Positions 1-43,772 of a stretch of DNA of 43,772 nucleotides are shown one piece after another. Under the pieces are notes generated by a model. That model saw only the letters and a list, made by a program, of their open reading frames with translations, ran no database searches and was not told the origin of the DNA. The position numbers were made by a program, and so were the translations under genes. Position 1 is the stretch's first letter. The number at the start of each line of letters is the position of its first letter. Source of the DNA: an uncultured bacterium (lineage in GTDB: Bacteria > Cyanobacteriota > Cyanobacteriia > Cyanobacteriales > Cyanobacteriaceae); the NCBI GenBank assembly GCA_964634505.1, contig CAZWLZ010000001.1, forward strand, positions 1 through 43,772, given 5' to 3'.

Positions 1-52
1 CAATGATGCTACCAACGGCAATACCGTTAAAAATTAGTTGGGGTATTTCCAT
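1..52 (-). CDS. 5' fragment (17 codons) of an ABC-transporter permease-like gene (LivH / branched-chain amino-acid type), truncated by the window edge
   Basis: The minus strand from ATG (complement of 50-52) reads MEIPQLIFNGIAVGSII. The motif NG(I/L)xxGSI is typical of LivH-family N-termini. It is too short for a firm call. Confidence 0.3.
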   Translation of the reverse strand, partial: MEIPQLIFNGIAVGSII

Positions 53-374
53 AGTCTCTATTAATTAAACTAGAGTATTTTAACTTATCATGTTAAATTT
101 TGTAAAAAAAAAAATTTTTATTTTTATCTTTTTTCCTTGATGGCGATCGCCAAATTTTTAAGCAAAATAAGTAGGTAAAAGTTATTAAAATAAAGTGTTT
201 AAGTCAAACGAAGAGAGATGAAATAAATAGTAAATTTAGAAAATCAAGAAAAAATAAGAAAAAATATTGATCTAAATTTGAAAATCATTAGTACAATAGA
301 AAAAAGATTTAATTAATCATAAATATAATTTGTTTTATTATCTATCAAGTAACTGGAGAAACTGACGAAAGCCT

Positions 375-992
375 GTGACATATAGCAATAACAATAACAA
401 CACAAATAACAATAGTAGTAATAACATTAACAATAACAATAATATAAGTATTCCGAGCAAAAAAAATTCTGCTCGTCGAGAAATTCCTAAAATTAATAAT
501 AATATTCCTTATGCTGAACTTCGAGTTATTGATCCAGATGGGGAACAGTTAGGTATTATTACTCATAAAGAGGCGTTAAAAATTGCTCAGGAAAAGCAGT
601 TAGATTTGGTGTTAGTCAGTGAAACATCTAGTCCGCCCGTATGTAGAATAATGGATTACGGGAAGTTTAAATTTGAACAGGAAAAGAAAGCAAAAATACT
701 GCGCAAAAAACAACATACTGTCCAAGTTAAAGAAGTTAAAATGCGCTACAAAATTGACGAACATGATTACCAAGTAAGAGTTAGTCAAGCAAAACGATTT
801 TTGCAATCGGGGGATAAAGTTAAGGCAACGGTTAACTTTAGGGGAAGAGAAATTCAACATTCTCATTTGGCTAAAGAATTGTTGGATAGAATGGCACTAG
901 ATTTAAAAGAAATGGCTGAAATTCAACAAATTCCCAAAAAAGAAGGGCGTAATATGATTATGTTTCTTTCTCCCAAAAAATTAGTTAATTAG
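375..992 (+). CDS. infC: Translation initiation factor IF-3
   Basis: Strong IF-3 signature: [71 protein letters not shown]. The track start is GTG at 375 and adds an Asn-rich N-terminal extension. An ATT at 450 is an alternative start (see findings). Confidence 0.93.
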
Positions 993-1023
993 CAAATAAT
1001 TAAAATATTACCATATTATCATA

Positions 1024-1038
1024 GGGGTTTTAAACCCC
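1024..1038. terminator. Probable bidirectional intrinsic terminator hairpin between convergent infC and the rubrerythrin gene
   Basis: GGGGTTT-T-AAACCCC stem-loop in the 62-nt gap between the two stop codons. It is flanked by T-rich sequence (TTATTTGTG) on the plus strand and by A/T-rich sequence on the other side. Confidence 0.5.
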
Positions 1039-1054
1039 TTATTTGTGCTATCAA

Positions 1055-1765
1055 TTACTTGGCGATCGCCTCTTCATAAGGAACAAAAAGTTTTTTCTGT
1101 GCCCCACAAATAGGACAATACCAATCATCGGGAATCTCTTCAAAAGCAGTACCAGCAGGGATTCCACTGTCAATATCTCCTACTACAGGATCATAAATCA
1201 TGGAACATTGACGACAAATCCATTTGCGAGTAAGAGGATTATCATCAACAATTTTTGGTATGGCTTCTTTACCGTCTAAAATATTAAGGGCTTCTGTATA
1301 TTGATTGGCGTGATGATTTTCAATGCTAGTTAAAAAAGCAAAGTTTTGTGCTGCTTTACGAAAAATAGCGGCGTGTTGTTTTGATTCGGTTTCTTGGGCT
1401 TCAAATTCTGCTTGTGCTGATTCATCCCGATCCATTTTTGCTTGACTGGCAAATTCAGGATACATAGTAGTATATTCATAAGTTTCCCCTTCGATCGCCA
1501 ATTCTAAACAACGAGTGGCAATTTGTTTTTTTTGTTCATCTGTTAATTGACTTGTATCCACAACTAATTCAGGATGAATAAGGCGAAAATGGGCGAAAGC
1601 GTGTTCTGTTTCTTGATTAGCGGTTTCTTTAAATAATTTTGATAACTCCTTAAAACCAAGTTCTTTAGTAAGTTCAGCAAAAAATAAATATTTACGATTA
1701 GCCATCGATTCTCCCCCAAAAGCTGCTTCTAAGTTTTTGGCGGTGTTAGCGTTTGATAAATCCAT
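1055..1765 (-). CDS. Rubrerythrin-family diiron protein with a C-terminal rubredoxin domain
   Basis: The N-terminal ferritin-like four-helix region has E..EH-type motifs (NQETEHAFAHF, EGETYEY, ESKQHAAIF). The C-terminal rubredoxin reads WICRQC...DDWYCPICGAQK, i.e. two CxxC pairs. Confidence 0.88.
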   Translation of the reverse strand: MDLSNANTAKNLEAAFGGESMANRKYLFFAELTKELGFKELSKLFKETANQETEHAFAHFRLIHPELVVDTSQLTDEQKKQIATRCLELAIEGETYEYTTMYPEFASQAKMDRDESAQAEFEAQETESKQHAAIFRKAAQNFAFLTSIENHHANQYTEALNILDGKEAIPKIVDDNPLTRKWICRQCSMIYDPVVGDIDSGIPAGTAFEEIPDDWYCPICGAQKKLFVPYEEAIAK

Positions 1766-1857
1766 TTTATCTCCTTTGGTTGTGACTTGATATTCAAGAA
1801 TAATTGTTGTTTTCTAAAATGTCAACAAGACAAATATTTGCTCAATTAATTTAACTC

Positions 1858-2643
1858 TTATTTAACCATTAATTGTCTTTGACGTTCATATAAAAGTAGA
1901 GAATTGGCGATCGCCACGTTAAGAGATTCCACCTCATTAAGAAGAGGAATAGTAACTTTTTGATCAGCAATTTGATTTAAAGAAGAAGATAAACCCTTAC
2001 TTTCATTACCGAATAAAATTAAACTAGGAAGGGTAAAATCTAATTGCCAATAAGTTTTAGTGGCGGTAGGTAAAGTAGCAATAATTTGCATTCCTTGATT
2101 TTGATAAAATTTAACCACTGTCAGCAAATCATCAGAATTGATCATATTAATTTTAAACCATTCTCCAGCAGAAGCCCTCATAACTTTAGGATGATCAAAA
2201 TCAACACTATCATTACTAAGCCATAAACAATCAACATTAGTAGCCACTGCCGTGCGAATTATTGTACCTAAATTGCCGGGGTCTTGAATTGATTCTAAAA
2301 TTAAACCTAATTTGATAGACTCGGGCATTTTTTTTCGCCAATTATCCCGAGAAGCTATAGCTAAAACACCGTCTGGGTTAACAGTAGTAGCAATAAATTT
2401 AAGAATTTCTGGGGCTACAGTTTCTACTTTTAAAGCCAGTCTTGTTAAACTTTGCCATAAATTATTATTTTCTTGTTGCCATTGAGAAGTAGTAATTAAA
2501 GTTTTTAAAGGATAATTAATTTGACTGACTACTTCTAAGGAATTTTTACCTTCAATCAAAAATAAATTTTGTTTGTGTCTTTCTTTAGCATTATGTAATT
2601 TTCTAATTTCCTTAATCAAAGGATTTTTAATACTTGTTAACAT
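1858..2643 (-). CDS. TrmH/SpoU-family RNA 2'-O-ribose methyltransferase
   Basis: SPOUT motifs are present: LESIQDPGNLGTIIRTA, LILFGNESKGLS, IPLLNEVESLNVAIANSLLLYE. Length is 261 aa, typical of group 3 TrmH/RlmB-like enzymes. Confidence 0.85.
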   Translation of the reverse strand: MLTSIKNPLIKEIRKLHNAKERHKQNLFLIEGKNSLEVVSQINYPLKTLITTSQWQQENNNLWQSLTRLALKVETVAPEILKFIATTVNPDGVLAIASRDNWRKKMPESIKLGLILESIQDPGNLGTIIRTAVATNVDCLWLSNDSVDFDHPKVMRASAGEWFKINMINSDDLLTVVKFYQNQGMQIIATLPTATKTYWQLDFTLPSLILFGNESKGLSSSLNQIADQKVTIPLLNEVESLNVAIANSLLLYERQRQLMVK

Positions 2644-2880
2644 TTATTTATTTGACATTACTTTCTTTTATTGAGACAAAACCTTCGATTTTAGGAGATC
2701 GCCATTTCAGATTTGAAAGGTGATGCAGAATTAACCAGTTTTTGTCCTTTTAAATTAGTTTGAAAAATACTTGCTTTTCAGAAGCCTAACAGCTAACTTA
2801 AACTTAAGTAGTGATATTATAGGATGTTTTACCATGTATTTGTTTCTGGTAATTACAGCGGATAACCCTTAAATTAGCAC

Positions 2881-3531
2881 CTAGCGAAAAGTAAATTTCT
2901 CAAACCATGAACCAGTCATTTCTGGTAGCGGAAGTTCCCCATTAAGAGGTGAAAGGCAAATGATATAGCCCACTGAAGTTAGTTTACCCTCATTATCGTA
3001 GTCATCTAAGTCTGATTCGAGCTTTTCTTGATACCTTTCATATTCTTCATCATCAAGGGTTTCCATAAAAGTTGGACTTGATGAGTAAGCATAGATATTA
3101 ACCTCATAAAAATCGGGTGGTACATCTATTACTTGAAAAATCATAAAATTCTCTCTAGGCGGTTTTCCCGAAATTGCATGAGACAAATCTTCAGCGACAC
3201 AGCTACACAGTAAGATTAATTTCCCACAGGGAATATTGAGTTTCCAAGTAAGTCGGGCGCACCAGTCGTTCTGTTCTTGATTTGTTAAATCCCCAATTAC
3301 AAAAAGTGTTTTGCGATCTAAGACACAATAACCATTGAAAAGTATCGGCATACAAATCCCCTGATCTAATAAGGGAGCAATATCTTGGGCTGAACCGTTT
3401 AAAACAATGTCAGAAATTTGACTAGGAGTTAAAGCACTACCCCCCAAACTAGCGGAGGTAAGTACATATCCATCACCATCACAAAAGAAATAGGGAGATA
3501 TAGGAATGCGTAAATTAATTTGGTTTTTCAC
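2881..3531 (-). CDS. Hypothetical protein (216 aa) with an acidic C-terminal segment; co-oriented downstream partner of the zinc-ribbon nuclease gene
   Basis: Long ORF with a GTG start (complement of 3529-3531), 92 nt downstream of the 593-aa gene on the same strand. GC is higher than in flanking genes. I recognise no family. The acidic stretch reads LDDEEYERYQEKLESDLDDYDNEG. Confidence 0.6.
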   Translation of the reverse strand: MKNQINLRIPISPYFFCDGDGYVLTSASLGGSALTPSQISDIVLNGSAQDIAPLLDQGICMPILFNGYCVLDRKTLFVIGDLTNQEQNDWCARLTWKLNIPCGKLILLCSCVAEDLSHAISGKPPRENFMIFQVIDVPPDFYEVNIYAYSSSPTFMETLDDEEYERYQEKLESDLDDYDNEGKLTSVGYIICLSPLNGELPLPEMTGSWFEKFTFR

Positions 3532-3623
3532 GACTTATTAGAAAATTTCAAGTAAAAATAGCAATAAATGGGAATGTTAAGTTTTATACCTCAATTGAAA
3601 TATATTGGCTACTGGCGATCTTG

Positions 3624-5405
3624 TTAATCAGTCGGATACAAATGGCGGATAGGTGGCGTTTGTTTAGATGCTTTTCGTCGACTGAGTGATCTATTTTTCT
3701 TAGCACAGATAGGACACCACGTACCAAAAAGCACATTACTAGGTCTAGCATTCCATTGGTGGCTTTCTTGGCACTCCCAGAGAAGAGGGGTGATACTATT
3801 AACGTACTTTGTTGATAAACACTTCCCACCACGGGCAACTGCTACAGCGTGCATATCTTGGATATTTCTACCTCTGCCAAGACATTTTGGACACCAACTA
3901 CCGCTATTCTTTACGTTATTTGGTGCAGCTCTAAACCGATGACCCTTGGCACATTCCCATTCTAAGTGTTCAAATATCCCCAAGTATTTCTCAGAAATTA
4001 GTTTTCCATCACGCTCGAGTGCAATAGCCTGCAATTCTCCTAATTTATTAGGAGAGTAAACTGAGCTTAAGCTGACCTCTTTATTTTCAAAGTTAGAAGG
4101 TAGCGGAATACCATTTTTTAACAATTCCTCACTAATAAAAAATTTAACATTTTCAATGCCAAGTATTTCTAAAATGGATGGAACTTCTATAAGAGTTATT
4201 CCATTATTTCTGCATAAATCACGCTTTTTTTGATCATTTTCTTGAATCTTCTTTAACTTAGTTTTTGAAGAATCAAAGAATTTAATGCTTCTGTAATGTT
4301 GCGTTCCCTGATGCTCAAACGCAATCTTTAAAGTTTGAGAATAACCATCTAGTTCCATTTGATAACCATCAGAATTACGAAGCCAATTTGGTCTAGCCTT
4401 TTTGAAAGGATGCTCCAAAAGCTGTTCAAAAAATTCTCGACAGATACGTTCTCCTAATCCAGCACTGCAAGTAGTACACCAGCCTCCTCTAAAAATAACT
4501 GATGGAATTGTTTCCCAGCGATGTCCCTCCTGACATTCCCACAAAAGTTTCTTATTAACTCTTTCATAAACGGTTGACAAGCATTTTCCCCCACGTTCTA
4601 ATGCAATTCTTTGCATATCTTCGATGGTCTTTAATTGGTTTCCTGCACAAGTAGGACACCATTTCCCCCCATTGATAATGTTGTCAGCATTAGCCATCCA
4701 TTGATGACCTTCAGCACACTTCCATAAGAGATGGTCTTTAACATTAACAAATTTGACAGATAGGCATACACCACCCTTACTAACAGCAAATGTTTGCATT
4801 TCCTCTATCGTGTGCGTTTTTCGTTTTTCTGCACGAATTTTCAGAGCACATTTGGGACACCATCTTCCATTCTTGACATGATGTGCATCAGCTTCCCAAA
4901 TATGCCCCTGTGAACATTGCCAAGTTAATTTCTTGATGACACTTTCAAATTGAGATGATAGACACATACCTCCAAATGAACTTGCTAAGTCTTGCATATC
5001 TTTGACAGTATGCTTTCTCCGATTTTTGTCGCTTTTGGCTCGTCCACACACTGGACACCACCTGCCCAAAGTTTGAATATTCTGTGGAATAGCCTCCCAC
5101 TGATGTCCTTCTGCACATTTCCAAATGTGTTTGGTTTTCATGCCTAGAAAATTTTCAGATAAGCATTCTCCACCAAATTTACTTGCTAAGTCCCGTAAAT
5201 CCTGAATAGTTCTTCCCTTCCCAGCACAGAATGGACACCAGTTACCAGCCTTAAGATAATCTCGGCAAGATTCAAACTGATGTCCATGCTTGCACTTAAA
5301 AAGTAGCTTATTGGTACAATTTACATATTCATTAGAAAGACAGCAACCACCACGTTTTCTGGCTATTTCATGCAACTCTTCAAGCAACTGTTGTTTATCT
5401 CTCAT
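3624..5405 (-). CDS. Multi-repeat zinc-ribbon protein (5 N-terminal + 2 C-terminal repeats) with an embedded PD-(D/E)xK (Vsr/DUF559-like) nuclease core
   Basis: Seven ~60-66 aa modules fit GGxCLSxxY-x6-LxWxCxxGHxW-x13-WCPxC. The central segment reads ...YQMELDGYSQTLKIAFEHQGTQHY...LCRNNGITLIEVP, giving D353-x10-E364-x-Q366. The DNA-level motif GGACACCA (complement encodes WCP) recurs at 3712, 3889, 4654, 4855, 5053 and 5233. Confidence 0.7.
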   Translation of the reverse strand: MRDKQQLLEELHEIARKRGGCCLSNEYVNCTNKLLFKCKHGHQFESCRDYLKAGNWCPFCAGKGRTIQDLRDLASKFGGECLSENFLGMKTKHIWKCAEGHQWEAIPQNIQTLGRWCPVCGRAKSDKNRRKHTVKDMQDLASSFGGMCLSSQFESVIKKLTWQCSQGHIWEADAHHVKNGRWCPKCALKIRAEKRKTHTIEEMQTFAVSKGGVCLSVKFVNVKDHLLWKCAEGHQWMANADNIINGGKWCPTCAGNQLKTIEDMQRIALERGGKCLSTVYERVNKKLLWECQEGHRWETIPSVIFRGGWCTTCSAGLGERICREFFEQLLEHPFKKARPNWLRNSDGYQMELDGYSQTLKIAFEHQGTQHYRSIKFFDSSKTKLKKIQENDQKKRDLCRNNGITLIEVPSILEILGIENVKFFISEELLKNGIPLPSNFENKEVSLSSVYSPNKLGELQAIALERDGKLISEKYLGIFEHLEWECAKGHRFRAAPNNVKNSGSWCPKCLGRGRNIQDMHAVAVARGGKCLSTKYVNSITPLLWECQESHQWNARPSNVLFGTWCPICAKKNRSLSRRKASKQTPPIRHLYPTD

Positions 5406-5776
5406 CGATTGATTATTCTTACCTCAAACTAGTAAATGCTATCGATAATATTCTTTATATCCTTTGCGATAAATGAAGCTAGCTAACTTAGTAATTCTAT
5501 CATAACTGTTGCCTAACTGCATCTAACTAGCATTATTTCTGTACTTGGTAATTAATTATTTTTTCATTAATTTTCATTAATACCCTTAAAAATAAAGTCA
5601 TTACTATTTTATATCAATATTGTTAATATTTTTTTTAATAATTATTTACATTTGGAGATAGAGAAAAGTTTTTATACAATACAATTTTTAATAACAAATT
5701 ACCATAAAAATTAATAAATGTGTTATAAAATAAAATCTAAGTAATAACTATACTTTTGTTCAAATCAGCAAAAAAA

Positions 5777-6004
5777 ATGTTTAAAAAACCTAGTTTCGAT
5801 TCTTCTAAAATTATGTATCGTAGCGATGAATTATTAGATGCCGCTTCTAATCGCTATCGCATCACTGTACAAGTTGCTAAACGTGCCAAACAAAGACGCT
5901 TTGAGGATTATGATAATTTAGATGAAGTGATGAAACCAGTTTTACGGGCGATCGTTGAAATGGCTGACGAATTAACAGAAAATGATATTATTAGCGACTC
6001 ATGA
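5777..6004 (+). CDS. rpoZ: DNA-directed RNA polymerase subunit omega
   Basis: AASNRYRITVQVAKRAKQRR...MKPVLRAIVEMADEL is the cyanobacterial RpoZ signature. I prefer ATG at 5777 (75 aa, matching typical cyanobacterial RpoZ length and N-terminus) over the track's TTG at 5756. Confidence 0.9.
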   Translation: MFKKPSFDSSKIMYRSDELLDAASNRYRITVQVAKRAKQRRFEDYDNLDEVMKPVLRAIVEMADELTENDIISDS

Positions 6005-6627
6005 AGAAATCTAGCTTTATTTTTCACCATAAATTATGGAAAAATACTTTAGAGTTATTTTTAGCTTCCCTCATTGGCTTTATTTTGCCTTTTTGGGTAG
6101 CCAATATTACTCCTAAACAACCAGATTTTGCGAATAATAGTTTTTTAAAACCTGTTTTTGCCCAAAGTCTGACTCCTGAAATCGTGGCTAAACAAGTTTA
6201 TGAAAAAATACCCGATTTTCCTAAAGAAAATCAATATCTTCGTCAAGATTCTAAGGCAGTTGATTTAGATAATACTTTAATTAGTAGAATTGTTCGTTAT
6301 CATCAGTATGTTAAAGCTCGTCCGACTGCTTTTCGTCTTGATTGGAAGTTGACTTTGGCTGATTATTTGAATGCTAATGAAGTTATTTTACCTAATCGTT
6401 ATCCGGGTGTTAGCACTTTAACAGAAAACCCCCTAATTTTAGACCAAAAGGCGATCGATAATTTAACTATATCTCAACGAGATCAATTAGTTGCTATTTT
6501 AGTTAGTATTTATAATCCAAGTATTGATCAAAATTCTAATTCTACTCCCACTCCCACTATAAAACCGACTACTCCTTCTCCTCCTCCTTTACCATCGCCA
6601 AAAGGGGCAGAATTACTTTTACCTTAA
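6001..6627 (+). CDS. Hypothetical signal-anchored protein with a Pro/Thr-rich C-terminal tail
   Basis: N-terminal hydrophobic helix LELFLASLIGFILPFWVANI. C-terminal tail NSTPTPTIKPTTPSPPPLPSP. Its ATG overlaps the rpoZ stop (ATGA at 6001-6004). No family recognised. Confidence 0.6.
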   Translation: MKKSSFIFHHKLWKNTLELFLASLIGFILPFWVANITPKQPDFANNSFLKPVFAQSLTPEIVAKQVYEKIPDFPKENQYLRQDSKAVDLDNTLISRIVRYHQYVKARPTAFRLDWKLTLADYLNANEVILPNRYPGVSTLTENPLILDQKAIDNLTISQRDQLVAILVSIYNPSIDQNSNSTPTPTIKPTTPSPPPLPSPKGAELLLP

Positions 6628-6647
6628 TTGATTAATTTTATTTATGC

Positions 6648-7298
6648 TTATTTTTTTGATTTTAAGTAAGCAAAAACTGATTTATCACCAATATCAGAGG
6701 GGATTGCTTGGGTAAATTTACGAAGGGCAAAAACAATAAATAATAATGCCCAACTAGCTAATAAAATTTTTTCGATTAATAAGGGTAAAAACCCTAATAA
6801 GTGTCCTAATAATAAGAATGGAACAAGTATGGTTAAAATTTTTGTTTCTAAACGATTAAAACAAATTCCTTCTTTAAAATAAATGCCTGTTAAGGCTGCA
6901 AAAATAAAGCCTATTCCTAACAGATTTAAAGGATTTTCATATATAAATAAAACTAATGATTGATCACTTTTTAGGTTGATAATTATGGCTGAAATTGTAC
7001 CAATTAACCAAAATATTTTTAATAAATTATGTAAAAATGCTAAGTAAATATGGATAGTAGATAGGCTTATTATTAAACTCAGGGCAAAAATTGCAAAAAG
7101 TGGCGTTAAAGTATCTAAAACGTTCTCATTTGCCCCTTTCCATAAGATTAAAACAGTCCCCATAGCAAAGCTAAAACTAGCTAAAAATAAACTTAAACGA
7201 TAAATAATGACTTCTTGGCGATCGCCATCATTAATCGTAAAATTACCGTATTCACCTTTATAAACAATAGTGTCAGATTCTAATGATTGAATATTCAT
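6648..7298 (-). CDS. Multi-pass integral membrane protein (possibly the cyanobacterial DUF2301 family; unverified)
   Basis: 216 aa with about 6 hydrophobic segments, e.g. LSLFLASFSFAMGTVLILW, LFAIFALSLIISLSTIHIYLAF, ILTILVPFLLLGHLLGFLPLL. The family assignment is from memory only. Confidence 0.6.
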   Translation of the reverse strand: MNIQSLESDTIVYKGEYGNFTINDGDRQEVIIYRLSLFLASFSFAMGTVLILWKGANENVLDTLTPLFAIFALSLIISLSTIHIYLAFLHNLLKIFWLIGTISAIIINLKSDQSLVLFIYENPLNLLGIGFIFAALTGIYFKEGICFNRLETKILTILVPFLLLGHLLGFLPLLIEKILLASWALLFIVFALRKFTQAIPSDIGDKSVFAYLKSKK

Positions 7299-7334
7299 AT
7301 AAAATAATAAAAAATTTAAAATTTGTAATTATAA

Positions 7335-8003
7335 CTATAATTCCCAATTTATAGGAGATTGAGAAGATTTTTGTAAGGCTAAATTAATTTGAGAAAAAGG
7401 TTTACTACCAAAAAAACCTTTATTTGCAGAAAAAGGGGAAGGATGGGGGGATTTAATTATAAAATGTTTTGCGGTATTAATTAACTCAATTTTTCTTTGA
7501 GCAAATTGCCCCCAAAGTACGAATATAATAGGATTAGAATTGCGATTAAGTAAGCTAATTACAGCATTTGTAAACATTTCCCAACCTTTATCTTTATGAG
7601 AATTGGCTTCATGGATTCTTACCGTTAAAACTGTATTAAGCATCAAAATTCCTTGTTTTGCCCAATTCGATAAATCCCCGTGAGTTGGTATAGGTAATTT
7701 TTGATCTTGATTTAACTCTTTGAAAATGTTATCTAAAGAAGGAGGTATTTTTGCTCCTTTTTTCACCGAAAAACTTAAACCATGAGCTTGATTAACATTA
7801 TGATAAGGGTCTTGTCCTAAAATTACAACCTTTACTTCTGGGAAGGGAGTTAATTGAAAAGCAGTAAACACTTCCTCTTCAGAAGGAAATATTTGATATT
7901 TCTTTCTTTCTTGATTAATAAATTTTTGTAACAAAATAAAATAAGGTTGTTCGATTTCTGATTTTAAGTAAGGTAACCAAGTTTCTAATTGATTTATATT
8001 CAT
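7335..8003 (-). CDS. ung: Uracil-DNA glycosylase, family 1
   Basis: Canonical motifs VVILGQDPYH (water-activating loop), GILMLNTVLTV and HPSPFSA (intercalation-loop HPSPLS variant). Length 222 aa. Confidence 0.93.
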   Translation of the reverse strand: MNINQLETWLPYLKSEIEQPYFILLQKFINQERKKYQIFPSEEEVFTAFQLTPFPEVKVVILGQDPYHNVNQAHGLSFSVKKGAKIPPSLDNIFKELNQDQKLPIPTHGDLSNWAKQGILMLNTVLTVRIHEANSHKDKGWEMFTNAVISLLNRNSNPIIFVLWGQFAQRKIELINTAKHFIIKSPHPSPFSANKGFFGSKPFSQINLALQKSSQSPINWEL

Positions 8004-8253
8004 TAAAAAGTAAGTTTAAGTGAAAAAAATTTTTTATAGCTATAGTCTAAAGTGTTTAATTATTATAGGTTGGGTTAAAGCATTAAACCCAACAAAAACC
8101 GAGACAAAACAAAATAATCAAAATAACTTTTTATCCTAATCATACTATAGCAATAGACAAATTAATTAAAACAAATATCATATTCAATTTTTTATCAACT
8201 TATGAAAATTTTTCACCAAAAAATTAGTATTTTCAATTATTAAAATAAAATCT

Positions 8254-9858
8254 ATGTTTGAATCAGAAAAATTACTTTTTACTCCTGTTAAATCGGAAGA
8301 AAATAGTATTAAAATAGTTTTCGCTTTTCCTAATACTTATAGTGTCGGAATTACTAGCCTAGGTTATCAAATTATATGGGCAAATTTAGCCCAAAGAAAA
8401 GATGTAGAAGTTGCTCGTCTTTTTACTGATATTTATGAAAATTTACCTAAAAATCCAGATTTAATTGGGTTTTCTTTTTCTTGGGAATTAGACTATATAA
8501 ATATCTTAAATTTATTAGATTTTTTACAGATTCCTTTTAATACTAAAGACCGAGAAAATTATCACCCTTTAGTATTCGGAGGAGGCCCTGTTTTGACTGC
8601 TAATCCTGAACCTTTTGCTAATTTTTTTGATGTCATTTTATTGGGTGATGGTGAAAATTTACTTGATAGTTTTATTAATAATTATCAACAAGTAAAACAA
8701 GAAAATCGTGAAATAAAATTACTTCATCTTGCTACAATTTCTGGCATTTATATACCTAGTTTATATGAGGTTAATTATCATGATTTAGAGAGTGAAATTA
8801 AATCAATTTTACCTATTAACAAAAATGTTCCGATTGAAGTAGAAAAACAAACTTATCGAGGTAATATTTTGTCTGCTTCTACCGTTGTTACAGACAAGGC
8901 AGCCTGGGAAAATATTTATATGGTAGAAGTGGTTAGAAGTTGCCCTGAAATGTGCCGTTTTTGTTTGGCAAGTTATCTTACTTTACCTTTTCGTAGTGCT
9001 AATTTAGAAACTTCTTTAATACCTGCTATTGAGAAGGGTTTAAAAGTAACAAATAGGCTAGGATTATTGGGTGCTTCTGTTACTCAACATCCAGAATTTG
9101 AGTCTTTATTAGATTACTTAAATCAAGAAAAATATGCTGATTTACGATTAAGTATTGCTTCTGTGCGCACTAATACTGTCACGGAAAAATTGGCTACCAT
9201 TTTAACGAAAAGAAACACCAAATCTATTACTATTGCTGTCGAAAGTGGTTCAGAAATTTTAAGAAATGTTATTAATAAAAAGTTGAAAAATGAGGAGATT
9301 ATAACTGCGGTTATTAATGCTAAAAATGGCGGTTTAAAAAGTATTAAATTTTATGGCATGGTTGGTATTCCTACTGAAAATGACGCTGATTTAGAGGCAA
9401 CTATTCTGATGTTAGAAACTCTTAAAAAAGTTGCCCCTTCATTACGTTTTACCTTCGGTTGTAGTACATTTGTCCCTAAAGCTCATACCCCTTTTCAATG
9501 GTTTGGAGTTAATAAAGAATCTCAGAGGCGACTTAAATTTTTTCAAAAACAATTAGGCAAAAAAGGGGTAGATTTTCGTCCCGAAAGTTATAATTGGTCA
9601 GTTATACAGGCTTTAATATCTCGTGGCGATCGCCGAATAAGTAAAATATTAGAATTAACAAGAAATTATGGAGATACTTTAGGTAGTTTTAGAAGAGCAT
9701 TTAAAGAATTAAAAGGACAATTACCAGATTTAGATTACTATGTGTATAGTCATTGGAAAACGAGTCAAATTTTACCTTGGGAACATTTAAAAACAGTGTT
9801 AAATAAAGAGACTTTAATTAAACATTTATTTGAAGCAATTCCAGATCACAAATTATAA
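8254..9858 (+). CDS. Radical SAM protein with an N-terminal B12-binding-like domain (uncharacterised cyanobacterial family)
   Basis: CxxxCxxC cluster motif SCPEMCRFCLASY. N-terminal Rossmann-like region (IVFAFPNTY...VILLGDGE). Length 534 aa. Confidence 0.85.
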   Translation: MFESEKLLFTPVKSEENSIKIVFAFPNTYSVGITSLGYQIIWANLAQRKDVEVARLFTDIYENLPKNPDLIGFSFSWELDYINILNLLDFLQIPFNTKDRENYHPLVFGGGPVLTANPEPFANFFDVILLGDGENLLDSFINNYQQVKQENREIKLLHLATISGIYIPSLYEVNYHDLESEIKSILPINKNVPIEVEKQTYRGNILSASTVVTDKAAWENIYMVEVVRSCPEMCRFCLASYLTLPFRSANLETSLIPAIEKGLKVTNRLGLLGASVTQHPEFESLLDYLNQEKYADLRLSIASVRTNTVTEKLATILTKRNTKSITIAVESGSEILRNVINKKLKNEEIITAVINAKNGGLKSIKFYGMVGIPTENDADLEATILMLETLKKVAPSLRFTFGCSTFVPKAHTPFQWFGVNKESQRRLKFFQKQLGKKGVDFRPESYNWSVIQALISRGDRRISKILELTRNYGDTLGSFRRAFKELKGQLPDLDYYVYSHWKTSQILPWEHLKTVLNKETLIKHLFEAIPDHKL

Positions 9859-9899
9859 TTTATTATTAATTTTTAAACCAATAAATAACCAAAAATAAG

Positions 9900-10571
9900 A
9901 TGATTAAAAATAAAATAAAAGACTTAATTCCTAGTTATATTTTAAAAGGAATTAAAGAGGCAAAATGGGAAAAATTGCAACAAAAAAAATTAGCAAAAGG
10001 CAGAAAACAAGCTGAGATTTTACTTGCTAAAAATGAACCAATAAAAATAGATTTAGGTTCGGGAAATAGAAGAGGAGAAAATGGCTGGACAACTGTTGAT
10101 ATATGTGATATATGCGATCTGTATTGGAACATTTTTTTACCGTTACCACTACCAGATAATAGCGTTAGTCAAATTTATTCTTCTCATGTTTTAGAACATT
10201 TTTATTATCAAGATAGTTTGAAAATAGTTAAAGAATGTTATCGCCTTTTAAAACCGCAAGGAATCTTAAAAATTTGTGTACCTAATGCCAAAATATATAT
10301 TAATAGTTATTATGAACAAAAAACGGATCAATTAGGAATAGAAGAAAATACAAAAAATACAATTTATTTTGATAAAACTGATACTGATATTGACTACTTA
10401 AATTATATGGCATATATGGGCGGTGAACATAAATATATGTTTGATGAAAATAACCTTTTAGCTATGTTGAAAAAAGCTGGTTTTTCTGAAGTTCAACCAT
10501 CAATATTTGATCCAGAAATTGATCATAAATATAGGCAAAAAGAGTCTATTTATGCGATCGCCATTAAGTAA
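9900..10571 (+). CDS. Class I SAM-dependent methyltransferase
   Basis: Motif I IDLGSG, then YSSHVLEHF and LLKPQGILKICVPN, typical of Methyltransf_11/23-type enzymes. It lies 41 nt downstream of the radical SAM gene. Confidence 0.75.
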   Translation: MIKNKIKDLIPSYILKGIKEAKWEKLQQKKLAKGRKQAEILLAKNEPIKIDLGSGNRRGENGWTTVDICDICDLYWNIFLPLPLPDNSVSQIYSSHVLEHFYYQDSLKIVKECYRLLKPQGILKICVPNAKIYINSYYEQKTDQLGIEENTKNTIYFDKTDTDIDYLNYMAYMGGEHKYMFDENNLLAMLKKAGFSEVQPSIFDPEIDHKYRQKESIYAIAIK

Positions 10572-10699
10572 ACATTAGGATAAATTCTTATTCTGCTAAA
10601 AATTAACCTATAATGATACATCTAAATCACAATTGTATAGACAAAAATCAATAATAAAAAGTTAATAAATTTAAATTATACTATATCAAAATAAAAATT

Positions 10700-12355
10700 A
10701 TGAGTAATCCATTTCGTGAACTTCAACAAGTATTTAACTCTTTTGGAAAACAATTCACTACGGAAATTAGTGCAGAAATTCAAAAATCTTTACAAGAATG
10801 GTTAAACACTCATGAATCTAAAGTCATTGAACGAAAAAAACTTAAACCCTCTAATGGTACGATGATGCAATGGTTTCATTGGTATTTACCCCCTGATGGC
10901 ACTCATTGGCAAAATTTGACAAAAGAAGCTAAAAATCTTGCTGAAGCGGGTATTACTGCCCTTTGGTTACCTCCAGCTTGTAAAGGCGGAAGCGGTGGTT
11001 ATGATGTAGGTTACGGAGTTTATGATTTATTTGATCTAGGAGAATTTGATCAAAAAGGCTCTATTCGGACGAAATACGGTACTAAAAATGAGTATGTAGC
11101 TGCTATTAAAAGCTGCAAAGAGAGAGAAATTGATATTTATGCTGATGTGGTTTTTAACCATAAAATGGCTGCTGATTATGAAGAAGAATTTGACGCCATT
11201 CCCTTTGATAATCAAAATCGCAATCATGCTTTAGGAGAATCTCGTAAAATTAAATCTTGGACAGGTTTCGATTTTAAGGGAAGAGGCGACAAGTATTCTA
11301 GCATGAAATGGCATTCTTGGCATTTTGATGCCGTTGATTTTAATAGTTATGAGCCGGATTTTAAAGCAGTGTGGCGGAGAAGTGAAAAAATCTTTGATAC
11401 TAAAGTTGATCTTGAAAAAGGCAATTATGATTATTTAATGGGTTGTGATTTGGATATTGATCATCCAGAAGTGCGAGGAGAATTAAAGTATTGGGGTGAA
11501 TGGATGTTAGATGAATTTGGGATAGATGGTTTTCGATTTGATGCGATTAAACACATTAATGGTGATTTTTTTCCCGATTGGATTGACCATTTAGAAGATC
11601 ATGTCAAAAGCCATATTTTTTGTGTAGGGGAGTATTGGAGTTATGATTTGAGTGCCTTAAGTTGGTATATTGGTAATGCTGGAGGGCAAGTTAATTTATT
11701 TGATGCACCTTTACATTATAATTTCCATCAAGCAAGTAAAGCTGGTAATAGTTATGATATGCGTTCAATTTTAGATGGTACATTAATGAAGCATTTACCT
11801 TTATTTGCCGTCACTTTAGTTGATAATCACGATACCCAACCTCTACAATCATTAGAATCTTTGGTGGAATCTTGGTTTAAACCTTTAGCTTATGCAATTA
11901 TTTTATTACGAGCTGAGGGTTATCCTTGTATTTTTTATGCTGATTATTATGGTGCTCATTATATTGATAAAGGGAAGGATGGTAATGAGTACGAGATTTG
12001 GATGGATTCTCATCAAGAAATTATCGATCGCCTTTTAGTTGCCCGTCAATATTTTGCCTATGGATTACAATACGATTATTTTGATCATTCTAATACGATA
12101 GGATGGACTCGTCTTGGCAATAAAGATTATCCCAACGCCATGGCTGTTATTCTTACTAATGGTGATGGTGGCACGAAATGGATGGAGGTAGGTAAAGCTA
12201 ACACTCTATTTTATGATATTACTGGTAATATTAATGAACCGATTAAAACCAATCAAGATGGTTGGGCAGAATTTCGCTGTAATGGAGGTTCGGTTTCGGT
12301 TTGGCTTGAAAAAGATGAAAATTTACCCGCTTTAGCTAAATTTTTACAATTTTAA
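10700..12355 (+). CDS. amyA: Alpha-amylase, GH13 (E. coli AmyA / Bacillus Termamyl-like), apparently cytoplasmic
   Basis: NGTMMQWFHWY, YDLFDLGEFDQKGSIRTKYGTK, DVVFNHK, GIDGFRFDAIKHI, CVGEYW and LVDNHDTQP are the GH13 conserved regions with the catalytic D/E/D. There is no signal peptide, and there is a ~50-aa N-terminal extension. Confidence 0.9.
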   Translation: MSNPFRELQQVFNSFGKQFTTEISAEIQKSLQEWLNTHESKVIERKKLKPSNGTMMQWFHWYLPPDGTHWQNLTKEAKNLAEAGITALWLPPACKGGSGGYDVGYGVYDLFDLGEFDQKGSIRTKYGTKNEYVAAIKSCKEREIDIYADVVFNHKMAADYEEEFDAIPFDNQNRNHALGESRKIKSWTGFDFKGRGDKYSSMKWHSWHFDAVDFNSYEPDFKAVWRRSEKIFDTKVDLEKGNYDYLMGCDLDIDHPEVRGELKYWGEWMLDEFGIDGFRFDAIKHINGDFFPDWIDHLEDHVKSHIFCVGEYWSYDLSALSWYIGNAGGQVNLFDAPLHYNFHQASKAGNSYDMRSILDGTLMKHLPLFAVTLVDNHDTQPLQSLESLVESWFKPLAYAIILLRAEGYPCIFYADYYGAHYIDKGKDGNEYEIWMDSHQEIIDRLLVARQYFAYGLQYDYFDHSNTIGWTRLGNKDYPNAMAVILTNGDGGTKWMEVGKANTLFYDITGNINEPIKTNQDGWAEFRCNGGSVSVWLEKDENLPALAKFLQF

Positions 12356-12399
12356 TCTTATGCCCCCTTTTTTAGAAGGTTAGGGGGATAAAATTCAAA

Positions 12400-13284
12400 T
12401 TAAAATCCAAAAACTATTCCTATTAATAAAACAAATCCTAAAAAAACATTTTGCTTAAAAATTTCTCCATAAACAGAAGTTTCTAGTTCCTTTTCTCTTA
12501 AACAAATATATTGAATCATCCAGCCTAAAGTGGCGATCGCCCATGAAATGCCAAAAATAAGGTTTAAGTGCATTACCATGCCTAAATAAGCAAATAACCC
12601 CGTAGTCAGAGCAAAAAATAACCCTATAGCATCAGCCGTATAATCCCCAAAGAAAATAGCACTAGAATTGATCCCTATTTTTAAATCATCTTCCCTATCA
12701 GCCATAGCGTAAACCGTATCAAACCCTAAAGTCCAAGTAACAGTGGCTGCCCATAAAACCCAAGTATTAAAATTAAGACTACCCGTCAAGGCACTCCAAC
12801 TAATTAACACGGCAAAACCCCAAGCCAAAGATAAAATTAATTGAGGAATAGGGAAAACCCTTTTTGCTAAGGGATAACAGACGATTACAGGCACAGAAGC
12901 CACACAAAGCCAAAAAGTTAAAGTATTAAGATAAAAAGCTAATTCAGCCGCACAAAGTAAGGCAATAAAAACTACTACTAAGCCTACTTTCACTGATAAA
13001 TCACGAGAAGCTAGAGGACGATTTTTTGTTCTTTCTACTTTTCGATCGATGTCTCTATCCCATAAATCATTGATAACACAACCAGCCCCACTGGTTGCTA
13101 AACTACCAATTACAATTATTCCAATTAAAAGTAAAGGCGGTTTTCCTTCTCCTGCTAAAAATAAAGCCCATAAAGCTGGAATCATTAAAATTAAGCGGCC
13201 AGCCGGTTTATCCCATCGCAATAATCGGATAATTTTACTAATAAGAGATTCTGATTCTGTATTTATTTTTAATGGACTAACCAT
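12400..13284 (-). CDS. ubiA: 4-hydroxybenzoate polyprenyl (solanesyl) transferase, UbiA family (plastoquinone branch in cyanobacteria)
   Basis: NDLWDRDIDRKVERTKNRPLASR (NDxxDxxxD motif), a second Asp-rich motif YAMADREDD, and about 8 TM helices. Confidence 0.88.
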   Translation of the reverse strand: MVSPLKINTESESLISKIIRLLRWDKPAGRLILMIPALWALFLAGEGKPPLLLIGIIVIGSLATSGAGCVINDLWDRDIDRKVERTKNRPLASRDLSVKVGLVVVFIALLCAAELAFYLNTLTFWLCVASVPVIVCYPLAKRVFPIPQLILSLAWGFAVLISWSALTGSLNFNTWVLWAATVTWTLGFDTVYAMADREDDLKIGINSSAIFFGDYTADAIGLFFALTTGLFAYLGMVMHLNLIFGISWAIATLGWMIQYICLREKELETSVYGEIFKQNVFLGFVLLIGIVFGF

Positions 13285-13333
13285 AAATTTATTATTGATG
13301 AATTAGTAAAAATGGAGAATAGATAAAAAGAAA

Positions 13334-13669
13334 TTAATTATCAATGATTTCCGTATCAACACTGGCGATCGCCTTTTCAAAATTCATTCTTTGTTCGGCA
13401 TTACGCAAAAAATAACCACTCATCATAGCAGAAGCAAGTAATTTTCCTAAATTTTCTCGATTAGTATTAATGACAACCCCAAAATTTTCTGGGGGTAAAT
13501 GTCCTAGTAAACCCGTGATATTTTTTTCCATCACTTGAAATACTTCTTGAGATTGAGGCTTAGATAATTGGGAAATCGTATCTGGACTTAAAGATTGAAG
13601 ATACTCTAAAAATAAATTATCATTGCCATTCCCTTCAAAAAAATTTGATTGATTCGATGATTGATTCAT
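13334..13669 (-). CDS. Small conserved hypothetical protein (possibly DUF760; unverified)
   Basis: 111-aa ORF with coding-like composition. LEYLQSLSPDTISQLSKP...VMEKNITGLLGHLP resembles the cyanobacterial/plastid DUF760 family, from memory. Confidence 0.5.
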   Translation of the reverse strand: MNQSSNQSNFFEGNGNDNLFLEYLQSLSPDTISQLSKPQSQEVFQVMEKNITGLLGHLPPENFGVVINTNRENLGKLLASAMMSGYFLRNAEQRMNFEKAIASVDTEIIDN

Positions 13670-13864
13670 GATTTTTCCTCCGTAATCAATTTTGATCTAA
13701 ATTCCAAAATTTAATTATTAACAGTTTGTTTTTAACTAATATAACCATATTAAAACAATTTTTCGGTAGTTAAAACCGAACTAAAAAGTAGCAAAAGGTG
13801 AATAGTCTCGAAAAAGTTAATAATTTAGATTGACGATAATTTAGCTATAAACTCATAGAATTTA

Positions 13865-14794
13865 TCATATTTGAGACCTTAACCAAGCGATAGGTAAATA
13901 AAGCATTTTATTTTTTGAGGGTACAAAAGCCCTTTTATTAAAAACATCATATTGATTTTTTTCAATAACATCAAGAATACCTTGATATAACATTAAAGCA
14001 GACCATACAGGCCAACGACAATCTGGATTTAGTGAACTAATGCCCTTCTCAGCCGATTGGTAATATTTTCTAGCCCGTTGAATTTGAAAATCCATTAATT
14101 TACACCATCTCTCATTAATTACACCGTTTAACAGTTCTTTTTCTGAGTAATTAAAAGATTTTAAATCTTCTAAAGGTAAATAAATTCGTCCTCTTTGGGC
14201 ATCTTCTCCCACGTCTCTTAAAATGTTCGTTAATTGATTTGCTAAACCTAAGGCGATCGCCTCTTCCTGTGAATTATAGACTAGATTATCTTGATCCCAA
14301 GGGGTTTTAACTAAATTCTGTTCAAAGCCCAACACCGCAGAGGACATCAATCCTACCGTGCCGGCTACTCGATAACAATAAAGTTTCAAATCATCAAAAG
14401 TTTCATAACGATTACGATATAAATCCATTCTCTGACCGGCAATCATATCTCTAAAAGGCTGAATATCCATAGGAAAGCGTTTTAAAGTATCAACTAAAGC
14501 CACATCAGGATCATCAATAGCTTGTCCATCAAAAACACATTCTAACTGTTTTTCCCATAAATCAAGGGTTTCAGGCGTAGTTAATCTAGCTTGAGCGCCA
14601 TCTACTAATTCATCAGTACGACGACACCAAACATAGATAGCCCAAATAGCAGTGCGTTTTTCTTTAGGCATTAACAAAGTACCCAAATAAAAAGTTTTAG
14701 AATACTTTGCTGTAATTTGACGACAGTATTCATAAGCCTCTTCTAAAGAGACTAACGGTTGTTTCGGTTGTAAGGTTTTAGGCAGTTGCAGCAT
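13865..14794 (-). CDS. crtB: Phytoene synthase
   Basis: YCRQITAKYSKTFYLGT, WCRRTDELVDG (first Asp-rich motif), YCYRVAGTVGLM, LRDVGEDAQRGRIYLP (second Asp-rich motif). Confidence 0.93.
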   Translation of the reverse strand: MLQLPKTLQPKQPLVSLEEAYEYCRQITAKYSKTFYLGTLLMPKEKRTAIWAIYVWCRRTDELVDGAQARLTTPETLDLWEKQLECVFDGQAIDDPDVALVDTLKRFPMDIQPFRDMIAGQRMDLYRNRYETFDDLKLYCYRVAGTVGLMSSAVLGFEQNLVKTPWDQDNLVYNSQEEAIALGLANQLTNILRDVGEDAQRGRIYLPLEDLKSFNYSEKELLNGVINERWCKLMDFQIQRARKYYQSAEKGISSLNPDCRWPVWSALMLYQGILDVIEKNQYDVFNKRAFVPSKNKMLYLPIAWLRSQI

Positions 14795-14956
14795 TCATCG
14801 CAGCAGAAATAGTTTTCTAGTTTAAAATAAAATTAACAATAATAGCAATTTTTTTATATTGTCTCATTTAATGGTTATTTTTTGTTAAGCAATAATTAAC
14901 TAAAATTACAGTTTGGATAACTATAACATTGATATTTTATTTTTAGGTGATTTTTT

Positions 14957-16330
14957 TTAATCTAAAGTTCGACAAGCAACACATTGAGTTAATCTTTGTT
15001 GCAATGATTTTAAAGGTAATTTATCTAACATTTCCCCCGCAAAAGCATCTAATAATAAATGACGAGCATCATATTCATTTAAGCCTCGACTACGCAAATA
15101 AAAGATTTCATCGGCTTCTAGTTGACTAACGGTAGCACCATGAGAACATTTAACATTATCGGCGGTAATTTGTAACTCTGGTTTTGTATTAATTCTCGCT
15201 TTTGATGATAACAATAAATTCCGATTTAGTTGAGAAGCATTAGTTAATTGGGCATTTTTTGGCACATAAATTTTACCATTAAAAACTCCTCTCGCACTAT
15301 CATCTAAAATATATTTATGTAATTGCTTAATTGTGCCATGAGGTTGGCTTAAATTAACGATGCTATGGGTATCAGCAAATTGTTTACCTTGTACCATAGT
15401 AAAACCATTTAAGGTTGTTTCTGTTTGGATTCCTTGTTGTTGAATGTGCAAGTTATGGCGATAAAATTTACCACCTAAACTAATTTCATTAATCGTATAA
15501 TTACTATTTGCCATCTGATTTACAGAGGTTTTAGCTATGTGAAAACCGTCTCCTGATTCTCTCTGAATACGACTATGATTTATGGTTGTATTATCTTGTA
15601 AATAAATTTCCGTTACTACATTATTAAAATAGTATTGTTGCCGAGCAGAATCTGAACAACCTTTTGTTACTGCGCCGTAATATTCTACTATATTTAAGTT
15701 AGAATTGTCTTCTGCTATTATTAAAATTCGAGGTTGTGAAAAACTATTATATTTATTTCTTACCGTTAAATTTAATAGATGAATAGGAGTTTTAAATTCT
15801 ATATTTTTTTCGGCATAAATTATTGCATAGTCATTAATTCCAGCACTATTAAGATTAGTAAAAAACTCATTTTCTGGTTGATTATTTATTAAGAATTTAC
15901 TAATTTTTTCGTTCAAAAATTGAGGTAACTTACTTAAGTTACCGACATAAATTCCTTGAGGAATTGAACTAATATCAGATAATTCTGGTGCATAAATTCC
16001 GTTAACAAAAACTAGGCGAGTATTAATTGCTTCTGGAAGGATAAAACCGTTTAAGGTAAAGTCATCAATGGTTTCTTTGTTTGCTATGGATAAATCTTGT
16101 GTTTGTAATTCTGATAAGTCCGTAAAACGCCAATCTTCCTGTTTTGTATCAGGAAAATTAGTAGTAACTACATTATTTGCTGTTTTGTGACGAATATTTT
16201 TAATTAATTCGCCGATTTTACCCTCCACAAGATAAGGTTGATTTTCTGCTTGTTGTAATAAATTTGCTTTAAAATTATTATCTTTTATATTAATATTTAA
16301 AGGCTTAAAAGTGGCAATCGTATTTGTCAT
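14957..16330 (-). CDS. sufD: Fe-S cluster assembly protein SufD
   Basis: 457 aa with a beta-helix-type repeat region and the conserved C-terminus NRNLLLS..ARINTKPELQI.ADNVKCSHGATVSQL..DEIFYLRSRGL. It lies next to sufC. Confidence 0.9.
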   Translation of the reverse strand: MTNTIATFKPLNINIKDNNFKANLLQQAENQPYLVEGKIGELIKNIRHKTANNVVTTNFPDTKQEDWRFTDLSELQTQDLSIANKETIDDFTLNGFILPEAINTRLVFVNGIYAPELSDISSIPQGIYVGNLSKLPQFLNEKISKFLINNQPENEFFTNLNSAGINDYAIIYAEKNIEFKTPIHLLNLTVRNKYNSFSQPRILIIAEDNSNLNIVEYYGAVTKGCSDSARQQYYFNNVVTEIYLQDNTTINHSRIQRESGDGFHIAKTSVNQMANSNYTINEISLGGKFYRHNLHIQQQGIQTETTLNGFTMVQGKQFADTHSIVNLSQPHGTIKQLHKYILDDSARGVFNGKIYVPKNAQLTNASQLNRNLLLSSKARINTKPELQITADNVKCSHGATVSQLEADEIFYLRSRGLNEYDARHLLLDAFAGEMLDKLPLKSLQQRLTQCVACRTLD

Positions 16331-16510
16331 TTTTTTTACTAAAATTTATAATAAAATTTACATATATAAATATCTTGAGATAATTAATAATTTTGAAAAA
16401 TTGATAATAAGTAATCTCAAATTGATTAAAAAAAATAAAAGTAAGTATTAATTATAATATTATTTGATTAATTAAATAAGGACTATTAAAATATCAATTA
16501 CTTAAAATTA

Positions 16511-17281
16511 TTAATTATTAACTAATTCTTTTTCTTCTAAAAATTCATAACCTTTAGCTTCTAATTCTAAAGCTAATTCTTTGTCACCACTTAAAACAAT
16601 TTTGCCATCATACATAACATGAACAAAATCTGGTTGAATATAATCAAGCAAGCGTTGATAATGAGTTATAAGTAAAAAAGCGTTATTTTCGGTGCGTAAT
16701 TGATTAACCCCTTCCGACACAATACGCAAAGCATCAATATCTAAACCCGAATCGATTTCGTCTAAAATGCCTAAAGTTGGCTGAAGTAAAGCCATTTGTA
16801 AAATTTCGTTACGTTTTTTTTCACCACCAGAAAAACCTTCATTTAAACTTCGTTCTAAAAAAGAAGGATTCATCTTGACAATTTCCAACTTTTCTTGTAC
16901 CAAATCCTCAAAATCAAAAATATCTATTTCCTCTAAACCTTGATATTTTTGACGGGCATTATAGGCAACTCGCAAAAAATCTAAATTACTTACTCCGGGT
17001 ATTTCTAAAGGATATTGAAAGGCTAAGAAGATACCTTTTAAAGCTCTCTGATCTGGCTCTAATTCGAGAATATTCTCCCCTTGATAAAGGATTTCGCCTC
17101 CCGTCACCTCATAATCAGGATGCCCTGTTAAAACCTTAGAAAAAGTGCTTTTCCCTGAACCATTACGCCCCATGATAGCATGAATTTCTCCGGCTTTTAT
17201 TTCCAAATTAACTCCTTTTAAAATAGGGTTGCCTTCGACATTAGCAGTTAAATTACGAATAGATAATATAGTTTCACTCAT
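16511..17281 (-). CDS. sufC: Fe-S cluster assembly ATPase SufC
   Basis: Walker [13 protein letters not shown] signature [11 protein letters not shown], Walker [22 protein letters not shown]. Length 256 aa. Confidence 0.95.
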
Positions 17282-17368
17282 TATTATAAATAGATATTTC
17301 TTTAGTTTTTCAATATTCCTTTAATGTATTATGGCAATTGATGGTTAATTTAGCAACAAAATTGTTGT

Positions 17369-18085
17369 TTAAGTCTTAATTTGAACTTTCCCCATACAAT
17401 GTAATTCTTGAGAGGATAGATTTATTTGATCTAATTCCACTTGATCACCTAAATCAACGGTAAAATTATTTAAAATAAAATTGTCTATCGTTGGTATTCC
17501 TTCGATATAAACTGGATTTAGTAATAAAGTATGCGGGTTTTCTAGTGCTAATCCACATTTGATAATTAATTTTGTTTGGCTATTTTCTGAATCAACAAAA
17601 TTACCAATTAAATTAAATTTTTGATTAGCTATGGTTAATTTTTCCCATTTTATTTGATTATTTTCTAAGATAAAATCACCATTATTTTTGTTATTTACAC
17701 TTAGAAAAAGATTAACTAAATCTGTTAAACCTTGAGATAATAAATCAGAGTTTAAAGAGTTATTTAAGTCTTGTTCTGTCGTTTTTAATTCACCATTTAC
17801 AAAAATTGGTTGTAATAGTTTTAAGGATTTTCCTCTTACTATTTCTCCGATATTAATAGCGATATTCTCTGTTTGAATTAATACTTTTCTAACATAAATA
17901 CCTTGATAAATTGCTGAATTTGTATCTAAAAAAACTTGATTTATTTTTCCTTTTAATAGTTGATTATCAGTAGCTGAAATTTTTATTTTTAAATCATCGA
18001 CATGATCTAATTGTGATTTTAACCAAAGTTTTAAAGCTGGATTTAAGATATTGCTAATAATTTCAGTTTTTGCTTTAAATTTCAT
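17369..18085 (-). CDS. DUF2993 (LmeA-like) family protein, hypothetical
   Basis: From the internal ATG (complement of 18083-18085) the protein starts MKFKAKTEIISNILNPALKLWLKSQLDHVDDLKIKI...GKINQVFLD...YQGIYV, which resembles cyanobacterial DUF2993 proteins. The track's longer ORF (to 18202) adds 39 non-conserved-looking residues. Confidence 0.55.
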   Translation of the reverse strand: MKFKAKTEIISNILNPALKLWLKSQLDHVDDLKIKISATDNQLLKGKINQVFLDTNSAIYQGIYVRKVLIQTENIAINIGEIVRGKSLKLLQPIFVNGELKTTEQDLNNSLNSDLLSQGLTDLVNLFLSVNNKNNGDFILENNQIKWEKLTIANQKFNLIGNFVDSENSQTKLIIKCGLALENPHTLLLNPVYIEGIPTIDNFILNNFTVDLGDQVELDQINLSSQELHCMGKVQIKT

Positions 18086-18281
18086 TTTTATATTTATTAG
18101 AATTGTGGTAATGATTCGACTTGCCGCAAAAGAATAAAAGGCTAAATTGATTGTATTGTCAAAATTATAGCTTTGTTTCGTCTTGATATGGATAACAGGC
18201 ATGATGTCTGTTGCACTACTAAAACCTTCTACCTATAAACTTATATGATATTGTGATAAAAATTATTATTTATATTCAATT

Positions 18282-19415
18282 ATGTTAAAAAGACGTTCTA
18301 TACTTAAAACCCTTTCTCAAGGGGCGATCGCCACCACAGCCGTAGCTATAGTAAATGGTTGTCAATCAAGACAAAATGAATCAGTAAGTCAACAAACAGG
18401 GGGCGAAAACCTCCCAAATATTGAATGGCAAATGGCTACAAGTTGGCCTCTTTCTTTAGAAACTATTTTCGGAGGGGCGAAAGTCTTAGCTGAAAAAGTA
18501 GCTCTTTTAACAGGAGGAAAATTCAAAATTACTCCTCGTGCGGCAGGAGAAATTGCCCCTGGTTTGGAAGTTCTTGACGTAGTGTCTCAAGGTGCAGTTC
18601 AATGTGGACACACGGCAAGTTATTATTATATTGGGAAAAGTTCCGCTTTAGCATTTGGTACAAGTCTTCCTTTTGGTTTAACCGCACAACAACAAAACTC
18701 TTGGTTATATGAAGGGGAAGGCTTAACTCAATTAAGAGAAATTTATGCTAGTAAGTTTAATTTAATTCAATTTCCTTGTGGTAATACGGGTACTCAAATG
18801 GGGGGGTGGTTTCGCAAAGAAGTCAATACCATAAATGACCTCAAAGGCTTAAAAATGCGTATTCCAGGTTTAGGAGGTCAAGTTATGGCAAAATTAGGGG
18901 TAACAGTACAAACGTTGCCGGGTGGCGAAATTTTCCAAGCCTTACAAACAGGGGCGATCGATGCGGCTGAATGGGTAGGCCCTTATGATGATGAAAAATT
19001 AGGAATTAATAAAGTAGCAAAATTTTATTATTACCCTGGTTGGTGGGAACCAGGAGCTACCTTAGAATTACAAGTAAATCTCAGTGAATGGAATAAATTG
19101 CCTCCTTCATATCAAGCAGCCATTTCTACCGCCGCTTATGAATCAAATATGACTATGCTAGCCCGTTATGATTCCCTTAATAATGAGGCATTACAAAGAC
19201 TTTTAGCTAGTGGTACACAAGTAAAAGGATATAGTACAGAAATTTTAACCGCAGCGAAAGAAGCCTCTTTTGCTTTATATGAAGAGTTTGCAGCTAAAGA
19301 TGCTGATTTTAAAAAGATTTATACTCAGTGGCAAGAATTTCGTAATCGTATTTATGCTTGGCATAAACTTAATGAAAGTAGTTTCACTAATTTTGTTTAT
19401 TCACAATTAAAGTAA
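18282..19415 (+). CDS. TRAP-type transporter substrate-binding protein (DctP family) with a Tat-like signal and lipobox
   Basis: N-terminus MLKRRSILK...AVAIVNGC (RR motif; Cys27 in a lipobox-like context). The body has DctP-like motifs ([28 protein letters not shown]). Confidence 0.85.
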
Positions 19416-19446
19416 TTGATAAAAAAAGTTATTAGATATTAAGTAT

Positions 19447-19561
19447 TATAGCAGTGGTCATTACTTTTAGGACATCTCCAAATTTTATAAACCATTCAAA
19501 GTAAGGATTTCATTTTTGAATTTTATCATAGAATGTCCTAATTGTCTTGAGCATTGCTATA
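19447..19561. repeat. Imperfect 29-nt inverted repeat (23/29 complementary) around a 57-nt loop; a ~115-nt hairpin-capable intergenic element
   Basis: The left arm TATAGCAGTGGTCATTACTTTTAGGACAT (19447-19475) pairs with ATGTCCTAATTGTCTTGAGCATTGCTATA (19533-19561). There is an inner 7-bp stem, ATTCAAA (19494-19500) / TTTGAAT (19515-19521). Confidence 0.5.
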
Positions 19562-19642
19562 GAAGAATAAAAAAAGAAATTCAAATTTTTCAGATCAGCT
19601 ATTAAGATTAAAATTAAGATAATAAATTCTAAATTCTAAATT

Positions 19643-21874
19643 ATGTCTCACCCTCTTTATGTTGCTTTCATTTGGCATCAACATCAACCCTTATATAAAT
19701 CTCGTGATATTCATCCTGATTATGGTGGCCAATATCGTTTACCTTGGGCTAGATTACATGGTACAAAAGATTATCTTGATTTAATTTTATTCTTAGATAA
19801 TTATCCCGAATTACATCAAACTGTTAATCTTGTACCTTCTTTAATTTTACAGTTGGAAGATTATGCAGATGGATCGGCGATCGATCCTTATTTGGCTTTA
19901 ACTTTGACTCCTGCTGAAACTTTAAACCGAAAACAAAAACAATATATTCTTGAGCATTTTTTTGACGCTAATCATCATACTATGATTGATCCGCATCCTC
20001 GTTATCGTCAATTATATGAACAAAAACAACATGAAGGTATCAGTTGGTGTTTACAAAATTGGAAAGTAGAAGATTATGCGGATTTATTAGCTTGGCATAA
20101 TTTAGCTTGGATTGATCCTATTTTTTGGGGTGATGATGAAATTAGCGGCTGGTTAGAAAAAGGAAAAGGTTTTAATTTAAGCGATCGCCAACGAATTTAC
20201 TCCAAACAAAAGGACATCATTTTTCAAATTATTCCTCAGCATAAAAAAATGCAAGATGAAGGACAACTAGAAATAATCACAAGTCCTTACACTCACCCCA
20301 TTTTACCCTTGCTAGCCCATAGTCAAGCAGGTAAAATTGCTGTACCCAATATGACTTTACCGGAAACCGCTTTTCAATGGGAAGAAGATATTGCCCGTCA
20401 TTTAGAGAAATCTTGGTATTTTTATCAAGAAAGATTTGGCATGAAACCTCGAGGATTATGGCCTAGCGAACAATCTGTTAGTCCTGAAATTTTGCCTTAT
20501 ATCAGCAAACAAGGCTTTAAATGGCTAGTTTCTGATGAAGCAGTTTTAGGTTGGAGTTTAAATCATTTTTTCCATCGAGATGAAATCGGTAATATCTATC
20601 AACCAGAACTTTTATATCGCCCTTACAAATTGAATACTGATTACGGTGATTTGGCGATCGTTTTTCGTGATCATCGACTTTCTGATTTAATTGGTTTTAC
20701 CTATGGCTCAATGAAACCAGATCAAGCAGCAGCCGATTTAGTAGGACATTTAGAAGCTATTAATCGTAATTATCAACATCATCATAATGATCAACCTTGG
20801 TTAGTCACCATCGCCTTAGATGGAGAAAATTGTTGGGAATTTTATGAAAAAGACGGCAAACCCTTTTTAGAATCACTCTATCATCGATTAGCAGGAGAAA
20901 CAGATATTAAATTAGTTACCGTCTCCGAATTTTTAGATAAATTTCCTCCTACTGCCACTATTGATAGCCATAAACTCCATAGCGGCTCTTGGGTTGACGG
21001 TAATTTTACTACTTGGATTGGCGATCGCCATAAAAATAAAGCATGGAGTTACTTATTAGCAGCCAGAGAAACTCTAGCAAAACACCCCGAAGCCACAGAA
21101 AAAAACAACCCAGAAGCATGGGAAGCCTTATACGCAGCCGAAGGATCAGATTGGTTTTGGTGGTTTGGCGAACCCCATCACTCCAACCACGATGAAATCT
21201 TCGATCAACTATTCAGAGAACATTTAATCACAATTTATAAAGCATTAAATGAACCAATTCCTAGCTATTTAAAACACCCCTTAGAAATACATCAAGCACA
21301 AAAAAATGATCACAACCCTCAAGGATTTATTCACCCCATCATCAATGGGCTATTAGACGAACAAGATTGGGAAAAGGCTGGAAAAATCGAAATAGGCGGA
21401 TCAAGAGGTACAATGCACCGTAATAGTATCGTTCCACGCTTATTTTACGGTTGGGATCACCTTAACTTTTATTTTCGTTTTGACATCCAAGAAGGGATAA
21501 AAATAAATCAAGGTTTCCCCTCAGAAATTCATCTATATTGGTTTTACCCTAATCTTAGTGGCATAAATTCCCCAATTCCTTTGATAAATTTACCAGATCA
21601 AGCACCAATTAATTATTTTTATCGTTATCATCTAGGAATTAACTTAGTAACCAAAACATTTTGGTTGGAAGAAGCAGGAACAGATTATCATTGGTATGCT
21701 CGTAATTGTCATGCAGAAATTGGAATAAATCAATGTATTGAAATAGGAATACCTTGGTCAGATTTACATATATTCCCAGACTCAGAAATGCAATTAACAA
21801 TTATTTTGGCTGAAAAAGGCGAATTTAAACAATATTTACCAGAAAATACCTTAATTCGTTTACAAGTACCTTAA
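19643..21874 (+). CDS. Glycoside hydrolase family 57 protein (alpha-glucan-active enzyme)
   Basis: All five GH57 conserved regions are present: HQHQPLY, GQLEIITSPYTHPILP, LWPSEQSVS, ALDGENCWE, AAEGSDWFWWFG. Length 743 aa. The stop lies 12 nt before the palindrome axis. Confidence 0.9.
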   Translation: MSHPLYVAFIWHQHQPLYKSRDIHPDYGGQYRLPWARLHGTKDYLDLILFLDNYPELHQTVNLVPSLILQLEDYADGSAIDPYLALTLTPAETLNRKQKQYILEHFFDANHHTMIDPHPRYRQLYEQKQHEGISWCLQNWKVEDYADLLAWHNLAWIDPIFWGDDEISGWLEKGKGFNLSDRQRIYSKQKDIIFQIIPQHKKMQDEGQLEIITSPYTHPILPLLAHSQAGKIAVPNMTLPETAFQWEEDIARHLEKSWYFYQERFGMKPRGLWPSEQSVSPEILPYISKQGFKWLVSDEAVLGWSLNHFFHRDEIGNIYQPELLYRPYKLNTDYGDLAIVFRDHRLSDLIGFTYGSMKPDQAAADLVGHLEAINRNYQHHHNDQPWLVTIALDGENCWEFYEKDGKPFLESLYHRLAGETDIKLVTVSEFLDKFPPTATIDSHKLHSGSWVDGNFTTWIGDRHKNKAWSYLLAARETLAKHPEATEKNNPEAWEALYAAEGSDWFWWFGEPHHSNHDEIFDQLFREHLITIYKALNEPIPSYLKHPLEIHQAQKNDHNPQGFIHPIINGLLDEQDWEKAGKIEIGGSRGTMHRNSIVPRLFYGWDHLNFYFRFDIQEGIKINQGFPSEIHLYWFYPNLSGINSPIPLINLPDQAPINYFYRYHLGINLVTKTFWLEEAGTDYHWYARNCHAEIGINQCIEIGIPWSDLHIFPDSEMQLTIILAEKGEFKQYLPENTLIRLQVP

Positions 21875-21898
21875 ATTAATAATTTATAAATTATTAAT

Positions 21899-24130
21899 TT
21901 AAGGTACTTGTAAACGAATTAAGGTATTTTCTGGTAAATATTGTTTAAATTCGCCTTTTTCAGCCAAAATAATTGTTAATTGCATTTCTGAGTCTGGGAA
22001 TATATGTAAATCTGACCAAGGTATTCCTATTTCAATACATTGATTTATTCCAATTTCTGCATGACAATTACGAGCATACCAATGATAATCTGTTCCTGCT
22101 TCTTCCAACCAAAATGTTTTGGTTACTAAGTTAATTCCTAGATGATAACGATAAAAATAATTAATTGGTGCTTGATCTGGTAAATTTATCAAAGGAATTG
22201 GGGAATTTATGCCACTAAGATTAGGGTAAAACCAATATAGATGAATTTCTGAGGGGAAACCTTGATTTATTTTTATCCCTTCTTGGATGTCAAAACGAAA
22301 ATAAAAGTTAAGGTGATCCCAACCGTAAAATAAGCGTGGAACGATACTATTACGGTGCATTGTACCTCTTGATCCGCCTATTTCGATTTTTCCAGCCTTT
22401 TCCCAATCTTGTTCGTCTAATAGCCCATTGATGATGGGGTGAATAAATCCTTGAGGGTTGTGATCATTTTTTTGTGCTTGATGTATTTCTAAGGGGTGTT
22501 TTAAATAGCTAGGAATTGGTTCATTTAATGCTTTATAAATTGTGATTAAATGTTCTCTGAATAGTTGATCGAAGATTTCATCGTGGTTGGAGTGATGGGG
22601 TTCGCCAAACCACCAAAACCAATCTGATCCTTCGGCTGCGTATAAGGCTTCCCATGCTTCTGGGTTGTTTTTTTCTGTGGCTTCGGGGTGTTTTGCTAGA
22701 GTTTCTCTGGCTGCTAATAAGTAACTCCATGCTTTATTTTTATGGCGATCGCCAATCCAAGTAGTAAAATTACCGTCAACCCAAGAGCCGCTATGGAGTT
22801 TATGGCTATCAATAGTGGCAGTAGGAGGAAATTTATCTAAAAATTCGGAGACGGTAACTAATTTAATATCTGTTTCTCCTGCTAATCGATGATAGAGTGA
22901 TTCTAAAAAGGGTTTGCCGTCTTTTTCATAAAATTCCCAACAATTTTCTCCATCTAAGGCGATGGTGACTAACCAAGGTTGATCATTATGATGATGTTGA
23001 TAATTACGATTAATAGCTTCTAAATGTCCTACTAAATCGGCTGCTGCTTGATCTGGTTTCATTGAGCCATAGGTAAAACCAATTAAATCAGAAAGTCGAT
23101 GATCACGAAAAACGATCGCCAAATCACCGTAATCAGTATTCAATTTGTAAGGGCGATATAAAAGTTCTGGTTGATAGATATTACCGATTTCATCTCGATG
23201 GAAAAAATGATTTAAACTCCAACCTAAAACTGCTTCATCAGAAACTAGCCATTTAAAGCCTTGTTTGCTGATATAAGGCAAAATTTCAGGACTAACAGAT
23301 TGTTCGCTAGGCCATAATCCTCGAGGTTTCATGCCAAATCTTTCTTGATAAAAATACCAAGATTTCTCTAAATGACGGGCAATATCTTCTTCCCATTGAA
23401 AAGCGGTTTCCGGTAAAGTCATATTGGGTACAGCAATTTTACCTGCTTGACTATGGGCTAGCAAGGGTAAAATGGGGTGAGTGTAAGGACTTGTGATTAT
23501 TTCTAGTTGTCCTTCATCTTGCATTTTTTTATGCTGAGGAATAATTTGAAAAATGATGTCCTTTTGTTTGGAGTAAATTCGTTGGCGATCGCTTAAATTA
23601 AAACCTTTTCCTTTTTCTAACCAGCCGCTAATTTCATCATCACCCCAAAAAATAGGATCAATCCAAGCTAAATTATGCCAAGCTAATAAATCCGCATAAT
23701 CTTCTACTTTCCAATTTTGTAAACACCAACTGATACCTTCATGTTGTTTTTGTTCATATAATTGACGATAACGAGGATGCGGATCAATCATAGTATGATG
23801 ATTAGCGTCAAAAAAATGCTCAAGAATATATTGTTTTTGTTTTCGGTTTAAAGTTTCAGCAGGAGTCAAAGTTAAAGCCAAATAAGGATCGATCGCCGAT
23901 CCATCTGCATAATCTTCCAACTGTAAAATTAAAGAAGGTACAAGATTAACAGTTTGATGTAATTCGGGATAATTATCTAAGAATAAAATTAAATCAAGAT
24001 AATCTTTTGTACCATGTAATCTAGCCCAAGGTAAACGATATTGGCCACCATAATCAGGATGAATATCACGAGATTTATATAAGGGTTGATGTTGATGCCA
24101 AATGAAAGCAACATAAAGAGGGTGAGACAT
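21899..24130 (-). CDS. GH57 protein (mirror copy of 19643..21874)
   Basis: Exact mirror: the coordinates sum to 43773 and the 743-aa protein is identical. Confidence 0.9.
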   Translation of the reverse strand: MSHPLYVAFIWHQHQPLYKSRDIHPDYGGQYRLPWARLHGTKDYLDLILFLDNYPELHQTVNLVPSLILQLEDYADGSAIDPYLALTLTPAETLNRKQKQYILEHFFDANHHTMIDPHPRYRQLYEQKQHEGISWCLQNWKVEDYADLLAWHNLAWIDPIFWGDDEISGWLEKGKGFNLSDRQRIYSKQKDIIFQIIPQHKKMQDEGQLEIITSPYTHPILPLLAHSQAGKIAVPNMTLPETAFQWEEDIARHLEKSWYFYQERFGMKPRGLWPSEQSVSPEILPYISKQGFKWLVSDEAVLGWSLNHFFHRDEIGNIYQPELLYRPYKLNTDYGDLAIVFRDHRLSDLIGFTYGSMKPDQAAADLVGHLEAINRNYQHHHNDQPWLVTIALDGENCWEFYEKDGKPFLESLYHRLAGETDIKLVTVSEFLDKFPPTATIDSHKLHSGSWVDGNFTTWIGDRHKNKAWSYLLAARETLAKHPEATEKNNPEAWEALYAAEGSDWFWWFGEPHHSNHDEIFDQLFREHLITIYKALNEPIPSYLKHPLEIHQAQKNDHNPQGFIHPIINGLLDEQDWEKAGKIEIGGSRGTMHRNSIVPRLFYGWDHLNFYFRFDIQEGIKINQGFPSEIHLYWFYPNLSGINSPIPLINLPDQAPINYFYRYHLGINLVTKTFWLEEAGTDYHWYARNCHAEIGINQCIEIGIPWSDLHIFPDSEMQLTIILAEKGEFKQYLPENTLIRLQVP

Positions 24131-24211
24131 AATTTAGAATTTAGAATTTATTATCTTAATTTTAATCTTAATAGCTGATCTGAAAAATTTGAATTTCTTT
24201 TTTTATTCTTC

Positions 24212-24326
24212 TATAGCAATGCTCAAGACAATTAGGACATTCTATGATAAAATTCAAAAATGAAATCCTTACTTTGAATGGTTTATAAAATTTGGAGATG
24301 TCCTAAAAGTAATGACCACTGCTATA
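24212..24326. repeat. Hairpin-capable intergenic inverted repeat (mirror copy of 19447..19561)
   Basis: Mirror coordinates of the left-arm element. Confidence 0.5.
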
Positions 24327-24357
24327 ATACTTAATATCTAATAACTTTTTTTATCAA

Positions 24358-25491
24358 TTACTTTAATTGTGAATAAACAAAATTAGTGAAACTACTTTCA
24401 TTAAGTTTATGCCAAGCATAAATACGATTACGAAATTCTTGCCACTGAGTATAAATCTTTTTAAAATCAGCATCTTTAGCTGCAAACTCTTCATATAAAG
24501 CAAAAGAGGCTTCTTTCGCTGCGGTTAAAATTTCTGTACTATATCCTTTTACTTGTGTACCACTAGCTAAAAGTCTTTGTAATGCCTCATTATTAAGGGA
24601 ATCATAACGGGCTAGCATAGTCATATTTGATTCATAAGCGGCGGTAGAAATGGCTGCTTGATATGAAGGAGGCAATTTATTCCATTCACTGAGATTTACT
24701 TGTAATTCTAAGGTAGCTCCTGGTTCCCACCAACCAGGGTAATAATAAAATTTTGCTACTTTATTAATTCCTAATTTTTCATCATCATAAGGGCCTACCC
24801 ATTCAGCCGCATCGATCGCCCCTGTTTGTAAGGCTTGGAAAATTTCGCCACCCGGCAACGTTTGTACTGTTACCCCTAATTTTGCCATAACTTGACCTCC
24901 TAAACCTGGAATACGCATTTTTAAGCCTTTGAGGTCATTTATGGTATTGACTTCTTTGCGAAACCACCCCCCCATTTGAGTACCCGTATTACCACAAGGA
25001 AATTGAATTAAATTAAACTTACTAGCATAAATTTCTCTTAATTGAGTTAAGCCTTCCCCTTCATATAACCAAGAGTTTTGTTGTTGTGCGGTTAAACCAA
25101 AAGGAAGACTTGTACCAAATGCTAAAGCGGAACTTTTCCCAATATAATAATAACTTGCCGTGTGTCCACATTGAACTGCACCTTGAGACACTACGTCAAG
25201 AACTTCCAAACCAGGGGCAATTTCTCCTGCCGCACGAGGAGTAATTTTGAATTTTCCTCCTGTTAAAAGAGCTACTTTTTCAGCTAAGACTTTCGCCCCT
25301 CCGAAAATAGTTTCTAAAGAAAGAGGCCAACTTGTAGCCATTTGCCATTCAATATTTGGGAGGTTTTCGCCCCCTGTTTGTTGACTTACTGATTCATTTT
25401 GTCTTGATTGACAACCATTTACTATAGCTACGGCTGTGGTGGCGATCGCCCCTTGAGAAAGGGTTTTAAGTATAGAACGTCTTTTTAACAT
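24358..25491 (-). CDS. TRAP substrate-binding lipoprotein (mirror copy of 18282..19415)
   Basis: Exact mirror; identical 377-aa protein. Confidence 0.85.
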
Positions 25492-25687
25492 AATTGAATA
25501 TAAATAATAATTTTTATCACAATATCATATAAGTTTATAGGTAGAAGGTTTTAGTAGTGCAACAGACATCATGCCTGTTATCCATATCAAGACGAAACAA
25601 AGCTATAATTTTGACAATACAATCAATTTAGCCTTTTATTCTTTTGCGGCAAGTCGAATCATTACCACAATTCTAATAAATATAAAA

Positions 25688-26404
25688 ATGAAATTTAAAG
25701 CAAAAACTGAAATTATTAGCAATATCTTAAATCCAGCTTTAAAACTTTGGTTAAAATCACAATTAGATCATGTCGATGATTTAAAAATAAAAATTTCAGC
25801 TACTGATAATCAACTATTAAAAGGAAAAATAAATCAAGTTTTTTTAGATACAAATTCAGCAATTTATCAAGGTATTTATGTTAGAAAAGTATTAATTCAA
25901 ACAGAGAATATCGCTATTAATATCGGAGAAATAGTAAGAGGAAAATCCTTAAAACTATTACAACCAATTTTTGTAAATGGTGAATTAAAAACGACAGAAC
26001 AAGACTTAAATAACTCTTTAAACTCTGATTTATTATCTCAAGGTTTAACAGATTTAGTTAATCTTTTTCTAAGTGTAAATAACAAAAATAATGGTGATTT
26101 TATCTTAGAAAATAATCAAATAAAATGGGAAAAATTAACCATAGCTAATCAAAAATTTAATTTAATTGGTAATTTTGTTGATTCAGAAAATAGCCAAACA
26201 AAATTAATTATCAAATGTGGATTAGCACTAGAAAACCCGCATACTTTATTACTAAATCCAGTTTATATCGAAGGAATACCAACGATAGACAATTTTATTT
26301 TAAATAATTTTACCGTTGATTTAGGTGATCAAGTGGAATTAGATCAAATAAATCTATCCTCTCAAGAATTACATTGTATGGGGAAAGTTCAAATTAAGAC
26401 TTAA
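25688..26404 (+). CDS. DUF2993-like hypothetical protein (mirror copy of 17369..18085)
   Basis: Exact mirror; ATG at 25688-25690 was read directly. Confidence 0.55.
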   Translation: MKFKAKTEIISNILNPALKLWLKSQLDHVDDLKIKISATDNQLLKGKINQVFLDTNSAIYQGIYVRKVLIQTENIAINIGEIVRGKSLKLLQPIFVNGELKTTEQDLNNSLNSDLLSQGLTDLVNLFLSVNNKNNGDFILENNQIKWEKLTIANQKFNLIGNFVDSENSQTKLIIKCGLALENPHTLLLNPVYIEGIPTIDNFILNNFTVDLGDQVELDQINLSSQELHCMGKVQIKT

Positions 26405-26491
26405 ACAACAATTTTGTTGCTAAATTAACCATCAATTGCCATAATACATTAAAGGAATATTGAAAAACTAAAGAAATATCTATTTATAATA

Positions 26492-27262
26492 ATGAGTGAA
26501 ACTATATTATCTATTCGTAATTTAACTGCTAATGTCGAAGGCAACCCTATTTTAAAAGGAGTTAATTTGGAAATAAAAGCCGGAGAAATTCATGCTATCA
26601 TGGGGCGTAATGGTTCAGGGAAAAGCACTTTTTCTAAGGTTTTAACAGGGCATCCTGATTATGAGGTGACGGGAGGCGAAATCCTTTATCAAGGGGAGAA
26701 TATTCTCGAATTAGAGCCAGATCAGAGAGCTTTAAAAGGTATCTTCTTAGCCTTTCAATATCCTTTAGAAATACCCGGAGTAAGTAATTTAGATTTTTTG
26801 CGAGTTGCCTATAATGCCCGTCAAAAATATCAAGGTTTAGAGGAAATAGATATTTTTGATTTTGAGGATTTGGTACAAGAAAAGTTGGAAATTGTCAAGA
26901 TGAATCCTTCTTTTTTAGAACGAAGTTTAAATGAAGGTTTTTCTGGTGGTGAAAAAAAACGTAACGAAATTTTACAAATGGCTTTACTTCAGCCAACTTT
27001 AGGCATTTTAGACGAAATCGATTCGGGTTTAGATATTGATGCTTTGCGTATTGTGTCGGAAGGGGTTAATCAATTACGCACCGAAAATAACGCTTTTTTA
27101 CTTATAACTCATTATCAACGCTTGCTTGATTATATTCAACCAGATTTTGTTCATGTTATGTATGATGGCAAAATTGTTTTAAGTGGTGACAAAGAATTAG
27201 CTTTAGAATTAGAAGCTAAAGGTTATGAATTTTTAGAAGAAAAAGAATTAGTTAATAATTAA
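26492..27262 (+). CDS. sufC: SufC ATPase (mirror copy of 16511..17281)
   Basis: Exact mirror; identical 256-aa protein. Confidence 0.95.
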
Positions 27263-27442
27263 TAATTTTAAGTAATTGATATTTTAATAGTCCTTATTTA
27301 ATTAATCAAATAATATTATAATTAATACTTACTTTTATTTTTTTTAATCAATTTGAGATTACTTATTATCAATTTTTCAAAATTATTAATTATCTCAAGA
27401 TATTTATATATGTAAATTTTATTATAAATTTTAGTAAAAAAA

Positions 27443-28816
27443 ATGACAAATACGATTGCCACTTTTAAGCCTTTAAATATTAATATAAAAGATAATAATT
27501 TTAAAGCAAATTTATTACAACAAGCAGAAAATCAACCTTATCTTGTGGAGGGTAAAATCGGCGAATTAATTAAAAATATTCGTCACAAAACAGCAAATAA
27601 TGTAGTTACTACTAATTTTCCTGATACAAAACAGGAAGATTGGCGTTTTACGGACTTATCAGAATTACAAACACAAGATTTATCCATAGCAAACAAAGAA
27701 ACCATTGATGACTTTACCTTAAACGGTTTTATCCTTCCAGAAGCAATTAATACTCGCCTAGTTTTTGTTAACGGAATTTATGCACCAGAATTATCTGATA
27801 TTAGTTCAATTCCTCAAGGAATTTATGTCGGTAACTTAAGTAAGTTACCTCAATTTTTGAACGAAAAAATTAGTAAATTCTTAATAAATAATCAACCAGA
27901 AAATGAGTTTTTTACTAATCTTAATAGTGCTGGAATTAATGACTATGCAATAATTTATGCCGAAAAAAATATAGAATTTAAAACTCCTATTCATCTATTA
28001 AATTTAACGGTAAGAAATAAATATAATAGTTTTTCACAACCTCGAATTTTAATAATAGCAGAAGACAATTCTAACTTAAATATAGTAGAATATTACGGCG
28101 CAGTAACAAAAGGTTGTTCAGATTCTGCTCGGCAACAATACTATTTTAATAATGTAGTAACGGAAATTTATTTACAAGATAATACAACCATAAATCATAG
28201 TCGTATTCAGAGAGAATCAGGAGACGGTTTTCACATAGCTAAAACCTCTGTAAATCAGATGGCAAATAGTAATTATACGATTAATGAAATTAGTTTAGGT
28301 GGTAAATTTTATCGCCATAACTTGCACATTCAACAACAAGGAATCCAAACAGAAACAACCTTAAATGGTTTTACTATGGTACAAGGTAAACAATTTGCTG
28401 ATACCCATAGCATCGTTAATTTAAGCCAACCTCATGGCACAATTAAGCAATTACATAAATATATTTTAGATGATAGTGCGAGAGGAGTTTTTAATGGTAA
28501 AATTTATGTGCCAAAAAATGCCCAATTAACTAATGCTTCTCAACTAAATCGGAATTTATTGTTATCATCAAAAGCGAGAATTAATACAAAACCAGAGTTA
28601 CAAATTACCGCCGATAATGTTAAATGTTCTCATGGTGCTACCGTTAGTCAACTAGAAGCCGATGAAATCTTTTATTTGCGTAGTCGAGGCTTAAATGAAT
28701 ATGATGCTCGTCATTTATTATTAGATGCTTTTGCGGGGGAAATGTTAGATAAATTACCTTTAAAATCATTGCAACAAAGATTAACTCAATGTGTTGCTTG
28801 TCGAACTTTAGATTAA
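27443..28816 (+). CDS. sufD: SufD (mirror copy of 14957..16330)
   Basis: Exact mirror; identical 457-aa protein. Confidence 0.9.
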   Translation: MTNTIATFKPLNINIKDNNFKANLLQQAENQPYLVEGKIGELIKNIRHKTANNVVTTNFPDTKQEDWRFTDLSELQTQDLSIANKETIDDFTLNGFILPEAINTRLVFVNGIYAPELSDISSIPQGIYVGNLSKLPQFLNEKISKFLINNQPENEFFTNLNSAGINDYAIIYAEKNIEFKTPIHLLNLTVRNKYNSFSQPRILIIAEDNSNLNIVEYYGAVTKGCSDSARQQYYFNNVVTEIYLQDNTTINHSRIQRESGDGFHIAKTSVNQMANSNYTINEISLGGKFYRHNLHIQQQGIQTETTLNGFTMVQGKQFADTHSIVNLSQPHGTIKQLHKYILDDSARGVFNGKIYVPKNAQLTNASQLNRNLLLSSKARINTKPELQITADNVKCSHGATVSQLEADEIFYLRSRGLNEYDARHLLLDAFAGEMLDKLPLKSLQQRLTQCVACRTLD

Positions 28817-28978
28817 AAAAAATCACCTAAAAATAAAATATCAATGTTATAGTTATCCAAACTGTAATTTTAGTTAATTATTGCTTAACAAAAAATAACC
28901 ATTAAATGAGACAATATAAAAAAATTGCTATTATTGTTAATTTTATTTTAAACTAGAAAACTATTTCTGCTGCGATGA

Positions 28979-29908
28979 ATGCTGCAACTGCCTAAAACCT
29001 TACAACCGAAACAACCGTTAGTCTCTTTAGAAGAGGCTTATGAATACTGTCGTCAAATTACAGCAAAGTATTCTAAAACTTTTTATTTGGGTACTTTGTT
29101 AATGCCTAAAGAAAAACGCACTGCTATTTGGGCTATCTATGTTTGGTGTCGTCGTACTGATGAATTAGTAGATGGCGCTCAAGCTAGATTAACTACGCCT
29201 GAAACCCTTGATTTATGGGAAAAACAGTTAGAATGTGTTTTTGATGGACAAGCTATTGATGATCCTGATGTGGCTTTAGTTGATACTTTAAAACGCTTTC
29301 CTATGGATATTCAGCCTTTTAGAGATATGATTGCCGGTCAGAGAATGGATTTATATCGTAATCGTTATGAAACTTTTGATGATTTGAAACTTTATTGTTA
29401 TCGAGTAGCCGGCACGGTAGGATTGATGTCCTCTGCGGTGTTGGGCTTTGAACAGAATTTAGTTAAAACCCCTTGGGATCAAGATAATCTAGTCTATAAT
29501 TCACAGGAAGAGGCGATCGCCTTAGGTTTAGCAAATCAATTAACGAACATTTTAAGAGACGTGGGAGAAGATGCCCAAAGAGGACGAATTTATTTACCTT
29601 TAGAAGATTTAAAATCTTTTAATTACTCAGAAAAAGAACTGTTAAACGGTGTAATTAATGAGAGATGGTGTAAATTAATGGATTTTCAAATTCAACGGGC
29701 TAGAAAATATTACCAATCGGCTGAGAAGGGCATTAGTTCACTAAATCCAGATTGTCGTTGGCCTGTATGGTCTGCTTTAATGTTATATCAAGGTATTCTT
29801 GATGTTATTGAAAAAAATCAATATGATGTTTTTAATAAAAGGGCTTTTGTACCCTCAAAAAATAAAATGCTTTATTTACCTATCGCTTGGTTAAGGTCTC
29901 AAATATGA
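28979..29908 (+). CDS. crtB: Phytoene synthase (mirror copy of 13865..14794)
   Basis: Exact mirror; identical 309-aa protein. Confidence 0.93.
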   Translation: MLQLPKTLQPKQPLVSLEEAYEYCRQITAKYSKTFYLGTLLMPKEKRTAIWAIYVWCRRTDELVDGAQARLTTPETLDLWEKQLECVFDGQAIDDPDVALVDTLKRFPMDIQPFRDMIAGQRMDLYRNRYETFDDLKLYCYRVAGTVGLMSSAVLGFEQNLVKTPWDQDNLVYNSQEEAIALGLANQLTNILRDVGEDAQRGRIYLPLEDLKSFNYSEKELLNGVINERWCKLMDFQIQRARKYYQSAEKGISSLNPDCRWPVWSALMLYQGILDVIEKNQYDVFNKRAFVPSKNKMLYLPIAWLRSQI

Positions 29909-30103
29909 TAAATTCTATGAGTTTATAGCTAAATTATCGTCAATCTAAATTATTAACTTTTTCGAGACTATTCACCTTTTGCTACTTTTTAGTTCGGTTT
30001 TAACTACCGAAAAATTGTTTTAATATGGTTATATTAGTTAAAAACAAACTGTTAATAATTAAATTTTGGAATTTAGATCAAAATTGATTACGGAGGAAAA
30101 ATC

Positions 30104-30439
30104 ATGAATCAATCATCGAATCAATCAAATTTTTTTGAAGGGAATGGCAATGATAATTTATTTTTAGAGTATCTTCAATCTTTAAGTCCAGATACGATTT
30201 CCCAATTATCTAAGCCTCAATCTCAAGAAGTATTTCAAGTGATGGAAAAAAATATCACGGGTTTACTAGGACATTTACCCCCAGAAAATTTTGGGGTTGT
30301 CATTAATACTAATCGAGAAAATTTAGGAAAATTACTTGCTTCTGCTATGATGAGTGGTTATTTTTTGCGTAATGCCGAACAAAGAATGAATTTTGAAAAG
30401 GCGATCGCCAGTGTTGATACGGAAATCATTGATAATTAA
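30104..30439 (+). CDS. Small conserved hypothetical, possibly DUF760 (mirror copy of 13334..13669)
   Basis: Exact mirror; identical 111-aa protein. Confidence 0.5.
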   Translation: MNQSSNQSNFFEGNGNDNLFLEYLQSLSPDTISQLSKPQSQEVFQVMEKNITGLLGHLPPENFGVVINTNRENLGKLLASAMMSGYFLRNAEQRMNFEKAIASVDTEIIDN

Positions 30440-30488
30440 TTTCTTTTTATCTATTCTCCATTTTTACTAATTCATCAATAATAAATTT

Positions 30489-31373
30489 ATGGTTAGTCCA
30501 TTAAAAATAAATACAGAATCAGAATCTCTTATTAGTAAAATTATCCGATTATTGCGATGGGATAAACCGGCTGGCCGCTTAATTTTAATGATTCCAGCTT
30601 TATGGGCTTTATTTTTAGCAGGAGAAGGAAAACCGCCTTTACTTTTAATTGGAATAATTGTAATTGGTAGTTTAGCAACCAGTGGGGCTGGTTGTGTTAT
30701 CAATGATTTATGGGATAGAGACATCGATCGAAAAGTAGAAAGAACAAAAAATCGTCCTCTAGCTTCTCGTGATTTATCAGTGAAAGTAGGCTTAGTAGTA
30801 GTTTTTATTGCCTTACTTTGTGCGGCTGAATTAGCTTTTTATCTTAATACTTTAACTTTTTGGCTTTGTGTGGCTTCTGTGCCTGTAATCGTCTGTTATC
30901 CCTTAGCAAAAAGGGTTTTCCCTATTCCTCAATTAATTTTATCTTTGGCTTGGGGTTTTGCCGTGTTAATTAGTTGGAGTGCCTTGACGGGTAGTCTTAA
31001 TTTTAATACTTGGGTTTTATGGGCAGCCACTGTTACTTGGACTTTAGGGTTTGATACGGTTTACGCTATGGCTGATAGGGAAGATGATTTAAAAATAGGG
31101 ATCAATTCTAGTGCTATTTTCTTTGGGGATTATACGGCTGATGCTATAGGGTTATTTTTTGCTCTGACTACGGGGTTATTTGCTTATTTAGGCATGGTAA
31201 TGCACTTAAACCTTATTTTTGGCATTTCATGGGCGATCGCCACTTTAGGCTGGATGATTCAATATATTTGTTTAAGAGAAAAGGAACTAGAAACTTCTGT
31301 TTATGGAGAAATTTTTAAGCAAAATGTTTTTTTAGGATTTGTTTTATTAATAGGAATAGTTTTTGGATTTTAA
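30489..31373 (+). CDS. ubiA: UbiA-family 4-hydroxybenzoate polyprenyltransferase (mirror copy of 12400..13284)
   Basis: Exact mirror; identical 294-aa protein. Confidence 0.88.
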   Translation: MVSPLKINTESESLISKIIRLLRWDKPAGRLILMIPALWALFLAGEGKPPLLLIGIIVIGSLATSGAGCVINDLWDRDIDRKVERTKNRPLASRDLSVKVGLVVVFIALLCAAELAFYLNTLTFWLCVASVPVIVCYPLAKRVFPIPQLILSLAWGFAVLISWSALTGSLNFNTWVLWAATVTWTLGFDTVYAMADREDDLKIGINSSAIFFGDYTADAIGLFFALTTGLFAYLGMVMHLNLIFGISWAIATLGWMIQYICLREKELETSVYGEIFKQNVFLGFVLLIGIVFGF

Positions 31374-31417
31374 TTTGAATTTTATCCCCCTAACCTTCTA
31401 AAAAAGGGGGCATAAGA

Positions 31418-33073
31418 TTAAAATTGTAAAAATTTAGCTAAAGCGGGTAAATTTTCATCTTTTTCAAGCCAAACCGAAACCGAACCTCCATTACAGCGAA
31501 ATTCTGCCCAACCATCTTGATTGGTTTTAATCGGTTCATTAATATTACCAGTAATATCATAAAATAGAGTGTTAGCTTTACCTACCTCCATCCATTTCGT
31601 GCCACCATCACCATTAGTAAGAATAACAGCCATGGCGTTGGGATAATCTTTATTGCCAAGACGAGTCCATCCTATCGTATTAGAATGATCAAAATAATCG
31701 TATTGTAATCCATAGGCAAAATATTGACGGGCAACTAAAAGGCGATCGATAATTTCTTGATGAGAATCCATCCAAATCTCGTACTCATTACCATCCTTCC
31801 CTTTATCAATATAATGAGCACCATAATAATCAGCATAAAAAATACAAGGATAACCCTCAGCTCGTAATAAAATAATTGCATAAGCTAAAGGTTTAAACCA
31901 AGATTCCACCAAAGATTCTAATGATTGTAGAGGTTGGGTATCGTGATTATCAACTAAAGTGACGGCAAATAAAGGTAAATGCTTCATTAATGTACCATCT
32001 AAAATTGAACGCATATCATAACTATTACCAGCTTTACTTGCTTGATGGAAATTATAATGTAAAGGTGCATCAAATAAATTAACTTGCCCTCCAGCATTAC
32101 CAATATACCAACTTAAGGCACTCAAATCATAACTCCAATACTCCCCTACACAAAAAATATGGCTTTTGACATGATCTTCTAAATGGTCAATCCAATCGGG
32201 AAAAAAATCACCATTAATGTGTTTAATCGCATCAAATCGAAAACCATCTATCCCAAATTCATCTAACATCCATTCACCCCAATACTTTAATTCTCCTCGC
32301 ACTTCTGGATGATCAATATCCAAATCACAACCCATTAAATAATCATAATTGCCTTTTTCAAGATCAACTTTAGTATCAAAGATTTTTTCACTTCTCCGCC
32401 ACACTGCTTTAAAATCCGGCTCATAACTATTAAAATCAACGGCATCAAAATGCCAAGAATGCCATTTCATGCTAGAATACTTGTCGCCTCTTCCCTTAAA
32501 ATCGAAACCTGTCCAAGATTTAATTTTACGAGATTCTCCTAAAGCATGATTGCGATTTTGATTATCAAAGGGAATGGCGTCAAATTCTTCTTCATAATCA
32601 GCAGCCATTTTATGGTTAAAAACCACATCAGCATAAATATCAATTTCTCTCTCTTTGCAGCTTTTAATAGCAGCTACATACTCATTTTTAGTACCGTATT
32701 TCGTCCGAATAGAGCCTTTTTGATCAAATTCTCCTAGATCAAATAAATCATAAACTCCGTAACCTACATCATAACCACCGCTTCCGCCTTTACAAGCTGG
32801 AGGTAACCAAAGGGCAGTAATACCCGCTTCAGCAAGATTTTTAGCTTCTTTTGTCAAATTTTGCCAATGAGTGCCATCAGGGGGTAAATACCAATGAAAC
32901 CATTGCATCATCGTACCATTAGAGGGTTTAAGTTTTTTTCGTTCAATGACTTTAGATTCATGAGTGTTTAACCATTCTTGTAAAGATTTTTGAATTTCTG
33001 CACTAATTTCCGTAGTGAATTGTTTTCCAAAAGAGTTAAATACTTGTTGAAGTTCACGAAATGGATTACTCAT
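31418..33073 (-). CDS. amyA: GH13 alpha-amylase (mirror copy of 10700..12355)
   Basis: Exact mirror; identical 551-aa protein. Confidence 0.9.
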   Translation of the reverse strand: MSNPFRELQQVFNSFGKQFTTEISAEIQKSLQEWLNTHESKVIERKKLKPSNGTMMQWFHWYLPPDGTHWQNLTKEAKNLAEAGITALWLPPACKGGSGGYDVGYGVYDLFDLGEFDQKGSIRTKYGTKNEYVAAIKSCKEREIDIYADVVFNHKMAADYEEEFDAIPFDNQNRNHALGESRKIKSWTGFDFKGRGDKYSSMKWHSWHFDAVDFNSYEPDFKAVWRRSEKIFDTKVDLEKGNYDYLMGCDLDIDHPEVRGELKYWGEWMLDEFGIDGFRFDAIKHINGDFFPDWIDHLEDHVKSHIFCVGEYWSYDLSALSWYIGNAGGQVNLFDAPLHYNFHQASKAGNSYDMRSILDGTLMKHLPLFAVTLVDNHDTQPLQSLESLVESWFKPLAYAIILLRAEGYPCIFYADYYGAHYIDKGKDGNEYEIWMDSHQEIIDRLLVARQYFAYGLQYDYFDHSNTIGWTRLGNKDYPNAMAVILTNGDGGTKWMEVGKANTLFYDITGNINEPIKTNQDGWAEFRCNGGSVSVWLEKDENLPALAKFLQF

Positions 33074-33201
33074 AATTTTTATTTTGATATAGTATAATTT
33101 AAATTTATTAACTTTTTATTATTGATTTTTGTCTATACAATTGTGATTTAGATGTATCATTATAGGTTAATTTTTAGCAGAATAAGAATTTATCCTAATG
33201 T

Positions 33202-33873
33202 TTACTTAATGGCGATCGCATAAATAGACTCTTTTTGCCTATATTTATGATCAATTTCTGGATCAAATATTGATGGTTGAACTTCAGAAAAACCAGCTTT
33301 TTTCAACATAGCTAAAAGGTTATTTTCATCAAACATATATTTATGTTCACCGCCCATATATGCCATATAATTTAAGTAGTCAATATCAGTATCAGTTTTA
33401 TCAAAATAAATTGTATTTTTTGTATTTTCTTCTATTCCTAATTGATCCGTTTTTTGTTCATAATAACTATTAATATATATTTTGGCATTAGGTACACAAA
33501 TTTTTAAGATTCCTTGCGGTTTTAAAAGGCGATAACATTCTTTAACTATTTTCAAACTATCTTGATAATAAAAATGTTCTAAAACATGAGAAGAATAAAT
33601 TTGACTAACGCTATTATCTGGTAGTGGTAACGGTAAAAAAATGTTCCAATACAGATCGCATATATCACATATATCAACAGTTGTCCAGCCATTTTCTCCT
33701 CTTCTATTTCCCGAACCTAAATCTATTTTTATTGGTTCATTTTTAGCAAGTAAAATCTCAGCTTGTTTTCTGCCTTTTGCTAATTTTTTTTGTTGCAATT
33801 TTTCCCATTTTGCCTCTTTAATTCCTTTTAAAATATAACTAGGAATTAAGTCTTTTATTTTATTTTTAATCAT
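33202..33873 (-). CDS. Class I SAM-dependent methyltransferase (mirror copy of 9900..10571)
   Basis: Exact mirror; identical 223-aa protein. Confidence 0.75.
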   Translation of the reverse strand: MIKNKIKDLIPSYILKGIKEAKWEKLQQKKLAKGRKQAEILLAKNEPIKIDLGSGNRRGENGWTTVDICDICDLYWNIFLPLPLPDNSVSQIYSSHVLEHFYYQDSLKIVKECYRLLKPQGILKICVPNAKIYINSYYEQKTDQLGIEENTKNTIYFDKTDTDIDYLNYMAYMGGEHKYMFDENNLLAMLKKAGFSEVQPSIFDPEIDHKYRQKESIYAIAIK

Positions 33874-33914
33874 CTTATTTTTGGTTATTTATTGGTTTAA
33901 AAATTAATAATAAA

Positions 33915-35519
33915 TTATAATTTGTGATCTGGAATTGCTTCAAATAAATGTTTAATTAAAGTCTCTTTATTTAACACTGTTTTTAAATGTTCCCAAGGTA
34001 AAATTTGACTCGTTTTCCAATGACTATACACATAGTAATCTAAATCTGGTAATTGTCCTTTTAATTCTTTAAATGCTCTTCTAAAACTACCTAAAGTATC
34101 TCCATAATTTCTTGTTAATTCTAATATTTTACTTATTCGGCGATCGCCACGAGATATTAAAGCCTGTATAACTGACCAATTATAACTTTCGGGACGAAAA
34201 TCTACCCCTTTTTTGCCTAATTGTTTTTGAAAAAATTTAAGTCGCCTCTGAGATTCTTTATTAACTCCAAACCATTGAAAAGGGGTATGAGCTTTAGGGA
34301 CAAATGTACTACAACCGAAGGTAAAACGTAATGAAGGGGCAACTTTTTTAAGAGTTTCTAACATCAGAATAGTTGCCTCTAAATCAGCGTCATTTTCAGT
34401 AGGAATACCAACCATGCCATAAAATTTAATACTTTTTAAACCGCCATTTTTAGCATTAATAACCGCAGTTATAATCTCCTCATTTTTCAACTTTTTATTA
34501 ATAACATTTCTTAAAATTTCTGAACCACTTTCGACAGCAATAGTAATAGATTTGGTGTTTCTTTTCGTTAAAATGGTAGCCAATTTTTCCGTGACAGTAT
34601 TAGTGCGCACAGAAGCAATACTTAATCGTAAATCAGCATATTTTTCTTGATTTAAGTAATCTAATAAAGACTCAAATTCTGGATGTTGAGTAACAGAAGC
34701 ACCCAATAATCCTAGCCTATTTGTTACTTTTAAACCCTTCTCAATAGCAGGTATTAAAGAAGTTTCTAAATTAGCACTACGAAAAGGTAAAGTAAGATAA
34801 CTTGCCAAACAAAAACGGCACATTTCAGGGCAACTTCTAACCACTTCTACCATATAAATATTTTCCCAGGCTGCCTTGTCTGTAACAACGGTAGAAGCAG
34901 ACAAAATATTACCTCGATAAGTTTGTTTTTCTACTTCAATCGGAACATTTTTGTTAATAGGTAAAATTGATTTAATTTCACTCTCTAAATCATGATAATT
35001 AACCTCATATAAACTAGGTATATAAATGCCAGAAATTGTAGCAAGATGAAGTAATTTTATTTCACGATTTTCTTGTTTTACTTGTTGATAATTATTAATA
35101 AAACTATCAAGTAAATTTTCACCATCACCCAATAAAATGACATCAAAAAAATTAGCAAAAGGTTCAGGATTAGCAGTCAAAACAGGGCCTCCTCCGAATA
35201 CTAAAGGGTGATAATTTTCTCGGTCTTTAGTATTAAAAGGAATCTGTAAAAAATCTAATAAATTTAAGATATTTATATAGTCTAATTCCCAAGAAAAAGA
35301 AAACCCAATTAAATCTGGATTTTTAGGTAAATTTTCATAAATATCAGTAAAAAGACGAGCAACTTCTACATCTTTTCTTTGGGCTAAATTTGCCCATATA
35401 ATTTGATAACCTAGGCTAGTAATTCCGACACTATAAGTATTAGGAAAAGCGAAAACTATTTTAATACTATTTTCTTCCGATTTAACAGGAGTAAAAAGTA
35501 ATTTTTCTGATTCAAACAT
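33915..35519 (-). CDS. Radical SAM protein (mirror copy of 8254..9858)
   Basis: Exact mirror; identical 534-aa protein. Confidence 0.85.
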   Translation of the reverse strand: MFESEKLLFTPVKSEENSIKIVFAFPNTYSVGITSLGYQIIWANLAQRKDVEVARLFTDIYENLPKNPDLIGFSFSWELDYINILNLLDFLQIPFNTKDRENYHPLVFGGGPVLTANPEPFANFFDVILLGDGENLLDSFINNYQQVKQENREIKLLHLATISGIYIPSLYEVNYHDLESEIKSILPINKNVPIEVEKQTYRGNILSASTVVTDKAAWENIYMVEVVRSCPEMCRFCLASYLTLPFRSANLETSLIPAIEKGLKVTNRLGLLGASVTQHPEFESLLDYLNQEKYADLRLSIASVRTNTVTEKLATILTKRNTKSITIAVESGSEILRNVINKKLKNEEIITAVINAKNGGLKSIKFYGMVGIPTENDADLEATILMLETLKKVAPSLRFTFGCSTFVPKAHTPFQWFGVNKESQRRLKFFQKQLGKKGVDFRPESYNWSVIQALISRGDRRISKILELTRNYGDTLGSFRRAFKELKGQLPDLDYYVYSHWKTSQILPWEHLKTVLNKETLIKHLFEAIPDHKL

Positions 35520-35769
35520 AGATTTTATTTTAATAATTGAAAATACTAATTTTTTGGTGAAAAATTTTCATAAGTTGATAAAAAATTGAATATGATATTT
35601 GTTTTAATTAATTTGTCTATTGCTATAGTATGATTAGGATAAAAAGTTATTTTGATTATTTTGTTTTGTCTCGGTTTTTGTTGGGTTTAATGCTTTAACC
35701 CAACCTATAATAATTAAACACTTTAGACTATAGCTATAAAAAATTTTTTTCACTTAAACTTACTTTTTA

Positions 35770-36438
35770 ATGAATATAAATCAATTAGAAACTTGGTTAC
35801 CTTACTTAAAATCAGAAATCGAACAACCTTATTTTATTTTGTTACAAAAATTTATTAATCAAGAAAGAAAGAAATATCAAATATTTCCTTCTGAAGAGGA
35901 AGTGTTTACTGCTTTTCAATTAACTCCCTTCCCAGAAGTAAAGGTTGTAATTTTAGGACAAGACCCTTATCATAATGTTAATCAAGCTCATGGTTTAAGT
36001 TTTTCGGTGAAAAAAGGAGCAAAAATACCTCCTTCTTTAGATAACATTTTCAAAGAGTTAAATCAAGATCAAAAATTACCTATACCAACTCACGGGGATT
36101 TATCGAATTGGGCAAAACAAGGAATTTTGATGCTTAATACAGTTTTAACGGTAAGAATCCATGAAGCCAATTCTCATAAAGATAAAGGTTGGGAAATGTT
36201 TACAAATGCTGTAATTAGCTTACTTAATCGCAATTCTAATCCTATTATATTCGTACTTTGGGGGCAATTTGCTCAAAGAAAAATTGAGTTAATTAATACC
36301 GCAAAACATTTTATAATTAAATCCCCCCATCCTTCCCCTTTTTCTGCAAATAAAGGTTTTTTTGGTAGTAAACCTTTTTCTCAAATTAATTTAGCCTTAC
36401 AAAAATCTTCTCAATCTCCTATAAATTGGGAATTATAG
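35770..36438 (+). CDS. ung: Uracil-DNA glycosylase (mirror copy of 7335..8003)
   Basis: Exact mirror; identical 222-aa protein. Confidence 0.93.
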   Translation: MNINQLETWLPYLKSEIEQPYFILLQKFINQERKKYQIFPSEEEVFTAFQLTPFPEVKVVILGQDPYHNVNQAHGLSFSVKKGAKIPPSLDNIFKELNQDQKLPIPTHGDLSNWAKQGILMLNTVLTVRIHEANSHKDKGWEMFTNAVISLLNRNSNPIIFVLWGQFAQRKIELINTAKHFIIKSPHPSPFSANKGFFGSKPFSQINLALQKSSQSPINWEL

Positions 36439-36474
36439 TTATAATTACAAATTTTAAATTTTTTATTATTTTAT

Positions 36475-37125
36475 ATGAATATTCAATCATTAGAATCTGA
36501 CACTATTGTTTATAAAGGTGAATACGGTAATTTTACGATTAATGATGGCGATCGCCAAGAAGTCATTATTTATCGTTTAAGTTTATTTTTAGCTAGTTTT
36601 AGCTTTGCTATGGGGACTGTTTTAATCTTATGGAAAGGGGCAAATGAGAACGTTTTAGATACTTTAACGCCACTTTTTGCAATTTTTGCCCTGAGTTTAA
36701 TAATAAGCCTATCTACTATCCATATTTACTTAGCATTTTTACATAATTTATTAAAAATATTTTGGTTAATTGGTACAATTTCAGCCATAATTATCAACCT
36801 AAAAAGTGATCAATCATTAGTTTTATTTATATATGAAAATCCTTTAAATCTGTTAGGAATAGGCTTTATTTTTGCAGCCTTAACAGGCATTTATTTTAAA
36901 GAAGGAATTTGTTTTAATCGTTTAGAAACAAAAATTTTAACCATACTTGTTCCATTCTTATTATTAGGACACTTATTAGGGTTTTTACCCTTATTAATCG
37001 AAAAAATTTTATTAGCTAGTTGGGCATTATTATTTATTGTTTTTGCCCTTCGTAAATTTACCCAAGCAATCCCCTCTGATATTGGTGATAAATCAGTTTT
37101 TGCTTACTTAAAATCAAAAAAATAA
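36475..37125 (+). CDS. Multi-pass membrane protein (mirror copy of 6648..7298)
   Basis: Exact mirror; identical 216-aa protein. Confidence 0.6.
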   Translation: MNIQSLESDTIVYKGEYGNFTINDGDRQEVIIYRLSLFLASFSFAMGTVLILWKGANENVLDTLTPLFAIFALSLIISLSTIHIYLAFLHNLLKIFWLIGTISAIIINLKSDQSLVLFIYENPLNLLGIGFIFAALTGIYFKEGICFNRLETKILTILVPFLLLGHLLGFLPLLIEKILLASWALLFIVFALRKFTQAIPSDIGDKSVFAYLKSKK

Positions 37126-37145
37126 GCATAAATAAAATTAATCAA

Positions 37146-37772
37146 TTAAGGTAAAAGTAATTCTGCCCCTTTTGGCGATGGTAAAGGAGGAGGAGAAGGA
37201 GTAGTCGGTTTTATAGTGGGAGTGGGAGTAGAATTAGAATTTTGATCAATACTTGGATTATAAATACTAACTAAAATAGCAACTAATTGATCTCGTTGAG
37301 ATATAGTTAAATTATCGATCGCCTTTTGGTCTAAAATTAGGGGGTTTTCTGTTAAAGTGCTAACACCCGGATAACGATTAGGTAAAATAACTTCATTAGC
37401 ATTCAAATAATCAGCCAAAGTCAACTTCCAATCAAGACGAAAAGCAGTCGGACGAGCTTTAACATACTGATGATAACGAACAATTCTACTAATTAAAGTA
37501 TTATCTAAATCAACTGCCTTAGAATCTTGACGAAGATATTGATTTTCTTTAGGAAAATCGGGTATTTTTTCATAAACTTGTTTAGCCACGATTTCAGGAG
37601 TCAGACTTTGGGCAAAAACAGGTTTTAAAAAACTATTATTCGCAAAATCTGGTTGTTTAGGAGTAATATTGGCTACCCAAAAAGGCAAAATAAAGCCAAT
37701 GAGGGAAGCTAAAAATAACTCTAAAGTATTTTTCCATAATTTATGGTGAAAAATAAAGCTAGATTTCTTCAT
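37146..37772 (-). CDS. Hypothetical signal-anchored Pro/Thr-tailed protein (mirror copy of 6001..6627)
   Basis: Exact mirror; identical 208-aa protein. Confidence 0.6.
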   Translation of the reverse strand: MKKSSFIFHHKLWKNTLELFLASLIGFILPFWVANITPKQPDFANNSFLKPVFAQSLTPEIVAKQVYEKIPDFPKENQYLRQDSKAVDLDNTLISRIVRYHQYVKARPTAFRLDWKLTLADYLNANEVILPNRYPGVSTLTENPLILDQKAIDNLTISQRDQLVAILVSIYNPSIDQNSNSTPTPTIKPTTPSPPPLPSPKGAELLLP

Positions 37773-37996
37773 GAGTCGCTAATAATATCATTTTCTGTTA
37801 ATTCGTCAGCCATTTCAACGATCGCCCGTAAAACTGGTTTCATCACTTCATCTAAATTATCATAATCCTCAAAGCGTCTTTGTTTGGCACGTTTAGCAAC
37901 TTGTACAGTGATGCGATAGCGATTAGAAGCGGCATCTAATAATTCATCGCTACGATACATAATTTTAGAAGAATCGAAACTAGGTTTTTTAAACAT
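37769..37996 (-). CDS. rpoZ: RNA polymerase omega subunit (mirror copy of 5777..6004)
   Basis: Exact mirror, using the ATG start rather than the upstream TTG. Confidence 0.9.
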   Translation of the reverse strand: MFKKPSFDSSKIMYRSDELLDAASNRYRITVQVAKRAKQRRFEDYDNLDEVMKPVLRAIVEMADELTENDIISDS

Positions 37997-38367
37997 TTTT
38001 TTTGCTGATTTGAACAAAAGTATAGTTATTACTTAGATTTTATTTTATAACACATTTATTAATTTTTATGGTAATTTGTTATTAAAAATTGTATTGTATA
38101 AAAACTTTTCTCTATCTCCAAATGTAAATAATTATTAAAAAAAATATTAACAATATTGATATAAAATAGTAATGACTTTATTTTTAAGGGTATTAATGAA
38201 AATTAATGAAAAAATAATTAATTACCAAGTACAGAAATAATGCTAGTTAGATGCAGTTAGGCAACAGTTATGATAGAATTACTAAGTTAGCTAGCTTCAT
38301 TTATCGCAAAGGATATAAAGAATATTATCGATAGCATTTACTAGTTTGAGGTAAGAATAATCAATCG

Positions 38368-40149
38368 ATGAGAGATAAACAACAGTTGCTTGAAGAGTTG
38401 CATGAAATAGCCAGAAAACGTGGTGGTTGCTGTCTTTCTAATGAATATGTAAATTGTACCAATAAGCTACTTTTTAAGTGCAAGCATGGACATCAGTTTG
38501 AATCTTGCCGAGATTATCTTAAGGCTGGTAACTGGTGTCCATTCTGTGCTGGGAAGGGAAGAACTATTCAGGATTTACGGGACTTAGCAAGTAAATTTGG
38601 TGGAGAATGCTTATCTGAAAATTTTCTAGGCATGAAAACCAAACACATTTGGAAATGTGCAGAAGGACATCAGTGGGAGGCTATTCCACAGAATATTCAA
38701 ACTTTGGGCAGGTGGTGTCCAGTGTGTGGACGAGCCAAAAGCGACAAAAATCGGAGAAAGCATACTGTCAAAGATATGCAAGACTTAGCAAGTTCATTTG
38801 GAGGTATGTGTCTATCATCTCAATTTGAAAGTGTCATCAAGAAATTAACTTGGCAATGTTCACAGGGGCATATTTGGGAAGCTGATGCACATCATGTCAA
38901 GAATGGAAGATGGTGTCCCAAATGTGCTCTGAAAATTCGTGCAGAAAAACGAAAAACGCACACGATAGAGGAAATGCAAACATTTGCTGTTAGTAAGGGT
39001 GGTGTATGCCTATCTGTCAAATTTGTTAATGTTAAAGACCATCTCTTATGGAAGTGTGCTGAAGGTCATCAATGGATGGCTAATGCTGACAACATTATCA
39101 ATGGGGGGAAATGGTGTCCTACTTGTGCAGGAAACCAATTAAAGACCATCGAAGATATGCAAAGAATTGCATTAGAACGTGGGGGAAAATGCTTGTCAAC
39201 CGTTTATGAAAGAGTTAATAAGAAACTTTTGTGGGAATGTCAGGAGGGACATCGCTGGGAAACAATTCCATCAGTTATTTTTAGAGGAGGCTGGTGTACT
39301 ACTTGCAGTGCTGGATTAGGAGAACGTATCTGTCGAGAATTTTTTGAACAGCTTTTGGAGCATCCTTTCAAAAAGGCTAGACCAAATTGGCTTCGTAATT
39401 CTGATGGTTATCAAATGGAACTAGATGGTTATTCTCAAACTTTAAAGATTGCGTTTGAGCATCAGGGAACGCAACATTACAGAAGCATTAAATTCTTTGA
39501 TTCTTCAAAAACTAAGTTAAAGAAGATTCAAGAAAATGATCAAAAAAAGCGTGATTTATGCAGAAATAATGGAATAACTCTTATAGAAGTTCCATCCATT
39601 TTAGAAATACTTGGCATTGAAAATGTTAAATTTTTTATTAGTGAGGAATTGTTAAAAAATGGTATTCCGCTACCTTCTAACTTTGAAAATAAAGAGGTCA
39701 GCTTAAGCTCAGTTTACTCTCCTAATAAATTAGGAGAATTGCAGGCTATTGCACTCGAGCGTGATGGAAAACTAATTTCTGAGAAATACTTGGGGATATT
39801 TGAACACTTAGAATGGGAATGTGCCAAGGGTCATCGGTTTAGAGCTGCACCAAATAACGTAAAGAATAGCGGTAGTTGGTGTCCAAAATGTCTTGGCAGA
39901 GGTAGAAATATCCAAGATATGCACGCTGTAGCAGTTGCCCGTGGTGGGAAGTGTTTATCAACAAAGTACGTTAATAGTATCACCCCTCTTCTCTGGGAGT
40001 GCCAAGAAAGCCACCAATGGAATGCTAGACCTAGTAATGTGCTTTTTGGTACGTGGTGTCCTATCTGTGCTAAGAAAAATAGATCACTCAGTCGACGAAA
40101 AGCATCTAAACAAACGCCACCTATCCGCCATTTGTATCCGACTGATTAA
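38368..40149 (+). CDS. Seven-repeat zinc-ribbon protein with PD-(D/E)xK/Vsr-like nuclease core (mirror copy of 3624..5405)
   Basis: Exact mirror; identical 593-aa protein. Codons read directly on this strand: D353 = GAT 39424-39426, E364 = GAG 39457-39459, Q366 = CAG 39463-39465. Confidence 0.7.
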   Translation: MRDKQQLLEELHEIARKRGGCCLSNEYVNCTNKLLFKCKHGHQFESCRDYLKAGNWCPFCAGKGRTIQDLRDLASKFGGECLSENFLGMKTKHIWKCAEGHQWEAIPQNIQTLGRWCPVCGRAKSDKNRRKHTVKDMQDLASSFGGMCLSSQFESVIKKLTWQCSQGHIWEADAHHVKNGRWCPKCALKIRAEKRKTHTIEEMQTFAVSKGGVCLSVKFVNVKDHLLWKCAEGHQWMANADNIINGGKWCPTCAGNQLKTIEDMQRIALERGGKCLSTVYERVNKKLLWECQEGHRWETIPSVIFRGGWCTTCSAGLGERICREFFEQLLEHPFKKARPNWLRNSDGYQMELDGYSQTLKIAFEHQGTQHYRSIKFFDSSKTKLKKIQENDQKKRDLCRNNGITLIEVPSILEILGIENVKFFISEELLKNGIPLPSNFENKEVSLSSVYSPNKLGELQAIALERDGKLISEKYLGIFEHLEWECAKGHRFRAAPNNVKNSGSWCPKCLGRGRNIQDMHAVAVARGGKCLSTKYVNSITPLLWECQESHQWNARPSNVLFGTWCPICAKKNRSLSRRKASKQTPPIRHLYPTD

Positions 40150-40241
40150 CAAGATCGCCAGTAGCCAATATATTTCAATTGAGGTATAAAACTTAACATT
40201 CCCATTTATTGCTATTTTTACTTGAAATTTTCTAATAAGTC

Positions 40242-40892
40242 GTGAAAAACCAAATTAATTTACGCATTCCTATATCTCCCTATTTCTTTTGTGATGGTGA
40301 TGGATATGTACTTACCTCCGCTAGTTTGGGGGGTAGTGCTTTAACTCCTAGTCAAATTTCTGACATTGTTTTAAACGGTTCAGCCCAAGATATTGCTCCC
40401 TTATTAGATCAGGGGATTTGTATGCCGATACTTTTCAATGGTTATTGTGTCTTAGATCGCAAAACACTTTTTGTAATTGGGGATTTAACAAATCAAGAAC
40501 AGAACGACTGGTGCGCCCGACTTACTTGGAAACTCAATATTCCCTGTGGGAAATTAATCTTACTGTGTAGCTGTGTCGCTGAAGATTTGTCTCATGCAAT
40601 TTCGGGAAAACCGCCTAGAGAGAATTTTATGATTTTTCAAGTAATAGATGTACCACCCGATTTTTATGAGGTTAATATCTATGCTTACTCATCAAGTCCA
40701 ACTTTTATGGAAACCCTTGATGATGAAGAATATGAAAGGTATCAAGAAAAGCTCGAATCAGACTTAGATGACTACGATAATGAGGGTAAACTAACTTCAG
40801 TGGGCTATATCATTTGCCTTTCACCTCTTAATGGGGAACTTCCGCTACCAGAAATGACTGGTTCATGGTTTGAGAAATTTACTTTTCGCTAG
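40242..40892 (+). CDS. Hypothetical 216-aa acidic-tailed partner protein (mirror copy of 2881..3531)
   Basis: Exact mirror; GTG start at 40242. Confidence 0.6.
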   Translation: MKNQINLRIPISPYFFCDGDGYVLTSASLGGSALTPSQISDIVLNGSAQDIAPLLDQGICMPILFNGYCVLDRKTLFVIGDLTNQEQNDWCARLTWKLNIPCGKLILLCSCVAEDLSHAISGKPPRENFMIFQVIDVPPDFYEVNIYAYSSSPTFMETLDDEEYERYQEKLESDLDDYDNEGKLTSVGYIICLSPLNGELPLPEMTGSWFEKFTFR

Positions 40893-41129
40893 GTGCTAAT
40901 TTAAGGGTTATCCGCTGTAATTACCAGAAACAAATACATGGTAAAACATCCTATAATATCACTACTTAAGTTTAAGTTAGCTGTTAGGCTTCTGAAAAGC
41001 AAGTATTTTTCAAACTAATTTAAAAGGACAAAAACTGGTTAATTCTGCATCACCTTTCAAATCTGAAATGGCGATCTCCTAAAATCGAAGGTTTTGTCTC
41101 AATAAAAGAAAGTAATGTCAAATAAATAA

Positions 41130-41915
41130 ATGTTAACAAGTATTAAAAATCCTTTGATTAAGGAAATTAGAAAATTACATAATGCTAAAGAAAGACACAA
41201 ACAAAATTTATTTTTGATTGAAGGTAAAAATTCCTTAGAAGTAGTCAGTCAAATTAATTATCCTTTAAAAACTTTAATTACTACTTCTCAATGGCAACAA
41301 GAAAATAATAATTTATGGCAAAGTTTAACAAGACTGGCTTTAAAAGTAGAAACTGTAGCCCCAGAAATTCTTAAATTTATTGCTACTACTGTTAACCCAG
41401 ACGGTGTTTTAGCTATAGCTTCTCGGGATAATTGGCGAAAAAAAATGCCCGAGTCTATCAAATTAGGTTTAATTTTAGAATCAATTCAAGACCCCGGCAA
41501 TTTAGGTACAATAATTCGCACGGCAGTGGCTACTAATGTTGATTGTTTATGGCTTAGTAATGATAGTGTTGATTTTGATCATCCTAAAGTTATGAGGGCT
41601 TCTGCTGGAGAATGGTTTAAAATTAATATGATCAATTCTGATGATTTGCTGACAGTGGTTAAATTTTATCAAAATCAAGGAATGCAAATTATTGCTACTT
41701 TACCTACCGCCACTAAAACTTATTGGCAATTAGATTTTACCCTTCCTAGTTTAATTTTATTCGGTAATGAAAGTAAGGGTTTATCTTCTTCTTTAAATCA
41801 AATTGCTGATCAAAAAGTTACTATTCCTCTTCTTAATGAGGTGGAATCTCTTAACGTGGCGATCGCCAATTCTCTACTTTTATATGAACGTCAAAGACAA
41901 TTAATGGTTAAATAA
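41130..41915 (+). CDS. TrmH/SpoU-family RNA methyltransferase (mirror copy of 1858..2643)
   Basis: Exact mirror; identical 261-aa protein. Confidence 0.85.
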   Translation: MLTSIKNPLIKEIRKLHNAKERHKQNLFLIEGKNSLEVVSQINYPLKTLITTSQWQQENNNLWQSLTRLALKVETVAPEILKFIATTVNPDGVLAIASRDNWRKKMPESIKLGLILESIQDPGNLGTIIRTAVATNVDCLWLSNDSVDFDHPKVMRASAGEWFKINMINSDDLLTVVKFYQNQGMQIIATLPTATKTYWQLDFTLPSLILFGNESKGLSSSLNQIADQKVTIPLLNEVESLNVAIANSLLLYERQRQLMVK

Positions 41916-42007
41916 GAGTTAAATTAATTGAGCAAATATTTGTCTTGTTGACATTTTAGAAAACAACAATTATTCTTGAATATCAAGTCACAACCAAAGG
42001 AGATAAA

Positions 42008-42718
42008 ATGGATTTATCAAACGCTAACACCGCCAAAAACTTAGAAGCAGCTTTTGGGGGAGAATCGATGGCTAATCGTAAATATTTATTTTTTGCTGAA
42101 CTTACTAAAGAACTTGGTTTTAAGGAGTTATCAAAATTATTTAAAGAAACCGCTAATCAAGAAACAGAACACGCTTTCGCCCATTTTCGCCTTATTCATC
42201 CTGAATTAGTTGTGGATACAAGTCAATTAACAGATGAACAAAAAAAACAAATTGCCACTCGTTGTTTAGAATTGGCGATCGAAGGGGAAACTTATGAATA
42301 TACTACTATGTATCCTGAATTTGCCAGTCAAGCAAAAATGGATCGGGATGAATCAGCACAAGCAGAATTTGAAGCCCAAGAAACCGAATCAAAACAACAC
42401 GCCGCTATTTTTCGTAAAGCAGCACAAAACTTTGCTTTTTTAACTAGCATTGAAAATCATCACGCCAATCAATATACAGAAGCCCTTAATATTTTAGACG
42501 GTAAAGAAGCCATACCAAAAATTGTTGATGATAATCCTCTTACTCGCAAATGGATTTGTCGTCAATGTTCCATGATTTATGATCCTGTAGTAGGAGATAT
42601 TGACAGTGGAATCCCTGCTGGTACTGCTTTTGAAGAGATTCCCGATGATTGGTATTGTCCTATTTGTGGGGCACAGAAAAAACTTTTTGTTCCTTATGAA
42701 GAGGCGATCGCCAAGTAA
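42008..42718 (+). CDS. Rubrerythrin-rubredoxin fusion protein (mirror copy of 1055..1765)
   Basis: Exact mirror; identical 236-aa protein. Confidence 0.88.
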   Translation: MDLSNANTAKNLEAAFGGESMANRKYLFFAELTKELGFKELSKLFKETANQETEHAFAHFRLIHPELVVDTSQLTDEQKKQIATRCLELAIEGETYEYTTMYPEFASQAKMDRDESAQAEFEAQETESKQHAAIFRKAAQNFAFLTSIENHHANQYTEALNILDGKEAIPKIVDDNPLTRKWICRQCSMIYDPVVGDIDSGIPAGTAFEEIPDDWYCPICGAQKKLFVPYEEAIAK

Positions 42719-42734
42719 TTGATAGCACAAATAA

Positions 42735-42749
42735 GGGGTTTAAAACCCC
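42735..42749. terminator. Bidirectional terminator hairpin (mirror copy of 1024..1038)
   Basis: GGGGTTT-A-AAACCCC was read directly at 42735-42749. Confidence 0.5.
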
Positions 42750-42780
42750 TATGATAATATGGTAATATTTTAATTATTTG

Positions 42781-43398
42781 CTAATTAACTAATTTTTTGG
42801 GAGAAAGAAACATAATCATATTACGCCCTTCTTTTTTGGGAATTTGTTGAATTTCAGCCATTTCTTTTAAATCTAGTGCCATTCTATCCAACAATTCTTT
42901 AGCCAAATGAGAATGTTGAATTTCTCTTCCCCTAAAGTTAACCGTTGCCTTAACTTTATCCCCCGATTGCAAAAATCGTTTTGCTTGACTAACTCTTACT
43001 TGGTAATCATGTTCGTCAATTTTGTAGCGCATTTTAACTTCTTTAACTTGGACAGTATGTTGTTTTTTGCGCAGTATTTTTGCTTTCTTTTCCTGTTCAA
43101 ATTTAAACTTCCCGTAATCCATTATTCTACATACGGGCGGACTAGATGTTTCACTGACTAACACCAAATCTAACTGCTTTTCCTGAGCAATTTTTAACGC
43201 CTCTTTATGAGTAATAATACCTAACTGTTCCCCATCTGGATCAATAACTCGAAGTTCAGCATAAGGAATATTATTATTAATTTTAGGAATTTCTCGACGA
43301 GCAGAATTTTTTTTGCTCGGAATACTTATATTATTGTTATTGTTAATGTTATTACTACTATTGTTATTTGTGTTGTTATTGTTATTGCTATATGTCAC
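42781..43398 (-). CDS. infC: Translation initiation factor IF-3 (mirror copy of 375..992)
   Basis: Exact mirror; identical 205-aa protein. Confidence 0.93.
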
Positions 43399-43720
43399 AG
43401 GCTTTCGTCAGTTTCTCCAGTTACTTGATAGATAATAAAACAAATTATATTTATGATTAATTAAATCTTTTTTCTATTGTACTAATGATTTTCAAATTTA
43501 GATCAATATTTTTTCTTATTTTTTCTTGATTTTCTAAATTTACTATTTATTTCATCTCTCTTCGTTTGACTTAAACACTTTATTTTAATAACTTTTACCT
43601 ACTTATTTTGCTTAAAAATTTGGCGATCGCCATCAAGGAAAAAAGATAAAAATAAAAATTTTTTTTTTTACAAAATTTAACATGATAAGTTAAAATACTC
43701 TAGTTTAATTAATAGAGACT

Positions 43721-43772
43721 ATGGAAATACCCCAACTAATTTTTAACGGTATTGCCGTTGGTAGCATCATTG
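43721..43772 (+). CDS. 5' fragment of LivH-like ABC permease gene (mirror copy of 1..52)
   Basis: ATGGAAATACCCCAACTAATTTTTAACGGTATTGCCGTTGGTAGCATCATTG was read directly at the window end. Confidence 0.3.
   Translation, partial: MEIPQLIFNGIAVGSII

Follow-up and report, generated by a model that had tools for sequence, protein, structure and literature searches.

The 43,772-nt window analysed here, which is an entire NCBI contig on which the protein database also places the encoded proteins, reads as one perfect palindrome. From sequence comparisons we conclude that this palindrome is almost certainly technical and absent from the genome of the organism, the real sequence being a single arm of 21.9 kb (1-21894).

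The window was compared with its own reverse complement. Matches were found at 43,772 of the 43,772 positions, with 0 mismatches, which bears out the claim of the first-pass annotation that the whole sequence is a perfect palindrome without a spacer. The same symmetry confirmed that the axis falls between positions 21886 and 21887, as proposed, and that a unique loop is absent. The base counts are A = T = 14,877 and C = G = 7,009, and the surroundings of the axis are AT-rich. Each ORF has a twin on the opposite strand with paired coordinates totalling 43773, also as described before and as seen for the GH57 glycoside hydrolase gene. The palindrome extends to both contig termini, which fall on the same base, and there is neither a unique flank nor an outer duplication junction. 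When the window was examined as a possible natural large inverted repeat (plastid-type, rRNA-type or a chromosomal inverted duplication), a single-copy spacer and unique flanks were absent. In the protein database the GH57, DctP, sufD and amylase sequences were found on no contig other than that of the window, and there is thus no independent copy of the 'duplication'. The features are listed in Table 1.

Table 1. Features of the 43,772-nt window and their coordinates.
Feature	Position	Strand	Remarks
Arm read as genuine	1-21894	+	Single-copy segment from the chromosome of a cyanobacterium with low GC (32%)
Mirror read as artefactual	21895-43772	-	Reverse complement of 1-21878 without a mismatch; its genes are all read as spurious duplicates
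livH-like ABC permease (BPD_transp_2), first 17 codons	1-52	-	Cut by the contig end
Arm ORFs, part 1			infC, rubrerythrin, spoU-type methylase, ORF without Pfam match, DUF4379 zinc-finger protein, rpoZ
Arm ORFs, part 2			Second ORF without Pfam match, DUF2301 (window 6546), ung, radical-SAM protein, methyltransferase
Arm ORFs, part 3			GH13 amylase, ubiA, DUF760, crtB, sufD, sufC, LmeA-like, DctP, GH57
GH57 glycoside hydrolase	19643-21874	+	PF03065, E = 1e-77; last real gene ahead of the axis
GH57 twin pair	19643-21874 / 21899-24130	+ / -	Mirror ORFs
Native palindrome, ATAATTTA and TAAATTAT on either side of the axis	21879-21894	.	16 bp, perfect, spacer-less, axis-centred

The coding fraction of the arm is ~88%, comprising the 20 ORFs examined and the truncated permease gene, and the largest gap is no longer than 371 nt. 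Pfam searches with the 20 arm ORFs returned housekeeping, metabolic or DUF matches for 18 and none for the remaining two. These matches support the earlier assignment of infC, rpoZ, ung, sufCD, crtB and ubiA, and add to that list rubrerythrin, the SpoU methylase, the radical-SAM protein, the GH13 amylase, DctP and GH57. Each arm carries 12 copies of the HIP1 motif (GCGATCGC), where ~0.035 would be expected (0.07 across the whole window), and a repeat scan of the arm gave only HIP1-centred or low-complexity AT matches. The ORFs covering ~88% of the arm included neither replication or partition genes nor protelomerase or phage genes, and a tRNA scan found no tRNA. In its dense housekeeping content and its richness in HIP1 the arm is cyanobacterial DNA of chromosomal type.

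At the outer end, the minus-strand translation of positions 1-52, MEIPQLIFNGIAVGSII, matches a complete 285-aa BPD_transp_2 protein encoded by a relative (contig L086). L086 runs through the outer end of the window and extends 2.67 kb further, so that the 17 residues present in the window belong to a gene that is complete there; the window does truncate a permease gene, as had been stated. A Logan contig from the same strain (L089) likewise stops here, at window position 11. Both contig termini lie at codon 17 of the livH-like gene and represent one identical break. The outer contig end is an ordinary assembly break within a gene.

The axis is crossed by two independent contigs from relatives that are 96-97% identical, not from the identical strain. 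These are L084, a Logan contig from SRR21290153 with ~97% identity to the window, and L091, a 20.8 kb stretch of the 32.7 kb contig SRR30635589_23. Their GH57 orthologues share 96-97% nucleotide identity with that of the window. The identities of contigs L084-L090 to the window range from 95.5 to 99.97%. L084 follows the window as far as 21894, 8 nt past the axis, and departs from it at 21895, running on after GH57 into unrelated, non-coding sequence with no inverted copy. L091 is collinear with window positions 6546-21879 (DUF2301 to GH57) at 92-98% identity, and downstream of GH57 it encodes a Ser/Thr kinase, ilvC, recR, feoA and feoB; its sequence past GH57 had no match in the window. The synteny check downstream of GH57 proposed in the first-pass annotation therefore finds unique DNA, without an inverted copy, in both relatives. 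Since the mirror half is an exact reverse complement and L084 and L091 carry unique sequence in its place, the view that all apparent paralogues here are spurious is also supported. The tail of L084 reaches a GC-rich hairpin element, where the Logan contig ends and of which the window holds 0 copies, and this suggests a hard-to-assemble spot directly past the axis. Logan contigs from the same strain (SRR10912416 and SRR10912417; 99.9-99.97% identity) covered only 11-3965 and ~17-18.5 kb of the window, and none spanned the axis.

Further searches returned no useful relatives. An exact look-up of the GH57 protein of the window gave no record outside the window, and a look-up with rpoZ for the remainder of contig SRR30635589_23 gave no record. 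A literature search with five of the SRA run accessions gave 0 papers. Among GTDB species-representative genomes the closest GH57 relative was just 69% identical and uninformative on local synteny. The last 200 aa of GH57, used as a query for partial proteins on axis-crossing contigs, gave a best match of 58%. A degenerate DNA pattern for the GH57 C-terminus had 0 matches in JGI metagenomes and IMG/VR, indicating that the lineage is absent there. Contigs L081-L083, which carry GH57 relatives of 75% identity, have CinA and a response regulator upstream and ndhH or mscS downstream; their neighbours differ from those of the window on both sides, and at that distance they were uninformative and were dropped as a test of the axis.

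The position of the axis coincides with a short natural inverted repeat (8+8), which is native in L084. This 16-bp palindrome starts 4 nt past the stop codon of GH57. The palindrome half-length at the axis in L084 is 8, whereas none of 21,825 further centres along the arm goes beyond 6, and the chance of a random breakpoint landing on this longest palindrome is ~1 in 20,000. Fold-back at the longest palindrome of the arm is a signature of snap-back priming. L091 does not have the 16-bp palindrome, the intergenic sequence after GH57 differing between strains. No assembly k-mer in usual use is as short as 16 bp, so that one has to assume either that chimeric reads were present or that the native palindrome is longer in the strain of the window.

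Collectively, the continuation of L084 and L091, the native palindrome at the axis and the single ordinary break found at both ends support the earlier reading of the window as a folded 21.9 kb chromosomal fragment. The route that we propose would begin with a genome bearing a perfect 16-bp palindrome shortly downstream of GH57. A single-stranded 3' end at this palindrome may snap back in vitro and be extended by a polymerase, whether through phi29 in multiple displacement amplification (MDA), end-repair fill-in, a long-read fold-back or a missed adapter, and this would yield molecules or reads that pass from the arm directly into its own reverse complement. The assembler would then follow an 'inverted loop', in which the same graph edge is taken forward and then reverse-complemented, reaching one dead end twice. 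The contig resulting from such a traversal would be exactly symmetric, lack a spacer and have two identical ends. As the wet-lab or software step behind the junction, chimeric fold-back molecules, a long read that folds back and the assembler itself are all candidates. The arms show 0 differences in 21,886 nt, and for this reason we lean modestly towards a small number of fold-back reads having seeded a graph-based assembly (de Bruijn or string-graph), rather than towards one long fold-back read. The first-pass annotation named SMRTbell adapters, nanopore fold-back and MDA as causes, and the de Bruijn-graph 'inverted loop' should be added to that list.

Several known artefacts resemble the window. 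Chimeras of MDA and whole-genome amplification share with the window a junction between a sequence and its reverse complement (Lasken & Stockwell 2007, PMC1855051; Pacasus, PMC6218980). Inversions make up over 85% of MDA chimeras, and their priming takes 2-21 nt of complementarity (PMC1855051); in the window the junction falls on a 16-bp palindrome (8+8). An MDA inversion typically comes with an intervening deletion, whereas the junction in the window lies exactly at the centre of the palindrome with nothing lost. Exactly mirrored contigs were met and discarded in cyanobacterial single-cell assemblies (10.1101/2023.06.06.543983); those came from Yellowstone Synechococcus with a known MDA and single-cell workflow, and the window is from another organism. 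Chimeric reads driven by palindromes and inverted repeats arise in ordinary Illumina libraries (PMC10908179), and long reads show fold-backs as well (PMC12870357). In nanopore and PacBio fold-backs a strand runs into its own complement, so that, as in the window, the sequence is duplicated in inverted orientation around one point (PMC12870357; PMC13141652). Raw long-read fold-backs, however, carry errors, and their arms would seldom agree at all 21,886 positions unless symmetrically polished. The unitigs of de Bruijn inverted loops (self-mirror edges) are, like the window, exact, of even length and spacer-less, with both ends at one graph end (Rahman & Medvedev 2022, PMC9528984), and SPAdes and MEGAHIT output whole palindromic unitigs (PMC9528984). 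That work treats real genomic palindromes, whereas the 16 bp seen in L084 are too short for the usual k, and artefactual junction k-mers are therefore needed.

We also considered a purely computational fold-back without chimeric DNA, in which the contig ended a few bases past the 16-bp palindrome and was joined to itself during overlap, gap closing or merging, or, as a variant, the native palindrome of the strain is at least k-1 long. Taken together, these two forms are rather unlikely. They too make the palindrome an artefact and depart from the best explanation only in the step that failed. The terminal 16 nt (21879-21894) are self-complementary, the Logan contig L084 stops at a GC-rich hairpin in its tail, and according to graph theory a single palindromic (k+1)-mer is enough to fold a unitig (PMC9528984). 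Against these readings, a stretch of 16 nt falls short of the minimum k in common use (21 or more) and of most overlap thresholds, and the intergenic sequence is strain-variable, with L091 lacking the palindrome.

A real giant inverted duplication, either chromosomal or on an extrachromosomal amplicon, appears very improbable. It would have arisen by snap-back in vivo at the 16-bp palindrome after a double-strand break, and such an amplicon would have to be kept in a polyploid cyanobacterium despite SbcCD-type surveillance. Fold-back mediated by short inverted repeats is a route to large palindromes in vivo as well, the axis is placed on a natural palindrome, and an axis-crossing contig from the same strain was not recovered. 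Yet SbcCD cleaves long spacer-less palindromes and bacteria lose them, the structure is absent from relatives that are 96-97% identical, and there is zero divergence between the arms. In addition, the arms end at an identical base, where a chromosomal duplication would have an outer junction to unique DNA, and this end interrupts a gene at a break that the same-strain contig L089 and the relative L086 mark as ordinary.

A linear replicon with a covalently closed hairpin telomere of the N15, Borrelia or Agrobacterium type, or a replicated telomere junction, is effectively refuted by L091 and L084, which read through the axis (L091 into the kinase, ilvC and recR); although read-through of a hairpin end yields a perfect spacer-less palindrome and the axis is AT-rich, the ORFs covering ~88% of the arm include no protelomerase, replication, partition or phage gene, their content is core chromosomal, and the other end, where assembly broke off within a gene, is no second telomere. 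Phage N15, Borrelia, the linear chromosome of Agrobacterium and snap-back amplification at short inverted repeats share with the window only the geometry of a perfect inverted repeat with a short AT-rich centre. Compared to such real large palindromes and hairpin replicons, the window has no telomere resolvase or replicon genes and holds core chromosomal content, its axis is read through in relatives and its outer ends are an assembly break.

If the palindrome is technical, as we conclude, its biological significance is essentially nil and it matters for data hygiene. The half of the public contig that we read as fictitious (21895-43772), together with its 'duplicate' genes, should be discarded, and all of the 'paralogue' pairs would be spurious, including infC, rpoZ, ung, sufCD, crtB, ubiA and GH57. 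The duplicated markers would raise estimates of contamination or duplication for the genome bin, and the perfect terminal inverted repeats may mislead tools that read them as the ends of complete linear or viral genomes. An instructive detail is that the fold-back coincides precisely with the longest natural palindrome in the segment, suggesting that a site of 16 bp can give rise to a misassembly of 44 kb. Screening for contigs that are identical to their own reverse complement is a trivial and worthwhile check.

Comparison of the window with its own reverse complement gave 0 mismatches over 43,772 nt (A = T = 14,877; C = G = 7,009), bearing out the spacer-less perfect palindrome described in the first-pass annotation. 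The two halves meet at the axis, 21886|21887, without any unique loop between them. As had also been noticed, the ORFs are paired as mirror images with coordinates summing to 43773, for example the GH57 gene at 19643-21874 (+) and 21899-24130 (-). In the protein database the window's proteins are assigned to one NCBI contig, 43,772 nt long, and the window is therefore the entire deposited contig, not an excerpt. Close variants of these proteins were traced by cluster look-ups to Logan contigs of several SRA runs, two of which cross the axis. L084 (SRR21290153_25450; 3,227 nt, ~97% identical), holding the DctP 3' end and GH57, matches the window through 21894, 8 nt past the axis, and then continues with ATTACGCCGAAGAAAAAGTATTAGG..., which is unrelated to the mirror arm. 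L091, the 20.8 kb fetched from the 32,677-nt contig SRR30635589_23 (92-98% identity), is collinear with window 6546-21879 (DUF2301, ung, radical SAM, methyltransferase, amylase, ubiA, DUF760, crtB, sufD, sufC, LmeA, DctP and GH57). It carries genes for a Ser/Thr protein kinase, ilvC (KARI), recR, feoA and feoB 3' of GH57, and its 5.5 kb downstream of GH57 had no match in the window. In both of the closest genomes available, this examination of synteny downstream of GH57, proposed in the first-pass annotation, therefore places unique DNA, not an inverted copy, 3' of GH57. The GH13 alpha-amylase gene is ~92% identical to L091, compared to 96-98% for the flanking genes, and the adjacent intergenic stretches are unalignable; this local divergence peak relative to the L091 strain could reflect recombination or relaxed constraint.

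Around the position of the axis, L084 natively carries a 16-bp palindrome that is perfect and spacer-less, ATAATTTA|TAAATTAT; it starts 4 nt past the GH57 stop codon, and its centre coincides exactly with the window's axis. At the other 21,825 possible centres in the arm, the maximum half-length of a perfect palindrome is 6. The fold-back thus coincides with the segment's longest natural palindrome, where a random breakpoint would fall with a chance of roughly 1 in 20,000. Such a location is what would be expected if a 3' end folded back at a self-complementary site and was then extended with its own strand as template. L091 lacks the 16-bp palindrome, and the intergenic sequence 3' of GH57 is strain-variable. 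A GC-rich hairpin element, GTAGGTTGGGTTGA(G/C)G(C/A)AA(C/G)GAAACCCAAC, was observed at L084:3199-3227, ~65 nt past the GH57 stop codon, and the L084 contig terminates inside it. The same element lies ~10 nt past the GH57 stop in two distant genomes, a Cyanobacteriota MAG and Sphaerospermopsis NIES-73 (L023:12240-12272 and L037:12217-12249). The window has no copy of this element, which may represent either a repeat dispersed among cyanobacteria or a conserved hairpin resembling a terminator.

At the outer end, the 17 N-terminal residues of a livH-like permease, MEIPQLIFNGIAVGSII, are encoded on the - strand by bases 1-52, confirming the earlier reading that a permease gene is cut here. The gene is complete (285 aa, BPD_transp_2) in a relative's contig, L086 (SRR21290172, 95.5% identical), which extends 2.67 kb further, into another gene. 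The same-strain contig L089 (SRR10912417), 99.97% identical to window 11-3965, ends within 10 nt of the same place. The outer end is thus an ordinary assembly break, and because of the symmetry both contig ends are one and the same break.

The arm represents an ordinary single-copy stretch of a cyanobacterial chromosome, as the first-pass annotation had inferred from its housekeeping genes. Its coding share is ~88%, with the largest gap no longer than 371 nt, and its GC content is 32%. For the cyanobacterial HIP1 octamer GCGATCGC, most often found in its longer version TGGCGATCGCC, the window has 24 sites, 12 in each arm, where 0.07 would be expected, a ~340-fold excess; within the arm the sites span 143-21028. 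A tRNA scan of the window found none, and no gene in the arm resembled replication, partition, telomere-resolvase, phage or transposon genes. Read from its first in-frame start, GTG, the infC ORF has a ~39-residue N-terminal extension of mostly Asn and some Ser, consistent with a strongly AT-biased genome; the protein is 207 aa in related strains (P0122) compared to 205 aa here, suggesting length polymorphism of the Asn tract. In the 593-aa DUF4379 protein a treble-clef zinc-finger module, CxxC...WxCxxC, is repeated many times, with three stretches scored as DUF4379, and a non-repeat middle region of ~120 aa interrupts the repeats.

Genes of one arm, with window coordinates where available
Feature	Coordinates	Strand	Basis
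infC	375-992	+	Pfam
Rubrerythrin-rubredoxin fusion			Pfam
SpoU-type methyltransferase			Pfam
ORF, 216 aa	2881-3531	-	no Pfam family
DUF4379 treble-clef zinc-finger repeat protein	3624-5405	-	Pfam
rpoZ			Pfam
ORF, 208 aa, C-terminus proline-rich and low-complexity	6001-6627	+	no Pfam family
DUF2301			Pfam
ung			Pfam
B12-type radical-SAM protein			Pfam
Methyltransferase			Pfam
GH13 alpha-amylase	10573-12396		Pfam
ubiA			Pfam
DUF760			Pfam
crtB			Pfam
sufD			Pfam
sufC			Pfam
LmeA-like protein			Pfam
DctP solute-binding protein			Pfam
GH57 glycoside hydrolase	19643-21874	+	Pfam

The proposed origin is in vitro: molecules or reads would have been made in which the arm runs into its own reverse complement, and the assembler would then have followed them. 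Each link of this route is backed by the literature. More than 85% of MDA chimeras are inversions, and in more than 70% priming occurs at 2-21 complementary nt (PMC1855051); in ordinary Illumina libraries, sonicated or enzymatic, inverted repeats and palindromes also give rise to chimeric reads (PMC10908179); and fold-back reads are known from Nanopore and PacBio (PMC12870357). A self-mirror edge in a de Bruijn graph gives a palindromic unitig that SPAdes and MEGAHIT emit whole (PMC9528984), and exactly mirrored contigs have been seen in, and thrown out of, cyanobacterial single-cell assemblies (10.1101/2023.06.06.543983). The absence of any difference between the 21,886-nt arms and the identical ends suggest that a single graph edge was traversed twice in a deterministic way, rather than that a raw, noisy long read was deposited, and we lean modestly towards this graph route. 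In a minor variant, the self-complementary 16-nt end would have allowed a purely computational self-join.

A real palindromic amplicon formed in vivo could have used the same snap-back site, and no same-strain contig across the axis was found by GH57 protein look-up or by a search with the GH57 C-terminal part. Such an amplicon is nevertheless very improbable, being absent from the relatives and showing zero arm divergence. An inverted duplication truly embedded in a chromosome would adjoin unique DNA at one outer end or both; no such junction is present, and long spacer-less palindromes are unstable in bacteria. A linear replicon with hairpin telomeres, contradicted by the gene content, the read-through of the axis in L084 and L091 and the mid-gene outer end, has a negligible probability.

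Six SRA runs (SRR10912416, SRR10912417, SRR21290153, SRR21290172, SRR24791615 and SRR30635589; loci L084-L094) contain the species in their Logan assemblies, at 95-100% identity. Outside the species, GH57 identity reaches 75% at most, and ~68-69% for the closest named matches, from a Xenococcaceae MAG and Cyanobacterium stanieri. The species was absent from GTDB representative genomes at the GH57 locus searched (best GH57 69%), scans of JGI metagenomes and IMG/VR found no copy of the locus, and a search for publications naming five of the six run accessions gave no match. This poorly sampled low-GC cyanobacterial lineage appears to be under-described. Cluster look-ups placed the exact GH57, DctP, sufD and amylase proteins on no other contig; the assembly therefore represents the region by this contig alone, which is no by-product copy of a chromosome contig.

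Collectively, the perfect symmetry, the identical ends, the native palindrome at the axis and the read-through in relatives, all directly observed, support the artefact interpretation of the first-pass annotation: the palindrome almost certainly does not belong to the genome. Genuine sequence is confined to 1-21894; the remainder, 21895-43772, should be removed and every duplicate gene disregarded. The contig illustrates clearly how a palindrome of 16 bp can seed a misassembly of 44 kb.

Follow-up and report, generated by a model that had tools for sequence, protein, structure and literature searches.

Two neighbouring accessory genes in a cyanobacterial chromosome, one of them a homing-endonuclease-like candidate, with probably separate origins

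Two adjacent minus-strand genes, encoding a 593-aa protein (p593) and a 216-aa protein (p216), are best explained as unrelated accessory genes, each acquired in its own horizontal transfer by a cyanobacterial chromosome of low GC (32%), rather than as a dedicated two-gene system; we place the probability of this reading at about 60%. According to this explanation, p593 would be a free-standing homing-endonuclease-like gene, in which an array of seven DUF4379/CapR fingers may read a long DNA site and place a central, metal-dependent nuclease domain of the Vsr/EDxHD type to cut DNA, with E319, D353, H365/H370 and D391 as candidate catalytic residues. The gene would move among cyanobacterial genomes as ∼1.85 kb, consisting of an 80-nt leader and the ORF, and its reading frame would leave the mobile unit and enter whatever DNA is downstream. 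p216 would have arrived from a Pseudanabaena-like donor, and belongs to a family whose genes normally stand alone, in unrelated neighbourhoods. The reading is built on observed domain content, fold similarity, residue conservation and purifying selection, on the DNA identity to copies in distant hosts, and on the findings that the unit has defined ends and that the two genes are not linked.

Layout and composition of the locus

The stretch of DNA analysed (the window) is 43,772 nt long and is its own reverse complement, with 0 mismatches in 43772, so the feature reappears mirrored at 38018-41129, with p593 at 38368-40149 and p216 at 40242-40892 on the plus strand of the second arm. In the first arm, p593 (3624-5405, minus strand) is separated by a 92-nt spacer (3532-3623, minus strand) from p216 (2881-3531, minus strand, GTG start). 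The pair is flanked by trmH, a SpoU/TrmH-family gene (1858-2643), 237 nt beyond p216, and by rpoZ (5756-6004), 350 nt away on the p593 side. This layout agrees with the original prediction in the orientation, sizes and spacers of the two genes, and gene annotation together with an RNA-family search bore out its claim that no integrase, transposase, tRNA or other RNA family is present at the insert; no Rfam family was found in the window as a whole. Within the spacer, a promoter-like TTAACA-17-TATATT (a consensus match only) overlaps the stop codon of p593, and no terminator-like site was predicted. In an independent assembly (L034; Logan SRR10912417), window positions 3965-2400 recur at 100% identity, and the junction runs as in the window from the p593 C-terminus through p216, trmH and rubrerythrin to infC. 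Since the junction is repeated in that assembly, the gene order is not chimeric.

The insert had been described as having 40-45% GC, but whole-gene values are lower (0.39 for p593, 0.38 for p216). Total GC by itself is thus unexceptional, given that the arm's remaining genes span 0.25 to 0.38. The third codon position is the better compositional signal. The 17 remaining genes average 0.206 (sd 0.033) in GC3; with 0.296 for p593 and 0.295 for p216, the two genes take ranks 1 and 2 of 19, at z ∼2.7. The compositional contrast is thus weaker than proposed in total GC, and stands in GC3. The absence of HIP1 octamers across the insert is also real, with sites at 1907 and 7218 and none in between, but a gap of 5.3 kb is unremarkable at one site per 1.8 kb, and it takes in the native rpoZ, a 208-aa ORF and DUF2301 as well. 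Both copies of the 10-nt direct repeat AGCTAACTTA said to bracket the pair are present (2791-2800 and 5481-5490, no strand assigned). Two AT-rich flanks as long as these (237 and 350 nt) had an exact word of at least 10 nt in common in ∼35% of simulations, and on this chance level (P ∼0.35) we rejected the repeat as a target-site duplication. A 16-nt motif that flanks the p593 copy of another genome (L001) is absent from the window.

p593 as a mobile single-gene unit

Copies of p593 that are 82-90% identical in nucleotide sequence are carried by cyanobacteria with 43-50% GC. Matches were at 89.9% over 1839 bp (L061), 88.9% over 1831 bp (L001-L003) and 82.2% over 1744 bp (Desertifilum, L004), and the dS between p593 and the L001 copy was only 0.40. 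By comparison, the best relative of the host TrmH among 5.8 billion proteins had no more than 71% amino acid identity, with ∼60% to named genera. A scan of a genome collection with TrmH as query found no close relative of the host, and the three best TrmH relatives that were looked up (59-71% identity) each had different neighbours. The composition of p593 is independent of its surroundings, with a GC content of 39-42% in hosts whose flanking DNA has 32%, 46%, 47% or 51%. The gene is HIP1-poor in nearly all hosts examined (1 site observed against ∼10 expected, in five hosts).

These comparisons bear on the possibility that both genes are ancestral, and that their composition deviates through expression level or amino acid content. 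Their total GC of 0.38-0.39 does overlap that of some native genes (0.37-0.38). However, the 82-90% nucleotide identity to distant cyanobacteria (dS 0.4-0.85), set beside 60-71% for host housekeeping proteins, together with the first and second ranks in GC3 and the absence of the p216 family from Geminocystis, Cyanobacterium, Xenococcus and Stanieria genomes scanned with two peptide patterns, makes ancestry very improbable. Horizontal acquisition, as originally proposed, was supported for both genes by their raised GC3 and by nucleotide identities of 82-90% for p593 and 82.6% for p216, versus at most 71% at the amino acid level for TrmH.

p593 always occurs as a unit of a single gene, ∼1.85 kb long, and its neighbours in six contexts were six different genes: p216, a Transglut_core3-like gene, a glutaminase-like gene, HicB, Phd/YoeB and an AAA ATPase. 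Upstream of the start codon, blastn detected a leader of ∼80 nt (5406-5487, minus strand) shared by L061 and L001, with homology reaching 5487 in the former and 5479 in the latter before ending; this leader probably serves p593 itself as promoter or 5'UTR. At the other end, all alignments stop at window position 3650, and the window, L061, L001 and L004 diverge 3' of ...GCCACCTA. The final 9 codons of p593 (3624-3649, minus strand) fall outside the shared unit, and the C-terminal tail differs in each copy. No intron or intein was found around the gene, which has no Rfam match, and neither a recurrent flanking gene nor a target motif emerged across the insertion contexts. Members of the family are also found on Bacillus/Priestia plasmids, in several places per record. 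A putative selfish, homing-like spread of p593 is inferred indirectly, from a single-gene unit whose neighbours differ among the six contexts.

Domains of p593 and comparison with known nucleases

p593 is a basic protein (pI 9.2) with 32 cysteines and seven DUF4379/CapR treble-clef zinc fingers, five ahead of the nuclease domain and two behind it. The Pfam model DUF4379 (PF14311) matched in six stretches at 9e-25 (87.1 bits, cut-off 24.5), and CapR (PF21817) scored above its cut-off in three close homologues (P0001, P0008, P0015). W-C-P-x-C motifs lie at residues 56, 116, 182, 249, 309, 504 and 563, and the coding DNA has internal repeats with a period of 177-201 nt. Pfam matches and the DNA repeats delimit five N-terminal repeats of ∼60 aa each (residues 1-315; 4461-5405, minus strand), which are presumed to form a DNA-binding array by analogy with proteins described previously (PMC12350094). 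Two C-terminal repeats, also marked by WCPxC motifs, span residues 451-575 (3681-4055, minus strand).

Between the two sets of fingers, conservation, an AF2 model and Foldseek delimit a Vsr/EDxHD-like nuclease domain of the PD-(D/E)XK superfamily (residues 316-450; 4056-4460, minus strand). Seven residues (E319, D353, E364, G367, H370, D391 and K394) do not vary among 23 diverse homologues, and the domain is kept in at least 90 of the 120 homologues listed. The AF2 model of the domain (pLDDT 90.3) had as its best PDB matches the Vsr structures 1vsr and 1cw0 (prob 0.99 and 0.97) and I-Bth0305I, 3r3p (prob 0.82). The modelled domain is accordingly predicted to have a Vsr-like nuclease fold, at Foldseek values that are weak (E 0.05-0.4, TM 0.46-0.60), and a profile of the domain run against PDB sequences returned only noise, reaching neither Vsr nor I-Bth0305I. 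Among phage protein families, phrog_559 matched p593 at 1e-73, phrog_9084 ('homing endonuclease') and phrog_7140 ('intron encoded nuclease') matched residues 353-409 at 6e-11 and 1e-7, and the annotations of matching PHROG families also include endonuclease. The nuclease core occurs in 53 phage records, several of them annotated as homing endonuclease. These findings bear out the earlier assignment of the 593-aa protein as zinc finger plus nuclease, and p593 is a putative DNA-cutting enzyme of presumed site specificity.

The residues of the EDxHD composite motif (Glu, Mg-binding Asp, general-base His and second Asp) correspond in p593 to E319, D353, H370 and D391, as mapped by motif and spacing rather than by residue-level structural superposition. 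The D353-H365 and H365-H370 distances, 12 and 5, equal those of D196-N208-H213 in I-Bth0305I (PMC3239194), the EDxHD prototype, so that both proteins have a Glu, an Asp, an Asn or His 12 residues on, a His after 5 more, and then an Asp. Both also combine a Vsr-like fold with a modular DNA-binding region, although the likeness is at the level of fold only (Foldseek E 0.4, 18% identity), and I-Bth0305I has NUMOD-type DNA-binding motifs and resides within the phage recA gene, as part of a group I intron, whereas p593 has seven zinc fingers and is intron-less. The top structural match, E. coli Vsr (1vsr, 1cw0; prob 0.99, TM 0.54), shares the Asp/His/His/Asp active-site pattern. Unlike p593, Vsr, a repair enzyme nicking T:G mismatches, consists of one domain and lacks a zinc-finger array; it has intercalating Trp residues and a zinc site of its own.

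Although an undescribed nuclease system had been proposed, the DUF4379/CapR repeats are covered by Pfam, p593 has 2674 homologous proteins (bacterial members carry the NCBI name 'zinc-ribbon domain-containing protein'), and the architecture has already been described. Proteins with CapR-like repeats and an EDxHD/Vsr-like domain were reported as a large, previously unrecognised outgroup of EDxHD/Vsr homing endonuclease genes, with members encoded in group II introns of phages (Nucleic Acids Res 2025, PMC12350094). Like p593, they have several CapR/DUF4379 treble-clefs of ∼60 aa and a Vsr-like nuclease of ∼100-130 aa, with relatives in phages, plasmids and chromosomes. In p593, by contrast, the nuclease lies between repeats 5 and 6 instead of at the C-terminus, and the gene stands by itself in a cyanobacterial chromosome, while the four proteins of that study are intron-encoded; the likeness is drawn from their description.

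A different role for p593, in which the host profits from it as a nuclease of defence, restriction-like or DNA-repair type and selection maintains it in accessory or defence islands, is in our view rather unlikely. The gene is under purifying selection (dN/dS 0.11-0.17), a sign that it is functional, and a ratio of ∼0.15 combined with a wide chromosomal distribution would fit a host-beneficial gene too. Homologues are located amid toxin-antitoxin modules and HNH, GmrSD and DUF1016/YhcG nuclease genes (L001, L004, L062), those of giant viruses have been named 'putative restriction endonuclease' (PMC5513546), Vsr itself is a repair enzyme, and some homologues have weak BRCT matches. On the other hand, the PADLOC search for defence genes produced only PDC-M36B at noise level (E 0.014) for p593 and nothing for p216, and no conserved partner methylase or sensor gene was found. 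Annotations of phage relatives name homing or intron-encoded endonucleases, the architecture occurs within phage group II introns (PMC12350094), and p593 behaves as a unit of one gene that brings its own leader and has a host-independent composition, all of which speak against such a role.

p216 and the question of pairing

p216 is acidic (pI 4.2) and has 71 homologues, which form an unannotated, patchy and mainly cyanobacterial family; four cysteines (C17, C60, C69, C102) are invariant in the family alignment. No match was found in Pfam, NCBIfam, PADLOC or PHROG. Its closest relative is in a Pseudanabaena sp. (81% amino acid and 82.6% nucleotide identity). Elsewhere, genes of the family track the GC of their hosts (for example 29% in a genome of 29.5% GC), and the GC3 of p216, 0.295, is out of line with the present host. 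When 692 neighbouring ORFs from 43 loci (39 distinct DNA stretches) were clustered, no recurrent neighbour was found, only lineage-specific synteny. At one locus (L016), the radical-SAM gene of the window lies 7 kb from a p216 relative; ∼0.7 such coincidences are expected by chance.

The AF2 model of p216 (pLDDT 93.6) matched CgnJ (6i86) with E 2e-6 and ComJ (4mqd) with E 1e-3, prob 1.00 and a TM on target of 0.55, suggesting a ComJ/CgnJ-like fold at TM-scores that are modest (0.36-0.56). A search of a viral structure library with p216 yielded nothing meaningful, nor did its profile find anything among PDB sequences. ComJ membership by sequence is defined by the Pfam ComJ model or by W, F[DE], PF, Y and Y motifs, and p216 has neither; the Pfam model was likewise unmatched by 37 relatives and by 58 remote relatives, which carry WGR and HEAT domains instead. 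The name 'DUF4261', given by NCBI to one homologue (P0171), was not reproduced, and no sequence link to ComJ/DUF4261 was found.

This predicted fold leaves a small probability for a toxin-immunity arrangement at the locus, in which acidic p216 would bind and block basic p593 and the two would have been captured together, as a toxin-immunity or homing-endonuclease-antidote cassette. The model for such an arrangement is Nin/ComJ, which blocks NucA/ComI in Bacillus subtilis. Proteins related to ComJ confer immunity to nuclease toxins of the ComI type, and the family has been reported in cyanobacteria too (PMC3482391). p216 resembles ComJ/Nin, Imm-ComJ and CgnJ in predicted fold (prob 1.00), in being small and acidic, and in lying directly 3' of a nuclease gene. 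The opposite charges of the two proteins, and their genes' shared strand, 92-nt separation, lack of an intervening terminator-like site and near-identical GC3, are likewise compatible with a functional pairing here.

Examination of the two families elsewhere gave a different picture. By tblastn, with flanks of 4-8 kb where the contig allows, p593 relatives were found at none of the 39 other p216-family loci, and none of the five other p593 contexts (copies 67-89% identical) contained a p216 relative; nor was the p216 family adjacent to any conserved cognate nuclease or toxin gene across those 39 loci. The closest relatives of p593 and p216 are in different organisms, and the shared p593 unit stops within the gene's own 3' end, leaving p216 outside. 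The protein comparison is also imperfect, since ComI/NucA, the partner of ComJ, differs in fold from Vsr, and p216 has no detectable sequence similarity to ComJ or CgnJ, nor a link to ComJ through its 58 remote relatives. It exceeds them in length by ∼60-80 residues, and its four invariant cysteines are suggestive of a metal site, not of a simple plug. We thus consider a nuclease-inhibitor cassette quite unlikely, and the proposal of one acquired two-gene module was not supported by these comparisons, in which the pairing recurred at none of the other loci; of the toxin-immunity idea, what stands is the predicted likeness of p216 to a nuclease inhibitor. In a variant that we regard as a long shot, the p216 family would be an unrecognised branch of ComJ-fold inhibitors, serving here as antidote to p593 in a pairing assembled ad hoc by two transfers; p593-type genes would then act as addiction-like modules and not as simple homing genes.

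With these results, the larger proposal, a new defence or toxin system made up of two genes, falls away. If instead the two genes are unrelated accessory genes that arrived separately, as we favour, the locus would provide a clean chromosomal example of a very large family of zinc-finger-array plus Vsr-like endonucleases, whose thousands of members are spread over bacteria, phages, plasmids and giant viruses and have hardly been studied experimentally. Near-identical copies of p593 in hosts of 32-51% GC define the boundaries of the unit, with the 80-nt leader at one side and a 3' end within the ORF at the other, and the several natural insertion contexts make target specificity and mobility directly testable. 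As a modular array joined to a compact nuclease, the seven fingers of ∼60 aa may in addition be useful to consider as a scaffold for programmable DNA recognition.

Locus and composition

ORF listing and family scans reproduced the gene layout of the original prediction, which placed two minus-strand genes between trmH and rpoZ. A SpoU/TrmH-family methyltransferase gene (1858-2643, minus) is separated by 237 nt from the ORF of the acidic protein p216 (216 aa, GTG start; 2881-3531, minus), followed after 92 nt by the ORF of the zinc-finger/nuclease protein p593 (593 aa; 3624-5405, minus), and an AT-rich spacer of 350 nt leads to rpoZ (5756-6004, plus). The remaining arm genes encode IF3, rubrerythrin, DUF2301, Ung, a radical-SAM protein, amylase, UbiA, phytoene synthase, SufD/SufC and DctP; apart from p593 and p216, the arm is ordinary cyanobacterial housekeeping DNA. 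No RNA families were detected in the window. The IF3 ORF (375-992, plus; mirror copy 42781-43398) has a GTG start and an Asn-rich, low-complexity N-terminal extension of ∼40 residues; either AT-driven expansion or an ORF called too long may account for it.

Comparison of the window with its own reverse complement gave 0 mismatches, making it an exact palindrome (1-43772, centre 21886/21887), and every gene is therefore present twice in mirror image, with second copies of p593 at 38368-40149 and p216 at 40242-40892. The arms join in a short AT-rich palindromic sequence flanked by two convergent 743-aa ORFs, and the palindrome is most probably an artefact of fold-back assembly or amplification and not biology. 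A 3955-bp assembly made independently from different data (L034, Logan SRR10912417) is 100% identical over window positions 3965-2400 and runs on through trmH, rubrerythrin and infC; the junction between the two genes and trmH is therefore genuine. The TrmH protein had no match above 71% identity among 5.8 billion sequences, its best named matches being at ∼60% (Geminocystis, Xenococcus, Stanieria and Cyanobacterium), and a scan of genome collections found no close relative of the host. Three of the best TrmH relatives lie in three different gene neighbourhoods.

The original observations were upheld in part. Whole-gene GC is 0.39 for p593 and 0.38 for p216; since other arm genes span 0.25 to 0.38, the hand counts of GC exaggerate the difference. 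Third-position GC is more telling: p593 (0.296) and p216 (0.295) rank first and second (z ∼2.7), the remaining 17 genes averaging 0.206 (sd 0.033). A HIP1-free interval does run from 1907 to 7218, but it is weak evidence since it also takes in native genes. The 10-nt repeat bracketing the pair, AGCTAACTTA, is present at 2791-2800 and 5481-5490; as simulations gave an exact word of at least 10 nt common to two such AT-rich flanks in ∼35% of cases, it was ruled out as evidence of a target-site duplication.

p593 as a single-gene unit

At the DNA level, p593 is shared with distant hosts, with 89.9% identity over 1839 bp to comparison stretch L061, 88.9% over 1831 bp to L001-L003, and 82.2% over 1744 bp to Desertifilum (L004). 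Its dS relative to the L001 copy is only 0.40, and dN/dS is 0.11-0.17. The gene keeps a GC content of 39-42% in flanks of 32% (window), 46-47% (L004, L061) or 51% (L001), and in five HIP1-rich hosts one HIP1 site was observed vs ∼10 expected. The shared DNA starts at window 5479-5487, ∼75-82 nt 5' of the ATG, and stops inside the ORF at window position 3650 (...AAACGCCACCTA), 26 nt before the stop codon; past this point the window, L001, L004 and L061 copies enter unrelated DNA, each with its own stop codon and a C-terminal tail differing in sequence and length. The downstream gene is different in all six contexts: p216 in the window, a Transglut_core3-like ORF in L001, a glutaminase-like gene in L061, hicB in L004, phd/yoeB in L062 and a convergent AAA ATPase in L064. 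Several contexts have accessory surroundings (ParA/ParB, TA modules, HNH, GmrSD), and the family's copies on Bacillus/Priestia plasmids are likewise solitary, with long spacers. These comparisons indicate that p593 moves as a lone gene.

In the metagenomic contig L001, a ∼20-nt motif, CTGGCRCTGAGTTYAAGGTTRT, occurs ∼35 nt beyond the unit's 5' boundary (9876-9897), again just past the ORF (about 11790-11812), and as an inverted copy ∼650 nt further on (12451-12469). A related sequence trails the Desertifilum copy, and the window lacks the motif. This motif may mark a target or recombination site, or may be a short repeat of local extent.

p216 and its adjacency to p593

No match to p216 was found in Pfam, NCBIfam, PADLOC or PHROGs. 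Its 71 homologues are mostly cyanobacterial, with others in Sericytochromatia and a few in Acidobacteriota, Clostridia and Krumholzibacteriia, and 26 alignment columns are invariant, including four cysteines. The closest relative, from Pseudanabaena (81% aa, 82.6% nt, the nucleotide match covering the ORF only), is far more similar than the host's housekeeping proteins are to those of any genome. GC of p216 is above that of the host genome here and follows genome GC in other hosts; with a dN/dS of 0.13, p216 too is therefore functional and acquired. The horizontal origin claimed for both genes is thus supported, by GC3 and by high identity to genes of distant hosts.

The confident AlphaFold2 model of p216 (pLDDT 93.6) resembles CgnJ (6i86, E 2e-6) and ComJ (4mqd, E 1e-3), which inhibits the competence nuclease of B. 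subtilis. Relatives of ComJ act as immunity proteins against ComI-type nuclease toxins (PMC3482391); no link to ComJ was found at the sequence level. A profile searched against 1.84 billion representatives gave 183 relatives, the remote ones (P0339-P0461) carrying the domain inside far longer proteins of up to 1676 aa. Among 58 sampled, 7 matched WGR and a few had HEAT repeats; the fusions were to these domains, with none to ComJ or DUF4261, and no Pfam model covers the domain common to p216 and these proteins. p216 is a conserved hypothetical protein, for which the fold offers an interesting lead.

That predicted fold, the opposite charges of the proteins (pI 4.2 for p216 vs 9.2 for p593), their genes' shared strand and the 92-nt gap without a predicted terminator would all suit a functional pair at this locus. 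We nevertheless consider such a pair improbable. When p593 was compared with 39 other p216-family loci (21 from genomes and 18 from metagenomes, with flanks of 4-8 kb where contigs allow; look-ups by protein added only further stretches of two contigs already included), and p216 with all p593 loci, no co-occurrence was found, and clustering of p216 neighbours gave only lineage-specific synteny. Since, in addition, the conserved p593 unit stops short of p216 and the nearest relatives of the two proteins come from separate organisms, the adjacency is, among the loci compared, unique to this genome. The most plausible reading is that two independent insertions hit one permissive spot, or that a homing-type gene landed next to a gene acquired earlier. 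The original prediction holds for acquired genes, and its candidate undescribed nuclease-based two-gene system is unsupported.

One p216-family locus (L016, 2-1060 and 8001-8633; uncultured bacterium, 56% GC) has a radical-SAM orthologue with 64% identity to window 8254-9858, ∼7 kb from the p216-family gene, the two being oriented to each other as they are in the window; from the numbers of loci and genes compared, chance alone would yield ∼0.7 coincidences of this kind.

Predicted nuclease fold and family of p593

Pfam matches p593 to DUF4379 ("probable treble clef zinc finger") in six stretches, and among close homologues there are also matches to the CapR homology domain. p593 has seven W-C-P-x-C units; five precede and two follow a central segment of ∼135 residues. 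At least 90 of the 120 best homologues, spanning cyanobacteria to Bacillus, retain this segment. In 23 diverse aligned members, E319, R320, D353, G354, E364, G367, H370, D391 and K394 (our numbering) are invariant. The confident AlphaFold2 model of the segment (pLDDT 90.3) best matches E. coli Vsr (1vsr/1cw0, probability 0.99/0.97, TM 0.54) and also the catalytic domain of the homing endonuclease I-Bth0305I (3r3p, probability 0.82, TM 0.60 on the target), with weak E-values of 0.05-0.4; a sequence profile searched against PDB chains reached neither. The residue pattern fits the description of the EDxHD family of I-Bth0305I, with a Glu, a Mg-binding Asp, an Asn/His 12 residues beyond that Asp, a general-base His another 5 residues along and a second Asp (PMC3239194).

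Relatives occur in viruses and plasmids. A PHROG family annotated "HNH endonuclease" matches p593 over repeats and nuclease at 1e-73, and there are further PHROG matches to "homing endonuclease" at 6e-11 and to "intron encoded nuclease" at 1e-7. The nuclease core alone has matches in 53 phage genomes, several annotated as homing endonuclease; the repeats match 403 phage records and 113 plasmids, commonly at more than one place in a record. Megaplasmids of Bacillus mycoides, B. thuringiensis and Priestia have 5-9 separate matching places per record (e.g., NZ_CP036030.1, NZ_CP036124.1), which suggests that single replicons carry several paralogues of the zinc-finger/nuclease family or of its repeat. 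Giant-virus members were earlier named putative restriction endonucleases (PMC5513546), and p593 has exactly the domain combination described in 2025 for phage group II introns, three to five ∼60-aa CapR/DUF4379/DUF723-related domains with an EDxHD/Vsr-like nuclease domain, which that paper treats as a large, overlooked outgroup of EDxHD/Vsr homing endonucleases (PMC12350094). p593 thus adds a new and well-preserved chromosomal member to a family of homing-endonuclease-like nucleases that was recognised recently and is biochemically uncharacterised.

What the first reader, a model, noticed from the sequence alone, without database searches (positions are those of the whole stretch)
3624..5405. 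593-aa protein: seven tandem CHCC zinc-ribbon modules split 5+2 around a Vsr/DUF559-like PD-(D/E)xK core
Seen directly:
- Seven ~60-66-aa repeats have the consensus (I/M)x(D/E)(M/L)xxxAxxxGGxCLSxxYxxxxxxLxWxCxxGHxW-x13-WCPxC(x)G.
- Example repeats: LLFKCKHGHQF..NWCPFCAG, HIWKCAEGHQW..RWCPVCG, LTWQCSQGHIW..RWCPKCA, LLWKCAEGHQW..KWCPTCAG, LLWECQEGHRW..GWCTTCS, LEWECAKGHRF..SWCPKCLG, LLWECQESHQW..TWCPICA.
- The periodicity also shows in the DNA. GGACACCA occurs at 3712, 3889, 4654, 4855, 5053 and 5233, spaced about 177-201 nt within each block.
- Between repeats 5 and 6 lies GERICREFFEQLL...YQMELDGYSQTLKIAFEHQGTQHY...DQKKRDLCRNNGITLIEVP.
- The D353...E364-x-Q366 spacing and the following helix/strand pattern match the restriction-endonuclease-like fold of the Vsr/DUF559 group.

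From memory, the repeat resembles treble-clef zinc-ribbon repeats annotated as DUF4379-like. I cannot verify this here. A nuclease core embedded in an array of seven putative nucleic-acid-binding zinc modules is an unusual architecture, and I do not recognise it as characterised.
Basis: partly seen in the sequence, partly recalled or inferred. Interest (0 to 1): 0.65.

Follow-up and report, generated by a model that had tools for sequence, protein, structure and literature searches.

The report
Zinc-module homing-type nuclease in cyanobacterium
This gene encodes a probable site-specific DNA-cutting enzyme: a Vsr-like nuclease domain with five zinc-binding DNA-recognition modules before it and two after, belonging to a very large family of selfish "homing endonuclease"-type genes that has been recognised by computation but never tested biochemically, so it is a real but fairly ordinary find.

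Summary
ORF 3624-5405, on the minus strand, encodes a 593-aa protein. It has seven ~60-aa CHCC modules (Pfam DUF4379, E=9e-25) arranged 5+2 around a 135-aa core.

The core models with high confidence (pLDDT 90.8) as an alpha-beta-beta-beta-alpha-beta restriction-endonuclease fold. Its best solved-structure matches are E. coli Vsr and the homing endonuclease I-Bth0305I. E319, D353, E364, H370 and D391 are invariant in relatives.

The architecture is not rare:
- The core profile finds 30,583 cluster representatives.
- Relatives occur in cyanobacteria, Bacillus, phages and giant viruses, with 3-8 modules on the N side and 0-9 on the C side.
- PHROGs label the matching families "endonuclease" or "homing endonuclease" (the top one, wrongly, "HNH endonuclease").
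- A 2025 NAR paper describes CapR/DUF4379-like modules plus an EDxHD/Vsr-like nuclease as a large unrecognised homing-endonuclease outgroup.
- A 2017 paper noted 4xDUF4379 plus a restriction endonuclease domain in Marseilleviridae.

In this Pseudanabaena-like genome the gene is a discrete 2.06-kb cassette with foreign GC (39% vs 31-32%). It is 89% identical in DNA to a copy in an unrelated cyanobacterial context. A sister strain carries an unrelated gene at the same site.

Verdict: a new member of a known, biochemically uncharacterised kind. The whole window is also an assembly fold-back palindrome.

The parts
3624..5405 (-). Complete ORF of 593 aa plus stop: the zinc-module / Vsr-like nuclease gene
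   Evidence: dN/dS is 0.11-0.20 against three homologues, so it is under purifying selection.
5211..5387 (-). Module 1 (aa 7-65), CHCC zinc-ribbon/treble-clef-like; ligands C38, H42, C57, C60
5034..5213 (-). Module 2 (aa 65-124); ligands C97, H101, C117, C120
4833..5012 (-). Module 3 (aa 132-191); ligands C164, H168, C183, C186
4635..4814 (-). Module 4 (aa 198-257); ligands C230, H234, C250, C253
4461..4631 (-). Module 5 (aa 259-315); ligands C291, H295, C310, C313
4056..4460 (-). Nuclease core (aa 316-450), Vsr/EDxHD-like PD-(D/E)xK fold. E319, D353, E364, H370 and D391 are invariant; H365 is H, Y or F (83, 25 and 2 of 110 core sequences); K394 is nearly invariant.
3867..4046 (-). Module 6 (aa 454-513); ligands C485, H489, C505, C508. 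It lacks the extra GGxC cysteine (DGKLIS).
3690..3869 (-). Module 7 (aa 513-572); ligands C545, H549, C564, C567
3627..3689 (-). Basic C-terminal tail (aa 573-593), predicted disordered
   Evidence: pLDDT below 50 for aa 573-593
3622..5682 (.). Strain-variable cassette between rpoZ and ORF216. This block is absent from sister strains, which carry other DNA at the same site.
38368..40149 (+). Mirror copy of the same ORF, created by the fold-back palindromic assembly (artefact)

Best explanation
The gene encodes a sequence-specific DNA endonuclease of the free-standing homing-endonuclease type.

Seven ~60-aa modules, five before and two after the catalytic domain, each probably bind one zinc ion through Cys-x3-His ... 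Cys-x2-Cys. Together they are inferred to read a long DNA site. This inference rests on their relationship to the CapR DNA-binding domain, whose DNA binding was shown experimentally to need its four cysteines.

The central domain has the Vsr/I-Bth0305I variant of the restriction-endonuclease fold. By analogy with Vsr:
- D353 and E364 are inferred to hold the catalytic Mg2+.
- H370 is inferred to act as general base.
- E319 and D391 are inferred to support the active site.

The gene is a self-contained 2-kb cassette acquired horizontally. It sits in a strain-variable site between rpoZ and a conserved hypothetical gene.

Shown here: the domain composition, the fold, residue conservation, purifying selection, foreign GC, presence/absence polymorphism, and different contexts in other genomes.

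Inferred only: zinc binding, DNA binding, cleavage, target site and homing.
For: Modules:
- Pfam DUF4379 matches at 9e-25.
- Relatives also hit the Pfam CapR domain, down to 2e-48.
- The C/H/C/C positions are 98-100% conserved in 1,202 modules.
- Loss of CapR's four cysteines abolishes its DNA binding (PMC8096241).

Core:
- AlphaFold2 gives pLDDT 90.8 and an a-b-b-b-a-b topology.
- The top Foldseek PDB matches are Vsr (prob 0.99), the R2 restriction-like endonuclease and I-Bth0305I.
- In the viral library, 92 matches have E<=1e-3. They include proteins named "Restriction endonuclease", "Homing endonuclease" and "VSR endonuclease".
- PHROG hits: phrog_559 at 1e-73 and phrog_681 at 7e-52 for the whole protein; phrog_9084 "homing endonuclease" at 6e-12 for the core alone.
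- E319, D353, E364, H370 and D391 are invariant. Their spacing mirrors Vsr E25, D51, T63, H69 and D97.

Selection and mobility:
- dN/dS is 0.11-0.20.
- GC is 39% against 31-32% in the flanks. Homologues have 35-42% GC in hosts of 43-51%.
- DNA is 88.9% identical to a copy in an unrelated context, and the similarity is confined to the ORF plus 75 bp upstream.
- A sister strain with 94-97% identical flanks has an unrelated 480-aa gene at the same site. Two further strains break at 3580 and 5683.
- Phage homologues are free-standing between structural genes. One of them combines NUMOD4, CapR and the nuclease domain.
- 80 IMG/VR loci carry relatives, including giant-virus MAGs.
- A published description covers CapR/DUF4379-like modules plus an EDxHD/Vsr-like nuclease as homing endonucleases (PMC12350094).
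Against: - No member of the family has been tested biochemically.
- Sequence-level links to Vsr or solved structures are not significant: hhalign prob 0.3% and PDB hmmsearch E>0.6.
- Foldseek PDB E-values are only 0.03-0.3.
- No clean "empty" homing site was found. Sister alleles carry different cargo, so this is cassette replacement at a hotspot rather than demonstrated homing.
- The canonical Lys of PD-(D/E)xK is Q, H or N here.
- Homologues in other cyanobacteria lie beside toxin-antitoxin and GmrSD genes. That context also fits a defence role.
Confidence: 0.65

Rival explanations
1. It is a host defence nuclease: a stand-alone restriction-like enzyme carried in a defence or variable island, which cuts invading phage or plasmid DNA rather than promoting its own spread.
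For: - It lies in a strain-variable hotspot with alternative cargo genes.
- Homologues in Desertifilum and another cyanobacterium sit beside BrnT/BrnA, HicB, YoeB/Phd and GmrSD genes.
Against: - There is no PADLOC match.
- There is no partner methyltransferase or immunity gene in the cassette.
- The family is abundant in phages and giant viruses themselves, where copies are inserted between structural genes. That is typical of selfish nucleases.
Confidence: 0.15
2. It is a domesticated, catalytically silent DNA-binding protein, for example a CapR-like transcription regulator, that keeps only the DNA-binding function.
For: CapR is a precedent for domestication of this module type (PMC8096241).
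Against: - All putative catalytic residues are invariant across more than 100 homologues.
- The core is under purifying selection as strong as that on the modules.
- CapR lacks a nuclease domain altogether.
Confidence: 0.07
3. It is a housekeeping repair or RNA-processing enzyme. This would be either a Vsr-like mismatch nickase, or an RNA-acting enzyme like the Vsr-like RAP domains of FASTK proteins, with the zinc modules binding RNA.
For: - The fold resembles Vsr.
- Vsr-like domains act on RNA in FASTKD4 (PMC11879112, title only).
Against: - The distribution is patchy and strain-variable, and the GC is foreign.
- No Dcm-type methyltransferase is adjacent.
- The Vsr intercalating tryptophans and Vsr zinc site are not evident.
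Confidence: 0.05

Closest known systems
CapR/DUF4379-like-module + EDxHD/Vsr-like homing endonucleases of phage group I/II introns (PMC12350094, 2025)
   Same: - Both have ~60-aa Cys/His modules related to Pfam CapR/DUF4379.
- Both have a ~100-135-aa Vsr-like nuclease domain.
- The window core hits the corresponding PHROG families and phage proteins.
   Different: - Those proteins have 3-5 modules followed by a C-terminal nuclease and are intron-encoded.
- This one has the nuclease embedded between modules (5+2), is free-standing and is in a cyanobacterial chromosome.
- Neither has been assayed.
I-Bth0305I (EDxHD family prototype; PDB 3R3P; PMC3239194)
   Same: - Vsr-like catalytic fold (Foldseek prob 0.80-0.90, TM to target 0.59-0.60).
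- Conserved E/D/H/D set.
- Bipartite design: a DNA-binding region plus a nuclease.
   Different: - I-Bth0305I uses NUMOD/HTH DNA-binding motifs, not zinc modules.
- It is only 17-18% identical over the Foldseek structural alignment.
- It was not among the PDB sequence matches at E<=10.
- It is intron-encoded in phage recA.
E. coli Vsr very-short-patch repair endonuclease (PDB 1VSR/1CW0)
   Same: - It is the best structural match (prob 0.98-0.99, TM 0.50-0.54).
- The residue layout corresponds: D51/T63/H64/H69/D97 in Vsr against D353/E364/H365/H370/D391 here (partly my manual alignment).
   Different: - Vsr is a single-domain mismatch nickase paired with Dcm.
- hhalign is not significant.
- E364 replaces T63, restoring a classical PD-(D/E)xK acidic residue.
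Giant-virus "zinc-ribbon domain-containing" / "restriction endonuclease" proteins (e.g. Insectomime ISTM_159, 4xDUF4379 + restriction endonuclease; PMC5513546)
   Same: - Same domain combination.
- Core structural matches have TM 0.8-0.87, rmsd 1.6-2.3 A and 32-37% identity.
   Different: - They are viral and their module numbers differ.
- They too are uncharacterised.
CapR of the Vibrio cholerae PLE satellite (PMC8096241)
   Same: It has the same kind of Cys-rich DNA-binding module. Relatives of the window protein hit Pfam CapR strongly.
   Different: - CapR is a 15.5-kDa repressor without a nuclease domain.
- Its phage relatives carry T5orf172/GIY-YIG-type domains, not Vsr-like ones.
- The window protein itself does not reach a CapR hit.

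Membership tests
Pfam DUF4379 (PF14311, probable treble-clef zinc finger) | HMM score above the gathering threshold (24.5 bits) | tested here: met
   87.1 bits, E=9.2e-25, 6 stretches
Pfam DUF4379 (PF14311, probable treble-clef zinc finger) | Four zinc ligands conserved in every module | tested here: met
   C 100%, H 98%, C 100% and C 100% over 1,202 modules in 121 proteins. All seven modules of this protein have them.
Pfam DUF4379 (PF14311, probable treble-clef zinc finger) | Actual zinc binding and treble-clef geometry | not testable with these tools
   The model gives a beta-hairpin plus helix per module. Coordinates and metal content could not be examined.
Pfam CapR homology domain (PF21817) | HMM score above the gathering threshold (24.2 bits) | tested here: not met
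   The window protein has no CapR hit at E<=1. Relatives P0014, P0036 and P0027 score 85-163 bits.
EDxHD / Vsr-like homing endonucleases | Vsr-like nuclease fold | tested here: met
   Model pLDDT 90.8. 1vsr prob 0.99, TM 0.52/0.54; 3r3p prob 0.80-0.90, TMt 0.6. E-values are only 0.03-0.3.
EDxHD / Vsr-like homing endonucleases | Conserved catalytic E, D, H, D residues | tested here: met
   E319, D353, H370 and D391 are invariant in 110 and in 50 homologues. Equivalence to Vsr E25/D51/H69/D97 rests on spacing and a manual alignment. Only the D391~D97 segment was aligned by hhalign.
EDxHD / Vsr-like homing endonucleases | Statistically significant sequence similarity to Vsr or I-Bth0305I | tested here: not met
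   hhalign prob 0.3%, E 0.22. PDB phmmer and hmmsearch gave no relevant hit.
EDxHD / Vsr-like homing endonucleases | Site-specific DNA cleavage and homing into a cognate nuclease-free allele | not testable with these tools
   Only indirect evidence is available: cassette presence/absence at one locus, varied contexts and foreign GC.
PD-(D/E)xK superfamily | alpha-beta-beta-beta-alpha-beta core, with D on strand 2 and (D/E)xK on strand 3 | tested here: inconclusive
   The topology is met. D353 and E364 are invariant. The K position is Q, H or N (87, 18 and 5 of 110). A nearly invariant K394 on the next helix could substitute, but that is inference.
Pfam DUF559 / DUF2726 (Vsr-like PDDEXK families) | HMM score above the gathering threshold | tested here: not met
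   The window core has no hit. DUF2726 appears only weakly in 14 of 50 relatives, best E 0.0024.
HNH endonucleases (the label carried by phrog_559) | HNH/His-Me finger catalytic motif | tested here: not met
   There is no HNH Pfam hit at E<=1 and the fold is PD-(D/E)xK. The PHROG name appears to be a mis-annotation.
Known anti-phage defence systems (PADLOC-DB 2.0) | Match to any defence-protein model | tested here: not met
   0 families at E<=0.01

The most novel reading that the evidence does not exclude
The module arrays are a natural, modular zinc-finger-nuclease system. Each ~60-aa CHCC module would read a fixed short stretch of DNA. The observed variation in module number (3-8 on the N side, 0-9 on the C side of the nuclease) would then retarget the enzyme by module gain, loss and shuffling, giving a decipherable recognition code. 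The embedded position of the nuclease would place the cut inside the recognised site.
Probability: 0.12. Interest if true: 0.75.

Novelty: new member of a known kind. Interest (0 to 1): 0.33.

Why it matters
The family is very large. The core profile alone finds 30,583 representatives at 50% clustering. It spans cyanobacteria, Firmicutes, phages and giant viruses, yet no member has been assayed.

This example is clean and tractable:
- the ORF is intact and under purifying selection;
- the cassette boundaries are defined;
- a sister-strain allele lacks it.

It could therefore be used to determine the target site, the cleavage chemistry and whether the zinc modules recognise DNA in a modular way. 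It adds little conceptually beyond what was proposed computationally in 2025, and the 5+2 layout is only one of many module counts.

Tried and rejected
- **NCBIfam:** scan of the protein and of the core gave nothing relevant.
- **PDB sequence searches:** neither the protein nor the core profile gave anything beyond chance hits.
- **hhalign of the core profile against E. coli Vsr:** not significant.
- **Foldseek of the full-length model:** uninformative apart from 3r3p. pTM of 0.47 means the inter-domain arrangement is not predicted.
- **PADLOC:** no hit for the nuclease, its two neighbours or the alternative 480-aa cargo gene. Pfam on that cargo gene gave nothing above threshold.
- **Exact-sequence look-ups:** the nuclease and rpoZ are not on record.
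- **Genome-contig scan with ORF216:** returned one locus, Pseudanabaena sp. BL-A-41 at 81% identity. It shares no DNA-level similarity with the window beyond ORF216, and the ORFs flanking ORF216 differ in size, so it is useless as an empty-site control.
- **35-bp motif shared by the two cassettes upstream of their ORFs:** it occurs only once per genome copy in the window, so there is no evidence that it is a recombination site.
- **Promoter and terminator scans of the cassette:** no more hits than in shuffles.
- **Real inverted duplication, or a hairpin-ended replicon, as an explanation for the palindrome:** rejected, because two independent assemblies continue into different DNA at the centre.
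- **The 3,028-bp alternative insert of run X3:** could not be retrieved.
Full report
**1. Observation**

The interval 3624-5405 contains a single 593-codon ORF on the minus strand, starting at ATG 5405 with its stop codon at 3624-3626.

An HMM built from the seven repeats finds exactly seven modules: aa 7-65, 65-124, 132-191, 198-257, 259-315, 454-513 and 513-572. Each has E between 1e-32 and 8e-29. The modules are 32-47% identical to one another. The two signature motifs each occur seven times, whereas only 1-5% of 10,000 shuffles of the protein contain even one.

The DNA word GGACACCA at 3712, 3889, 4654, 4855, 5053 and 5233 is the reverse complement of TGG-TGT-CC, which encodes Trp-Cys-Pro.

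The gene is on the minus strand. And the entire window is a perfect palindrome with 0 mismatches to its own reverse complement, so a mirror copy lies at 38368-40149.

**2. The modules**

Pfam assigns the repeats to DUF4379, "probable treble clef zinc finger" (87 bits, E=9e-25, six stretches). Longer relatives also hit Pfam CapR (PF21817) at E down to 2e-48. The window protein itself does not reach a CapR hit.

Over 1,202 modules from 121 proteins, the four proposed ligand positions (C-x3-H ... C-x2-C) are 100%, 98%, 100% and 100% conserved. A fifth cysteine, in GGxCLS, is 94% conserved and is missing from module 6 here.

The full-length AlphaFold2 model has pLDDT 81.6 and pTM 0.47. It gives each module a helix, a beta-hairpin carrying C...H at its turn, a short helix and the WCPxC knuckle. 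The low pTM means the modules behave as beads on a string.

The only experimental anchor for function is CapR of the Vibrio PLE satellite. Its DNA binding was abolished when its four conserved cysteines were mutated (PMC8096241). Zinc and DNA binding by the modules here are therefore inferred.

**3. The core**

Residues ~316-450 occur once per protein in 117 of the 120 best homologues.
- Invariant: E319, F334, D353, G354, F363, E364, G367, H370, D391 and C398.
- Nearly invariant: E351, Q369 and K394.

A model built from a 50-sequence alignment is confident (pLDDT 90.8, pTM 0.84). It has the order helix-strand-strand-strand-helix-strand, which is the restriction-endonuclease core.

Foldseek against the PDB ranks, in this order:
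- Vsr first (1vsr: prob 0.99, TM 0.52/0.54; 1cw0: prob 0.98);
- the restriction-like endonuclease of R2 retrotransposons;
- I-Bth0305I (3r3p: prob 0.80, TM to target 0.60).

No PDB E-value is below 0.027.

Against predicted viral structures there are 92 matches at E<=1e-3. The best are giant-virus proteins with TM 0.8-0.87. Names among the matches include "Zinc-ribbon domain-containing protein", "Restriction endonuclease", "Uvr/REP helicase", "Homing endonuclease" (Enterococcus phage EFP01, Bacillus phage Bobb) and "VSR endonuclease" (phage iF6).

PHROGs gives:
- phrog_559 at 1e-73 and phrog_681 at 7e-52 for the whole protein;
- phrog_9084 "homing endonuclease" at 6e-12 and phrog_7140 "intron encoded nuclease" at 9e-9 for the core alone.

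The phrog_559 label "HNH endonuclease" is not supported by fold or motif.

Sequence-only links to solved structures fail. phmmer and hmmsearch against the PDB give nothing. hhalign of the core profile against E. coli Vsr is not significant (prob 0.3%), although the one segment it aligns pairs D391 with Vsr D97.

I took the Vsr sequence from the K-12 record and the Vsr/I-Bth0305I equivalences from Taylor et al. 2011 (PMC3239194). With these, the spacing D353-x9-F363-E364-H365-x4-H370 and D391-x10-G402 matches Vsr D51-x10-F62-T63-H64-x4-H69 and D97-x10-G108. E319 lies on the first helix, as does Vsr E25. This mapping is my manual inference.

It implies a Vsr-type active site in which the Thr63 position has become a classical acidic residue. 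The canonical lysine position is Q, H or N.

**4. How common it is**

- The whole protein finds 2,638 proteins at E<=1e-5 among the 8,000 candidates scored.
- The core profile, run against 1.84 billion cluster representatives, finds 30,583 at E<=1e-3, 9,582 at E<=1e-10 and 1,324 at E<=1e-30.
- Named sources include Desertifilum, Funiculus, Bacillus cereus group, Priestia, Lysinibacillus and Scalindua. All are annotated only as "zinc-ribbon domain-containing protein" or as hypothetical.
- Among the 118 best homologues with a core, the nuclease is almost always embedded between modules, with 3-8 on the N side and 0-9 on the C side. The 5+2 layout is confined to the 13 closest relatives.
- Eighty IMG/VR loci encode relatives, including giant-virus MAGs and contigs of 200-460 kb.
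- 53 GenBank phage records match the core.

In Enterococcus phage EFP01 the homologue sits alone between a virion structural protein gene and the tail assembly chaperone gene, in the tail gene block. In Thomasclavelia phage TR-TP1, two genes annotated "HNH endonuclease" flank the tape-measure gene; one of them (gp30) matched the core. That protein combines NUMOD4, CapR and a C-terminal nuclease. These are classic free-standing homing-endonuclease settings.

**5. Literature**

- A 2025 NAR paper on group II introns in phages describes homing endonucleases with three to five ~60-aa domains related to CapR, DUF4379 and DUF723, followed by a domain distantly related to EDxHD/Vsr. [quoted passage not shown] - I found no biochemical study of any member.

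**6. Genomic context and mobility**

The window is chromosomal DNA of a low-GC cyanobacterium. It carries infC, a rubrerythrin gene, a SpoU methylase gene, rpoZ, DUF2301, UDG, phytoene synthase, sufC/D and GH57 genes. Its nearest named relative for the neighbouring gene is Pseudanabaena sp. at 81%. The runs that hold the sequence are labelled gut and other metagenomes.

- **GC content.** The nuclease gene has 39% GC against 31-32% in the flanks. Homologues have 35-42% GC in hosts of 43-51%. The gene's composition departs from its host each time.
- **A copy elsewhere.** Its DNA is 88.9% identical over window 3650-5479 to a copy that lies among parA/parB, a DUF1016 nuclease gene and integrase remnants in another cyanobacterium. 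That span is just the ORF plus 75 bp upstream.
- **Other contexts.** Further homologues lie beside BrnT/A, HicB, Phd/YoeB and GmrSD genes.
- **A sister strain.** Locus L012 has flanks 97.4% and 94.3% identical and the same gene order, UDG-DUF2301-orf208-rpoZ ... ORF216. Window 3622-5682 is replaced there by 1,609 bp encoding an unrelated 480-aa protein with no Pfam or PADLOC match. Homology resumes 3 nt after the nuclease stop codon.
- **Two more strains.** Both break at 3580 and 5683, and one of them carries 3,028 other letters at the site.
- **Selection.** dN/dS against three homologues is 0.11-0.20 for both the core and the modules, so the gene is functional.

**7. Interpretation**

The best reading is a free-standing, horizontally mobile, homing-endonuclease-type gene. 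Its product uses arrays of zinc modules for long-site DNA recognition and a Vsr/EDxHD-like domain for Mg-dependent cleavage.

Homing itself is not shown. The alternative alleles hold other cargo rather than an empty site, so a defence-island nuclease remains a real rival (about 0.15). An inactive regulator or a repair or RNA-acting enzyme is unlikely, given the invariant catalytic residues and the patchy, strain-variable distribution.

**8. Verdict**

This is a new member of a very large family that has been recognised computationally and never characterised biochemically.

Interest is moderate to low (0.33). The main open prospect is that module number and identity encode target specificity in a modular way.

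**9. Side finding**

The window's perfect palindrome is an assembly fold-back at a natural ~50-bp inverted repeat just after the GH57 gene. Contigs from two other runs pass position 21894 into unlike sequence.

Noticed in passing
window 1-43772 (centre between 21886 and 21887): The whole window is a perfect palindrome, identical to its reverse complement with 0 mismatches, so every gene appears twice. Independent contigs from runs X2 and X3 continue into unlike DNA at 21894. The contig is therefore a fold-back assembly artefact, and only about 21.9 kb is unique.
   Followed up: yes
window 21861-21912: A natural perfect inverted repeat of about 50 bp (TACAAGTACCTTAAATTAATAATTTATAAATTATTAATTTAAGGTACTTGTA) begins immediately after the stop codon of the GH57 gene (ORF 19643-21874). 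It is probably a terminator hairpin and is the likely point where the assembler folded back.
   Followed up: partly
window 3581-5682; L012 2344-3952: The rpoZ-ORF216 intergenic site is a strain-variable hotspot with at least three different cargos in close relatives: this nuclease, an unrelated 480-aa ORF with no Pfam or PADLOC match, and a 3,028-bp insert that could not be retrieved.
   Followed up: partly
window 5628-5662; L012 2462-2496: A 35-bp stretch (91% identical between the two; a 21-bp core, TCTCCAAATGTAAATAATTAT, is identical) is shared by the two otherwise unrelated cassettes, upstream of or overlapping their start codons. It occurs only once per genome copy in the window. It could be a shared promoter or 5'UTR remnant, or a recombination boundary.
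   Followed up: partly
window 2881-3531 (-): ORF216 is a conserved cyanobacterial hypothetical protein with 71 homologues at E<=1e-20 and no Pfam, NCBIfam or PADLOC match. One source names a homologue as DUF4261-containing.
   Followed up: partly
PHROGs phrog_559: This PHROG family is labelled "HNH endonuclease", but it matches a protein whose nuclease domain has a Vsr-like PD-(D/E)xK fold and no HNH motif. The label is probably a propagated mis-annotation; GenBank phage records carry the same label.
   Followed up: partly
window 1000-8000 (runs X1, X2): The runs that hold this cyanobacterial sequence almost completely are labelled "gut metagenome". This suggests ingested or environmental cyanobacteria in a gut sample.
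   Followed up: no
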